Positions 1-64,000 of a DNA stretch of 64,000 nt are shown piece by piece. The translations under genes and the position numbers were made by a program. The notes below the pieces were generated by a model. The model was not told the origin of the DNA. It did not search any database and worked only from the letters and a program-made list of their open reading frames with translations. Source of the DNA: Selaginella moellendorffii. Taxonomy: Eukaryota > Plantae > Lycopodiophyta. Each line of letters opens with the position of its first letter. The stretch's first letter is position 1. Where the stretch lies: assembly GCF_000143415.4 (NCBI RefSeq), contig NW_003314281.1:2197710-2261709 (forward strand). Direction: 5' to 3'.

Positions 1-3000
1 TAGCACGAGTTTGAGCTTGGGCTCGTGGGTGAGGCACATTAGCAACTCGAGATTAAACTTTGAGTTGGCAGGATTAATGGGAGGCGATCGATGGTTCCAT
101 ACGTTGTTCCATGTACCGTGGGTAAAAGCAAACCTCCCCTGAGTTTGCTATGAGTGGCAAATAGGCTGGTCCGTAGCTATTTAGCACGGCACTAGTGGAT
201 CCTTCCTAGGCATGATTACAAGTGGGTCAATCAAGACTATAGGATTAGTCTATTGGTTCAAGTAATCATTGCCATGCTCTCTCATAAACTTTTCTTGGAT
301 TGGACTGAAGGCAGTGCGAAAGCAAGCTTGAGGTTTGGTCAAAGATGAGACCGAAAAGAGAGTCATCGGGGACGAAGGATCAAACACGTAAATCATCTTC
401 TCTTCTTGGAAAGATGATTTGCAACAAGGGGTGACTCATTGCTCGTGTTCACATCATGCAATCAAGAGTCCCTATCTTGATACATGTTGGAGATGATGGT
501 CTTACAAATGGTGAGTTATGGGATGGATAGCAGTGAAGCGCTATACCATTTTGTCTAGGCTTGCTATTGGAAGACTTGGGTTGCAATGCTCAATTCTTTT
601 CCGGGGAACCTTGCTATTGCTCCTTGAGTAGCTTGGTGTTGGGTTAAGTTTTGAGTTTGGTCGAAAAGTGAGTGGCATGAGCTTGTCCGTGTTGTGAACA
701 AAAGTTGGTGGTGTTCAGTGTTGTAAATCTCTATCGGTGGAGTGTGGCATTTATGTTGCATTTTGTCGAATCGAGTTGGCACTTGATAATCACATAAACC
801 TTTGAAGTAATGACATTGGCATTGCTCGTGGTGTTCCTCAATTGATGATCAAATCATTGTGATTTCCATATCATATCCATGTGATAATGAGCAATGTGTT
901 TACGAAGTTGCTTGGTTAAACGATGATCAACCCCAAAGTGGTTGATGGTGAAGCTAGTCTACTTGCACGAAGTAGCATTGTAGTAGCTTTGACTGGATTC
1001 TCGATGGTGGTCCATTATGCTAAGCTTAAGTTGGTTCCTTGTTTCCTTGAGTTTGCCCACTAAGGTGTTGGAAAAAGGTTGTAGCATTCATTTGCTATAG
1101 CTCATCGGTTGATCCGTTAGCACTTGGAGTAGATTGTTGAATAGAGAAGGTGTGAGGTTGAGGCATTGACATTACTAGCACTTGTGTTAGTGGAAGTGGC
1201 ATTGTTGATTCGAGTGATGAGGAATTTTCCTTAGAGCTTGATTTTCCATGTCATTTTTCTTGTTAGTGTTTTAGCTTCACATTGGATCTTGAAAGTGGTT
1301 GAAGAAGAGTGTTAGTGCAATATGGATATCCGAAGATGTGGTCTTCGTGATCAAACCTTGGATGTCCCATTTGCATTTTATGGATGTCGGAGTTGGATGT
1401 CGGAAGTATGGGTAAAAAAAAAAAAATGTTCAAGGCTTAAGCATACTATGGGTCATGAGAATTTGTGTTGAGGTGAACCTATGTGAAGTTGTTAGTAGAA
1501 GGAAGTTGGTTGAGTCTTGAAAGTTTGTATTCCTAGACTGAGAGTCATTCTTTCTCTAGGATGGAAATTTTCCACAAATTTTCTTAGACTTTTTCAATGG
1601 CTGATCTGTTATCACTTTGTTCGAAAACCATTCCGTTTTCATAAGCCAATACAAACTAGTGAAGGGGTTGGAGTTGACTTCGGTTAGCTTAGACCTTAGT
1701 AGATAGTTTGTATGATGCGGCCCGAAAGGGATGCTAACTTTTGGGGCTAAGGCAATTGAGTTGGATAAAGTCTGGAGTTAATGTAGAAAAGTGGCCATTG
1801 CACTTTTCTAGAAAGGTGACCCTTGTGCCTTTCTTTTGTAACATTATGCTTGGTGGCAGGTTGCACCTTGCATTTCGTAAGACTCTATGAGGGTAGTGAG
1901 CTCTCACTGATCTTGATTTGGTCTTGGTGGCTTTGCACCTTGGCTAAGGATAGTGATGTCCAACTTAGTTGTTTGCAGTTGAGATGTTGGTACCCGTACT
2001 ATAGCTTGGTCTATGAGGAGGTTGTGTACCGACATGAGTCCATCTCATGGTCTTCACTTGAGTTTCGACTTAGTGTTGATCATGTATAGCTAGCCTCTTC
2101 AAGGCATGCTCAGAGCTAGTGGTTAAATGCATTGGTGAGTTTATCGCGGTTGAGTTGGATTCGAGTGGTCATTTAGTTTGTGCTTGTCTATGAACCTTTA
2201 TCTCGTCCATGAGGTATTACGTTCATGTTGGACAAGTATATGACTCGATGGCATGAGTTTAGTGTTTGGGTCTTGTGAAGGCAAGTTGAAAGAGTGATTG
2301 TTAGTTGCTTTGCGACTAGTGATTGCTTGTAGATTTTGTCAAAGACTGTTACACTTGCTTCACTTGATAATGATTCAGCAGTGATGGGCTTGCTTTATCG
2401 GATGGTGTTGCGGAGGATCGTGTCATTAGACTTATATGGTTTTCCATGTTGGTATGTTGACTCTACCTCTGTTTATATCATTTGGTTGCATTTAGTTTAT
2501 AGTGTTGGATTTCATGGAGTCTTGGATGTGGTGATTCACTCCTTGAGGAAGTGTTATCTGTGACTGAGTATTGTTGAGAGATTGGTCTCGGATACTGAGT
2601 AAAGTATCTCCGACTTTGGTTAGCTTGGTTGCTAGAGAGCTTTGAGTGGTGATACACTCGTGCTTTCTTCTAGCTTTGTTCTAGTGTTGGTGGCACTAAG
2701 GTGATGCCTTGTCGTTGACATTGTTGATGTTGAGATTTCAGTGAAATGAGATGTCTCTCCGCAAGATTGATGTCGAGTTTCATTAGTTTTGATGAAGATA
2801 GTGTCGATGATTTGGCTATAACTTTGTGTTATTAGCATTCGTGCATTTGCTAGTTAGCAACTGTGTTGACGTTCAAATGAACTGAGTGACAAGTTTGAGT
2901 TAGTTGTGTTCTAGACGAGATTATTTAGTAAAGGTTGAGCTTTGGCTTTTCCTTGAAAAGTGATTCAGTCGTGGACTATGCTAACTCTACAAGCAGAAGA

Positions 3001-5714
3001 ATTAGTGATTGATATTGGAATGTTTGAATCCTTATTGGATTTGAGTTGGAATATATCGATCATTGATGATTCTTCTTGTGCTTGTTATGAAGTGAGTTAC
3101 GTCTTGCTATAGATGGATTCATGGAGGATCGTTTGGTGATCACTTGTTGAGCATAGCTTTGTTATGCTTAGCTTTTGGATTGATGCAGACATGCTCTTCA
3201 TTAGCTTTGCACTAAGAAGTTTAGCTTATAGATGTGTTGAGGAGGATATTGTGGGTTGTACCACGATTTCTTCTTTAGCGTTGAAGTTAGTTCATGCGAG
3301 ACTCGTGATCATTGTTAGGCAAGACTTGGCTATAAGTTTCTTCGAGCTTTTGGTTCCTTGAGCTTTCATGCTTGTGGACCATTGGTTAGAAGTTGTTGGG
3401 GAAGACATTTTGGCTTGTTAGCTTCGATGAAGTTAGTATTTGCATCTAGCAATCATTGGTGATGATTGACTATCATCTAGGGTAGTTGATTATCTTTATC
3501 ACAAGTTTTGCTTGATTATTGTTAATATAGAATGATTTGCCATTCTGCGGGATGGTGGATTCCTTCTTTGACAATGATTATGCATCTCTTTATTGATGGG
3601 ATGATTGACAATCTTTCATGATAGTTGGTTATTCTCTTTGATGGCTTTTGGCTTTTCGCAATACCACATATTTTTTGTGATTTGCTCTGGATTGGTCTCT
3701 TGGGTTAGAGACATCAGTAGGATGTTGCTGACACTTGCTTATGCAACTTGAGTTCCTTGGTATTGTTGGCTGGGATCTATTCAGATTGGCTTTTGTGTTA
3801 GTTGGCACGAATGAGTGTTTGTTGGTCTTACCACATTCATTCTCTTCTGTTGATTATTGCTTGAGTTAGTTCTGATAGGTTGGGATGTTATTTCCTTCGG
3901 GTGATACATTCGCGAGCATTGTGCTTGTTAGTCAATAATACTTTGTGTTCTTTGAGTTATCTTTCGTAAGTTGTTTGGCATTCTGTCTGCAATCTTTAAT
4001 AGTTAAGCTTTATCATTGAGTTTACTTGATGATATACTTGCTATTGAATTTTGTTTGATGGTGAATCCTATGTTTACCAATTCTGATGATCTTGGTGGTT
4101 CATATACTATAATACTAGTTTATCGGATGATAACTTACTTGTAATACTTTTGTGTTCTAATCTAAGATATACTCACTGATAATTAAGTCTCTAAGATATC
4201 ATTGTCTATGACTTTGATATTGTCCATCTATTGATCTTTGAGTTTGGGCCAGTATAGGCAGACTGGCTTCGGCACTTCGTGTGCATGGTGAAATCTCTAA
4301 TCATGGGGTAGCTACTGTCGACTGGTCACATAACCCACCTCTCTGTCGATGTTCCTTATTCCGTTAAAAGGGCGTGACCGTGTAAACAACTCTAACTGCC
4401 TGTTTACAGTAGTCTATCTAAACCTTACCGACGGGTTTGGTTTCTTTGCTTAGGAGGGTTGGGGCCTCTGGCTTCTCTCTCTATGTCCTTGCGGGCAGGG
4501 GCGTATCACACTTTTGTAAGCTGGGTGACTCCCAGAGCAGCAAGGGTGGCTGACTCCGTTGGTCATTTCCTTGTCGGTGACGGCCGGAAGGTGTCTAAGC
4601 TGGTAGCGCATCCGCGTTAGACAAAGAGGTTGCCCCCTAACTCATTTAAGTTGGTGCATTTCTCACATAGTGTGAGTACCGTGAACTTTTTCTGGAGTTG
4701 TTTCCCATGCGGTATTCTAGACTCGAGTGTGCATCGACGAGGACGTCGATCTTCCCTAGGGGGGGAGAGTGTCGCGAATGTGACTTTGGGTATCGAAAGT
4801 TACCTGTCGACCAGTCCTTACGGACACTCTTACCTTACTGCCACGATGGCAGGAGGTCGGTACTGCTGGTTCCCTTTATTAGCCCCTCTTGTTCAAGTGT
4901 TAGTAAACTGGACTTTGCATCTGTACTTGGCCGGATGAGCATAAGGAAGGAATTCCTAAGTGTCTATTTAGCTGAGCATACTTGGCCTGGCTTGTTAGTT
5001 CTCTTTTGCTCTGTCTTGCACTGGCTTGACAAAAACCCTCGCGTATTGAGATTGGTCCCTCAATATTGCTACATGATAGCTTACCGTGTCTGCCAAACAC
5101 CCTCGCTATCATGCCCTTTGTGTTAGTCTCATTTCGGTCCCAAATGCTATTTATGGAAAGTGTCCAGATTTGCTCATTTGGCATATCTACGGAATGTAGG
5201 GATTGTCCTGAACACAATGGTGTTCATTCCATGTCCAAATTCGCAATCTAGGGACATTCCATATTTAGTAAGTTTCGAGCTTGTCCCAGAGACTAACTCC
5301 TGATACTAAGGGAGGCTTGGGGTGAAAGCCCAAAGCGTGTGTTCCTCAAGGGGGGGGGGGCCTGTGGGGGGTTCCAAATGTATAGTAGGGATAGTGGGTA
5401 GGTCGGGCATGGCCGACCAACCTGAGGCATAGTCTAGCTCCTGCTTGCGTGCCTGTCCTTGTTCTGCGTCCGGCTTGGGTCTAAGCCCAAGTTCCATTCC
5501 ATGCTAGTTGGTGGAGTACCCATGTCCTTGCATTAGGCCACCGGTATGCCGAAATAGCGCCAGACTCCGTTTGGCTCCGTTTTGCGTGCTGGTCCTGGCA
5601 TTGGGATGTTGGTTGCTCTAGGACTGTTCCAAGTCGCTCCGGGCCCCTGTCCCTTCGCTCCTTGGGCTTTATGCTCGGGAGTTGCTCCGTGGTTCGGTTC
5701 CATCACTCCTTGGC
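1..5714 (+). mobile_element. Non-autonomous LTR retroelement, family 1 copy A (internal region, PPT, truncated 3' LTR; 5' end outside window)
   Basis: Internal sequence is colinear with 24850-29483. Purine tract AGGGGGGGAGAG (4758-4769) is followed by LTR start TGTCGCGAATGTG at 4770. LTR breaks off at ~5714. No gag/pol ORF. Confidence 0.9.
4770..5714 (+). repeat. 3' LTR of copy A (3'-truncated)
   Basis: Starts TG directly after the PPT; matches the reverse complement of ~9415-10359 and matches 23496-24423. Confidence 0.9.
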
Positions 5715-8700
5715 CAGTTTCTCAACTAGCTTAGGCGGAGACTGATAACGAGCCCAGCAATACCGACCTCCTGCCAAAGTGCAAAGCTAATGAAGAGCAT
5801 GTCTGCATCAATCCAAAAGCTAAGCATAACAAAGCTATGCTCAACAAGTGATCACCAAATGATCCTCCATGAATCCATCTATAGCAAGACGTAACTCACT
5901 TCATAACAAGCACAAGAAGAATCATCAATGATCGATATATTCCAACTCAAATCCAATAAGGATTCAAACATTCCAATATCAATCACTAATTCTTCTGCTT
6001 GTAGAGTTAGCATAGTCCACGACTGAATCACTTTTCAAGGAAAAGCCAAAGCTCAACCTTTACTAAATAATCTCGTCTAGAACACAACTAACTCAAACTT
6101 GTCACTCAGTTCATTTGAACGTCAACACAGTTGCTAACTAGCAAATGCACGAATGCTAATAACACAAAGCTATAGCCAAATCATCGATACTATCTTCATC
6201 AAAACTAATGAAACTCGACATCAATCTTGCGGAGAGACATCTCATTTCACTGAAATCTCAACATCAACAATGTCAACGACAAGGCATCACCTTAGTGCCA
6301 CCAACACTAGAACAAAGCTAGAAGAAAGCACGAGTGTATCACCACTCAAAGCTCTCTAGCAACCAAGCTAACCAAAGTCGGAGATACTTTACTCAGTATC
6401 CGAGACCAATCTCTCAACAATACTCAGTCACAGATAACACTTCCTCAAGGAGTGAATCACCACATCCAAGACTCCATGAAATCCAACACTATGAACTAAA
6501 TGCAACCAAATGATATAAATAGAGGTAGAGTCAACATACTAACATGGAAAACCATATAAGTCTAAGGACACGATCCTCCGCAACACCATCCGATAAAGCA
6601 AGCCCATCACTGTTGAATCATTATCAAGTCAAGCAAGTGTAACAGTCTTTGACAAAATCTACAAGCAATCACTAGTCGCAAAGCAACTAACAATCACTCT
6701 TTCAACTTGCCTTCACAAGACCCAAACACTAAACTCATGCCATCGAGTCATATACTTGTCCAACATGAACGTAATACCTCATGGACAAGATAAAGGTTCA
6801 TAGACAAGCACAAACTAAATGACCACTCGAATCCAACTCAACCGCGATAAACTCACCAATGCATTTAACCACTAGCTCTGAGCATGCCTTGAAGAGGCTA
6901 GCTATACATGATCAACACTAAGTCGAAACTCAAGTGAAGACCATGAGATGGACTCATGTCGGTACACAACCTCCTCATAGACCAAGCTATAGTACGGGTA
7001 CCAACATCTCAACTGCAAACAACTAAGTTGGACATCACTATCCTTAGCCAAGGCGCAAAGCCACCAAGACCAAATCAAGATCAGTGAGAGCTCACTACCC
7101 TCATAGAGTCTTACGAAATGCAAGGTGCAACCTGCCACCAAGCATAATGTTACAAAAGAAAGGCACAAGGGTCACCTTTCTAGAAAAGTGCAATGGCCAC
7201 TTTTCTACATTAACTCCAGACTCTATCCAACTCAATTGCCTTAGCCCCAAAAGTTAGCATCCCTTTCGGGCCGCATCATACAAACTATCTACTAAGGTCT
7301 AAGCTAACCGAAGTCAACTCCAACCCCTTCACTAGTTTGTATTGGCTTATGAAAACGGAATGGTTTTCGAACAAAGTGATAACAGATCAGCCATTGAAAA
7401 AGTCTAAGAAAATTTGTGGAAAATTTCCATCCTAGAGAAAGAATGACTCTCAGTCTAGGAATACAAACTTTCAAGACTCAACCAACTTCCTTCTACTAAC
7501 AACTTCACATAGGTTCACCTCAACACAAATTCTCATGACCCATAGTATGCTTAAGCCTTGAACATTTTTTTTTTTTTACCCATACTTCCGACATCCAACT
7601 CCGACATCCATAAAATGCAAATGGGACATCCAAGGTTTGATCACGAAGACCACATCTTCGGATATCCATATTGCACTAACACTCTTCTTCAACCACTTTC
7701 AAGATCCAATGTGAAGCTAAAACACTAACAAGAAAAATGACATAGAAAATCAAGCTCTAAGGAAAATTCCTCATCACTCGAATCAACAATGCCACTTCCA
7801 CTAACACAAGTGCTAGTAATGTCAATGCCTCAACCTCACACCTTCTCTATTCAACAATCTACTCCAAGTGCTAACGGATCAACCGATGAGATATAGCAAA
7901 TGAATGCTACAACCTTTTTCCAACACCTTAGTGGGCAAACTCAAGGAAACAAGGAACCAACTTAAGCTTAGCATAATGGACCACCATCGAGAATCCAGTC
8001 AAAGCTACTACAATGCTACTTCGTGCAAGTAGACTAGCTTCACCATCAACCACTTTGGGGTTGATCATCGTTTAACCAAGCAACTTGGTAAACACATTGC
8101 TCATTATCACATGGATATGATATGGAAATCACAATGATTTGATCATCAATTGAGGAACACCACGAGCAATGCCAATGTCATTACTTCAAAGGTTTATGTG
8201 ATTATCAAGTGCCAACTCGATTCGACAAAATGCAACATAAATGCCACACTCCACCGATAGAGATTTACAACACTGAACACCACCAACTTTTGTTCACAAC
8301 ACAGACAAGCTTATGCCACTCACTTTTCGACCAAACTCAAAACTTAACCCAACACCAAGCTACTCAAGGAGCAATAGCAAGGTTCCCCGGAAAAGAATTG
8401 AGCATTGCAACCCAAGTCTTCCAATAGCAAGCCTAGACAAAATGGTATAGCGCTTCACTGCTATCCATCCCATAACTCACCATTTGTAAGACCATCATCT
8501 CCAACATGTATCAAGATAGGGACTCTTGATTGCATGATGTGAACACGAGCAATGAGTCACCCCTCGTTGCAAATCATCTTTCCAAGAAGAGAAGATGATT
8601 TACGTGTTTGATCCTTCGTCCCTGATGACTCTCTTTTCGGTCTCATCCTTTTGACCAAACCTCAAGCTTGCGTTCACACTGCCTTCAGTTCAATCGAAGA

Positions 8701-8917
8701 AAAGTTTATGAGAGAGCACGGCAACAATTACTTGAATCAATTGACTCATCTCTATAGTCTTGATTGATCCACTTGTAACCATGCCTAGGAAGGATCCACT
8801 AGCGCCGTGCTAAACAGCTACGGACCAGCCTATTTGCCACTCATAGCAAACTCAAGGAGGTTTGCTTTCACCCCATGGTACATGGAACAACTCATAGAAC
8901 CACCGATAGGCTAACAT

Positions 8918-9031
8918 NNNNNNNNNNNNNNNNNNNNNNNNNNNNNNNNNNNNNNNNNNNNNNNNNNNNNNNNNNNNNNNNNNNNNNNNNNNNNNNNNNN
9001 NNNNNNNNNNNNNNNNNNNNNNNNNNNNNNN
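8918..9031. other. Assembly gap
   Basis: N run. Confidence 1.
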
Positions 9032-9193
9032 GCTCACATTGTTAGGTACAAAAGGTAACCAAAACCATACCCAAGGAACGAATGCGAACCCTTTGCACCA
9101 AACGTGTACCCACTCGGATCATCATTTTCATCTCTGCGTATGCAACGAGACTAGTTGCCCAATCTCATTGAATAGTACTCGCTGAGACTCATC

Positions 9194-9204
9194 CTCTGAT
9201 ACCA
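9194..9204 (-). promoter_or_regulatory. Primer binding site, tRNA-iMet type (TGGTATCAGAG)
   Basis: + strand CTCTGATACCA lies 2 nt from the LTR end. Confidence 0.9.
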
Positions 9205-9206
9205 AA

Positions 9207-10359
9207 TGTAACGCACGTGGTTTTGACCCTTTATCCTATGGTGATTTACCATAGGATAACACCACGAAGCGGAACCTAAACCCTCTTTCTGCCACGTGAC
9301 AAATGCCACGTGTCACATGCCACATATCCATGCCATGTGCCCACAGGAACCCGAGGTTCAGGGCCTTGGGCCACTGAACGAAGGAACGGTGCCAAACTCC
9401 CAAACATGGAGCCAAGGAGTGATGGAACCGAACCACGGAGCAACTCCCGAGCATAAAGCCCAAGGAGCGAAGGGACAGGGGCCCGGAGCGACTTGGAACA
9501 GTCCTAGAGCAACCAACATCCCAATGCCAGGACCAGCACGCAAAACGGAGCCAAACGGAGTCTGGCGCTATTTCGGCATACCGGTGGCCTAATGCGAGGA
9601 CATGGGTACTCCACCAACTAGCATGGAATGGAACTTGGGCTTAGACCCAAGCCGGACGTAGAACAAGGACAGGCACGCAAGCAGGAGCTAGACTATGCCT
9701 CAGGTTGGTCGGCCATGCCCGACCTACCCACTATCCCTACTATACATTTGGAACCCCCCACAGCCCCCCCCCCCCCCCCTTGAGGAACACACGCTTTGGG
9801 CTTTCACCCCAAGCCTCCCTTAGTATCAGGAGTTAGTCTCTGGGACAAGCTCGAAACTTACTAAATATGGAATGTCCCTAGATTGCGAATTTGGACATGG
9901 AATGAACACCATTGTGTTCAGGACGATCCCTACATTCCGTAGATATGCCAAATTAGTAAATCTGGACACTTTCTATAAATAGCATTTGGGACCGAAATGA
10001 GACTAACACAAAGGGCATGATAGCGAGGGTGTTTGGCAGACACGGTAAGCTATCATGTAGCAATATTGAGGGACCAATCTCAATACGCGAGGGTTTTTGT
10101 CAAGCCAGTGCAAGACAGAGCAAAAGAGAACTAACAAGCCGGGCCAAGTATGCTCAGCTAAATAGACACTTAGGAATTCCTTCCTTATGCTCATCCGGCC
10201 AAGTACAGATGCAAAGTCCAGTTTACTAACACTTGAACAAGAGGGGCTAATAAAGGGAACCAGCAGTACCGACCTCCTGCCATCGTGGCAGTAAGGTAAG
10301 AGTGTCCGTAAGGACTGGTCGACAGGTAACTTTCGATACCCAAAGTCACATTCGCGACA
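9207..10359 (-). repeat. Complete 5' LTR of copy B (1153 bp, TG...CA)
   Basis: Minus strand begins TGTCGCGAA and ends GCGTTACA, followed by the PBS. Confidence 0.92.
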
Positions 10360-11094
10360 CTACTTGAGAGGTCAGCACTTACTCTACAGGCCAACGGTTA
10401 TCAATGGCCACCTTTCAGAGTGCCACCACCATCTCGGCACTCCACCATACCACTCCATCTTTCATGATTTCCACACTTACCACCCTTGGGGAACGCATCC
10501 CCTCTTCTAGCCCTCTTTCTTTCTTGATTTCAGCCAATCCTTGGAGCATACTGGAAGTCATCAAGAGGCTCCATTTTCATATTACACTTCCCTGAGCCGA
10601 AATCTAGGTATGGGTTAAGTTCTTTGGGTGCTCACTCTTTTTCCTCTATTTCCTCCTCTTTTCACACTTTTTCTACACTTTTTCTTCAACTTTAGGGTCT
10701 AGTTTGACTACAGGGTTTCCCACCGGGTTTTCCTCCCTGTCTCCAAACTTCACACCTACCTATTTTCTTTCTTTTTTCACATTGTTTTCCAGAGTTTTTA
10801 CTATTTCACGCAGCTACCAGCACTTGGCATCAGTAGCAGAGGTACACTCTACACTCTTCAGTGGGTTCTCGCGCGTCTGGAGCCAACGAGATCCACCGTG
10901 GTCGCATGTTAGGGCGTGGCCATCGAGAGAGTGAGAGAGAGAGAGGGAATATTCTGGTCCTTAGAATATTCCCGATCTTCCTTGTATAAAACCCTTGCCC
11001 CACAAGGGCAAGGGGGGGGGGGGGGGGGGGGGCTTTTAAACCTTTCCCATGTGTGAGAGAGCGTTGGGGAAGGTGCCCCCTCCTTCTCCCAACA
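10360..11094 (+). mobile_element. 3' end of a family 2 element: 3' non-coding region plus short LTR (10907-11094)
   Basis: 10360-10445 matches 15946-16032. 10907-11094 (TGTTAGGGCG...CCCAACA) matches LTR 12031-12224. Confidence 0.7.
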
Positions 11095-11300
11095 CCGCTG
11101 AGCTGTGTCCCTCTTTGTTCTACATATGGCTTGGGTCTAAGCCCAATCTCCATGCTGCTCTAGTTGGTGGGGTACCTTCCTCCTTGCGTTAGGCCACCGG
11201 TATGCCAAAATTGTGCCAAACTTTGTCTGACACTATTTTGCATGCAGGTGTTGGATATGGGGAATTGGTGCTTATGGAATTGTACCGAACCCTCATTTAG
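11095..11300 (+). repeat. Diverged LTR fragment related to family 1
   Basis: Shares GGCTTGGGTCTAAGCCCAA and GTTAGGCCACCGGTATGCC blocks with the family 1 LTR (~5455-5630). Confidence 0.65.
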
Positions 11301-11394
11301 TAGTGCAACGGGCTTGGAATTCAGCTCCAATTTCAGGTGCTCTACATTTATATAGTCACACCTTTTTAAATGGAATATGTTCCAAATAGAATTC

Positions 11395-11600
11395 CAAACA
11401 GAGATCTAAGGACCCAATGAGCTCTTTAGTCTGATGAATATGTAAATCCCAACCACAAGTCTCCCAACACCAGGTTTTCAAGAAATCCTATTTATTGAAA
11501 ACTTTTCTTAACCAAAAAATGGTGGTAACTTGTTCTTAGCCTGCAAGATACACTTGGATTTGTAGTTGTCTTCCGCCTCTGTGGTCTATGCCTTCAATTA
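11395..11600 (-). mobile_element. Diverged fragment of the MULE-like element
   Basis: Homologous to ~35055-35250 and ~47680-47870 (AGATCTAAGGACCCAATGAGCTCTTTA...). Confidence 0.65.
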
Positions 11601-12226
11601 ATTACAACACTACTTGCTCATGAGGAAGATAATAGTGCATGTTTCACACAATTGTAAGCAATTAAAAGAAACAACTTGAAAGACGAGTTATAGGGGTTTA
11701 AATTTAGAGGGAAAGAGCCCATAAACAAAAATGCACTCCCTTTTCAATTGGTTAAGGGTCTTATGATATTTGGGGTTAAGTGCCTATAGTATTGAGTTGG
11801 GTGACTTTTTGAGAAGTCTAAATTTAGGAGTTTACATTTGGTATTAGAAAGGTTTTGGGTCCAACTCTGTTAGTTGGCTTAGGGGAATCACACTACATGT
11901 TGAGATTGAAATCTAGTAAGTCCAATTTACCTTGTTTTGGGATATTTGGGGTTAAACGTCTTTGGGTTTAAGTAGTACTGGGTTGGGTGACATCCTAGGA
12001 AGTCCAAATTCAAGAGCTAACATTTAGTATTGTTAGGGCGTGGCCATTGAGAGAGTGAGAGAGTGAGAGAGGGAATATTCTGATCCTTAGAATATTCTCT
12101 ATCTTCCTTGTATAAAACCCTTACCCCACAAGGGCAAGGGGGGGGGGGCATTTTTGTAGAGAGCATTAAAGCATTGCTAATGTTTGAGTGAGCATTGGGA
12201 GAGGTGCCCTTTCTTCCCCCAACAAA

Positions 12227-12243
12227 TGGTGAACCCGGCGTGA
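12227..12243 (+). promoter_or_regulatory. Primer binding site, tRNA-Trp type (TGGTGAACCCGGCGTGA)
   Basis: Lies 2 nt after LTR end CCCAACA; one mismatch to the complement of the plant tRNA-Trp 3' end (TGGTGAACCCGACGTGA). Confidence 0.75.
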
Positions 12244-13426
12244 CGTGCAGCACTTTCTGAGGCGTCATTTCTCTTTTTTTCTTTTGGGCCGCGGAATTTG
12301 GGAAGGAATTCCTTGTTTGTTTTGCGGTGGTTTTGTTTGATCTTAAGCTTGTTGGATAGATCTGGAGCTCCTCTTTCCAGCAAGATATGGCGCTCATCAA
12401 ACCGTGCAGTATTTGAAGAGATACAACGTTTCTTGGCTCAGTCGGAGGAACATTTTGGGGTTTTCACTTTCTCGCCTGGATCCTCGGCTCAATTTCTCAA
12501 GATAGTGCATTTGGGCTTCTAGATTTAGTTTAAATCTACGAGTAGTGGTAATTCTTGGCGCTAGATTTGGCCAAATTGACAGCATGGAAGAGGATTTTCT
12601 TCTCTGACTAGATTGTGTCAACTTTATAGCAGCAATTCGTGCTCCTCCGAGCTTTGTTTTGGCTGCCGTTTGTTTCTAGAGGTGCTCCTGGTCCTAGGCT
12701 TTTCGAAAATACCAATGGCGCCTTAGTATCAATCTACATCAGTGATATGCACATGTTTTTCCACAATATTGGCATTCTGGGCTACCTCTTCATGGATTTC
12801 AGGGAATATTAAAGTGGCATCTTCCCAAAATTTCTGTGATAGAGGGTAGACAGGGTTGAGCTCTTTCCAACGAGCCCACCAACAGTCAAAATGGGGAAGG
12901 ATCGAGACTAGAGGACTCATTTTTCTCTTTTGGGCTAAACTTTGTTGGAGATTCCTTGGGAATGAAGCAATCTTCAAGGAACAGGTAGACATAGAAACAG
13001 GAACAGGGGGAGCAAGAACAAGGGTTGGCATAGGAACAGGGACAGAAGGAACAGGCACAGAGATAGGAGTTCGTGTTGGAGCAGGTGTAGGAGTAGGAGT
13101 GGAGCAGCTGGTTACCAGTTACAGGTTACCGGCTACTCCAGAGGCTACTCCGCTGGCTACTTCAGCGGTTACCCCAGCGGCTACTCCAGCAGCTAGTTCA
13201 GCGGCTACTCTAGCGGCTACTTCAGCGGTTACAGGTCAATGGTGACGTGTGCTTGAGGCCTACATCTCCCTCCATTTTGACCCTTATTTCTCTTCGTCAT
13301 AAGCAATTTGGGCAACTTTGAGCAACTTGGGCACTAGCCTATAGTCTTCTTACTCCCGCCAACCCAGTTGCCTTCACCGGGCATTTCCAGTGTTCAGGGT
13401 ATTTGATGCCGGTATAAACTAGACGT

Positions 13427-14483
13427 ATGAAAAATTGGCGCCCTTTTACCATACCTCAAGGCCCTAAGGTATGGAGTAAACTTTCCAACATCCAAAGGCA
13501 ACTTAAGTACGACACCGCACCTTCTCAGGCCGAGTCCTCTTCATCCTCGGCAGATTCCAGTGACTTAGATCTACAAGCTATGGCACAGCCGCCTTTAGCT
13601 AGACCTCAGCTCCATGTTCTACAGAGGGGGAGTGATCTACCGACCTTTTTAGGTGTTGGAACAGTCTCTCCAACATCGGATATCAGTCGCTTTGATTACT
13701 ACTGCACCACAAACATGATCGTCGATAATGATCATATGTGCCGTGACTTCTTGCAATCTCTTGAAGGCAAAGCAGCAACTTGGGCAGATTCTCTCCTTCC
13801 AAAGGACCGAACAGACTTCCAGACACTACTTACTTCTTTCAAAGAACGTTTCATGGAAGAAAAACCCACAAATCGGCTACTTGTCGACCTTTTTTCGTTC
13901 CGGCAGGGTGCTCACGAGTCTGTTCCTGACTACATCACAGGGGTTTCAAGCATATTTAAAGCAGTGTTGGGATCATAGAGTGGTCCAAGATGAGCAACAG
14001 GGGATCACAGCATTCACAGTAGGTCTGCGTGGGAACTTGCAGCGAAAACTTCCTAAGAAGACATTCAGCTCTTGTCGCGAGGCATTTTCATTTGCTTCGA
14101 AGCTGGAAAGAGAGCTTCTTGTTGACTTGGGGATTGCTAGAGTTGATTTCGACCAAGCCAGCACCCCATCAGAGTCACCTTGTGCAGCTGTTCGCCCGTC
14201 CACAACAAAGCCTATCGCTATTGAGCATACACCTCTGGCTATTGAGAACTTTGCCAATGAGATGCGGCAGCTGAAGGAGATCATTCTTCAACAACAATCA
14301 CACCAGGAAAAACTGCTCTATTTCAGGCGACAGACTATTTCACAAAATGGGTTGAGACCACCCCTCTGTGACAGGCAGATCAACAGTCTACAACAAAGTT
14401 TGTCTACGAGTACATCATTTACCGATTTGGAGTTCCTGCTGTTTTGGTTTCCGATCGTGGCAGCGGCTTCCTTGGAAAGGTGA
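13427..14483 (+). pseudogene. gag: Retrotransposon gag (frameshifted)
   Basis: FLQSLEGKAATWADSL...FQTLLTSFKERF...FRQGAHESVPDY is a Retrotrans_gag pattern; continues in a second frame (13728..14483). Confidence 0.85.
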
Positions 14484-14509
14484 TGTAGCATCTTCTCCAG
14501 CAGCTGCAA

Positions 14510-15110
14510 GTCAAGCACGTGAAGAGCAGCAGCTATTATCCTGAGTGCAATGGCCAGGCAGAGTCCAGCAACAAGATATTGAAGACAGTCATCTCAAAGC
14601 TTGTGGAGGATCACCCAAGGCGTTGGCACGAACACTTGGTTACGGCGTTGTAGGCCTTTCAGACGTCCTTCAAGACATCCATCTCTACAACTTCATTCTC
14701 CCTTGTCTATGGGATAGAGGCTGTGCTTCCAGTGGAAATCCAGGTGCCATCACTCTCACTTTCACTTCGATATGCAGTAGCGACGCAGCTTAGTGATGAG
14801 GACAAGCTTCATACACGTGACTTGGAGGTTCTTGCCTTGCAAGAACAGCGACAATCCACATCAGAACATCTCCTTCGGGGCAAGTAGAAGATCAAGTCAG
14901 TCATTGATCACCAGCAGTCTACCGAACCATTCGAGGATGGCGATCTTGTTATACTCAAGGAGTTTACGCCACTTTCGAAGTTCTCCCCTCGCTGGACCGG
15001 CCCCTACTTTATCCAGCGACACATCGGAGGCAGAGCATATGTACTAGTTGATGCTAATGGACGTGAGCTCCACACACTCACAACCACTCTCATCCTAAAT
15101 GCTTCATCTG
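14510..15110 (+). pseudogene. Integrase C-terminal remnant, Tat/Athila type
   Basis: Reads SSSYYPECNGQAESSNKILK...WHEHLVTAL*AFQTSFKT...LVYGIEAVLPVE and KFSPRWTGPY; contains stops and frameshifts. Confidence 0.85.
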
Positions 15111-16249
15111 GTGAGGCGTTCCTTTTCTCTTCTTTTTCTTTTTCTTTTTCTTCCTTTCTTTCACTTTACTTTCATGGCTACTTTTCTTACTTTCAAAGGG
15201 TGTTTCTCCATTGGACCATGACCCATGCCTTGAATTTCGCGCTTAGGCTGCATTGCCGTTTGTATGGAGGTTCCTCGCTTGGCTCGGTCTATGTTCTAGG
15301 TTCTTTGGCCCTTCCCTTACCATTACTACACCCCACACATTCCCCTCACTCATTCCATATCATCTACACTCACAGTTCCATCACCAATCACTTCCAGCAG
15401 TGTTGCCCACACTTATCTCTAGATGCCCGTCTTGCATCTTTCATTCTTTCAAAATCATTCACATCTCCACTTGAGGTCACATTTACACCATACCACGGAC
15501 ACATATACATGCACCAGTAGCAATAGACACCACCTCATTTGGACGTGCCGTTTCCGAGATATCCTTACGACCATTTGCCGATGACGCATTAGCTTTTTTG
15601 GAGCAACTTTCTTCCAACCGGGTGAACCTGTTCACTCAAGGCACCTAGGTGGATCTTTAAGTGAGGCCACAGAAGCCGAAGCCACTTTCTTCTGCTCCAG
15701 CACTCAGTGAACACATGCCACCTCTCTTTACTAGCAACCCAGCAACTACGCCATCCTTTTCAGCTGCTGACTTCTTCAATCCGACATATCAGACTGGCCA
15801 CCTTCTCAGAGTACCACCACCATCTTGGCACTCCACCATATCACTCCACCATATCGGTGCTGGAGTAGGCGCAGGAGTAGGAGCGAGAGCGGGTGGTTAC
15901 TAGTTACAGGTATCCGGCTACTAGTTACCGATTACCGGTTACTGGCTACTCCGAGTGGTCAGCGCTTACTCTACGGGCCAACGGTTATCAATGGCTCCCT
16001 TTTCAGAGTGCCACCACCATCTCGGCTCTCCACATTTAGTATTGTGAGACACAAATCTCTAAGCCCCAAATTGAAGCAAAGAGGGTGCTATATGGTAGTG
16101 GCTAAAGCGAAAGCCAAACGAGTGTAACACGTTTGGACTAAATGTTACAACTCAAAAAATCCAAAGTGGGAGTGGAATTCCTAATAACGTGCTTGAGAAG
16201 TAAGCATGAAGCAATCAATAAGCAAGCCTATAAAACAGGGACACAAAAG

Positions 16250-17515
16250 GACTAACACATGGTACGTGAAAGTGTTGGGACCGAGGCTGAAGCTGGAGCT
16301 GGAGCTAGAGTTGGTGAATTTGGTGCCAACACTAGCATGACTTCTCCACTTGAACTAAAAAAAGATGAGAGGGTAATTATTGACTCTTGTTTCACATTCA
16401 CTTTGGCTAAAGTGCATCTTGACACTTTGACTGGAGATCTAATAACTTGAATTTTCTTCGACTTGAAATTCTGCAAATCCCATTGTTATCCACCCTCGTC
16501 CATACCAGAAAGAAGAAACTCTAAGTATGCAACTATACCAGTGTTGTTGCGAATCACAGCCTCTACAGAAATAGAGCCAATATGAAAATCAAAACACCGA
16601 CATAAAAAACTTTCAAAAACAATACTTTGAGAGAATGAAAGAGGTGGGTGATCTCGAAAATGAAAAAAAAACCTCTTTATCCTTCTCAATAGGTTTTGGA
16701 GTTCCTTCTCTTTACACTATTTGTAAAAATCCATAGCAAAACATATTTGAAATTTAAATAGAGCAATAAGAAGAATGTCAACAACGTACAAAATGAATTT
16801 AAATTCTATAGCAAATTTAACATGTTCAAGTGTGATAATATTGATATTACTGTAATCTATTATGATGTTTGATGCATGTATACACATAGATCCAATGAAG
16901 GATTTTCAATATGTGAAGTTTGATAGTCAATAATGATATCAGTAATGACATTCTGCTATAGCGTGTCAATCCAAGGGATTCAAACTGATTGTCAGCACGT
17001 CTAATGTGTCAAGTCATCAAATCTTAAGTGGTAGATGATAATAAATCTTGTCAAATCTTATTCTTCAATGAGAGGTTTGATTCGTAATGCAACTCAAGTT
17101 TTATCCATAATTGTGAACACTACTCAATGATATTTAAAGCATGTGCCTATTGTTTAGGATCTAATACAATACAAAATAAATTTCTGGATGAGGATTCATC
17201 CATTCATAGATGGATATAGTAGAATATATTTTAACGTGCCTTATTTATACTCTTTAAAGTTCTTATAATGATTCCAAAATATTTATAAAATATTGATGAG
17301 AATGTATCATTTCTAGATAATTTGTAAAAAAAGAAAATGTTGATAGGTGCTAGTTATATCATCATTAAAATATACAAAATAAAGAACCATAATTCACATA
17401 TAATAACAATGATAAGATAAAATAAGATCAAAGATATTGTGATGGTTGAGATTTAGGTTATTCAGAATGAATGGCCAGGATGAGAGATTGGTTAGGGTTA
17501 GGACAGCCATCAAGA
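16250..17515 (-). mobile_element. MULE-like element remnant: transposase 5' part and upstream region
   Basis: Colinear but more diverged homolog of ~51455-52692 (RCTLAKVNVKQES and FRDHPPL ORF fragments). Confidence 0.7.
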
Positions 17516-17544
17516 TTATGGTTAGGGTAGCTGCCAAGATTAGG

Positions 17545-17832
17545 TTACTGTTTGCACCGTGAGTGGAGCGCGCAAGAGATCAAGGGATTGAGCGTGAAGG
17601 AGATCAAGGGATTGAGGGCGAAGGAGATCGAGGGATTGAGTGCACAAGAGATTGAGCAATTGAGCACGTAAGAGATTGAGTGATTGAGCATGTAAAAGAT
17701 TGAGAGATTGAATGTGGAGCGCGTGAGTGCGAGAGATTGAGCGTGCAAGTGGGAGAGATTGAGTGTGGGAGAGTGCAGGAGATGGAGCACACTAGTGTGA
17801 ACATGAGTTGAGATTGAGAGTGAGAGAGTGTG
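17545..17832. repeat. GAGATTGAG-type GA-rich low-complexity repeat
   Basis: Repeated GAGATTGAG/GGGATTGAG motifs; similar tracts at ~40690-40815 and ~52730-52856. Confidence 0.75.
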
Positions 17833-17959
17833 AGAAATTCAACACAATCGAGAGATCGGGAAGGAAAGATGCCACCAAGGGTGAGTTTCAATTTGATTGC
17901 TTCCATTTCCATGTTTTTTCTTGTTTTTTCTATCACCTTTTGTCACTAACCCAAGCTCA

Positions 17960-18556
17960 ACCTCGGGTAGTTTGGCTGCCCAAGGGACCAAGATTATTTG
18001 AATAACCTCAGCCCTTTGGATGGCCAAAGTGCCCAAAGTTGAGCTTGGGCCAGCCACCTCGAGCACTTTGGCCACCCGAGGGGCCAAGGTTATTTAAATT
18101 ACCTTGGCCCCTCGGGCAGCCAAAGTGCCCGAGGTCAAGCTTGGGCAGGCCACCTCGGGCACTTTGGCCACCCAAGGGGTAGAGGTTATTTGAATAACCT
18201 CGGCCCCTCGGGCAGTTAAAGTGCCTAAGGTCGAGCTTAGGCAGGCCACCTCAGGCACTTTGGCCACTCGAGGGGCCAAGGTTATTTGAATAACCTGGGC
18301 CCCACGGGCAGCCAAAGTGCCCAAGGTTGAGCTCGGGCAGGCCACCACGGGCATTTTGGCTACCCGAGGGGCTGAGGTTATTTGAATAACTTAGGTCCCT
18401 TGGGCAGTCAAAGTGACTGAGGTCGAGCTCAGGCTGACCACCTTGAGCACTTTGGATGACAAGGAGGCCGAGGTTATTTAAATAACCTCAACCCCTAAAG
18501 CCCCTAAAGTGCCCAAGGTCAAGCTCGAGCCAGCCACCTCGGGCACTTCGGTCACT
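17960..18556. repeat. Tandem array of ~6 doubly palindromic 96-bp units
   Basis: GGTTATTT(G/A)AATAACC core at ~17992, 18088, 18184, 18280, 18376, 18472; CCAAAGTGCCCGAGG...CCTCGGGCACTTTGG arms between the cores. Confidence 0.9.
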
Positions 18557-19199
18557 TTGGAAAAATTGTAGATGAAACAACCTCTCCAATCTTGACTTGT
18601 CACAAAATAATGAAACTCTATTGAAGGGAAGATAGCATGCATATAAGAGGGAGAACAAACTATCAATGGTATAACTCTTATAATTAATCGGCGCCTCTTG
18701 CTCTTAACCCCATTCATTTCAACAGTATTATTCCTCTTATAATCAATTACACAAGTCTTAATATCTAAAGCATTGAATGATTGTGTCTGGAAAGAACATG
18801 TGAAATCTATGTTTATAGTAGATTTGTCCAATAAATATATCTTACCATTTGAAAAGTTAAAGTACTGTTAAAAAGTTGACATATCACTAGAATCTAGGAA
18901 GCAATTGCCATTAAAGAGAATGAAAATCATGACTATTGATTGTGACCGTTAGTTTTTAGGGTTTTATGGCTAAGGTTTAAGCAAGGAAGGGTGAGAGAAA
19001 AGCACTTGAATCTCACAATGTGCTTCAAGATGGTTCATTAGAATGCTAAATGCTCTTCAAGACACTAGAAAGACACTCCTCAATCAAGGTATGCCTCTCA
19101 ATCTCCCTATGTGCTACTTTTCCATCTCCCCATCTCTTGCTCCTAGCTCACCAGCAACTTGCATCTCACGGCTACTTTGTGCAGGAATGATCAATTTGG

Positions 19200-19470
19200 A
19201 AGCAAACCGAACTTCCTAGCACATTAGATTCTAGGTTTTTTTTTTTTCTTGTTGTTCCCTTGGTGCTGTAAGATCAGTTTAGTGACGAACCGATCTTCCC
19301 AGTGCCAAGGGAATTGCTTCTTTTCTTTTCTTTTTTTTCCCTTGGTATTGGAAGATTGGTTCACTGCCATACCGATCTTCCCAACGCTAAGGGAGCTACA
19401 TTTTTTTCTTTTTTTCTTTTGTTCCCTTGGCACTAGAAGATTGGTTTGGTAATGAACCGATCTTCCCAAC
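19200..19470. repeat. Array of ~84-bp palindromic units (3-4 copies)
   Basis: GAAGATYGGTT...AACCGATCTTCC hairpin cores; inverted homolog of 39345-39812. Confidence 0.8.
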
Positions 19471-19554
19471 AAGGAATTCGCTCTTATTTTTCTTTAAAAC
19501 TTTTTTTAATGTTTACTCAAGTGTTTTTGTCATTTTTATGTAGACATATAAATC

Positions 19555-22118
19555 ATGCCACAACAGAAGAAGCATGCCAATCAACCTTAATGGACCTATT
19601 CTCCAGAAAAGCAACTAGATCATTGTGCTAGATTCACTAAGGACACTTCAGAAGTTCAAAGAACCACTTTAGAGGAAGACCATGGTGGGAGCAGTGGTGT
19701 CTAGATCTAAGTGATGGTTGATCCTGATCCAAACCTCTACGTGGCATAGAGAAGCTGCTCTAGGTTTGTATAGAGAAGGGCATTCTCTTAGCATTCAAGA
19801 ATGTAGAGGCCTTGATCATGCTGGAGACAAATGGTTCTAGAGAGTGTGGAAATGTAGAACCTATCTATAGTGCAGGAGAAGCTGCTGGTGGTGGTGGAAA
19901 TGAGGCACCTAGTACCATAGGTGGTGGGGCAGATCTTGGTGGCAGAAATGAGGCACCTGGTGCCATAGGTGGTGGGGCAGATCTTGGTGGTGGAAATGGC
20001 AAACATATTTCTATTGTTGAAGGTCACAAAAATGAGGTGGTAACTATGCTAAAGGCTAATACAATCTTAATGTGCGAGTACATGAGACTATTGTCTAGGC
20101 TCAAGAACAAACTATCAACAGGGTGTGATGTGAAATGGCTTGGAAAGGACACCCAACATCTTCAAATTCCACTTTGCCGTCTTAAGTAGAGTCACTGGAT
20201 GCGCTCAGCCTACAACCTCAACATGGCTATTTATACCTCTTTCACAAAGGTTGGATTCAGGCACACTACTGGATCATTTATTGTGTCATCATCATTCCCC
20301 AGAACAAATCACATAGACATGGTTACTCACGAGATTGAGCAGACTTGGGATCAAAGGAAATCTCAAGAGTTTGATACTTTGATGGTGTCCCACAAGGAGA
20401 CACAAGCCTTTGTAGGCCGGATGTTCTTCATTATTGATGGAAATCACCGGTGGCTTGCGTTTTGGAGGTGTATCCAAGAGAAGTTCTAGGACGATGACGA
20501 GTGACATATTTGTGTTCCAGTGACACTTATGGAGTTATAGGATCGAAACCAAGCTGTGAGGCTCAACTTGGCATGTCACAAGATCAACATGTAAGAATCT
20601 TTTACAAGTAACCTTTGTTCTCACCAACTATGTTATAGGCTTAATCAATTTGCTTTCCAAGCACATATCTTGGTCCATGATATTGAGCACCTTCAATATG
20701 TTACCATCCTTTCTCTCGAGAAAATCCAGATGCTGTATAATCGTGAGGTTATGCAAGTAGTTCAAGCAAAGCTTGTAGCATGTAAAGGCCAAGAGTTGCT
20801 TACTTGGTATCAGGTGCTTATGGATTTTTTGGTTGCGGTCTGGGCAAAAGTATCCTTTTCTTGCATAAACTTGTGTTTTCTACTCACAAATTTTCCTTAG
20901 CCAATTGTCAAGGTAGAGCAAAACTTGCAAGTGACGGATGAGGGGCAAAAGAACCTTGAACTACGACAAATTGAGCAGCGTATTTTGAACTTGAAAAAGT
21001 CAAAGGTGAAGAAGCTACTTGCAATTGTAGACATCTGATGTGATAAAGATTGGTTGGATTGCATTACAGAGATATGCTCTGATGGCAGTAAGTTAATCCC
21101 TTTTATCTTTCTCATTCCACTTTGAAGTCCTTGTCCTTGCAGGAAATGGTAAAGCACATGAAGAATTGATTTATAACATTGCAAAAAGCAAACTCTCCTT
21201 CAATGAACAAACCTCTTGCTTGGAGCTCCTCAACACTTGCCATTATAGCAATGATAAGAGTTTGCAAAGCAAGCTTGAGAATGTGATGAAGGAAAAGCTT
21301 TATATCACTCAAAGTATTATAACTATTAAGGAGCTACTTCAAACATGGGATACGAAGTTCCTTACTAGTGCCCGCACTAACATAACACTTCTAGAATATA
21401 ACCAAACTTTGCTTCAAGAGCTTGGGGATGGATGGCTTCCTAATGGCAACTCAAGCTCTATAGATTTCAAGAACTAACCGGGCCAATTGTTTTTCTTATG
21501 CCACATGGCATATAGGTATATTGCAAGAAATTGACTTGCTTATTTAATCATGGCTATTTTGTAGGTATTTAAATAATTGCTCAAATGCTCTAATGTACAT
21601 AGCAAGAGTTTTTCTCAAGCTCTTAACTGGTGAGAAGAAGCTTAGCATGTATAAGCCAATGTTCCATTGTCCCACTGTGTGGGAGCAAGAACTTTGTCCA
21701 TGGTACTTGGAGTTGTGGAGGCAAATGCCATCATCACCTTTTGAGCTCAATCTCATCCAGGTTTGACGAGTAAAACTTCCTAGCAATAACTTATGTTTCT
21801 ACTTTATTGTAGAGCCACTTTTTGAGGGAGTGGAGATGCCTCAGGATAGAGATGAAATTCATATTGAGCAGACCAAAAAGGAACAAGAACAAGTGGAGAA
21901 CCCGACTGAAAACTCTCCTGCCCCATCTCATCCTACAGCAGTTGCTCATTCCCCAGATCCTACTGCTGCTGCTCGTCTAGCCCTGACTACTCAAAATGTA
22001 CGAAGGTAGCTCCATAGTGTGGATGTTCAAGAGAGTAAGAACTTGATTTCCAATGACCTTGCTTATTGTAATTTTGTTGTAGACATCGGAGAAACTAGCT
22101 AGCACTCTATACACCGAC
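19555..22118 (+). pseudogene. Spliced ParB/sulfiredoxin-like domain pseudogene, transposon-associated
   Basis: IPLCRLK...FFIIDGNHRWLAFW (DGNHR at 20436-20450); short introns (e.g. GT at 20591); several in-frame stops. Confidence 0.65.
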
Positions 22119-22124
22119 GTACAA

Positions 22125-23495
22125 ATGCATTCTTTCCATCCCTCCCCACTGCTACAGAGGATGACCTCTCTTGCCAGAGATGCTATAGAAGATGCTAAGT
22201 CTGAGTCAAAAGAGGAAGAGCCAAATGTTGCAACACTGCAGCGTATGACTCAGGAAGTTAAAGTTGAGAACTTACAAAGGGAAGTTCGCAAATTGAAAAA
22301 GGAGAACAAAAAGAGGAAGAAAGAAGCTGAGGTGGCTAAACCAGCTAAATCTAAGCAATCGGACTCCTCTTCAAGTTCTGAGAACAATGACGTTCTGCAA
22401 CTACCTCCGATTGCATGAGTTTCAAACTTCAAACCTCCAAAACCTTCCAATTTCAGAGGTATGTAGGACTATCAGGTTTTGGAAGACTGGGTCTATGATA
22501 TAGAAAATTATTTAATAGTGGCAACGTAGATGATCATACGAAAATTGCCTGTATGCAATCCTTTCTCACCGATCATGCCAAAACTTGGTGGTGCCAAGTG
22601 TGTGCTGAAAAAGGGCAGACTAGAAGTTGGACCAAGATGCAATCTTGTATCCATAAGGAATACTTGCTAGATGATCTTGGTCTGAGACTTCGTGTGGAGC
22701 TGTGGCGGTTAAAGTAGCAAGGGGACCTTATGTATTATATTAATGTGTTTGCTTATGATTGCCAATATGAGTGATGAAAATGCTCGGAATTATTTCCCAA
22801 GTTTAAGTTCACTTTCTCGCAATGAGATTTTGAAATTTAAGCTGAAGACATACCTAGAGTGTAAGGAGGTAGTGCAATAAGTTGCCTTTAGTCACTCGCT
22901 TATGGAACAATATTAGCAGCCATATGCTAGTACCTCAAACAAGAATAATAATTCTAGGAATAAACAAGGTGATCGAAAACAAAGGGTGGAAGGAAGATTC
23001 TGCCCTAGAGGCTCACAAGCAACAATTAATAAAGGTGGTGGTGGTTGGAGACCACCAGCAGTTTCTTCTGGTCCTAGGCCTTCTGTTCCTCCTCCTAGTG
23101 GGTACAAGTAGGAATAACCTATGCTCCTAGTGGAACGGGTAGTGTGGGTCATTGTGGAGAATTAGGACATAGGTCCTCGGAATGTCCTAACAAGCATAAA
23201 ACAAGGTCTCGTGTTAATGTCATGAGGGAAGACAGTAGTGGTGAAGCTGAAGGGGTTAATAAGTTGGTCAATGCAGACTAATGAGGAAGAGGAGGTGAGT
23301 TACTTTTGTTGCTTTTATCAAGCTTTTCTCGCAGTCAATACAAACATTGATCCATTGATATATCTGGTAGGCTTTGTCTGTAGACACTAAATTCGAGTGA
23401 TGATTAACAAAGGAGCTATGCACAGTGTGATATCCAAAAACTTAGTTAGGTTGTTAGGATTGAATGCTAAGTAGATGTTGCCCATACACTTCCGG
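22125..23495 (+). pseudogene. gag: gag with degenerate zinc knuckle and N-terminal half of protease
   Basis: KPPKPSNFRG...DYQVLEDWVYDIENY; HCGELGHRSSECP (~23150-23190); RVMINKGAMHSVIS as a decayed DSGA motif. Confidence 0.8.
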
Positions 23496-24423
23496 TGTCG
23501 CGCATGTGACTTCGGGTATCGAAAGTTACCTGTCGACTAGTCCTTACGGACACTCTTACCTTACTGCCACGATGGCAGGAGGTCGGTATTGCTGGACCCT
23601 TTATCAGTCCCTCTTGTGCTAGTGGAGTTAACTGGGCATTTCGAGTGTACTTAGACCGGACGAGCATAAGGACGGAATTCCTACGTGTTATTAGCTAAGC
23701 ATACTTAGCCCGGTAAGGAGTTCCCGTCTCGTTTTGTCTTGCACTTGCTAGTGACAAGAACCCTCGCGTATTGAGATTAGTCCCTCAATATCGCTACATG
23801 ATAGCTTACCGTGTCTGCCAAACACCCTCGCTATCATGCCCTTTGTGTTAGTCTCATTTCGGTCCCAAATGCTATTTATGGAAAGTGTCCAGATTTGCTC
23901 ATTTGGCATATCTACGGAATGTAGAGATCGTCCTGAACACAATGGTGTTCGTCCCGTGTCCAAATTCGCAATCTAAGGACATTCCATATTTAGTAAGTTT
24001 CGAGCTTATCCCAGAGACTAACTCCTAATACTAAGGGAGGCTTGGGGTGAAAGCCCAAAGCGTGTGTTCCTCAAGGGGGGGGGCTGTGGGGGGTTCCAAA
24101 TGTATAGTAGGGATAGTGGGTAGGTCGGGCATGGCCGACCAACCTGAGGCATAGTCTAGCTCCCGCTTGCGTGCCTGTCCTTGTTCTGCGTCCGGCTTGG
24201 GTCTAAGCCCAAGTTCCATTCCATGCTAGTTGGTGGAGTACCCATATCCTCGCGTTAGGCCACCGGTATGCCGAAATAGCGCCAGACTCTGTTTGGCTCC
24301 GTTTTGCGTGCTGGTCCTGGCATTGGGATGCTGGTTGCTCTAGGACTGTTCCAAGTCGCTCCGGGCTCCTGTCCCTTCGCTCCTTGGGCTATATGCTCGG
24401 GAGTTGCTCCGTGGTCCGGTTTC

Positions 24424-24779
24424 NNNNNNNNNNNNNNNNNNNNNNNNNNNNNNNNNNNNNNNNNNNNNNNNNNNNNNNNNNNNNNNNNNNNNNNNNNNNN
24501 NNNNNNNNNNNNNNNNNNNNNNNNNNNNNNNNNNNNNNNNNNNNNNNNNNNNNNNNNNNNNNNNNNNNNNNNNNNNNNNNNNNNNNNNNNNNNNNNNNNN
24601 NNNNNNNNNNNNNNNNNNNNNNNNNNNNNNNNNNNNNNNNNNNNNNNNNNNNNNNNNNNNNNNNNNNNNNNNNNNNNNNNNNNNNNNNNNNNNNNNNNNN
24701 NNNNNNNNNNNNNNNNNNNNNNNNNNNNNNNNNNNNNNNNNNNNNNNNNNNNNNNNNNNNNNNNNNNNNNNNNNNNNNN
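24424..24779. other. Assembly gap
   Basis: N run. Confidence 1.
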
Positions 24780-27700
24780 TAGGTTTTGGGTTACCTTATT
24801 GTACCTTATGATGTGAGCTTGCGCTTGGGCTCATAGGATGGATTGGAGTTGTTCCAGTTACACGAGTTTGAGTTTGGGCTCGTGAGTGAGGCGCATTAGC
24901 AACTTGAGGTTACACTTTGAGTTGGCAGGATTAATGTTAGCCTATCGGTGGTTCCATAAGTTGTTCCATGTACCGTGGGTGAAAGTAAACCTTCCCTGGG
25001 TTTGCTATGAGTGGCAAATAGGCTGGTCCGTAGCTGTTTAGCACGGCACTAGTAGATCCTTCCTAGGCATGATTACAAGTGGATCAACTAAGACTGTAGG
25101 GATTAGTCTATTGGTTCAAGTAATCATTGCCGTGCTTTCTTATAAACTTTTCTTGGATTGGACTGAAGGCAGTGCGAACGCAGGCTTGAAGTGTAGTCAA
25201 AGATGAGACCGAAAAGAGAGTCGTCGGGGACGAAGGATCAAATACGTAAATCATTTTCTCTTCTTGGAGAGATGATTTGCAACGAGGTGTAACTCATTGC
25301 TCCTGTTCACAATATGCAATCAAGAGTCCATACCTTGATGCATGTTGGAAATGATGGTCTTACAAATGGTGAGTTATGGGATGGATAGCGGTGAAGCGCT
25401 AAACCATTTTGTCTAGGCTTGCTATTGGGAGATTTGGGTTGCAATGCTCAATTCTTTTTCGGGGAACCTTGCTATTGCTCCTTGAGTAGCTTGGTGCTGG
25501 ATTAGTTTTGAGTTTGGTCGGAAAGAGAGTGGCATGAGCTTGTCCGTGTTGTGAACAAAAGTTAGTGGTGTTGGGTGTTGTAAGTCTCTATTAATGGAGT
25601 GTGGCATCTATGTTGCATTTTGTCGAATCGAGTTTGCACTTGATACTCACATAAACCTTTGAAGTAATGACATAGACATCGCTCGTGGTATTGCTCAATT
25701 GATGATCAAATCATTGTGATTTCCATATCATATCCATGTGATGATGAGCAATGTGTTTACGAAGTTGCTTGGTTAAACGATGATCAACCCCAAAGTGGTT
25801 GATAGTGAAGCTAGTCTACTTGCACGAAGTAGCATTGTAGTAGCTTTGATTGGATTCTCTATAGTGGTCCATTATGCTAAGCTTAAGTTGGTTCCTTGTT
25901 TCCTTGAGGGTTTGCCCATAAAGTGTTGGAAAGGGTTATAGCATTTACTTGCTATAACTTGTTGGTTGATCCGTTAGCACTTGGAGTAGATTGTTGGATG
26001 GAGAAGATGTGTAGTTGGGGCATTGACATCACTAACACTTGTGTTAGTGGAAATGGCATTGTTACTTCAAGTGATGAAGAATTTTTCCTTAAAGCTTGAT
26101 TTTCCATGTCATTTTTCTTGTTAGTGTTTTAGCTTCACATTGGATCTTGAAGGTGGTTGAAGAAGAGTGTTAATGCAATGTGGATATCCAAAGATGTGGT
26201 CTTCGTGATCAAACTTTAGATGTTCCATTTGCATTTTACGGATATCAGTGTTGGATGTCGAAAGAATGGGCAGAAAGAGATGTTCGAGGCTTAAGCATAC
26301 TATGGATCATGAGAATTTGTGTTGAGGTGAACCTATGTGAAGTTGTTAGTAGGAGGAAGTTGGTTGAGTCTTGAAAGTTTGTATTCCTGGACTGAGAGTC
26401 ATTCTTTCTCTAGGATGGAAATTTTCCACAAATTTTCTTAGACTTTTCCAATAGCTGATCTATTATCACTTTGTCCGAAAACCATTCCGTTTTCGTAAGC
26501 CAATACAAACTAGTGAAGGGGTTGGAGTTGACTTCAGTTGGCTTAAACCTTAGTATGTAGTTTGTATGATGCGGCCTGAAAGGGATGCTGACTTTTGGGG
26601 CTAAGGCAATTGAGTTGGATAGAGTCTGGAGTTAATGTAGAAAAGTGGTTGTTGCACTTTTCTGAGAAAGGTGACCCTTGTACCTTTCTTTTGTAGCGTT
26701 ATGCTTGGTGGCAGGTTGCACTTTGCATTTCGTTAGACTCTATGAGAGTAGTGAGCTCTCACTGATCTTGATTTGGTCTTGGTGGCCCTGCGCCTTGGCT
26801 AAGGATGGTGATGTTCAACTTAGTTGTTTGAGTTTAAGATGTTGGTACCCGTATTATAGCTTTGTCTATGAGGAGGTTGTGTACCGATATGAGTCCATCT
26901 CATGGTCTTCACTTTAGTTTCGGCTGAGTGTTGATCATGCATAGCTAGCCTCTTCAAGGCATGCTCAGAGCTGTTGGCTAAATGCATTAGTGAGCTTATT
27001 GCAGTTGAGTTGGAGTTGAGTGGTCATTTAGTTTGTGCTTGCCCATGAACGTTTATCTTGACCTGGGGTATCATGTTCATGTTGGACAAGTATATGACTT
27101 GATGGCATGAGTTTAGTGTTTGAGTCTTGTGAAGGCAAGTTGAGGGGTGATTGTTAGTTGCTTTGCGACTAGTGATTGCTTGTAAACTTTGTCGAAAGAC
27201 TATGACACTTGCTTCACTCGATGATGATTTAGCAGTGATGGGCTTGCTTTGCCGGATGGTGTTGCGGAGGATCGTGTCGTTAGACTTACATGGGTTTTCC
27301 ATGTTGGCATGTTGACTCTATCTCTGTCAATATCATTTGGTTGCGTTTAGTTCATAATGTTGGATTTCATTGAGTCTTGGACGTGGTGATTCACTCTTTG
27401 AGGAAGTGTTATCTGTAACTGAGTTTTGCTGAAGAATTGGTCTTGGATACTGAGTAAAGTATCTTCGACCTTGGTTAGCTTAGTTGCTAGAGAGCTTTGA
27501 GTGGTGATTCACTCGTGCTTTCTTTTAGCTTTGTTCTGATGTTGATGGCATTGAGGTGATGCCTTGTCATTGATATTATTGACGTTGAGATTTCAGTGAA
27601 ATGAGATGTCTATCCGCAAGATTGATGTCGAGTTTCATTAGTCTTAATGAAGATAGTGTTGATGATTTGGCTATGGCTTTGTGTTATTGGCATTCGTACA

Positions 27701-28357
27701 TTTGCTAGTTCGCAACTATGTTGACGTTCAAATGAACTAAGTGGCAAGTTTGAGTTAGTTGTGTTCTAAACAAGGTTATTTAGTAGGGGTTGAGCTTCAG
27801 CTTTTCCTTGAAAAGTGATTTAGTCATGGACTATGCTAACTCTACAAGCGGAAGAGTTAGTGATTGATATTGGATGTTTGAATCCTTATTGGATTTGAGT
27901 TGAAATATATCAATCATTGATGATTCTTCTTGTGCTTGTTATGATGTGAGTTACGTCTTGCTATAGATGGATTCATGGAGGATCGCTTGATGATCACTTG
28001 TCAAGCATAGCTTCGTTATGTTTAGCTTTTGGATTGATGCAGACATGCTCTTCATTAGCTTTGCATTATGAAGTTTAGCTTATAGATGTGTTGAGGAGGA
28101 TATTGTGGGTTGTACCATGATTTCTTCTTTAGCATTGACGTTAGTCCATGCGAGACTCGTGATCATTATTAGGCAAGACTTGGCTATAGACTTCTTCGAG
28201 CTTTTGGTTCTTTGAGTTTTATGCTCATTGTTCCATTTGTTAGAAGTTGTTGGGGAAGACATTTTGGCTCATTAGTTTCAATGTTGACGTTAGTATTTGC
28301 ATCTAGCAATCATTGGTGATGATTGACTATCATCTAAGATAGTTGATTATCCTTGTC

Positions 28358-28475
28358 NNNNNNNNNNNNNNNNNNNNNNNNNNNNNNNNNNNNNNNNNNN
28401 NNNNNNNNNNNNNNNNNNNNNNNNNNNNNNNNNNNNNNNNNNNNNNNNNNNNNNNNNNNNNNNNNNNNNNNNNNN
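28358..28475. other. Assembly gap
   Basis: N run. Confidence 1.
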
Positions 28476-29483
28476 TGGTGGTTATTTGTTCTCTTTGATG
28501 GCTTCTGGCTTTTTGCATATCACATGTTCTTTGTGATTTGCTCTAGATTGGTCTCTTGGGTTTGAGACATCAAAAGGATGTTGCTAACACTTGCTTAGGC
28601 AACTTGAGTTCCTTGGTGTTGTTGGCTGGGATCTATTTGGATTGGCTAGTGTGATAGTTGGCATGAATGGGTGTTTGTTGGTCTTACCGCATTCATTCTG
28701 TTCTGTTGATTATTGCTCGAGTTAGTTCTGATAGGTTGGGATGTTATTTCCTTCGGGTGATACATTCGCGAGCATTGTGCCTGTCAGTCAATGATACTTT
28801 GTGTTCTTTGAGTTATCTCTAGTAAGTTGTTGGCTTACTGTCTGCTATCTTTGATAGTTATGTTTTATCATTAAGTGTTCTTGATGATACACTAGCTATT
28901 GAATTTTGTTGGATAGTGAATCCTATGTTTTCCAATTATGATGATCTTGGTGGTTCCTGCACTATACTACTAGTTTATCAGATGATAACTTACTTGGAAT
29001 ACTTTTGTGTTCTAATCTAAGATATAATCACTGATAATTCAGCTTCTAAGATATCATTGTCTCTGACTTTGATATTGTCCATTTATTGATCTTTGAGTTT
29101 GGGCCAGTAAAGGCAGACTGGCTTCGGCACTTCGTGTGCATGTTGAAATCTCTAGTCATGGGGTAGCTACTGTCGACTGGTCACATAACCCGCCTCTCTG
29201 TCGATGTTCCTTATTCCGTTGAAAGGGCGTGACCGTGTAAACAACTCTAACTGCCTGTTTACAGTAGTCTATCTAAACCTTACCGACGGGTTTGGTTTCT
29301 TTGCTCAGGAGGGTTGGGGCCTCTGGCTTCTCTCTCTATGTCTCTGCGGGCAGGGCATATCACACTTTTGTAAGTTGGGTGACTCCCAGAGCAGCAAGGG
29401 TGGCTGACCCCGTTGGTCATTTCCTTGTCGGTGACGGCCGGAAGGTGTCTGAGCTAGTAGGTATCCGCGTTAGACAAAGAGGT

Positions 29484-29750
29484 NNNNNNNNNNNNNNNNN
29501 NNNNNNNNNNNNNNNNNNNNNNNNNNNNNNNNNNNNNNNNNNNNNNNNNNNNNNNNNNNNNNNNNNNNNNNNNNNNNNNNNNNNNNNNNNNNNNNNNNNN
29601 NNNNNNNNNNNNNNNNNNNNNNNNNNNNNNNNNNNNNNNNNNNNNNNNNNNNNNNNNNNNNNNNNNNNNNNNNNNNNNNNNNNNNNNNNNNNNNNNNNNN
29701 NNNNNNNNNNNNNNNNNNNNNNNNNNNNNNNNNNNNNNNNNNNNNNNNNN
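29484..29750. other. Assembly gap
   Basis: N run. Confidence 1.
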
Positions 29751-30768
29751 GGAGTTAACTGGGCATTTCGAGTGTACTTAGACCGGACGAGCATAAGGAC
29801 GGAATTCCTACGTGTTATTAGCTAAGCATACTTAGCCCGGTAAGGAGTTCCCGTCTCATTTTGTCTTGCACTTGCTAGTGACAAGAACCCTCACATATTG
29901 AGATTAGTCCCTCAATATCGCTACATGATAGCTTACCGTGTCTGCCAAACACCCTCGCTATCATGCCCTTTGTGTTAGTCTCATTTCGGTCCCAAATGCT
30001 ATTTATGGAAAGTGTCCAGATTTGCTCATTTGGCATATCTACGGAATGTAGAGATCGTCCTGAACACAATGGTGTTCGTCCCGTGTCCAAATTCGCAATC
30101 TAGGGACATTCCATATTTAGTAAGTTTCGAGCTTGTCCCAGAGACTAACTCCTAATACTAAGGGAGGCTTGGGGTGAAAGCCCAAAGCGTGTGTTCCTCA
30201 AGGGGGGGGGGCTGTGGGGGGTTCCAAATGTATAGTAGGGATAGTGGGTAGGTCGGGCATGGCCGACCAACCTGAGGCATAGTCTAGCTCCCGCTTGCGT
30301 GCCTGTCCTTGTTCTGCGTCCGGCTTGGGTCTAAGCCCAAGTTCCATTCCATGCTAGTTGGTGGAGTACCCATATCCTCGTGTTAGGCCACCGGTATGCC
30401 GAAATAGCGCCAGACTCCGTTTGGCTCCGTTTTGTGTGCTGGTCCTGGCATTGGGATGCTGGTTGCTCCAGGACTGTTCCAAGTCGCTCCAGGCTCCTGT
30501 CCCTTCGCTCCTTGGGCTTTATGCTCGGGAGTCGCTCCAGGCTCCTGTCCCGTCACTCCTCGGCTCCATGCTTGGGAGTTTGGCACCGTTCCTTTGTTCA
30601 GTGGCCCAAGGCCTTGAACCTCAGGTTCTTATGGACACGTGGCATGGACACGTGGCATATGACACGTGGCATCCGTCACGTGGCACAAAGAGGGTTTAGG
30701 TTCCGCTTCGTGGTGTTATCCTATGGTAAATGACCATAGGATAAAGGGTCAAAACCACGTGCGCTACA

Positions 30769-32775
30769 TCCGGTTTGGGGAAGGTGGGAAAGTAGCCAGA
30801 AAATTTGTGAGTGATGTTCCAATAAAAATATCCAAGTGGAAAGAAAGAGTGGACTTGGTAGTGTTGAAGATACCAGATTTTCAGATGGTGTATGGTATAG
30901 ATTTCTTCAACAAATATATTAAAGGGATTTATGGTGCTAGACAAAGTTCTATCATATTGACGTTAGAAGGACATCCCGATGTGTCCTTCTAGTTGTAGAA
31001 GCACTCCTCAAAGGATTGGGATGTTGAGTTCTTGATTGCGAGAGCCGCTCAAAAAGCAACTAAGAAGGGATATCGGACCTTTTGGGTTCAAGTGATGGAA
31101 GCTGAGGGTGTTAGTGACTTAATTCAAATTGGTGACGGGGTTAATCCTGTACCAAAGAAGATATTGGAGTTGTTGGTGCAGAATTAGATATGTTTTTGAA
31201 GGATTTGCCGCTAGGGCTACCTCTTATCTGTGAGGTTGATTATCGGATTGAGATTATTCAAGGTTCTAAACCATCTATAAAAGCTCTGTATTGTTTGAAC
31301 ATCAAGGAAATGGCTAAACTTAAGAAACAACTTATGGAGCTTCTTGACAAATGTCATACACTCAACAAGATTACGATCAAAAATAGTTATCCTTTGCCTC
31401 ACATTGATGACTTGTTTGACCAACTCTTAAAGGCTAAATATTTTATGCGACTTGATTTACGGTTTGGGTATCATCAGATATGGGTGGTAGATCAAGGGTG
31501 GAGAAGACAACCTTTAAGACTTAGTATGGATCTTGTTATGCCGTTTGGGTTATGCAATACTTTGGCAACATTCAGCACTATGATGGATAGAATATTTAGA
31601 GATTTTTTGGACACATTTGTTATTCTATATATCAACAATGTTCTAGTCTTCAGTGAAACATTGGAGGATCATTTGAAACACTTAGAGCCGGTGTTTCAGA
31701 AGTTGCACGAACACAAACTATATGCTAAGGAAAGTAAATGTGCTTTTGAACAATTGCACATAAACTTTCTTGGACATATAGTTGATGGTGGCGTAATTGA
31801 GGTAGATCCAAAGAAGGTGGAAGTGTTGAAGTCCTGGGAAGTCCCAACTATTGTATTAGATGTTCATTCCTTTCTCAGTTTAGTGGGATACTATCGCAAG
31901 TTTATCTTCAATTTTGCAAGAATTTCTCTTCCATTGACTGAGTTAATGAAGAGTAATATTCTGTTTTATTGGACACCAGCTTATCAACGTGCTTTTGTAT
32001 GGTTGAAGGAGATCTTGACTATAGTTCCTGTTCTCAGGATTCCAGATTTTGATAAACCCTTCAAAGTGCATTGTGATGCATTTGGCTATGCTATTGGTGC
32101 CATGATGTAGCAAGATTATGACAAAGTGGTTGGTGTTACACTAAGGTGACATGGTTGTCCCATTGCGTTCTATTCCAAGAAATTGAATGAACGAAGATAG
32201 CCAACATATGAGAAAGAGATGTTTGCTATAGTGTTGGCATTGGAACACTAGAGACACTATTTAGGTGGACATACCAAGGTTTACATGGATACTAACACAC
32301 TGAGCTACTTTGCTACATAGCCAAAGCTTACGCTGAAGCAAGCTCATTGGCAAGAGAAGCTTGTTGCACACTTCATTCCAATTGTGGGAAAAGTGAATGT
32401 GAAACAAGCAGCAAAGCTCTTTTTCTATGAAGTAATGCGGGTTCGTGGTCTTCTTAAAGAGATGATCTCAAATAGAAATTTGAGGTTTATAGAGAAGTTT
32501 TGGGGCACACTATTCCAGTTATTTGGTACCAAGTTGAAGTTTAGTATAGCTTATCATTCTCTAACTAATGGGCAGACCAAACGTGTGAATGCTCAAGTTG
32601 AGGATTATCTATGGTACTATATCACAACGGACTAGTGCGACTAGGTTGAGCAGTTGGACACAGCAGAAATCTGTTATAACAACACTTTTCACAGCACTAT
32701 TAGCTATTCTCCATGGGAGATGCTGCAAGGGAATGCCCATGGAGTGCCTCAACAGATTGATGTACTGAAACCAAT
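30769..32775 (+). pseudogene. pol: pol remnant: protease C-half, reverse transcriptase (31190-32110), RNase H, partial integrase
   Basis: YPLPHIDDLFDQL, LDLRFGYHQI, VMPFGLCN, YINN in place of YxDD, VHCDAFGYAIGA, TYEKEMFAIV, AYHSLTNGQTKRVN; stops and internal deletions. Confidence 0.92.
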
Positions 32776-34409
32776 TGTAGCGCACGTGGTCTTTACCCTT
32801 TATCCTTTGATGATTTACCATAGAATAACAACAAAGTGGAACCTAAACCCTCCATGTGCCACATGTCCCATGCCACGTATCCAAAAGACAATGGTGTGGA
32901 ACCTGAGTTTTAGGGCCTTGGGCCACTGAATGAAGAAACAATGCCAAACTCCCAAGCATGAAGCCAAGGAGTAATGGCACTAGAACACATAACAACTCCC
33001 GAGTGTATAGCCCAAGGAGCAAAGGGACAGGGGCACGGAGCGACTTGGAACAATCCTAGAGTATCCAACATCCCAATGTTAAGACCAGCACGCAAAACGG
33101 AACTAAACGGAGTTTGGCACTATTTTAGAATACTGGTGGCCTAATGTGAGGATAGCATAATGTGGAGCTTGGGCTTAGACCCAATCTGGACGCAGAACAA
33201 GGATAGGCACACAAGTGGAAGCTAGACTATACCTCAAGTTGGTCAGCCATGCCCAACCTACCCACTATCCCTACTATACATTTGGAACCCCCCACAACCC
33301 CTCCCTCCCCATGAAACACATGCTTTGGGTTTTCACCCCAAGCCTCCCTTAGTATTAGGAGTTAGTCTCTGGGACAAGTTTGAAACTTACTAAATATGGA
33401 ATGGCACTAGATTGCGAATTTGGACACGAGATGAACACCATTGTGTTCAAGACAATCTCTACATTCCATAGATATGCTAAATGAGCAAATCTGGACACTT
33501 TCTATAAATAGCATTTAGGACCGAAATGAGACTAACACAAAGGGCATGATAGCGAGGGTGTTTAGTAGACACAGTAAGCTATCATCTAGCGATATTGAAG
33601 GGCTAATCTCAATACACGAGGGTTCTTGTTAAGCCAATGCAAGACAAAGCAAAAAAGAACTAAAAGCCAAGCCAAGTATGCTCAGCTAGAAACACATAGG
33701 AGTTCCTACCTTATGTTCTGGCTAAGTACAGGTGCTAATCCCAGTAAACTAACACTTGAACAAGAGGTGCTGATAAAGGGAATTAGCAATACCAACCTCC
33801 TGCCATCGTGGTAGTAAGAAAAAAATATCCGAAAGGACTAGCCGATAGGTAACTTTTAATTTCTGAAGTCACATTTGCGACACTTTCCCCCCCTTGACGG
33901 AAGATCGATGTCCTTATCGATGCATACTCAAATCTAGAATACCGCTAAGGAAATAACTCCAGAAAAAGTTCATCGTATTCACACTATGTGAGAAATGCAC
34001 CAACTTAAATGAGCTAGGAAGCAACCTCTATATCTAATGCAGATGCGCTACCAACTCAAACACCTTCCGGCCGACGCCGTCAAGGAAATGACCAACGGAG
34101 TCAGCCACCCTTGCTGCTCTAGGTGTCACCCAGCTTACAAAAGTGTGATACGCCCCTACCCACATGGATATAGAGAGAGAAGCTAGAGGAACCCTCCTGA
34201 GCAAAGAAACCAAACCTGTCGATAAGGTTTAGATAGACTACTGTAAACAGGCAGTTAGAGTTGTTTACACGGTCACACTCTGTTAATGGAATAAGGAACA
34301 TCGATAAAGAGGCAGGTGATATAACCAGTCGGCAGTAACTACCCCATGACTATAGATTTCACCATGCATACAAAGTGCCGAAGCCAATCTGCCTATACTG
34401 GCCCAAACT
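32776..34409 (-). mobile_element. Family 1 copy D: 3' LTR (32776-33882), PPT and ~0.5 kb of internal sequence; more diverged, 5'-truncated
   Basis: + strand TGTAGCGCACG...TTTGCGACA followed by CTTTCCCCCCCTTG (PPT on the minus strand); internal part matches ~4243-4769. Confidence 0.9.
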
Positions 34410-34706
34410 AGGGCTGGGTAGTTTTTGAGCTGAGCTCAAGTCAATGAAAGTCAATGAAAGTCAATATAATCCACCAAATACAAAAGTTGATGTTTAAATG
34501 ATTGGTTCGGGATGAACCAACAATTCTATTGAAACCTTAAGACATGTTTTCAGTCCAAGAAAATGCTAAATAATATAAGTCTAATAAATAAATAAATATC
34601 ATAAGTCAAAGAAGAAGCTCAATATTACCACTAAAAAATTTGACTAAAAAAAAAACTATACTTAGTCTTCCTCAGCATCCACATCCACAAAAGGAGGAGT
34701 TCATAT

Positions 34707-36797
34707 AGTGAGAGTGTAAATCCCAGCTCCCTCATGCCCACATCAACAGTATAATCAAAGCATTTTGCCACTTTATGAAAGAGAATTTTCTGTTAGCTAC
34801 ACACATCAGAATTTTTGTAGCCATTGCCAATGCTTAGTGGTAGCAGGGCCTTGGTTTAATGTATTTTTAATACCTCTTAGAACAACATGTATAACTTATA
34901 GCAGAGAGAAATCAGTCTACTCCAATTTCAATATTGGATCATTTGTGCTACCTAGGGAGGGGGAATAGTCAAACTCACCCTAATTCCACCACATACGAGG
35001 TGAGCTCCTCCAATAATGTAGAAGCACAAAGTCAGTGAGAGTATTAGAGTTTTAGACAAAGATCTAAGGACCCAATGAGCTCTTTAATCCGATGCACATG
35101 CAAATCCCACCCACAAATCTCCTCACACTAGAATTTTAAGAAATCCTGTTCATTGGAAACTTTTTTCAACCAAGAAAAGGTGGCACCTTGTTCTTAACCC
35201 GCAAAATACATTTGGGTTTGTAGCTGTCTTCCACCTGCTTCAATCTAACAACGTCTCTACCAACACTGAGGCCAAGAGGCGATGTGCTATGCCAATTCCA
35301 TTGCATTGCACTACAACCAAGTGAAAATCTAGCTAGCTGTGAGAGAAACAAACAATGATTACTTCACAAAATTCCTTGGGGATGTCCTATTGCTAGTAGC
35401 CAAACATGAGGTATAACAAAGCCTTCCAAAACACTGTAAAAAAAACTGAATGCAATTTTCCAGGAGCTCATACTTCTCAGCTAATGCTCCCACATTCATT
35501 GTTAACAAGTGAATCTTATCCTTGTTTGATCTCTAGGGCCAATCCCAACTGTGCTTAACAACATCTAAACCTTTGATGTAGACCCAATAGCACCTTCTTA
35601 AAGCTTCTCCACCATCTCTCCCTTAGCTAAAATAGAAAATTCCTATACCTACTGCTTTGTGGGAATCTCTAAACCTATCCTAGATTCCTTTTGTTTCAAC
35701 ATCCTCTCAATGTTTACTTTCCATACCCTTATCTTTACCACTTGCTCAATAAGTGATTCCATCCTACACTTGCTCCTTGGTTGTCTTCTCAAGCTCAAGC
35801 AATGCCTCTGCATCCTCTGAGATGTCCTCATCCTTGTCTTTTAGCTTGCTAATGGTGTCCTCTGAGTCATCACTCCAGCTCCTCCCTAGTGAACTCCTCA
35901 AATTTCTACTTAGACTCCTCTTCTCCTATTGCTTCCTTCCATAAGATCTTAATTTCCTAGTGCAAAGTCTTTTCCTGCAACTTTTTCCTCAAGGATCCAG
36001 TTGACACGATTGCCTCAATCAGCTTCCCTATTGTCCAAAGCTGCCACACCATAAGCTCCTATAATATAGAGCTCTCCTCCACAATTTAATTGTTTTTTTG
36101 AATCTTTATTAGTGTGTTCTCATATTGGGTGTTGAATTCCACAATTTGCTATTAAAATTCTACCTTTTGTTGTCCCTATGCCTTTGTATGATATGGTAAG
36201 CAATTTCAACTTGTTGTGATGCACTTTTTTTATTAGCCATTTGAAGTGGCTTTATCTGAGGGCAATGTCTTAGAGTAGAATGATACTCAACATTAGGCAT
36301 GTGAGAGTTTTTTACTCCAATATCTATGCCAACATCTTCACTAACAAAGGAAAAACGATGTTTTGAGTGAACTGTCTTCATATCACTAATAGAAGCTCGA
36401 GAATGTACTCCATAGATATGCCGTGGAGCACTTCCTCAATTGCAATTACCATTATTCAGGCAGGTGAAGTCAATTTTCTCTTCATCCTATCATGTAACAT
36501 CTCAATAGAAAGCCTTGTTCCCATATAACCACTTGAGGACCTCGCATACACCCCCAACTATGAATCTCTCTGAAAGTAAGCACTAGAGTTGGCATTTCTC
36601 TTAAACAAGGAAAGGGAAGATGAGTCTATATGAAGTCTGTCAGATTTAATATGCACTATAGAGCTATCTTCAAAAGTTTTCGCATTTGAGGAGATATTAA
36701 AAAGCAATAATATGAGAAGAAAAATACCAACCAACCTAAAGAGAGTGATGTCCCCATTGGAACATCCTAACTTTTCCCACCCTAACCATGACTCAAG
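34707..36797 (-). mobile_element. MULE-like transposase 3' region remnant
   Basis: Colinear with ~47330-49730 but lacks the ~48060-48410 block. Confidence 0.75.
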
Positions 36798-39287
36798 TCG
36801 ACGTATAGAGTGTTGGCTGGTTTCTTCGACATCTACAACCAAATTACAAATAAGCAAGATCATTGGAAATCAAGTTCTTACTCTCTTGAACATCCGCACT
36901 ATGGAGTTACTTTCGTACATTTTGAGCAATTGGGGCTAGATAAGCAGCGGCAGTAGGATCTGGGGAATGAGCAACTGCTGTAGGATGAGATGGGGCAGGA
37001 GAGTTTTCAGCCGGGTTTTCCACTTGTTCGTCTTCGGTCTGCTCAATATGAATATCGTCCTTGTCCTAAAGCATCTCCACTCCCTCCAAAAGTGCCTCTA
37101 CAATAAAGTAGAAACATAAGTTACTACTAAGAAATTTTACTCATCAAACCTAAATGACACTCAAGGTACAAATCAAGCTCAAAAGGTGACGATGGCATTT
37201 GTCTCCACAACTCCAAGTGCCATGGACAAAGTTCTCGCTCCCACGCAGTGGGACAATGGAACTCTGGCTCATACATGCCAAGTTTCTTCCCACTAGTTAA
37301 GAGCTTGAGAAAAACACTTGTGGTGTACACTGAAGCACCTGGGCAATGATTTAAATACCTAAAAAAGAGCCATGATTAAATAAACAAGTCAATTACTTGC
37401 AATATACCTCTATGCTATGCGGCACGAGAAAAATGGTTGGCACGGCTGGTTCTTGAAATCCATAGAGCTTGAGCTGCCATCAGGAAGCCATGCATCCCCA
37501 AGCTCTTGAAGGGAGTCTGGAAGTGTTATGCCGGTGCGGGCACTAGTAAGGAACTTCGTATCCCATACTTGAAGTAGCTCCTCAGCAGCCACAATACTCT
37601 AAGTGATATAGAGTTTCTCCTTCATCACATTCTCAAGTTTGCTCTCCAACCTCTTATCATTGTTACGATGCCCAGTGTTAAAGAGCTCCAAGCAAGAGGT
37701 TTGTTCATTGAAGGAGAGTTTGCTTTTTGCGATGTTATAGATCAATTCTTCAGATGCTTTACCATTTCCTGCAAGGACAAGGATTTCAAAGTGGAATGAG
37801 AAAGATAAAAAGGACTAACTTACTGCCACAAGAGCATATCTCTGCAATGCAATCCAACCAATCTTTATCGCAGCAAATGTCTGCAATCACAAGTAGCTTT
37901 TTCACCTTTGATTTCTTCGAGTTCAAAATGCACTGCTCAATTTGTTGCAGTTCAAGGTTCTTTTGCACCTCATCTATCACTTGCGTAATCTTCAAATATG
38001 AGTTTTGCTTCACCTTGACAATTTGCTAAAAGGAAAATTTGTGAGTAGAAAACACAAGTTCATGCAAGAAAAAGATACCTTTGCCCAGACCGCAACCAAA
38101 AAATCCATAGGCACCTGATACCAAGTAAGCAACTCTTGGCCTTTATGTGCTACAAGCTTTGCTTGAACTGCTTTCATAACCTCATGATTATATAGCATCT
38201 GGATTTCCTCAAGAGAAAGCATGCCAACATATTGAAGGTGCTCGATATCATGGACCAAGGTATGTGCTTGGAAAGAAAATTGATTAAGCCTATAACATAG
38301 TTGGTGAGAACAAAGGTTACTAGTAAAAGATTCTTACATGTTGATCTTGTGACATCCCAAGTTGAGCCTCACAGCTTGGTTTCGATCCTATGGCTCCATA
38401 AGTGTCACTGGAACACAAATATATCACTCATCATCATCCTAGAACTTCTCTTGGATACACCTCCAAAACGCAAGCCACCGGTGATTTCCATCAATAATGA
38501 AGAACATCTGGCCTACAAAGGCTTGTGTCTCCTTGTGGGACACCATCAAAGTATCAAACTCTTGAGATTTCCTCTGCCATATTTGATCCCAAGTCTGCTT
38601 GATCTCGTGAGTAACCATGTCTATGTGATTTGTTCCGGGAAATGATGACAACACAATAAATGATCCAGCAATGTGCCTGAATCCAACCTCTATGAAAGAG
38701 GTATAAATAGCCATGTTGAGGTCATAGGCTGAGCGCACCCAGTGACTTTGTTTAAAATGACAAAGTGGAATCTCAAGATGTTGGGATCCTTTCCAAGCCA
38801 TTTCACCTAACACCCTGCTAATAATTCGTTCTTGAGCTTGGACAATAGTCTCGCGTACTCACTCATTCAAGATTGTGTCGGCCTCTAGCATAGTTACCAC
38901 CTCATTTCTGTGACCTTCAGGAGTAGCAGCATGTCTGCCATTTCCACCATCAAGATCTGCCCCACCACGTATAGCACCAAGTGCCGCATTTCTGCCACTA
39001 AATTCCGCACCACCACCTATGGCACTACCACCAGCAGCTTCTCCTGTGCTATAGCTAGCTTCTGCATTTCCACACTCTCTAGAACCATTTGGCTCCTACA
39101 TGCTAACACCTGGATCAAGATCAACCATTACTTGGATCTGAACACCACTGCTCCCACCATGGTCTTCCTCCGAAATAGTGCTTTGAACTTGTGAGGTGTC
39201 CCTAGTGAATCTAGCACAATGATCTAGTCGCTTTTGTGGAGAACAGGTCCATTAAGGTTGACCGGCACACTTCTTTTGTTGTGGCAT
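36797..39287 (-). pseudogene. Second ParB/sulfiredoxin-like pseudogene copy (inverted)
   Basis: ORF 38439..38813 contains FFIIDGNHRWLAFW; 36797-39936 is the inverted homolog of ~19058-22118. Confidence 0.65.
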
Positions 39288-39344
39288 GATTTATATATCT
39301 GCATGAAATGACAAATAAACTTGAGTAAACATTAAAAAAACCGC

Positions 39345-39812
39345 AAAGCAGTTCCCTTGGCACTAGGAAGATCAGTTCGTCGCTGAACCAATCTTCTCAG
39401 CGCCAAGGGAACAAAAAAAAGAAGAAAAGAAGCAGTTCCCTTGGTGCTGGGAAGATCAGTTTGTCGCCGAACTGATCTTCTCAGTGCAAAGGGAACCAAA
39501 AAAAAAAGAAAAGAAGCAATTCCCTTGCTGCTGGGAAGATTGGTTCGTTGCCAAACCAATCTTCTCAGCACCAAGGGAACAAAAAGAAGAAGAAAAGAAG
39601 AAGTTCCCTTGGTGCTGGGAAGATTGGTTTGTCGCTGAACCAATCTTCTCAGCGCCAGTGGAACGACAAGAGACAAAAAAAAACCCAAAATTTAATGTGC
39701 TAGGAAGATCGGTTTGTCACCGAACCGATCTTCTCAATGCTAATGGAACGATAAGAAAAAAAAAACCCAGAATCTAATGTGCTGGGAAGATTGGTTCGCT
39801 GCCAAACTGATC
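39345..39812. repeat. Tandem array of ~6 doubly palindromic 84-bp units
   Basis: GGAAGAT core at 39366, 39450, 39534, 39618, 39703, 39785; second inverted pair CCAAGGGAAC...GTTCCCTTGG around an A-rich loop. Confidence 0.88.
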
Positions 39813-40890
39813 ATTCTAGCGTGAAATAGCTATGAGGCACAAGTTACTTGCGAGCTAGGAGCAAAAGATAGGGAGATGGAAAAGCAGCAGAGAGAGGCAT
39901 ATCTTGATTGAGGAGTGTCTTTCTAGTGTCTTGAAGTTTTAATGATAGTTTTAATGTTACTATAATCTATTATAATGTCTGATGCATGTTTGCACATAGA
40001 TCCAAAGAAGGATTTTCAACACGTGAAGTTTGATAATTAATAATGATATCAGTAATGACATTTGAGTATAATGTGGCAATCCAAGAGGTCTGAACTAACT
40101 AATAGCACATGTGATGTGTCAAGTTTGTTAAATCTTAAGTGCTAGGTGATGATAAATTTTATCAAATCTTAAGTGCTAAGTAATGATAATTCTTCAATGA
40201 AAGATTCAATTCTTACTATGACTTGAGTTTTATCCATAATTGTGAATACTACTCAATGATATTTAATGCATTTAGGATCTAATACAAAAAAAAATAAATT
40301 TCTGGATGAAAATTCATTCATTCATGTATTAGTATAGTACAATATATTTCAATATGCCTTATTTATAATCTTTAAAGTTCTTGTAATGATTTCAAAATAT
40401 GTACAAAATATTGATGAAAATGCATCCTTTCTAGATAATTTGGAAAAAATAATATCATATCTCTAATAACAGAAATGTTGATAGGTGCTAGTTATATCAT
40501 CATTAAAATATACAAAATAAAGAACCATAATTCACATATAATAATAATTATAAGATAAAATAAGATCAAAGATATTATGATAGCTGAGATTTAGGTTATT
40601 TGGAATGAACAGCCAGGATGAGAAATTGGTTAGGGTTAGGGCAGCCATCAGCCTTGAGGCCCAGGTTTTTTTAAGGCTCCCTCCCAGAGCGTGAGAGAGA
40701 TCCAGAGATAGCGAGAGAGTGTGAGAGATGGAGCATGTGAGATTGCGAGAGATCGGGCACGTAAGAGTGCAAAAGATTGAGCATGCTAGAGTGTGAGAGA
40801 TTGAGAGATTGAGATCTCCAGTGCTGGTATCTTCCAAAACTTGAGAGACAGCCTCGTCCTCCTGGTGCCAAGGCCAAGGGCGCGCCGAGG

Positions 40891-41880
40891 ATGTTCCGGG
40901 TAAGCTTTTGTTCTCTCTTTTCCTTTGAAGTTTGTTTGTTTACTCGTTTCTTCTTTTCAGCTCTCCATCGCGCCCCGCCCTGGCAATCCAGCCATGGAGC
41001 TCTCTTCCATCCTTGAGCAATCTAGCAGCCGCGAATTTCTTGGGGAGCGATGCTGCGAGCTTGCGATCGGCCTCACTGGATGTGATCTCGATGCGTTTGA
41101 GCACCGGGATCATGAAAAGAGGGCCATACATCCAAGGGCCTTGTACTTCATATTCTCAAGAACTTCCGAAGAAAAAGGCTACTTTGGTTTCAATTGAGGA
41201 GACAGTGATGACAGGGGCTTCAAAAGAACCAGCTCAACAATACGCTGACCAGATGCTGCACTACGAGCTGGAAAATGACGTCGGAAAAGATGCTGTAGAA
41301 GTTAGAACCGAGTCTGCTTGTAAGGAATAGTACAGTGGCGATGACAGGAGTACTCCTCAAGTGCTGAATAGTCAAGTGGACGATTGGACCAAAACAACTA
41401 CAATCGTCGGTGAGAAGGAAGTTAACTCTTGAAACATTTAATCCAGGTGACCAGAACATTCGGGAGCCTGTTTCCTAAAGAAGAAAGAAGTCACGAAGGT
41501 TTGCCGCTTTAACATGCTTGCTTTCTTTCTCACTCGCATTACCGGAGGAACTTTTAGACGACTATAAACAAGGTTAAAATTGACTGGAGTGCTCTATGGA
41601 GTACGAAGTCAAGGCAAGTTCTGTTTGTAAGCCAGCATTTCTTCTATTTGGTCTTCTAAATTCTTCTATGCTTGCTGATTGCAGATAGTTGAAATGAAAA
41701 TGATGATGCTAAACATGAAATCTCAGTATCGGCAGCAGATGACAACTACCGGAAAAGGCCATATCAATCAATGTGAAACTTCTACAGCTGCCAATGATGA
41801 AAGAGCTTTCCTTGGTTACAAGCAACCAAGCGAAACAAAACGTTGATTTTCTGAAGAAGCAGGATAAAGAAAACTTGAGT
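40891..41880 (+). pseudogene. Unidentified spliced gene remnant
   Basis: ATG TTC CGG|GTAAGC donor, pyrimidine tract and CAG at 40960; overlapping broken ORFs 40925..41197 and 40932..41330; further GT-AG candidates. No recognisable domain. Confidence 0.35.
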
Positions 41881-41999
41881 AGGGAGCTCTTTTCTATAAT
41901 ATCTTTTTCTTATATTATATTGTTTAAAATAAAATTTTGGATATGTGAATATCGAGAGGGGAAGTTGCAATAAAAAATTGACTCCATCCTTCAATTGAA

Positions 42000-42760
42000 A
42001 TAAACTTGTCCATACAAGTTTATCCACGGAAGTTTGTTTTTAAACTAAGTTGTGAATGAACAAGAGTGCCCCTTTATCTTGAAAATATCTACCATGGGCC
42101 TTGCCTTTAGTATAAATCTTGTCTCCCGAATGGACATGTTTGGGTCCAGTGACCTTGCAAATGCATGGGTACATTTTGACCATATGGAGTACGTATTAGG
42201 TTGGACAACTATGGGAGCTCATGTGTATGATCTAAAGTAATTTTTATTCTCATTATATTGAAATTGTTGTAATATTTGTGTTTTCATATGCTATATTGTA
42301 ACTTGACAATTGTGACAGTAGAGTTTAAAGTACAAGACCAAACAACCCAAGAAATATTTTGGAAGTCCCTTTCGGATATTGTCCTAAAGCAGACTGATAA
42401 GCTTACAAACTTTCGCAGTTTCATGATAGATGGGGCTAGTGTAAATTGGAATGGTGTTCGAGCAATTTTTGGGAATGGTCAATTATTGGAAGGTTATGAG
42501 AGTTCCATTGGGCTCAAATCCTAAACTAACACTGCCACTTTATCTAGCCAAAGTTTCAATTAATGTTTAAGGAGTTGTGTAAACAGTGATAGGTTGCACC
42601 TTCTAAAGAAGAGCATAAGGTAAAAGCAAATAAGATTTGAATGTGATGGCGTAAAAATGGCCATACGGATATAAGTTGTTTATTACAACTTGAGTCATGG
42701 TTAGGGTGGTGGGAAGTTAAGATGTTCCAGTAAGGACATCACTCTTTTTAAGTTGGTTTC
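42000..42760 (+). pseudogene. MULE-like DDE transposase core fragment
   Basis: DLANAWVHFDHMEYVLGWTTMGAHVYD and FRSFMIDGASVNWNGVRAIFG fit the MULE core pattern; the inverted paralog reads HERTCEFY where CxxH is expected. Stops present. Confidence 0.65.
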
Positions 42761-43580
42761 TATTTTTTCTTCTCATTTTATTGCCTTTTAATATTGCCTT
42801 TTCCATTAGTGGAGTACACTCTCTGAGCTTCTATTGGTGATATGAAGATTATTCGCTTAAAGTGTTGTTTTCCTTTTGCTGGTGAAGATGTTGGTAATAA
42901 GAATACTTTTTCTGCAAACATCTTATTTTTTGTTTTAACAAATATCCCTATTATGGCATGTAATAAATATTTAAATTGTTAGAACAAGAAGTGCTCTTTA
43001 GAACATTTTTATCTATATAATATGTATGGAGGTATGAAATTATTAAATTCATAACCTTATTTAAAGTTTTTAATGTTTGTATTAAACTACAATTGAAATT
43101 TGAGCTCAACTTATGAGCTCAACTCTTCAACTTGTGAGTTCAAATATAGTCCACACTCTATAAAATCTATGACATGGATATAAACATGGTTGGAACTTAG
43201 TGTGTTTTATGATTTAGATAAGTTTAAGGTGCAAATGGTGCAAAGCTATTTTGAGTACACTTTTGGAATATTTACAAAGTCTAATAAATGGTCAGCTCTT
43301 GTTTTGGGTTTAATTTTGTGTTTATCATCAACTTTTAGAATGCTATTATGGTGATCCCATCCAGTATTGTGGAGGATTCAAGGACTAAAATGAAATCGAG
43401 GAAGTTATGTCTAAAGCTTAGACATGCTAATGTTTTTATCACTATCATCTCCAACTGAGGTTGCTGATTATCAACTCACTTGGCAAGAATAGCAAAATCA
43501 ACACATTTTAACACTTTGATTTATAAGAACTACTGCCCTTAAAGAATATACTCAGACAGCGGCGGCTAGGGCTTAAGCCC

Positions 43581-46500
43581 ATGGAGGTGGATGCGAGCAC
43601 TGTGGAGGAGTTTGTAGAGTTCATCGAAGACATAGATGGGGCAGAGGGCTGCGAATTTTACCTTGATGATGGTAGAGTGGCGGTACATGATGTTCTCCAG
43701 GAGTTCTCGGCTGTCTTTATCAGTGTGAAGCGCTATGAGCAAGGCAGGGTCAGGTGGAGACGTCTACAGGCAGGGGAAGACGGCCTGAGCAGGTCTACAT
43801 ATGTGCCTGGATCTTCTCATACTATTCGGGCAACGAAGGCTCCTACACGTAAGTAGCGTTGCCTGGATCTGCCGGCCTGGTGTGGTTTTCGCAACTTTGT
43901 GGTCTTTGGATCTGTGTTCTTTCTGGGCTGTGCGTTATTTAGGAGTGCTTCTCGTTTCGCCCTTTTTTTGCCTCGTCGCGCCTCTTGCCCCCTGGCTATG
44001 CCGAGTACTGACAAGTTTATATTTCTGTTTCAGCGACCCTGCCGATAACCCTTCAAGCTGCGCCAGGTAAGCAATTGCTGAGCAAAACCACTTCTTGGCT
44101 GGAACTTGGCGTTTACTTGTCGTGGTGCTAGTGCCTGGTCTCTGTGTGTTTGTGAAGCCCTTCGGCTGTTGCCTTTGTTGGTGCGGTGTGTTTTTTTTGC
44201 TGTGTAGCTTGTAGAACGTGTTGCCTGGATTTTTCTGCATCTGCGGCTCTTCGTACGTACGGGGTTATGCTTTGGTGTTTAATGTGTTGGTGTACTGTGG
44301 CTATTTCTACTACTGACACATTTGTGTTGTTGTAGTGTCGAGGTTGCTGGATGTATACACAAAACAACTGGAGGATGCAAGGTTTCTTCGCGGGATGCCG
44401 GCGAGGAGGGTGCCAGGCTGCAAATTGCCTCTTGTGGACAACGGTGCGCAGCCGTATTTACATGCGGACTTGGGAGATTATTTTACTTTGGTCGGAAGGG
44501 ACGAGACGATTCAGCATCTTATGGCAGCCGCTGCACGGGTCTTTGCAACTTTTATGAACACGACGGCCAGTGCCTCGGATATTGAACGAAAAGAGTTCAT
44601 GTTGATGGTCATCGGATTTCCTGGCGCAGGTAAAACAACTGTCGGGTCATGCCTTTCAGCTCTCCTCAGAGAAGCGTGGTTGAGGGGCACAGAAACAGGG
44701 GCTATAGATGCCATTCTCGAGGACCAGCTTGGTTCTGGTAGGCTTGTCACTCAGTTCAAGGAAATGGTGAATAATGTGTTGGAGACCGGGAAACACCTTC
44801 GAATGTATCATTCCCTTGAGACGACAAGGACTGGGGGTGCACTTCTGCTTGAGAACGGCCTGGAAGGCGCACAGGTTTTGGCCCTTCGGTCCTTGCATGC
44901 AGCACTTTGTCCAATGAATACGACTGCATATGGTGATTTTCTCAAGGAGTTGGATGGCATATTTCCGGGCCTGAGGAATGTGCTGGCTTTCGGAGATGTG
45001 GTCGACTTCATTCGAACTGGTCTTAAGGTTCCTGCCGACAAGCGAATTTTCCTATCTTGGTTTTTTGATGAAGTCAATAAGGCTCGACCTCAGCGAGGTC
45101 GCCCAGCTGCATCGTCCTGGATTCATGAAGCTTTCTCGGCCTACGTTCAACATATCAAAGGTAACCGAGGTGGCTTGACGTTTCCTGTACTTACAGCAGC
45201 AACGACCCGATTTTCTGGGGCCACAATGCGTTACACGTCTACGGAGAATGCTACGAGTATTTTTATCCCTATCAGGCCTTTGAAAGAGGAGGAAGTGGAA
45301 CATATAACGAAAATTTTCTTTTCAAGACTAGGAGATACTCTCGACATGGAGAAACCATTTGAGTTGAAGGACGGACTAAGGAAGCTGATAAAGTTAGCAG
45401 GAGGTAATCCTAGGATGCTTGATCACCTGTTGAGAGGGTTGATGCCCGAGCACCCTCATCTCGAAGCTTTGAAGTTCTACGAGAAGGTTTGTTCGGCTCT
45501 TTTTTGTCTTTTTTCTTGATGTGATGAGAAGTTTTTTTATGTTTGTTACAGGTGGATCAAGATCTCACCCAAGCCGATCTGTGCAAAACAATAACGAATG
45601 CGTGGAAACGTATTAAGGGCAGTTATTATCTTCACTACCTTCATGACAGCAACTATTTGTTAGTGCTACGAGCCCTTTATGTTGCGCTGCTGGGGACCCT
45701 TATCAATCGGGACGACCTAGTATGGCCAGGCATTTACAGTGATAAGTGGGGATTTTTAGAGTCTTGCGGTTTAGTTGGACTCTTACGCAACGAGGTACTT
45801 TTCTGGTATTTCAGAAGTTTATGTGAGTGCTTATGTGGGGTTAATTTACAGGAGGAGCCGCCTCCCCATAAGCAGGTAAAATTATCGAAACAGGAAGACA
45901 CAAAGAATGGAATGCGCGCTTTTTCCATCATGTTCTCTCCACTCCTTATATACCATCTTGTCGAGAACCTACATGTGGCGGAGCTGCGACATTTATGGCC
46001 TCCTATACTGGATTCTAATCCCAAGGTTAAGGAGGTATCAGACCTCATGTGCATTGTCTTCATGATATACATGGGTAAGCTTTTTCATGATCGCGAGAAG
46101 GACACGGTGTTCGAGTTCACACTCAAAGACATTCTCCCCTCAAATTTCCGCGTTCCTGCACGTATGCAAGCTTTGAAGTTCCGGTTGCCAGCTGGTGCAA
46201 GGTTTGGACCTCCGAAACGTCAGCCTCATCAGATTCATGAAGCAGAGGCATTTCAAGCCTTTTTAAATGACAACAAGAAGCAATTCTATTGGGTTGGTAT
46301 TGGCAACCATGGACCTGATAGCTTCATCCATCTAAAGCTAGTGGTTGTGGAGGATACGTTGGATGATTTTTTTATATTTCTTGAGAGTAAGCACAGGGAA
46401 TGTTATGAAGGCCAACAAGCAAGATGGGAACAAGATTTTCTGAAGAAAACATGGAGGATAGAGCAATGGATAGAAGGTATTTAATTTTATTTGTGGGTGG

Positions 46501-47031
46501 TTAAATGTGTGTCTTTTCAGATGGGGAGTACGCTGTCATTTTTATGACAGACCAAGCATTGCATAACGTGATTCGGAAAGTAAAAAAGCAGGATAAGATG
46601 GTTGTTCCGAAGGTGGATACATGCTATTACGGGTATCCGCAGCAGAGTCCATTTGGTACGTTTTTTTATGCTTTTCTTTTTGTTAGAATTGGTTTTTATG
46701 TTTTTATGTTGTATGTGTAGGTTTATTTAGTGCCGTGAGGCACACATCAATGCTAGCAGCTGCAAGTTGGAGTTGGAGAGGAAAACAAACGAGAGAACCT
46801 TTTGATCCAACCTACGAACCTAGTGGTAATCCACGGGGTGCTGAGCGAAGAACACCACCAAGAACACGCTCTAAAACCCGAGGACAGGTTGGAAGAACAC
46901 GCTCTAAAACCCCAGGACAGGTTGGAAGAACACGCTCTAAAACCCGAGGACAGGTTGGAAGAACACGCTCTAAAACCCAAGGACAGGTTGGAAGAACACG
47001 CTCTAAAGGTGCCACGAAGCGAAAAAGGTAA
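43581..47031 (+). CDS. Crinkler/RHS(CR)-type NTPase + PD-(D/E)xK nuclease protein, 921 aa, 7 exons: 43581-43848, 44034-44066, 44336-45486, 45552-45794, 45852-46476, 46521-46655, 46721-47031
   Basis: All six introns are GT-AG and phase-compatible (2766 nt, no internal stop). Motifs: LVGRDE, Walker A GFPGAGKT (44614-44637), Walker B WFFDE, GGNPR, GPDSF...FLESK, then IFMTD and YYG. Confidence 0.85.
46861..47007 (+). repeat. 33-bp coding tandem repeat (~4.5 copies, RTRSKTxGQVG)
   Basis: AGAACACGCTCTAAA recurs at 46861, 46894, 46927, 46960, 46993. Confidence 0.95.
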
Positions 47032-47149
47032 CCAGGAGGTTTGACAAGCACCATCAATGGTTTGCACAAAGTATTAATGTGTGCAATTGTCCTGTATAGA
47101 AAGAGATATGTATCTTAACCTTAATGGGCGTGAATATCTTTTACCAATA

Positions 47150-50100
47150 CTCACTATATCATTTTTAAGTGTTGTGCTGAATGTGTGGTGAGTGCTCACA
47201 CACCACAAAAAAGTTTTTGTGGTGCATGAGCATTCGAGCCCATGCTCTTTTGGAATATTGTAGTTGATACTATATTCACATGCATTGTGATGAGAGATGG
47301 GTCTGAAATTAGACAATACATGGGGTATGATAGTGAGTGTAAATCCCAGCTCCCTCATGCCCACATCAACAGTATAATCAAAGCATTTTGCCACTTTATG
47401 AAAGAGAATTTTCTGTTAGCTACACACATCAGAATTTTTGTAGCCATTGCCAATGCTTAGTGGTAGCAGGGCCTTGGTTTAATGTATTTTTAATAGCTCT
47501 TAGAACAACATGTATAACTTATAGCAGAGAGAAATCAGTCTACTCCAATTTCAATATTGGATCATTTGTGCTACCTAGGGAGGGGGAATAGTCAAACTCA
47601 CCTTGATTCCACCACATACGAGGTGAGCTCCTCCAATAATGTAGAAGCACGAAGTCAGTGAGAGTATTAGAGTTTTAGACAAAGATCTAAAGACCCAATG
47701 AGCTCTTTAATCTGATGCAAATGCAAATCTCACCCACAAGTCTCTTCACACTAGAATTTTAAGAAATCCTGTTCATTGGAAACTTTTTCCAACCAAGAAA
47801 AGGTGGCACCTTGTTCTTAACCCGCAAAATACATTTGGGTTTGTAGCTGTCTTCCACCTGCTTCAATCTAACAACGTCTCTACCAACACTGAGGCCAGGA
47901 GGTGATGTGCTATGCCAATTCCATTGCATTGCACTACAACCAAGTGAGAATCTCGCTAGCTGTGAGAGAAACAAACAATGATTACTTCACAAAATTCCTT
48001 GGGGATGTCCTATTGCTAGTAGCCAACCATGAAGTAAAACAAAGCCTTCCAAAACACTCTAAAGCTTATTAAAACTGAATGCAATTTTACTGGCACTCAT
48101 AATCTTCTCATTAATCACTAATATCATTTTTAAAACACTTTTGAAGACTTTTAAATGCTTCAGAAAAGGGGTGAAGCCCAACCCAACCCTTCCTTATTAT
48201 TGCCCTCCTTTTTATAGTTGGCTCTCCCAATGATTTCTTCTAGTTCTCTATTGATTGTAGACTTCAAGGAATATCCATGCATCTCCACATCACATCCTAA
48301 ATGTAATGTCGATCAAAACATGATTTCCATTGTTTCCAGGGTTTGGACAGCATAGCTATGCCACATGCCACCACCTAGGATGCAATCCTACTTCTTTAGG
48401 TTTTGCCCAAGCTCATACTTCTCAGCTAATGCTCCCACATTCATTGTTAACAAGTGAATCTTATCCTTGTTTGATCTCTAGGGCCAATCCCAACTGTCCT
48501 TAACAACATCTAAACTTTTGAGGTAGACCCAATAGCACCTTCTTAAAGCTTCTCCACCATCTCTCCCTTAGCTAAAATAGAAAATTCCTATATCTACTGC
48601 TTTGTGGGAATCTCTAAACCTATCCTAGATTCCTTTTGTTTCAGCATCCCTTTGCCACTTGCTCAATAGGTGATTCCATTCTACACTTGCTCCTTGGTTG
48701 TCTTCTCAAGCTCAAGCAATGCCTCTGCATCCTCTGAGATGTCCTCATCCTTGTCTTTTAGCTTGCTAATGGTGTCCTCTGAGTCATCACCTAGGTCCAG
48801 CTCCTCCCTAGTGAACTCCTCAAATTTCTACTTAGACTCCTCTTCTCCTATCGCTTCCTTCCATAAGATCTTAATTTCCTAGTTCAAAGTCTTTTCTTGC
48901 AACTTTTTCCTTGAGGATCTAGTTGACACGATTGCCTCAATCAGCTTCCCTATTGTCCAAAGCTGCCACACCATAAGCTCCTATAATATAGAGCTCTCCT
49001 CCACAATTTAATTGTTTTTTTGAATCTTTATTAGTGTGTTTTCATATTGGGTGTTGAACTCCATAATTTGTTATTCAAATTCTAACTTTTGTTGTCCCTG
49101 TGCCTTTACTAAATGTTGTATGATATAGTAAGCAATTTCAACCTGTTGTGATGCACTCTTTTTATCAGCCATTTTAGGTGGCTTTATCTGAGGGCAGTGT
49201 ATTAGAGTAGAATGATACTCAACATCAGGCATATGAGAGCTTTTTACTCTAATGTCTATGCCAACATCTTCACTAACAAAGGAAAAACAATGCTTTGAGT
49301 GGACTATCTTCATATCATTAATAGAAGCTCGAGAAGTGTACTCCATAGATATGCCGTGGAGCACTTCCTCAATTGCAGTTACCATTATTTAGGCGGGTGG
49401 AGTCAATTTTCTCTTCATCCTATCATGTAACATCTCAATAGAAAGCCTTGTTCCCATGTAACCACTTGAGGACCTCGCATACACCCCAATTGTGAATCTC
49501 TCCAAAAGTAAGCACTAGAGTTGGCATTTCTCTGAAGCAGGGAAAGGGAAGATGAGTCTATATGAAGTCTATTAAATTTAATATGCACTATAAAGCAATC
49601 TTCAAAAGTGTTCCAATTTGAGGAGATATTAAAAAGCAATAAAATGACAAGAAAAATAGAAACCAACTTAAAAAGAGTGATGTCCCCATTGGAACATCCT
49701 AACTTTTACCACCTTAACTATGACTCAAGTTGAGGTAAGCAACTTGTGTCTGCATAGCCACCTTCACGCCATCATATTTAAATTTTATTTACCTTTGCCT
49801 TGTGCTTTTCTTTAAAGGATGCAGGTTGCCATTATTTGCACAACTCCTTAAACACTGATTGAAACTTTGGCTTGATAAGATGGTAGTGTTAGTTTAGGCT
49901 CTGAACCTAATAGAACTCACAAGTCCTCTCATGACCTTCCAATGGTTAACTAGTTCTAAAAATTGCTTGGACACCATTCTAGTTTGCACTAGCCCTATCT
50001 ACCATGAAATAACAAAATTTTATAGGCTTCCAGTCCGCTTTAGCATAATATCAAAAAGGGACTTCCAAAATATTTCCTGGGTTGTTTGGTTTTTTACTTT

Positions 50101-51830
50101 AAACTTTATTGTTGCAATTGTCAAGTTACAATATAGCCTATGAAAAAACAAATATTACAACCATTTCAATATAATGAGAATAAAAATTACCTTGGATACA
50201 TGTGAGCTCCCATAGTTGTCCAACCTAATACACGCTCCATATGGTCAAAATGTACCCCTACATTGTAGAGATTCACACATCCAATTTTTTATCCTAAACA
50301 ATATAATGTAAAAAAAATATATTTTTGTAATGTACAAATATACCTTCTTAGACTAGTAGCAAGTTGTACTCCTCATAGTAAATTCTGTAGGCTAACCTTA
50401 TTTAGTTGAGTCTTTGGTAGCCTAGATTAAGTAGGGTGTTTGCAATAAAACCCTTAAAGACGATCTTTTAAACATGCTTTAGAGTTGCAGATAAGTTTCT
50501 CATAGTTTCTTTCTGCACAACATCTTTGAAACAGTTGAAAGAACTTTTTTGTATCCTTTCTTGTATTGGATGCATATATATGTCAACATATACTACAACT
50601 CTTCTAGCCATTCCATCCCATGGAAGAATGTTAGGACCCTATCCCTTACATCTTAAGCCAACTAGCTAAAAGGGTGATCACTTGATTGTAGGGCCCTTTC
50701 TTTATCCTATTATTCTGATCTATCCTCCCCTTGTCAAAGAATGATCATCTACAATCATATTTAGGCCATCCTCTAGTCACCATGGTCCTTCTTTTAGGGT
50801 TTACCAAACCTTGGTTCTCCCTCTAGATCCACTATGTTAAATATTCCTTTTGAATATTCTTGCCCTACTCATCAGCCACAAGAATAGAACTGGGCTCCCA
50901 TACCAATGTTAGGATCCTATCCCTTACATCCTAAGCCAATTTGCTAAAGGGGGGATCACTTGATTGCAGGGCCCTTTCTTTATCTTATTCTCTTTACCTT
51001 GTACCTAACAAAAAAAGTACATCCTAGCCTTGCTGATAGCACAACATAGAGGAGCATATTTGCAAAATTGACATTTGAATCTAACAGTAATGGTATCACA
51101 GGTAGGATGATTGATTGTAAACCCTTGAAAAATATAGAACTTTTTCCGCGATCTTGATTGCATACTTCATCCATGCAATCTAAATGCTCACCACAATAAA
51201 CTACAGACACCATACCTTCAAAATGTTGGAAGTGTGTGGTATTAATCTTGCATCAATTATGGACATTTTGCTTGGTTTCCATTCCCTTCTGTTTAAAACT
51301 TATGTTGTTAACAAGAAGTGGTAGCTCAAAAAAAATATTGCCGTTGTAAGAGGATGGAAGTTTGCTCATGAATCTATACAAAAACAAGCACTTGTCAACT
51401 GAGACATGCGAAAACTGGAAAGCATTGTTAATGGCTTTGAATATTGTTGAAGATGGAGCTAGTGAATTTGACATTGATACTAGCATGGCTTCTCCACTTA
51501 AACTAAAAGAAGAGGAGAGGATGACGACTGACTCTTGCTTTACATTCACTTTTGCTAGAGTGCATCTTGGCACTTTGATTTGAGATCCAAAAACTCGAAT
51601 CTCTTTCGATTTAGAATTTTACAAATTTTATTACTGTTTACCCTCACCCACACCGGAAAGAAGAAACCTTGAGCATGCAACTATACCGGTGTCATTGTGA
51701 ATCACAACCTCTAACAAAATAGAGCCAAGACGAAAATCAAAACGCCAACATAAAAAACTTTTGAAAACAATACTTTGAGAAAATAAAAGAGGTGGGTGAT
51801 CTCGAAAATGTAAAAAAAACCTCTCCATCC
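47150..51830 (-). pseudogene. MULE-like transposase pseudogene (Cys/His N-terminal region, DDE core ~49700-50260, possible SWIM remnant ~47185-47260)
   Basis: 49640-50258 is an inverted paralog of 42166-42790. LECSC...CEH near the 3' end; VVYCGEH near the 5' end. Many stops and a TRIM insertion. Confidence 0.6.
50629..51010 (-). mobile_element. TRIM (terminal-repeat retrotransposon in miniature), 382 bp
   Basis: ~100-bp direct repeats at 50629-~50720 and 50907-51010 (TGTTAGG...CCTAACA). PBS-like TGGTATGGGAGCCC (50892-50905) and PPT AAGGGGAGGA on the minus strand. Flanks AAGAA/AAAAA. Confidence 0.8.
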
Positions 51831-52931
51831 TTCATAATAGTTTTTGGAGTTCTCTCTCTCTTTATACTATTTGTAAAAATCTATAGTGAAATATAAATTG
51901 AAATTCAAGGAGAGCAATATGAAGAATGTTAATAGCATACAAAATGAATTTAAATTCTATAACAAATTTAATATATGCAAGTGTGATAGTTTTAATGTTA
52001 CTATAATCTATTATAATGTCTGATGCATGTTTGCACATAGATCCAAAGAAGGATTTTCAACACGTGAAGTTTGATAATTAATAATGATATCAGTAATGAC
52101 ATTTGAGTATAATGTGGCAATCCAAGAGGTCTGAACTAACTAATAGCACATGTGATGTGTCAAGTTTGTTAAATCTTAAGTGCTAGGTGATGATAAATTT
52201 TATCAAATCTTAAGTGCTAAGTAATGATAATTCTTCAATGATAGATTCAATTCTTACTATGACTTGAGTTTTATCCATAATTGTGAATACTACTCAATGA
52301 TATTTAATGCATTTAGGATCTAATACAAAAAAAAATAAATTTCTGGATGAAAATTCATTCATTCATGTATTAATATAGTACAATATATTTCAATATGCCT
52401 TATTTATAATCTTTAAAGTTCTTGTAATGATTTCAAAATATGTACAAAATATTGATGAAAATGCGTCCTTTCTAGATAATTTGGAAAAAATAATATCATA
52501 TCTCTAATAACAGAAATGTTGATAGGTGCTAGTTATATCATCATTAAAATATACAAAATAAAGAACCATAATTCACATATAATAATAATTATAAGATAAA
52601 ATAAGATCAAAGATATTATGATAGCTGAGATTTAGGTTATTTGGAATGAACAGCCAGGATGAGAAATTGGTTAGGGTTAGGGCAGCCATCAGCCTTGAGG
52701 CCCAGGTTTTTTTAAGGCTCCCTCCCAGAGCGTGAGAGAGATCCAGAGATAGCGAGAGAGTGTGAGAGATGGAGCATGTGAGATTGCGAGAGATCGGGCA
52801 CTTAAGAGTGCAAAAGATTGAGCATGCTAGAGTGTGAGAGATTGAGAGATTGAGATCTCCAGTGCTGGTATCTTCCAAAACTTGAGAGACAGCCTCGTCC
52901 TCCTGGTGCCAAGGCCAAGGGCGCGCCGAGG

Positions 52932-53935
52932 ATGTTCCGGGTAAGCTTTTGTTCTCTCTTTTCCTTTGAAGTTTGTTTGTTTACTCGTTTCTTCTTTTCA
53001 GCTCTCCATCGCGCCCCGCCCTGGCAATCCAGCCATGGAGCTCTCTTCCATCCTTGAGCAATCTAGCAGCCGCGAATTTCTTGGGGAGCGATGCTGCGAG
53101 CTTGCGATCGGCCTCACTGGATGTGATCTCGATGCGTTTGAGCACCGGGATCATGAAAAGAGGGCCATACATCCAAGGGCCTTGTACTTCATATTCTCAA
53201 GAACTTCCGAAGAAAAAGGCTACTTTGGTTTCAATTGAGGAGACAGTGATGACAGGGGCTTCAAAAGAACCAGCTCAACAATACGCTGACCAGATGCTGC
53301 ACTACGAGCTGGAAAATGACGTTGGAAAAGATGCTGTAGAAGTTAGAACCAAGTCTGCTTGTAAGGAATAGTACAGTGGCGATGACAGGAGTACTCCTCA
53401 AGTGCTGAATAGTCAAGTGGACGATTGGACCAAAACAACTACAATCGTCGGTGAGAAGGAAGTTAACTCTTGAAACATTTAATCCAGGTGACCAGAACAT
53501 TCGGGAGCCTGTTTCCTAAAGAAGAAAGAAGTCACGAAGGTTTGCCGCTTTAACATGCTTGCTTTCTTTCTCACTCGCATTACCGGAGGAACTTTTAGAC
53601 GACTATAAACAAGGTTAAAATTGACTGGAGTGCTCTATGGAGTACGAAGTCAAGGCAAGTTCTGTTTGTAAGCCAGCATTTCTTCTATTTGGTCTTCTAA
53701 ATTCTTCTATGCTTGCTGATTGCAGATAGTTGAAATGAAAATGATGATGCTAAACATGAAATCTCAGTATCGGCAGCAGATGACAACTACCGGAAAAGGC
53801 CATATCAATCAATGTGAAACTTCTACAGCTGCCAATGATGAAAGAGCTTTCCTTGGTTACAAGCAACCAAGCGAAACAAAACGTTGATTTTCTGAAGAAG
53901 CAAATGCAAAAGCTAGGATAAAGAAAACTTGAGTA
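52932..53935 (+). pseudogene. Unidentified spliced gene remnant, duplicate
   Basis: Copy of 40891-41880. Confidence 0.35.
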
Positions 53936-54053
53936 GGGAGCTCTTTTCTATAATATCTTTTTCTTATATTATATTGTTTAAAATAAAATTTTGGATATGT
54001 GAATATCGAGAGGGGAAGTTGCAATAAAAAATTGACTCCATCCTTCAATTGAA

Positions 54054-54814
54054 ATAAACTTGTCCATACAAGTTTATCCACGGAAGTTTGTTTTTAAACT
54101 AAGTTGTGAATGAACAAGAGTGCCCCTTTATCTTGAAAATATCTACCATGGGCCTTGCCTTTAGTATAAATCTTGTCTCCCGAATGGACATGTTTGGGTC
54201 CAGTGACCTTGCAAATGCATGGGTACATTTTGACCATATGGAGTACGTATTAGGTTGGACAACTATGGGAGCTCATGTGTATGATCTAAAGTAATTTTTA
54301 TTCTCATTATATTGAAATTGTTGTAATATTTGTGTTTTCATATGCTATATTGTAACTTGACAATTGTGACAGTAGAGTTTAAAGTACAAGACCAAACAAC
54401 CCAAGAAATATTTTGGAAGTCCCTTTCGGATATTGTCCTAAAGCAAACCGATAAGCTTACAAACTTTCGCAGTTTCATGATAGATGGGGCTAATGTAAAT
54501 TGGAATGGTGTTCGAGCAATTTTTGGGAATGGTCAATTATTGGAAGATTATGAGAGTTCCATTGGGCTCAAATCCTAAACTAACACTGCCACTTTATCTA
54601 GCCAAAGTTTCAATTAATGTTTAAGGAGTTGTGTAAACAGTGATAGGTTGCACTTTCTAAAGAAGAGCATAAGGTAAAAGCAAATAAGATTTGAATGTGA
54701 TGGCGTAAAAATGGCCATACGGATATAAGTTGTTTATTACAACTTGAGTCATGGTTAGGGTGGTGGGAAGTTAAGATGTTCCAGTAAGGACATCACTCTT
54801 TTTAAGTTGGTTTC
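54054..54814 (+). pseudogene. MULE-like transposase core fragment, duplicate
   Basis: Copy of 42000-42760. Confidence 0.65.
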
Positions 54815-55634
54815 TATTTTTTCTTCTCATTTTATTGCCTTTTAATATTGCCTTTTCCATTAGTGGAGTACACTCTCTGAGCTTCTATTGGTGATATGAA
54901 GATTATTCGCTTAAAGTGTTGTTTTCCTTTTGCTGGTGAAGATGTTGGTAATAAGAATACTTTTTCTGCAAACATCTTATTTTTTGTTTTAACAAATATC
55001 CCTATTATGGCATGTAATAAATATTTAAATTGTTAGAACAAGAAGTGCTCTTTAGAACATTTTTATCTATATAATATGTATGGAGGTATGAAATTATTAA
55101 ATTCATAACCTTATTTAAAGTTTTTAATGTTTGTATTAAACTACAATTGAAATTTGAGCTCAACTTATGAGCTCAACTCTTCAACTTGTGAGTTCAAATA
55201 TAGTCCACACTCTATAAAATCTATAACATGGATATAAACATGGTTGGAACTTAGTGTGTTTTATGATATAGATAAGTTTAAGGTGCAAATGGTGCAAAGC
55301 TATTTTGAGTACACTTTTGGAATATTTACAAAGTCTAATAAATGGTCAGCTCTTGTTTTGGGTTTAATTTTGTGTTTATCATCAACTTTTAGAATGCTAT
55401 TATGGTGATCCCATCCAGTATTGTGGAGGATTCAAGGACTAAAATGAAATCGAGGAAGTTATGTCTAAAGCTTAGACATGCTAATGTTTTTATCACTATC
55501 ATCTCCAACTGAGGTTGCTGATTATCAACTCACTTGGCAAGAATAGCAAAATCAACACATTTTAACACTTTGATTTATAAGAACTACTGCCCTTAAAGAA
55601 TATACTCAGACAGCGGCGGCTAGGGCTTAAGCCC

Positions 55635-58600
55635 ATGGAGGTGGATGCGAGCACTGTGGAGGAGTTTGTAGAGTTCATCGAAGACATAGATGGGGCAGAG
55701 GGCTGCGAATTTTACCTTGATGATGGTAGAGTGGCGGTACATGATGTTCTCCAGGAGTTCTCGGCTGTCTTTATCAGTGTGAAGCGCTATGAGCAAGGCA
55801 GGGTCAGGTGGAGACGTCTACAGGCAGGGGAAGACGGCCTGAGCAGGTCTACATATGTGCCTGGATCTTCTCATACTATTCGGGCAACGAAGGCTCCTAC
55901 ACGTAAGTAGCGTTGCCTGGATCTGCCGGCCTGGTGTGGTTTTCGCAACTTTGTGGTCTTTGGATCTGTGTTCTTTCTGGGCTGTGCGTTATTTAGGAGT
56001 GCTTCTCGTTTCGCCCTTTTTTTGCCTCGTCGCGCCTCTTGCCCCCTGGCTATGCCGAGTACTGACAAGTTTATATTTCTGTTTCAGCGACCCTGCCGAT
56101 AACCCTTCAAGCTGCGCCAGGTAAGCAATTGCTGAGCAAAACCACTTCTTGGCTGGAACTTGGCGTTTACTTGTCGTGGTGCTAGTGCCTGGTCTCTGTG
56201 TGTTTGTGAAGCCCTTCGGCTGTTGCCTTTGTTGGTGCGGTGTGTTTTTTTTGCTGTGCAGCTTGTAGAACGTGTTGCCTGGATTTTTCTGCATCTGCGG
56301 CTCTTCGTACGTACGGGGTTATGCTTTGGTGTTTAATGTGTTGGTGTACTGTGGCTATTTCTACTACTGACACATTTGTGTTGTTGTAGTGTCGAGGTTG
56401 CTGGATGTATACACAAAACAACTGGAGGATGCAAGGTTTCTTCGCGGGATGCCGGCGAGGAGGGTGCCAGGCTGCAAATTGCCTCTTGTGGACAACGGTG
56501 CGCAGCCGTATTTACATGCGGACTTGGGAGATTATTTTACTTTGGTCGGAAGGGACGAGACGATTCAGCATCTTATGGCAGCCGCTGCACGGGTCTTTGC
56601 AACTTTTATGAACACGACGGCCAGTGCCTCGGATATTGAACGAAAAGAGTTCATGTTGATGGTCATCGGATTTCCTGGCGCAGGTAAAACAACTGTCGGG
56701 TCATGCCTTTCAGCTCTCCTCAGAGAAGCGTGGTTGAGGGGCACAGAAACAGGGGCTATAGATGCCATTCTCGAGGACCAGCTTGGTTCTGGTAGGCTTG
56801 TCACTCAGTTCAAGGAAATGGTGAATAATGTGTTGGAGACCGGGAAACACCTTCGAATGTATCATTCCCTTGAGACGACAAGGACTGGGGGTGCACTTCT
56901 GCTTGAGAACGGCCTGGAAGGCGCACAGGTTTTGGCCCTTCGGTCCTTGCATGCAGCACTTTGTCCAATGAATACGACTGCATATGGTGATTTTCTCAAG
57001 GAGTTGGATGGCATATTTCCGGGCCTGAGGAATGTGCTGGCTTTCGGAGATGTGGTCGACTTCATTCGAACTGGTCTTAAGGTTCCTGCCGACAAGCGAA
57101 TTTTCCTATCTTGGTTTTTTGATGAAGTCAATAAGGCTCGACCTCAGCGAGGTCGCCCAGCTGCATCGTCCTGGATTCATGAAGCTTTCTCGGCCTACGT
57201 TCAACATATCAAAGGTAACCGAGGTGGCTTGACGTTTCCTGTACTTACAGCAGCAACGACCCGATTTTCTGGGGCCACAATGCGTTACACGTCTACGGAG
57301 AATGCTACGAGTATTTTTATCCCTATCAGGCCTTTGAAAGAGGAGGAAGTGGAACATATAACGAAAATTTTCTTTTCAAGACTAGGAGATACTCTCGACA
57401 TGGAGAAACCATTTGAGTTGAAGGACGGACTAAGGAAGCTGATAAAGTTAGCAGGAGGTAATCCTAGGATGCTTGATCACCTGTTGAGAGGGTTGATGCC
57501 CGAGCACCCTCATCTCGAAGCTTTGAAGTTCTACGAGAAGGTTTGTTCGGCTCTTTTTTGTCTTTTTTCTTGATGTGATGAGAAGTTTTTTTATGTTTGT
57601 TACAGGTGGATCAAGATCTCACCCAAGCCGATCTGTGCAAAACAATAACGAATGCGTGGAAACGTATTAAGGGCAGTTATTATCTTCACTACCTTCATGA
57701 CAGCAACTATTTGTTAGTGCTACGAGCCCTTTATGTTGCGCTGCTGGGGACCCTTATCAATCGGGACGACCTAGTATGGCCAGGCATTTACAGTGATAAG
57801 TGGGGATTTTTAGAGTCTTGCGGTTTAGTTGGACTCTTACGCAACGAGGTACTTTTCTGGTATTTCAGAAGTTTATGTGAGTGCTTATGTGGGGTTAATT
57901 TACAGGAGGAGCCGCCTCCCCATAAGCAGGTAAAATTATCGAAACAGGAAGACACAAAGAATGGAATGCGCGCTTTTTCCATCATGTTCTCTCCACTCCT
58001 TATATACCATCTTGTCGAGAACCTACATGTGGCGGAGCTGCGACATTTATGGCCTCCTATACTGGATTCTAATCCCAAGGTTAAGGAGGTATCAGACCTC
58101 ATGTGCATTGTCTTCATGATATACATGGGTAAGCTTTTTCATGATCGCGAGAAGGACACGGTGTTCGAGTTCACACTCAAAGACATTCTCCCCTCAAATT
58201 TCCGCGTTCCTGCACGTATGCAAGCTTTGAAGTTCCGGTTGCCAGCTGGTGCAAGGTTTGGACCTCCGAAACGTCAGCCTCATCAGATTCATGAAGCAGA
58301 GGCATTTCAAGCCTTTTTAAATGACAACAAGAAGCAATTCTATTGGGTTGGTATTGGCAACCATGGACCTGATAGCTTCATCCATCTAAAGCTAGTGGTT
58401 GTGGAGGATACGTTGGATGATTTTTTTATATTTCTTGAGAGTAAGCACAGGGAATGTTATGAAGGCCAACAAGCAAGATGGGAACAAGATTTTCTGAAGA
58501 AAACATGGAGGATAGAGCAATGGATAGAAGGTATTTAATTTTATTTGTGGGTGGTTAAATGTGTGTCTTTTCAGATGGGGAGTACGCTGTCATTTTTATG

Positions 58601-59085
58601 ACAGACCAAGCATTGCATAACGTGATTCGGAAAGTAAAAAAGCAGGATAAGATGGTTGTTCCGAAGGTGGATACATGCTATTACGGGTATCCGCAGCAGA
58701 GTCCATTTGGTACGTTTTTTTATGCTTTTCTTTTTGTTAGAATTGGTTTTTATGTTTTTATGTTGTATGTGTAGGTTTATTTAGTGCCGTGAGGCACACA
58801 TCAATGCTAGCAGCTGCAAGTTGGAGTTGGAGAGGAAAACAAACGAGAGAACCTTTTGATCCAACCTACGAACCTAGTGGTAATCCACGGGGTGCTGAGC
58901 GAAGAACACCACCAAGAACACGCTCTAAAACCCGAGGACAGGTTGGAAGAACACGCTCTAAAACCCCAGGACAGGTTGGAAGAACACGCTCTAAAACCCG
59001 AGGACAGGTTGGAAGAACACGCTCTAAAACCCAAGGACAGGTTGGAAGAACACGCTCTAAAGGTGCCACGAAGCGAAAAAGGTAA
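55635..59085 (+). CDS. CR-type NTPase + PD-(D/E)xK nuclease protein, copy 2; exons 55635-55902, 56088-56120, 56390-57540, 57606-57848, 57906-58530, 58575-58709, 58775-59085
   Basis: Exon translations are identical to copy 1 at offset +12054; splice sites conserved. Confidence 0.85.
58915..59061 (+). repeat. 33-bp coding tandem repeat, copy 2
   Basis: Same as 46861-47007. Confidence 0.95.
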
Positions 59086-59203
59086 CCAGGAGGTTTGACA
59101 AGCACCATCAATGGTTTGCACAAAGTATTAATGTGTGCAATTGTCCTGTATAGAAAGAGATATGTATCTTAACCTTAATGGGCGTGAATATCTTTTACCA
59201 ATA

Positions 59204-62200
59204 CTCACTATATCATTTTTAAGTGTTGTGCTGAATGTGTGGTGAGTGCTCACACACCACAAAAAAGTTTTTGTGGTGCATGAGCATTCGAGCCCATGCT
59301 CTTTTGGAATATTGTAGTTGATACTATATTCACATGCATTGTGATGAGAGATGGGTCTGAAATTAGACAATACATGGGGTATGATAGTGAGTGTAAATCC
59401 CAGCTCCCTCATGCCCACATCAACAGTATAATCAAAGCATTTTGCCACTTTATGAAAGAGAATTTTCTGTTAGCTACACACATCAGAATTTTTGTAGCCA
59501 TTGCCAATGCTTAGTGGTAGCAGGGCCTTGGTTTAATGTATTTTTAATAGCTCTTAGAACAACATGTATAACTTATAGCAGAGAGAAATCAGTCTACTCC
59601 AATTTCAATATTGGATCATTTGTGCTACCTAGGGAGGGGGAATAGTCAAACTCACCTTGATTCCACCACATACGAGGTGAGCTCCTCCAATAATGTAGAA
59701 GCACGAAGTCAGTGAGAGTATTAGAGTTTTAGACAAAGATCTAAAGACCCAATGAGCTCTTTAATCTGATGCAAATGCAAATCTCACCCACAAGTCTCTT
59801 CACACTAGAATTTTAAGAAATCCTGTTCATTGGAAACTTTTTCCAACCAAGAAAAGGTGGCACCTTGTTCTTAACCCGCAAAATACATTTGGGTTTGTAG
59901 CTGTCTTCCACCTGCTTCAATCTAATGTCTCTACCAACACTGAGGCCAGGAGGTGATGTGCTATGCCAATTCCATTGCATTGCACTACAACCAAGTGAGA
60001 ATCTCGCTAGCTGTGAGAGAAACAAACAATGATTACTTCACAAAATTCCTTGGGGATGTCCTATTGCTAGTAGCCAACCATGAAGTAAAACAAAGCCTTC
60101 CAAAACACTCTAAAGCTTATTAAAACTGAATGCAATTTTACTGGCACTCATAATCTTCTCATTAATCACTAATATCATTTTTAAAACACTTTTGAAGACT
60201 TTTAAATGCTTCAGAAAAGGGGTGAAGCCCAACCCAACCCTTCTTTATTATTGCCCTCCTTTTTATAGTTGGCTCTCCCAATGATTTCTTCTAGTTCTCT
60301 ATTGAGTGTAGACTTCAAGGAATATCCATGCATCTCCACATCACATCCTAAATGTAATGTCGATCAAAACATGATTTCCATTGTTTCCAGGGTTTGGATG
60401 GCATAGCTATGCCACATGCCACCACCTAGGATGCAATCCTACTTCTTTAGGTTTTGCCCAAGCTCATACTTCTTAGCTAATGCTCCCACATTCATTGTTA
60501 ACAAGTGAATCTTATCCTTGTTTGATCTCTAGGGCCAATCCCAACTGTCCTTAACAACATCTAAACTTTTGAGGTAGACCCAATAGCACCTTCTTAAAGC
60601 TTCTCCACCATCTCTCCCTTAGCTAAAATAGAAAATTCTTATATCTACTGCTTTGTGGGAATCTCTAAACCTATCCTAGATTCCTTTTGTTTCAACATCC
60701 CTTTGCCACTTGCTCAATAGGTGATTCCATCCTACACTTGCTCCTTGGTTGTCTTCTCAAGCTCAAGCAATGCCTCTGCATCCTCTGAGATGTCCTCATC
60801 CTTGTCTTTTAGCTTGCTAATGGTGTCCTCTGAGTCATCACCTAGGTCCAGCTCCTCCCTAGTGAACTCCTCAAATTTCTACTTAGACTCCTCTTCTCCT
60901 ATCGCTTCCTTCCATAAGATCTTAATTTCCTAGTGCAAAGTCTTTTGTTGCAACTTTTTCCTTGAGGATCTAGTTGACACGATTGCCTCAATCAGCTTCC
61001 CTATTGTCCAAAGCTGCCACACCATAAGCTCCTATAATATAGAGCTCTCCTCCACAATTTAATGTTTTTTTGGAATCTTTATTAGTGTGTTTTCATATTG
61101 GGTGTTGAACTCCATAATTTGTTATTCAAATTCTAACTTTTGTTGTCCCTGTGCCTTTACTAAATGTTGTATGATATAGTAAGCAATTTCAACCTGTTGT
61201 GATGCACTCTTTTTATCAGCCATTTTAGATGGCTTTATCTGAGGGCAGTGTATTAGAGTAGAATGATACTCAACATCAGGCATATGAGAGCTTTTTACTC
61301 TAATGTCTATGCCAACATCTTCACTAACAAAGGAAAAACGATGCTTTGAGTGGACTATCTTCATATCACTAATAGAAGCTCGAGAAGTGTACTCCATAGA
61401 TATGCTGTGGAGCACTTCCTCAATTGCAGTTACCATTATTTAGGCGGGTGGAGTCAATTTTCTCTTCATCCTATCATGTAATATCTCAATAGAAAGCCTT
61501 GTTCCCATGTAACCACTTGAGGACCTCGTATACACCCCAACTGTGAATCTCTCCGAAAGTAAGCACTAGAGTTGGCATTTCTCTGAAGCAGGGAAAGGGA
61601 AGATGAGTCTATATGAAGTCTATTAAATTTAATATGCACTATAAAGCAATCTTCAAAAGTGTTCCAATTTGAGGAGATATTAAAAAGTAATAAAATGACA
61701 AGAAAAATAGAAACCAACTTAAAAAGAGTGATGTCCCCATTGGAACATCCTAACTTTTACCACCTTAACTATGACTCAAGTTGAGGTAAGCAACTTGTGT
61801 CTGCATAGCCACCTTCACGCCATCATATTTAAATTTTATTTACCTTTGCCTTGTGCTTTTCTTTAAAGGATGCAGGTTGCCATTATTTGCACAACTCCTT
61901 AAACACTGATTGAAACTTTGGCTTGATAAGATGGTAGTGTTAGTTTAGGCTCTGAACCTAATAGAACTCACAAGTCCTTTCATGACCTTCCAATGGTTAA
62001 CTAGTTCTAAAAATTGCTTGGACACCATTCTAGTTTGCACTAGCCCTATCTACCATGAAATAACAAAATTTTATAGGCTTCCAGTCCGCTTTAGCATAAT
62101 ATCAAAAAGGGACTTCCAAAATATTTCCTGGGTTGTTTGGTTTTTTACTTTAAACTTTATTGTTGCAATTGTCAAGTTACAATATAGCCTATGAAAAAAC

Positions 62201-63881
62201 AAATATTACAACCATTTCAATATACTGAGAATAAAAATTACCTTGGATACATGTGAGCTCCCATAGTTGTCCAACCTAATACACGCTCCATATGGTCAAA
62301 ATGTACCCCTACATTGTAGAGATTCACACATCCAATTTTTTATCCTAAACAATATAATGTAGAAAATATATATTTTTGTAATGTACAAATATACCTCCTC
62401 AAACTAGTAGCAAGTTGTACTCCTCGTAGTAAATTCTATAGGCTAACCTTATTTAGTTAAGTCTTTGGTAGCCTAGATTAAGTAGGGTGTTTGCAATAAA
62501 ACCCTTAAAGACGATCTTTTAAACATGCTTTAGAGTTGCAGATAAGTTTCTCATAGTTTCTTTCTGCACAACATCTTTGAAATAGTTGAAAGAACTTTTT
62601 TGTATCCTTTCTTGTATTGGATGCATATATATGTCAACATATACTACAACTCTTCTAGCCATTCCATCCCATGGAAGAATGTTAGGACCCTATCCCTTAC
62701 ATCTTAAGCCAACTAGCTAAAAGGGTGATCACTTGATTGTAGGGCCCTTTCTTTATCCTATTATTCTGATCTATCCTCCCCTTGTCAAAGAATGATCATC
62801 TACAATCATATTTAGGCCATCCTCTAGTCACCATGGTCCTTCTTTTAGGGTTTACCAAACCTTGGTTCTCCCTCTAGATCCACTATGTTAAATATTCCTT
62901 TTGAATATTCTTGCCCTACTCATCAGCCACAAGAATAGAACTGGGCTCCCATACCAATGTTAGGATCCTATCCCTTACATCCTAAGCCAATTTGCTAAAG
63001 GGGGGATCACTTGATTGCAGGGCCCTTTCTTTATCTTATTCTCTTTACCTTGTACCTAACAAAAAAAGTACATCCTAGCCTTGCTGATAGCACAACATAG
63101 AGGAGCATATTTGCAAAATTGACATTTGAATCTAACAGTAATGGTATCACAGGTAGGATGATTGATTGTAAACCCTTGAAAAATATAGAACTTTTTCTGC
63201 GATCTTGATTGCATACTTCATCCATGCAATCTAAATGCTCACCACAATAAACTATAGATACCATACCTTCAAAATGTTGAAAATGTGTGGTTTTAATCTT
63301 GCATCAATTATGGACATTCTGCTTGGTTTCCATCCCCTTCTGTTTAAAACTTATGTTGTTAACAAGAAGTGGTAGCTCAAAAAAAATATTGCCGTTGTAG
63401 GAGGATGGAAGTTTGCTCATGAATCTATACAAAAACAAGCACTTGTCAACTGAGACATGCGAAAACTGGAAAGCATTGTTAATGGCTTTGAATATTGTTG
63501 AAGATGGAGCTAGTGAATTTGACATTGATACTAGCATGGCTTCTCCACTTAAACTAAAAGAAGAGGAGAGGATGACGACTGACTCTTGCTTTACATTCAC
63601 TTTTGCTAGAGTGCATCTTGGCACTTTGATTTGAGATCCAAAAACTCGAATCTCTTTCGATTTAGAATTTTACAAATTTTATTACTGTTTACCCTCACCC
63701 ACACCGGAAAGAAGAAACCTTGAGCATGCAACTATACCGGTGTCATTGTGAATCACAACCTCTAACAAAATAGAGCCAAGACGAAAATCAAAACGCCAAC
63801 ATAAAAAACTTTTGAAAACAATACTTTGAGAAAATAAAAGAGGTGGGTGATCTCGAAAATGTAAAAAAAACCTCTCCATCC
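59204..63881 (-). pseudogene. MULE-like transposase pseudogene, duplicate
   Basis: Copy of 47150-51830. Confidence 0.6.
62680..63061 (-). mobile_element. TRIM, duplicate
   Basis: Copy of 50629-51010 at the equivalent site, so the insertion predates the duplication. Confidence 0.8.
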
Positions 63882-64000
63882 TTCATAATAGTTTTTGGAG
63901 TTCTCTCTCTCTTTATACTATTTGTAAAAATCTATAGTGAAATATAAATTGAAATTCAAGGAGAGCAATATGAAGAATGTTAATAGCATACAAAATGAAT

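Follow-up and report, generated by a model that had tools for sequence, protein, structure and literature searches.

A probable recent tandem duplication of a putative CR-type gene among Mutator-like transposon remnants in Selaginella moellendorffii

MULEs of eukaryotes carry WRKY/GCM1 fingers, and Pack-MULEs are Mutator-like elements in which fragments captured from host genes lie between long TIRs; their TSDs measure 9-11 bp. Tandem duplication in repeat-rich plant DNA, as in clusters of NLR and other conflict genes, proceeds through unequal crossing-over or replication slippage and copies a gene together with its flanks into near-identical, head-to-tail units. As summarized in PMC5289972, Zhang et al. 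(2016) described Crinkler/RHS-type (CR) proteins with NTPase and REase C-termini, land plants included. In teleosts, the Crinkler-like gene AACRNL is said to be copied together with flanking hAT/mariner elements (PMC12957317). Here, we describe a locus within a window of 64,000 nt (the whole stretch of S. moellendorffii DNA that was analysed) where a CR-type gene lies between transposase remnants in a 12-kb repeat (Table 1). Like AACRNL, it is a Crinkler-like gene of a free-living eukaryote, duplicated and situated among DNA transposons, but AACRNL has an ADP-ribosyltransferase domain and TIR-flanked dispersed copies, whereas the Selaginella locus has an NTPase-nuclease-like domain pair and tandem copies for which no TIRs were found.

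Table 1. Features of the 12-kb repeat and related copies, in window coordinates
Feature	Position	Strand	Remarks
Third, older partial copy of the minus-strand element	34705-36805	-	91-96% identical to 47330-49737
Tandem unit 1	39943-51983	.	12,041 bp; left edge is an abrupt breakpoint
Transposon intergenic ("head-to-head") region, second part	39943-40830	+	80-82% identical to 16833-17512; weak match to 17717-17839
Mutator-like transposase core fragment, dead	41977-42894	+	About residues 437 to ~700 of relative P0027; several stops and frameshifts
CR-type gene, copy 1	43581-47031	+	Six exons, 940 codons; stop codon 47029-47031
Exons of copy 1	43581-43848, 44034-44066, 44336-45486, 45552-46476, 46521-46655, 46721-47031	+	
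33-nt tandem repeat	46860-47007	+	Last exon; 4.5 copies, 97% matches; encodes RTRSKTxGQVG repeats
Mutator-like element, nearly full-length, pseudogenised	47327-51490	-	Coding remnants 51483->49625, then ~2.3 kb of non-coding tail
Intergenic region, first part	51448-51983	+	Colinear with 16300-16832; unbroken into unit 2; overlaps first codons of the minus-strand transposase
Tandem unit 2	51984-64000	.	Window ends ~24-37 bp short of a full period
Intergenic region, second part, unit 2	51984-52871	+	
Transposase core fragment, unit 2	54031-54948	+	
CR-type gene, copy 2	55635-59085	+	DNA of 6/6 exons identical to copy 1
Minus-strand element, unit 2	~59381-63541	-	

We found that 39943-51949 matches 51984-64000 head-to-tail at 99.4% identity over 12,020 aligned columns, with a period of 12,041-12,054 bp and no runs of N (assembly gaps) within 39943-64000. 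The units are adjacent, near-identical, in the same orientation and in continuous sequence, as in a tandem segmental duplication, and this upholds the 12-kb repeated unit proposed in an earlier sequence-only reading. At least two units are present, and the window does not include the right end of the array. Between the units we counted 57 substitutions (45 transitions and 12 transversions) and two indels, one of 13 nt (53902, with the longer form in unit 2) and one of 3 nt (47870). To the left of 39943, the DNA is unrelated to 51884-51983. The junction at 51983/51984 is colinear, base for base and without indels, with a paralogous stretch at 16300-17512 that is 82% identical. Since this paralog is independent, the DNA at the junction is natural and an arbitrary join is ruled out, which agrees with the previous view of this boundary as native element sequence.

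The intact CR gene expected in each unit is present, with introns of 185, 269, 65, 44 and 65 nt that are GT-AG throughout, and the gene model is backed by annotated S. moellendorffii paralogs for exons 1 and 2 (P0002) and for the exon 3/4 splice (P0001). The protein has a Walker A motif (GFPGAGKTT) and a Walker B-like motif (FLSWFFDE), both kept in P0002, and thus the P-loop NTPase domain of CR NTPase-REase proteins; Pfam matches to AAA_16, AAA_18 and KAP were all sub-threshold. In exon 4, a PD..ESK nuclease-like motif (GPDSF..(19)..LESK) can be read from the sequence. Exon 4 gave no match to families, PDB sequences or homologs, the homolog word search being restricted by a length filter, and AlphaFold on this exon alone (single-sequence) gave an unusable model (pLDDT 36). 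Searches of exons 3 and 4 against PADLOC and PDB sequences returned nothing significant, the best hit being TnsC (E 0.056). Exon 1 had no Pfam match at E<=0.1, and the ubiquitin-like CR header, including Pfam's Crinkler header, was not recognized in it; since exon 1 is conserved in P0002, an N-terminal header is nevertheless present. The C-terminus is a basic repeat tail that is NLS-like and ends in KRKR.

Judged by these motifs, the layout of header, P-loop NTPase, PD-(D/E)xK-like motif and NLS-like tail is that of the Crinkler/RHS-type architecture, and the product is a putative nuclease. The locus product resembles the CR proteins, as these are summarized in PMC5289972, in this layout, but differs from them in that it has no Pfam Crinkler header match and is encoded by the plant's own spliced gene. 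No significant similarity to a named CRN domain emerged, and both the REase fold and the CR membership are putative; the exons were searched singly rather than as a joined protein, and full-length relatives of ~940 aa may be missed.

The remnants flanking the CR gene have their homologs in a protein family with more than 200 members, and one 83-aa remnant piece matches 24 proteins at E<=1e-3, the strongest of them at 8e-8. When a model of the relative P0027 (core pLDDT 70-94) was compared to the PDB, ISCth4 of the IS256 family (structures 6XG8, 6XGW and 6XGX) supplied hits 1-5 (E 1.3e-4 to 8e-3), with Hermes ranking behind at 1e-2, and Foldseek matched the model to the GCM DNA-binding domain 1odh_A (E 0.025, probability 0.97). 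In the family alignment, Asp/Asp/Glu and C-x2-H are invariant, CxxH follows the second Asp, and Cys/His columns of a candidate GCM-like finger are conserved. A DDE RNase H-like core of the IS256/Mutator type is therefore found in the relatives, rather than in the dead copies themselves. On the other hand, neither the remnant pieces nor 10 relatives matched the Pfam families MULE (PF10551) or Transposase_mut (PF00872), and the single match to PF00872 among 35 family members was sub-threshold (E 0.034), leaving the family outside both Pfam models. Pfam searches with 16 stop-free segments from the unit, run to E=10, returned weak P-loop matches alone, and the family profile found nothing among PDB sequences. 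Compared to IS256/Mutator transposases, the relatives of the remnants likewise have an RNase H-like core, for which ISCth4 is the nearest match, together with the CxxH and a candidate GCM-like finger, but they have an extra N-terminal beta-grasp domain and no PF10551 match. Given the modelled fold, "MULE-like" is a reasonable label for the flanking family, and the earlier MULE assignment of the flanks holds in the sense of a Mutator-like (IS256/MULE-fold) family. Language-model neighbours of the family fall in MULE/ZSWIM1-3 clusters (0.88-0.91), which is a lead only.

Using full-length relatives in tblastn, we placed residues 437-677 of P0027 (761 aa) at 41977-42736 on the plus strand (E 6e-28) and residues ~3-700 of the relatives at 51483->49625 on the minus strand, in several frames with in-frame stops. 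Both the plus-strand core, previously put at 42000-42760, and its diverged minus-strand paralog were thus located, and the inverted copies are 82% identical in DNA (42160-42794 versus 50264-49626; 42810-42894 versus 49345-49261). Stops lie within the most conserved motifs of both copies, and the plus-strand copy is reduced to 0.9 kb of the core, with neither the N-terminal part nor an element end. The minus-strand element had been thought to approach the CR stop codon to within ~120 bp; in fact, its homology boundary (~47327-47335) is ~300 bp away, and recognizable coding sequence ends at ~49625. The same boundary is found in the copy at 34705-36805, which has no CR gene alongside and adjoins an inverted copy of a ParB-like gene region (36797-39596 versus 22118-19238). 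For the remaining, unassigned flanks (40830-41976 and 42895-43580), comparison of 40600-42000 (tblastx) and 42894-43600 (blastn) with all other parts of the window revealed no further homology.

Together, these findings favor, with a probability of roughly 65%, a segmental duplication of recent date that left two or more head-to-tail copies, with a period of ~12.05 kb, in a part of the S. moellendorffii genome rich in transposons; recombination or replication, and not transposition, would have generated it. Nested older insertions would have left transposon debris, with 18% mutual divergence, instead of working ends, and unequal crossing-over or a replication-based process would then have duplicated the 12-kb block. 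The gene-bearing 3.66 kb at 44206-47869 has 0 differences between the units versus 17.4 expected (P = 3e-8), and 47870-51349 has 45 (1.3%). Since identity over 3.66 kb stands next to 1.3% divergence, these data suggest gene conversion between the units: the gene-bearing block would later have been kept identical, most likely by such inter-copy conversion, as the transposon-derived part meanwhile gathered what are mostly transition differences. Tandem duplications in plant NLR and other conflict-gene clusters resemble this locus in their near-identical, head-to-tail copies of gene plus flanks, the transposon debris at the edges and the gene-conversion-like identity block, but here the leftmost copy is cut at a non-homologous breakpoint. 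After a single simple duplication, the left edge should be native and the junction in the middle new. Since the reverse is seen, one or more additional events must be assumed; for example, a longer array may have been truncated, or two copies of the intergenic region may have crossed over very near its edge.

An unlikely alternative is an assembly error at a locus that has only one copy (or consists of intergenic region, block and intergenic region): the two haplotypes of the heterozygous plant that was sequenced would have been placed in tandem by way of the repeated intergenic sequence. In v1 of the public S. moellendorffii assembly, both haplotypes are present at ~7x coverage (PMC3680112), so the 0.5% divergence between units, which is low and patchy, could be allelic, the identical 3.66-kb block could be a consensus effect of assembly, and the unexplained breakpoint at which the leftmost unit begins would fit such an error. 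However, haplotypes in this assembly are normally on separate scaffolds, and 39943-64000 is free of gaps. The middle junction exactly reproduces the continuity of an independent paralog, which excludes an arbitrary false join; since this junction is natural, an artefact would require both a haplotype switch guided by the repeat and a second anomaly at 39943.

Very unlikely, in our assessment, is amplification driven by a transposon, with the CR gene as the cargo of a Mutator-like element or bracketed by one, whether Pack-MULE-like, composite, by alternative transposition or in a ParB-methyltransferase cargo slot. Remnants of one Mutator-like family do flank the gene in inverted orientation. 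Across the junction, moreover, the minus-strand transposase is followed by the head-to-head intergenic region and the CR gene (+), ~4.1 kb from the transposase start, an order that recalls the transposase/intergenic/ParB layout at 16300-22118, and the teleost Crinkler-like gene is reported to be duplicated with flanking hAT/mariner elements (PMC12957317). Yet both transposase copies are dead and have diverged from each other by 18%, the sequence 3' of the CR gene has no relationship to the end of the ParB-bearing copy, the third minus-strand copy (34705) has the same boundary with no CR gene adjoining it, and the repeat copies are adjacent and head-to-tail, not dispersed. Since the plus copy is a core fragment that lacks the N-terminus and an end, the composite or Pack-MULE reading is unsupported. 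We also considered the inverted repeat as the ends of such a cassette and rejected it, as it is internal pseudogenised coding DNA (42160-42894 versus 50264-49261) and not termini. A candidate terminus at 47337-47356 occurs in a single orientation with no inverted partner in the window, and searches for TIRs (including blastn-short) between the candidate ends 47327, 34700, 22118 and 36797 found nothing. With no element ends definable, and with continuous element sequence at the unit junction, no TSD of 9-11 bp can be read. At one paralogous CR locus (S. moellendorffii GL377585.1; a 0.9-kb fragment at a scaffold end), no transposase-family match was found in 11.7 kb; this is one locus only. As in Pack-MULEs, a host-type gene here lies between inverted Mutator-like sequences, but the locus differs in that its flanks are internal transposase coding sequence, its gene is whole and not a fragment, and its copies are tandem and not dispersed. 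The sequence-only reading had offered two routes, and recombination-based amplification fits the data, whereas the composite or Pack-MULE-like mobile cassette is not supported, its repeat being internal and no TIRs having been found.

It is also highly improbable that a Mutator-like element has the CR gene in its cargo position, facing the transposase head-to-head across their common intergenic region where relatives carry a ParB-methyltransferase, and that element and toxin-like gene amplify jointly as a selfish unit; if true, this would provide a plant counterpart of teleost AACRNL and of the proposed "transposons to toxins" link for CR NTPase-nuclease modules.

We favor segmental duplication, and the locus reveals no mobile element of a new kind. 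Perhaps the more useful side result concerns the flanking remnants: they come from a large eukaryotic family of Mutator-like transposases that goes unrecognized by Pfam, so that remnants of this sort are easily missed in annotation. If the duplication is real, a conflict-type gene (ATPase plus nuclease) has been duplicated very recently in a plant, and one route of growth of this family would be local recombination within transposon debris followed by gene conversion.

We found two direct, adjacent copies of a 12-kb unit in the window (39943-51949 and 51984-64000; 99.4% identity over 12,020 aligned columns in a self-comparison), each holding one Crinkler-like ATPase-nuclease gene (the CR gene) flanked by dead transposase remnants on the + and - strands. 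The best reading, with a probability of roughly 0.65, is that recombination duplicated a CR-type gene in tandem within Mutator-like debris, so that the recombination-amplified alternative of the sequence-only reading is the one we prefer. Base-by-base alignment revealed 57 substitutions between the units (45 transitions and 12 transversions), along with indels of 13 nt at 41860/53902 and 3 nt at 47870, because of which the repeat period drifts from 12,041 to 12,054 to 12,051 bp along the unit. The window end cuts unit 2 a few dozen bases before a full period.

The stretch spanning the unit junction (51448-52691) is colinear with and 82% identical to 16300-17512 and has no indel where the units meet, which bears out the earlier claim that 51983|51984 is native sequence; the middle junction therefore cannot be an arbitrary false join. 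The two units might instead be alleles threaded in tandem via the repeated intergenic stretch, and both haplotypes are indeed present in the public assembly of S. moellendorffii (212.5 Mb in 759 scaffolds, about 7x; PMC3680112), but this explanation requires two coincidences and no gap, and we consider it unlikely. All four N runs in the window lie left of 29751, while the 24 kb of the two units is unbroken. The sequences left of 39943 and left of 51984 are mutually unrelated, and since the left edge is an abrupt breakpoint, one simple duplication is inadequate for the structure; the tandem duplication would have been accompanied by either loss of the left part of a longer array or crossing-over between two copies of the intergenic stretch.

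Divergence between the units is uneven. Across 44206-47869 (3,664 bp, including introns and 3' flank) there are no differences, compared to 17.4 expected at the unit-wide rate (P = 3e-8) and 12 at the left-flank rate (P = 6e-6), and the adjoining 47870-51349 holds 45. Purifying selection is insufficient as a cause, since the introns are also identical. The pattern could stem from gene conversion between the copies, an assembly consensus effect, or faster decay of methylated transposon DNA, the excess differences being mostly transitions.

Order of features within the unit, with CR exons at their unit 1 positions
Feature	Position	Strand	Remark
Left half of element (dead transposase and intergenic region)	broken off near 40830		first in unit order
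Unassigned DNA, 1.15 kb			between element left half and core fragment
Isolated transposase core fragment			third in unit order
DNA, 0.7 kb			upstream of CR gene
CR gene, then 0.3 kb 3' flank			after core fragment and upstream DNA
CR exon 1	43581-43848	+	read from sequence
CR exon 2	44034-44066	+	read from sequence
CR exon 3	44336-45486	+	read from sequence
CR exon 4	45552-46476	+	read from sequence
CR exon 5	46521-46655	+	read from sequence
CR exon 6	46721-47031	+	read from sequence
Next - element boundary	47327-47335	-	after CR 3' flank

The two 12-kb units and their native junction stand as first described, but the distance from the - element to the CR stop codon is about 300 bp rather than ~120 bp, with the boundary at 47327-47335. 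The same boundary recurs in a third, older copy (34705-36805; 91-96% identity), which has no adjoining CR gene, so the CR gene lies outside the - element. The - copy's N-terminus borders directly on the stretch matching 16300-17512; at 16300-22118, the intergenic stretch is followed by palindromic units of about 96 nt, arrayed at 17864-18631, and by a ParB/Srx-like gene on the + strand (DGNHR motif within ORF 20199-20489); the ParB part of this element recurs inverted at 36797-39596. An 84-nt tandem array (39346-39796, about 4-5 copies, 77-84% matches) lies immediately to the left of the 39943 breakpoint and may be the counterpart of the inverted element's palindrome array. Overlapping ORFs at 13427-14483, upstream of the broken-off element at 16300, resemble a retrotransposon gag region. 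Elsewhere, a 3.1-kb inverted duplication (87-3213 and 5778-8907; 98.6-99% identity) ends at the N gap 8918-9031 and has a direct copy at 24861-28351 (91.6%) adjoining three further N gaps; this set may reflect either nesting of repeats or a fault in the assembly.

The proposal of a mobile transposon cassette found no support. The boundary sequence at 47327-47335 has no inverted partner within the window, and the + fragment lacks any element end. No target-site duplication was found. Transposon families in the window are 87-95% identical to sequence on S. moellendorffii scaffold GL377585.1. The sole other CR locus compared, which is on this scaffold, carries a 0.9-kb CR fragment (88% identical), and the transposase family had no match within its 11.7 kb. 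Though thin, these observations point away from a MULE-bound cassette. Since the inverted remnants differ by 18% from each other and the units by 0.5%, the debris is much older than the duplication. Even the more exciting transposon reading would have precedent, because in teleosts a published Crinkler-like gene was duplicated together with flanking transposons (PMC12957317).

Within each unit, the remnants match each other in inverted orientation at 42160-42794 (+) and 50264-49626 (-) (82%) and again at 42810-42894 and 49345-49261. Both are riddled with stops and frameshifts, even within the best-conserved motifs (VHFDH..GWTTMGAHVYD, FMIDGASVNWNGVRAIFG and ERTCEFHW.QS), and Pfam gave no match to them even at E=10. 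Word search is blind to full-length kin of the 83-aa fragment on which the MULE claim depended; a HMMER search of 42273-42521 recovered 24 proteins at E<=1e-3 (best 8e-8). The full-length matches (570-760 aa, P0008 and P0027 among them) are members of a family numbering more than 200 proteins, all unnamed and lacking Pfam domains, with invariant residues including two Asp, one Glu and C-x2-H. tblastn with these relatives aligned only residues 437-677 to the + copy (41977-42736, E 6e-28) and residues about 3-700 to the - copy (51483->49625). An 85-nt direct repeat in the dead - copy (50627-50711 and 50905-50989, 90.6% identity) falls where residues 326-491 of the relatives find no match.

P0027 was modelled on the basis of 35 sequences, with pLDDT 70-94 in the catalytic region. 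All of the model's top five PDB matches were the IS256-family transposase ISCth4 (E 1.3e-4 to 8e-3); Hermes, a hAT transposase, ranked behind them at 1e-2, and there was a further match to the DNA-binding domain of GCM (E 0.025, probability 0.97). Language-model neighbours were MULE/ZSWIM1-3 clusters, a lead only. We therefore accept the earlier MULE label in the form of Mutator-like remnants, bearing in mind that they fail the Pfam MULE test. In the eukaryotic, transposase-like relatives (P0008, P0027 and their alignment, A2) the catalytic core is ISCth4/IS256-like, the zinc finger is GCM-like, and an N-terminal beta-grasp domain gives PB1/DIX/TDP-43-NTD-like fold matches; they look like a Mutator-like clade missed by Pfam MULE.

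The CR gene encodes 940 codons (2,823 nt including the stop), and all five introns (185, 269, 65, 44 and 65 nt) are GT-AG. Unit 2 has the same exon structure at an offset of +12,054, without a DNA difference in any of the six exons. Two annotated S. moellendorffii paralogs match exon 3: LOC112347201 is 83% identical (E 2e-108), and LOC9657624 aligns to 95% of the exon at 41% identity (E 2.5e-76). The gene model is supported since exons 1 and 2 match the N-terminus of LOC9657624 and the exon 3|4 join is present in the LOC112347201 model. Exons were separate, unjoined queries in a word search covering proteins between 0.55 and 1.75 times as long as the query, which may miss full-length annotated relatives.

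Exon 3 encodes Walker A (GFPGAGKTT) and Walker B-like (FLSWFFDE) motifs, both kept in LOC9657624, and Pfam matched the CR pieces to AAA_16/AAA_18/KAP only, each below threshold. Exon 4 contains a PD-(D/E)xK-like motif (GPDSF...LESK); family, PDB and homolog searches gave this nuclease motif no support, and a single-sequence structure model of the exon was useless (pLDDT 36). In the last exon, a 33-nt repeat present in 4.5 copies encodes RTRSKTxGQVG, and the C-terminal end is KRKR. Crinkler/RHS-type proteins have been reported from land plants too (Zhang et al. 2016, in the summary given by PMC5289972), and the architecture outlined in that summary is that of the CR gene product, making it a putative family member. 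Among PDB sequences, the NTPase part in exon 3 (44338-45486) comes closest to TnsC, a transposition ATPase of the Tn7 type (7ufi; E 0.056); the match, though non-significant, leans toward the proposal that CR NTPase-nuclease modules arose from transposons.

Follow-up and report, generated by a model that had tools for sequence, protein, structure and literature searches.

A tandemly repeated, expressed Selaginella moellendorffii gene encodes a predicted Crinkler/RHS-type NTPase-nuclease

Results

A spliced and expressed gene of seven exons

The window analysed here, a stretch of 64,000 nt in whose coordinates all positions are given, carries on its forward strand at 43581-47031 a gene of seven exons with a coding sequence of 2766 nt, which translates to 921 amino acids without internal stops. 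All six introns are GT..AG with compatible phases, and the TAA stop codon occupies 47029-31. The sequence was used unaltered, the gene being intact, and exons were joined only to check frame and identity. The features of the gene are:

43581..43848, + strand: exon 1, start codon and acidic header of about 89 aa
44034..44066, + strand: exon 2, a 33-nt micro-exon, 11-codon Pro/Thr-rich linker
44336..45486, + strand: exon 3, AAA+/STAND-like P-loop NTPase (predicted)
44614-44637, + strand: Walker A, GFPGAGKT (exon 3)
45058-45072, + strand: Walker B, WFFDE (exon 3)
45400-45414, + strand: GGNPR (exon 3)
45552..45794, + strand: exon 4, helical/winged-helix-like connector from NTPase to nuclease
45852..46476, + strand: exon 5, PD-(D/E)xK nuclease core (predicted)
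46032-46034, + strand: E626, putative nuclease site (exon 5)
46317-46319, + strand: D721, putative nuclease site (exon 5)
46383-46385, + strand: E743, putative nuclease site (exon 5)
46389-46391, + strand: K745, putative nuclease site (exon 5)
46521..46655, + strand: exon 6, fourth core strand of the nuclease (h-h-h-h-x-T-D motif) and the subsequent helix
46721..47031, + strand: exon 7, disordered basic tail with 33-nt repeats, KRKR and stop

The six splice joints (43848/44034, 44066/44336, 45486/45552, 45794/45852, 46476/46521 and 46655/46721) were exact in RNA contigs from four runs of four studies, and the two joints of the micro-exon (the first two of this series) were seen in 4 of 4 runs. 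These contigs start near 43551, there is no depth beyond about 43551-47100, and their alleles match copy 3 of the array described below, as opposed to the two copies in the window. Expression was steady and fairly high in every RNA run examined. The gene is real, spliced and expressed, with the RNA alleles being those of array copy 3.

The translation is identical to P0033, which is RefSeq XP_024533345.1/XP_024533347.1 ("uncharacterized protein", S. moellendorffii); the gene is therefore already annotated, though unnamed, and had not gone unnoticed. Exactly the 11 residues of the micro-exon are missing from RefSeq isoform X3 (P0031). We rejected the 943-aa isoform X1 as the true product, since its gene model spans two array units. 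The seven-exon model, its RNA joints and the RefSeq identity agree with the original prediction, made from the sequence alone, that five open reading frames and a micro-exon join into one 921-aa frame; the open frame and six GT..AG introns bear out its description of the gene as intact, and the spliced transcript that it had proposed as a check is present with all six joints in contigs from the four studies. Every motif that it named is also there: GRDE at residue 154, GFPGAGKT at 194, WFFDE at 342, GGNPR at 456, GPDSF at 719, FLESK at 741 and the terminal KRKR.

A predicted NTPase, a connector and a predicted nuclease

Across 14 homologues, PGxGK(T/S), DE and GGNPR show little or no variation. 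The NTPase was modelled with a pLDDT of about 85, and residues 100-500 of the predicted structure group with the ORC/Cdc6, TnsC and NB-ARC ATPases. In Foldseek searches the matches to the NTPase had probabilities of 0.95-1.0 and E values of 4e-5 to 1e-3: ORC1/Cdc6, TnsC and the NB-ARC of NRC reached a probability of 1.0 and NOD2 0.96-0.99, and RuvB, CED-4 and Apaf-1 were found as well. The Pfam families AAA_16, ATPase_2 and nSTAND3 matched the same region, all under their cut-offs. With its Walker A and Walker B motifs, a lid carrying a conserved arginine and an ORC/NB-ARC-like fold, the domain is predicted to be a P-loop NTPase of the AAA+/STAND type.

The connector is helical and winged-helix-like by prediction. 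It co-aligns in predicted structures with the equivalent part of Crinkler proteins, and residues 1-108 of the C-terminal model gave a weak match to the winged-helix repressor BigR (Z 4.3).

The putative nuclease site reads E626...D721...E743-x-K745, and the pattern conserved in plants and algae is (K/R)E-x-x-D ... G-N-x-G-x-D ... (E/Q)-S-K. The predicted core has the topology alpha-beta-beta-beta-alpha-beta, in which exon 5 supplies a helix (118-143 in model numbering) followed by strands at 207-209, 218-227 and 230-241, and exon 6 supplies a strand (272-279) and a helix (284-290); the "FMTD"-type strand of exon 6 is kept in homologues. E626, D721, E743 and K745 fall in the expected elements, namely the E of the helix, the D at the start of strand 2 and the (D/E)xK of strand 3. 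When the model was compared with solved structures by VIA, the best matches were nearly all PD-(D/E)xK nucleases at Z 4.5-7.0, a range that the tool warns can reflect a common arrangement; the partners at Z 5-7 were Nt.BspD6I, PaqCI, Card1, MspJI, FokI and the Avs4 nuclease. The C-terminal domain thus has, by prediction, a PD-(D/E)xK (restriction endonuclease-like) fold and is a predicted nuclease. This fold was the point on which the original prediction had staked its claim beforehand, and both the predicted core and the near-exclusive restriction-fold matches uphold it.

An acidic header and a basic, repetitive tail

The header has a net charge of -7 and an N-terminus that is not hydrophobic (mean Kyte-Doolittle -0.13 over the first 30 residues). 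No signal peptide was found in it, judging from the hydrophobicity of the N-terminus, and the LxLFLAK, DWL and HVLVxxP translocation motifs are absent from the 921-aa translation. On these sequence features the protein does not belong among secreted effectors in the sense of the oomycete CRNs. The header shares 60% identity with the N-terminal part of paralogue P0002; in its place, paralogues P0001 and P0004 have coiled-coil-like N-termini. Against Pfam it had no match at E<=1, the Crinkler family PF20147 included, and residues 1-97 were modelled with a pLDDT below 50. The header may be ubiquitin-like, as hinted weakly by a language-model (Atlas) feature search in which all matches, with weak scores of at most 0.80, were to beta-grasp/Ubl-like domains (TDP-43_N, GT-1 Ubl, CIDE-N and PB1).

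The tail, also modelled with a pLDDT below 50, contains a 33-nt (11-aa) repeat present in 4.5 copies at 46860-47007 with 97% matches (TRF). It has a net charge of +23 over 96 residues and ends in KRKR.

A tandem array of 12-kb units

The gene lies within a repeated unit, with these features in and around the window:

39943..51983, no strand assigned: tandem unit 1, about 12.05 kb
51984..64000, no strand assigned: tandem unit 2, which extends past the window, with units 3 and 4 further along the scaffold
42160..42794, no strand assigned: left arm (~640 bp) of an inverted repeat that brackets the gene; right arm at 49626-50264
55635..59085, + strand: gene copy 2, complete, with a protein identical to that of copy 1

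In self-BLAST, 39943-51949 and 51984-64000 were 99.4% identical. Gene copy 2, at an offset of +12054, differs from copy 1 by one mismatch in 3801 nt; because this sole difference is intronic (44205), the two proteins are identical. A tblastn search with P0028 found the same five blocks in copy 2. Beyond the window, the same scaffold holds a third intact copy and then a fourth that is cut by an assembly gap, so that the array comprises at least four units of 12 kb. "Duplicated", as the gene had been called, was thus an understatement. Among the three full copies the only differences are two synonymous changes, at 45315 and 45674, and one in an intron, at 44205; the units as a whole have diverged in their flanks but are nearly identical in the coding stretch.

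Of the other open reading frames of at least 150 aa in the window, only two have a Pfam family, one a fragment of a retrotransposon gag and one of a reverse transcriptase, so the description of the surroundings as a transposon graveyard is broadly right. In the 35 kb examined, RefSeq annotates nothing except the genes of the array. The arms of the inverted repeat are 82% identical in inverted orientation.

These surroundings raise the possibility that the gene is cargo or a remnant of a mobile element, a transposition module of a TnsC-like ATPase and a TnsA-like nuclease that does not serve the plant. The gene sits amid retrotransposon relics, a 640-bp inverted repeat pair brackets it and the array has at least four units. 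In the Foldseek search with the full model, TnsC of Tn6677 ranked third and eleventh; the NTPase model matches VchTnsC with a probability of 1.0 (E 8e-5), and the Tn7 family likewise pairs an AAA+ ATPase (TnsC) with a restriction-fold nuclease (TnsA). By the account in PMC5289972, Zhang et al. 2016 derive CR modules from transposons in both title and thesis, and amplification of a fish Crinkler-like gene together with flanking transposons has been reported (PMC12957317). However, the unit has no transposase or integrase, the ORFs flanking the gene in the unit having matched no transposase or other family, and no target-site duplication was seen beside the inverted repeats. The copies are strictly tandem, which is the behaviour of unequal crossing-over and not of dispersal, and paralogues P0001 and P0027 sit amid ordinary genes (PPR, rhodanese and O-FucT). 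Six spliceosomal introns and purifying selection also speak against an element, and, unlike in Tn7, the two activities would be fused in one polypeptide with no TnsB-like transposase nearby. We consider this origin distinctly unlikely.

Membership of the Crinkler/RHS class

A CR (Crinkler/RHS) module is defined by a P-loop NTPase, an HTH or winged helix and a restriction-endonuclease-fold domain (PMC5289972). According to what PMC5289972 and PMC12957317 relay from Zhang et al. 2016, the most common class among CR C-termini is the NTPase+HTH+REase type.

Searched against AlphaFold DB clusters with Foldseek, the full-length model aligned along residues ~100-830 with "Crinkler (CRN) family protein" and related entries at E 2e-17 to 1e-7, and the C-terminal model matched Crinklers, a trypanosome retrotransposon-hot-spot C-terminal domain and Bodo multi-copy proteins at E 1e-9 to 5e-4 (TM 0.5-0.59), the predicted structures behind these comparisons having mean pLDDT values of 65 and 72. 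In a shape search of the ESM Atlas the top match was a Crinkler cluster from Mucoromycota (TM 0.66); PDDEXK_4, NucS_C and Mrr_cat clusters came next.

Searches by sequence alone reached nothing beyond the P-loop. Exon by exon, Pfam gave a sub-threshold P-loop only and nothing for header, nuclease or tail; a profile of the 14 homologues found only P-loops among PDB sequences; word-index searches with P0001 and with the A1 profile returned Selaginella paralogues only and did not reach named Crinklers; and no PADLOC model matched the 921-aa protein. PADLOC matches of P0004 were dismissed as coiled-coil noise, and when the exon 4/5 ORF was used unspliced, with its 19-aa retained intron, in an Atlas feature search, the glucan-synthase neighbours returned (recognition 1318) made no sense. 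The case for CR membership is therefore built on predicted structures and motifs.

Because of the predicted fold, the nuclease matches and the Crinkler/RHS structural neighbours, the assignment of the NTPase, winged-helix and REase module to the CR type is supported. Domain by domain, the structure prediction that had been called for gave an ORC/TnsC/NB-ARC-like NTPase and a restriction-fold, Crinkler/RHS-like C-terminus. Of the header + NTPase + nuclease architecture originally claimed, the NTPase + winged-helix + REase part stands on predicted structures, and the header, with no Pfam match, a pLDDT below 50 and weak Ubl-like hints, is at best a candidate CR header. The statement that land plants have CR homologues, also made in the original prediction, is given by both PMC5289972 and PMC12957317 in their citations of Zhang et al. 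2016. The gene is a further member of this class already reported in land plants.

In oomycete CRNs, Rhizophagus RiCRNs and chytrid CRNs the same three-part C-terminal module occurs in the same order, and the predicted structures of CR proteins annotated as Crinkler superpose on that of the Selaginella protein over ~700 residues (E to 2e-17). Both sides have intact P-loop and PD-(D/E)xK motifs, a separate, exchangeable N-terminal header and lineage-specific multi-copy expansion. Unlike the pathogen effectors, the Selaginella protein is encoded by a free-living plant, has no signal peptide, LxLFLAK/HVLVxxP motif or PF20147 match, and carries a basic tail of 11-aa repeats; its sequence similarity to fungal and oomycete members is under HMMER detection. 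Matches to trypanosomatid RHS and Bodo multi-copy proteins, which share the C-terminal fold (A0A061IUC1, E 5e-4; Bodo, E 1e-4 to 2e-11), are weaker than those to Crinklers. These families and the Selaginella gene are all multi-copy in repeat-rich DNA; nothing points to the gene as a retroelement insertion site.

Relatives and selection

A phmmer search of 1.84 billion representatives returned only 20 matches, and the 14 with a named source all came from Selaginella, Adiantum, Klebsormidium, Chlorokybus, Myrmecia or Coccomyxa; the remaining six were transcripts or contigs. By sequence search, the subfamily was found only in Viridiplantae (a lycophyte, a fern, and charophyte and chlorophyte algae), with no relatives found in seed plants or bryophytes; this may reflect loss in the latter two groups.

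The nearest structural and language-model neighbours are mostly Mucoromycota Crinkler clusters, as would be expected if the gene were a contaminant of fungal or oomycete origin, or had recently been acquired by horizontal transfer from a microbe rich in Crinklers, for instance a mycorrhizal fungus. Against this, the S. moellendorffii reference scaffold GL377585.1 matches the window at 100% identity, scaffold GL377682.1 carries a near-identical gene, the relatives of named source are all plants or green algae with no fungal or oomycete protein at E 1e-3 among the 1.84 billion representatives, and the vascular-plant members cluster in the tree, apart from the algal ones. Both versions of a microbial source are thus very improbable. 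The odd termini of the 1100-aa P0030 were rejected as a sign of header or tail swapping, as they coincide with N-gaps in GL377682.1.

Compared with paralogues, dN/dS was 0.41-0.48 for the NTPase, 0.51-0.54 for the connector and 0.22-0.24 for the nuclease, whose exon is the most constrained part of the gene. These values bear on whether the protein cuts DNA at all. A freely active DNase is not expected to tolerate constitutive expression, and an alternative is therefore a chromatin- or DNA-binding factor with no catalytic activity, a domesticated CR module free of toxin activity in which the nuclease fold grips DNA and the NTPase remodels or loads. Steady, fairly high expression in all RNA runs fits such a factor, since a nuclease would need tight control; moreover, most homologues have Q for E in (E/Q)SK, and one clade has TQTR. 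The Selaginella protein and its nearest paralogues nevertheless keep the canonical E...D...ExK, and the strongest constraint falls on the nuclease exon. A silent binder is therefore unlikely in our judgment.

Discussion

A nucleotide-switched nuclease in genetic conflict?

On balance we lean towards an intact, transcribed, plant-encoded CR protein that acts in the nucleus as an NTP-switched nuclease in genetic conflict. The N-terminus is not hydrophobic and the tail has a net charge of +23; the basic tail may carry the protein to the nucleus. The NTPase would serve as a nucleotide-dependent switch or oligomeriser that holds the nuclease off during constitutive expression until some trigger leads it to free the nuclease or load it on DNA. 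Such a nuclear, ATP-gated DNase could act in defence, cell death or selfish spread, as had originally been proposed; its part in genetic conflict might be defence against invaders or self-propagation of the array, and would not be a housekeeping one.

Avs3/Avs4, Lamassu LmuA, Card1/Can2 and McrBC follow a common logic, with an NTPase or ligand switch joined to a PD-(D/E)xK effector. The Selaginella nuclease domain matches the Avs4, LmuA, Card1, Can2 and McrC nucleases at Z 4.5-6.5, and its NTPase aligns with NB-ARC/NOD modules. Unlike the prokaryotic proteins, it has another domain order, no recognisable sensor repeat domain and no PADLOC match. The likeness appears to be a resemblance in working principle and fold rather than demonstrated kinship.

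A broader and rather doubtful possibility is that non-seed green plants keep Crinkler-type ATPase-nucleases as an intracellular sensor-executor, an NLR-like switch with a nuclear DNase, encoded in tandem arrays homogenised by gene conversion and used for programmed cell death or for immunity against viruses or transposons. If true, plants would have in it a eukaryotic equivalent of the Avs-type defence of bacteria, and an immune module that lies outside the NLR/RLK canon.

Research on Crinkler proteins treats them as weapons injected into plants by pathogens. In this case it is a plant itself that carries, expresses and amplifies the ATPase-nuclease module known from pathogen Crinklers. The overall picture is unchanged, as reports of the class in land plants go back to 2016 (Zhang et al., as cited in PMC5289972 and PMC12957317). 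What the locus adds is a resolved gene model, named predicted catalytic residues, copy-number and selection data and a distribution across the green lineage; the role of CR proteins in non-pathogens is now directly testable in Selaginella or by heterologous expression.

Gene structure and tandem amplification

The gene is intact, spliced, expressed (from contigs bearing the letters of array copy 3), constrained and amplified in a tandem array. Five ORFs and a micro-exon had been joined in the original prediction into one 921-aa frame, and the sequence together with the ORF list bears this out, giving seven exons on the forward strand:

43581-43848, +, exon 1
44034-44066, +, exon 2
44336-45486, +, exon 3
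45552-45794, +, exon 4
45852-46476, +, exon 5
46521-46655, +, exon 6
46721-47031, +, exon 7

All six introns are GT..AG (185, 269, 65, 57, 44 and 65 nt), the phases agree, and the joined CDS of 2766 nt encodes 921 aa with no internal stop. Every motif that had been named is found in this translation in the stated order. The last exon contains a 33-nt repeat (4.5 copies, 97%).

The gene had also been described as duplicated, and the array extends further than that. A 12-kb unit at 39943-51949 is repeated at 51984-64000 with 99.4% identity. Gene copy 2, at 55635-59085, has a single intronic base changed relative to copy 1. On the same scaffold, an intact copy 3 follows 11,970 bp beyond copy 2, and copy 4 is interrupted by an assembly gap; every complete copy encodes the same 921 aa. 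In a three-unit alignment (window 39943-64000 plus positions 18367-32437 of L001, the locus that continues past the window end), we counted 0-2 substitutions per kb in the 5 kb around the gene and mostly 2-24 per kb, with indels, in the flanks. This low divergence points to homogenisation by conversion or to a mutation rate below that of the surrounding transposon-derived DNA, the changes being too few to separate the two. The other ORFs of the 12-kb unit have no family matches. In each unit the gene is bracketed by a pair of inverted repeats of ~640 bp, 82% identical:

42160-42794, upstream repeat
49626-50264, downstream repeat, inverted relative to the first

No target-site duplication is visible beside this pair, and the repeats could be either the ends of one element or two separate insertions.

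The spliced translation is identical letter for letter to RefSeq XP_024533345.1/XP_024533347.1, named [quoted passage not shown]. Because L001 1-18366 equals window 45635-64000 at 100% identity, the window is S. moellendorffii scaffold GL377585.1. Isoform X1 of LOC112347174 (943 aa) has two additional 11-aa tail repeats; its gene model covers 15.4 kb (L001 10001-25421), beginning where one array unit starts and finishing where the following unit ends, and probably joins two units instead of representing the product of a single gene. Isoform X3 skips the micro-exon. A further RefSeq model of 1100 aa (LOC9635800), on scaffold GL377682.1, has a core identical to the 921-aa protein and two divergent ends. 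The gene copy on that scaffold is broken by two 100-N gaps (positions 12488-12587 and 15586-15685 of locus L004), and the divergent ends fall at these gaps.

Transcription

The presence of a spliced transcript had been set beforehand as a check on the prediction, and such a transcript was found. When RNA contigs of four runs from four studies were placed on window 43200-47400, each run showed exactly the six predicted joints, with zero depth outside ~43551-47100. Across 14 RNA-type runs, the share of sampled words present from the 3451-nt gene stretch was ~0.66-0.76, near the exonic fraction of 0.80. All four runs also held an unspliced intron-2 contig (window 44037-44363) at ~1-40% of the spliced-joint depth.

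Array copy 3 differs from both window copies at 45315 and 45674, synonymously in both cases. In all four runs the contigs carry C at 45315 and T at 45674, the letters of copy 3 and not those of the window copies; RNA contigs drop minor variants, and these letters are thus silent on transcription of the window copies either way. A second set of variants (45144/45149/45175/45197) reaches about a quarter to 40% of the depth; three of the four runs have it, and it agrees with none of the three array copies.

Predicted ATPase and nuclease domains

Pfam returned only sub-threshold P-loop families for exon 3 and no match for the other exons. An AlphaFold2 model built from the RefSeq protein and 14 homologues (mean pLDDT 65) reached ~85 over residues 100-500 and 55-86 over residues 500-745, with the header (1-97) and tail (826-end) below 50. 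Compared with the PDB, its confident part matched ORC1/Cdc6, the transposon ATPase TnsC and RuvB as well as the NB-ARC/NOD modules of NRC, NOD2, NLRC4, CED-4 and Apaf-1 (probability 0.95-1.0, E 4e-5 to 1e-3). From these matches, the predicted fold of residues 100-500 is that of an ORC/STAND-like AAA+ switch ATPase. Among homologues, three motifs show little or no variation: Walker A PGxGK(T/S), Walker B DE and GGNPR.

As far as prediction tells, the C-terminal region has the PD-(D/E)xK fold that had been proposed for it. A separate model of residues 505-830 (pLDDT 72, pTM 0.79) begins with a small helical/winged-helix part, after which a long helix leads into three strands, then a helix and one more strand, the order of a PD-(D/E)xK core. 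No PDB match by Foldseek was significant (best E 0.02), but the list consists mostly of FokI, Can2, MspJI, Mus81, BamHI, EndoMS and arenavirus cap-snatching nucleases. VIA re-alignment gave Z 5-7 for Nt.BspD6I, R.BspD6I, AF1548, PaqCI, Card1, Cdn1, MspJI, the Avs4 nuclease, FokI, LmuA and Can2, and nearly all entries with Z of at least 4.5 are PD-(D/E)xK-fold nucleases. Because a VIA Z below 8 may reflect a common arrangement, the weight of the assignment lies in the uniformity of this list and in the conserved site motifs:

E626, in helix motif (K/R)E-x-x-D
D721, in G-N-x-G-x-D at the start of strand 2
E743 and K745, in (E/Q)-S-K at the end of strand 3
(T/S)-D, at the end of strand 4

Conservation of all four motifs extends beyond Selaginella to Klebsormidium, Chlorokybus and unnamed algal transcripts. 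The protein combines an AAA+/STAND-like ATPase with a restriction-fold domain, each complete in its catalytic motifs, in an overall architecture of the Crinkler/RHS (CR) type.

Relationship to Crinkler/RHS proteins

A search of AlphaFold DB fold clusters with the C-terminal model gave 30 best matches with E 1e-9 to 5e-4. These include several Crinkler (CRN) family proteins or Crinkler effector N-terminal domain annotations, a trypanosome retrotransposon-hot-spot C-terminal domain and a Bodo multi-copy protein; the remainder are mostly unnamed, and in every match the aligned part falls within its C-terminal half. The full-length model matched the same kinds of protein over residues ~100-830 (E as low as 2e-17). 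In a shape search of the ESM Atlas, the top match was a cluster named "Crinkler family protein" from Mucoromycota (TM 0.66), and bacterial clusters of PDDEXK_4, NucS_C and Mrr_cat came next. A language-model search with the NTPase exon found unnamed Mucoromycota and Basidiomycota clusters, the best of which has a Crinkler cluster among its structural neighbours.

Most Phytophthora CRN C-termini have the architecture NTPase + HTH + REase (PMC5289972). PMC5289972 and PMC12957317 state that Zhang et al. 2016 found homologues of CR proteins in eukaryotes that are free-living, chlorophyte algae and land plants among them. By its modelled C-terminal module, the gene belongs to the CR class. Tests for the signal peptide and the translocation motifs of secreted oomycete CRN effectors found neither in the 921-aa protein, which therefore does not count as a secreted CRN effector as the term is used for oomycetes.

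The exon 1 header has 60% identity to the N-terminus of the Selaginella paralogue P0002; the closest paralogues by NTPase, P0001 and also P0004, have coiled-coil-like N-termini in its place. Headers therefore vary among close relatives, as expected for CR proteins. Language-model feature scores for the header were 0.80 or less, all to beta-grasp families, which gives only a hint that it may be ubiquitin-like. The 96-residue tail carries a net charge of +23 and its last residues are KRKR; with the lack of a signal peptide, this suggests an intracellular and probably nuclear protein.

Distribution and selection

With the NTPase exon as query against 1.84 billion cluster representatives, phmmer matched only 20 proteins. 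Six are unnamed transcripts or contigs; the others are Selaginella paralogues and proteins of a single fern (Adiantum), Klebsormidium, Chlorokybus, Myrmecia and Coccomyxa. Seed plants, bryophytes, fungi and oomycetes contributed none of the 20. In a maximum-likelihood tree of the NTPase region, Selaginella and Adiantum cluster together (support 80/92), separately from the algal groups. This pattern fits a long presence in the green lineage, with expansion in Selaginella; an ancient transfer is possible too, the tree having no outgroup. Some relatives pair the NTPase with different partners: Selaginella P0009 (D8SC97) has the UniRef name serine/threonine kinase, and of the Klebsormidium proteins P0006/P0013 one has a ubiquitin domain upstream and a second one an RRM.

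Against P0001 and P0027, the nuclease has a dN/dS of 0.22-0.24, compared with 0.41-0.48 in the NTPase and 0.51-0.54 in the connector (exon 4). For the same pairs, dS is 0.28-0.33 in the NTPase exon (44338-45486) versus 0.66-0.72 in the nuclease exon (45852-46475), a contrast that suggests a mosaic history through recombination or conversion between paralogues. The genes around P0001 and P0027 are ordinary.

Proposed mechanism and surroundings

The class was already documented in land plants and the gene was present in RefSeq; the present analysis adds a verified gene model with its catalytic residues, the structure of the array and the homogenised stretch around the gene, figures on selection, and a distribution across the green lineage. 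We hold the identity of gene and protein with high confidence. In the mechanism that we propose, the basic tail would deliver the protein to the nucleus, and the ATPase would gate or load the nuclease, because steady expression must be reconciled with a DNase; the role may be one in conflict, either defence or selfish maintenance. Taken as a whole, we consider this mechanism somewhat favoured.

The stretch 47330-49737, downstream of the gene, has an older partial copy at window 34705-36805 (91-96% identical), which no gene copy adjoins. Retrotransposon relics were found at window 13427-13978 and 31190-32110, one ORF with a gag domain (E 1.5e-9) and another with reverse transcriptase and the beginning of RNase H (E 2e-19), and large direct repeats (1-4300 / 24850-29130) point to LTR-type elements.
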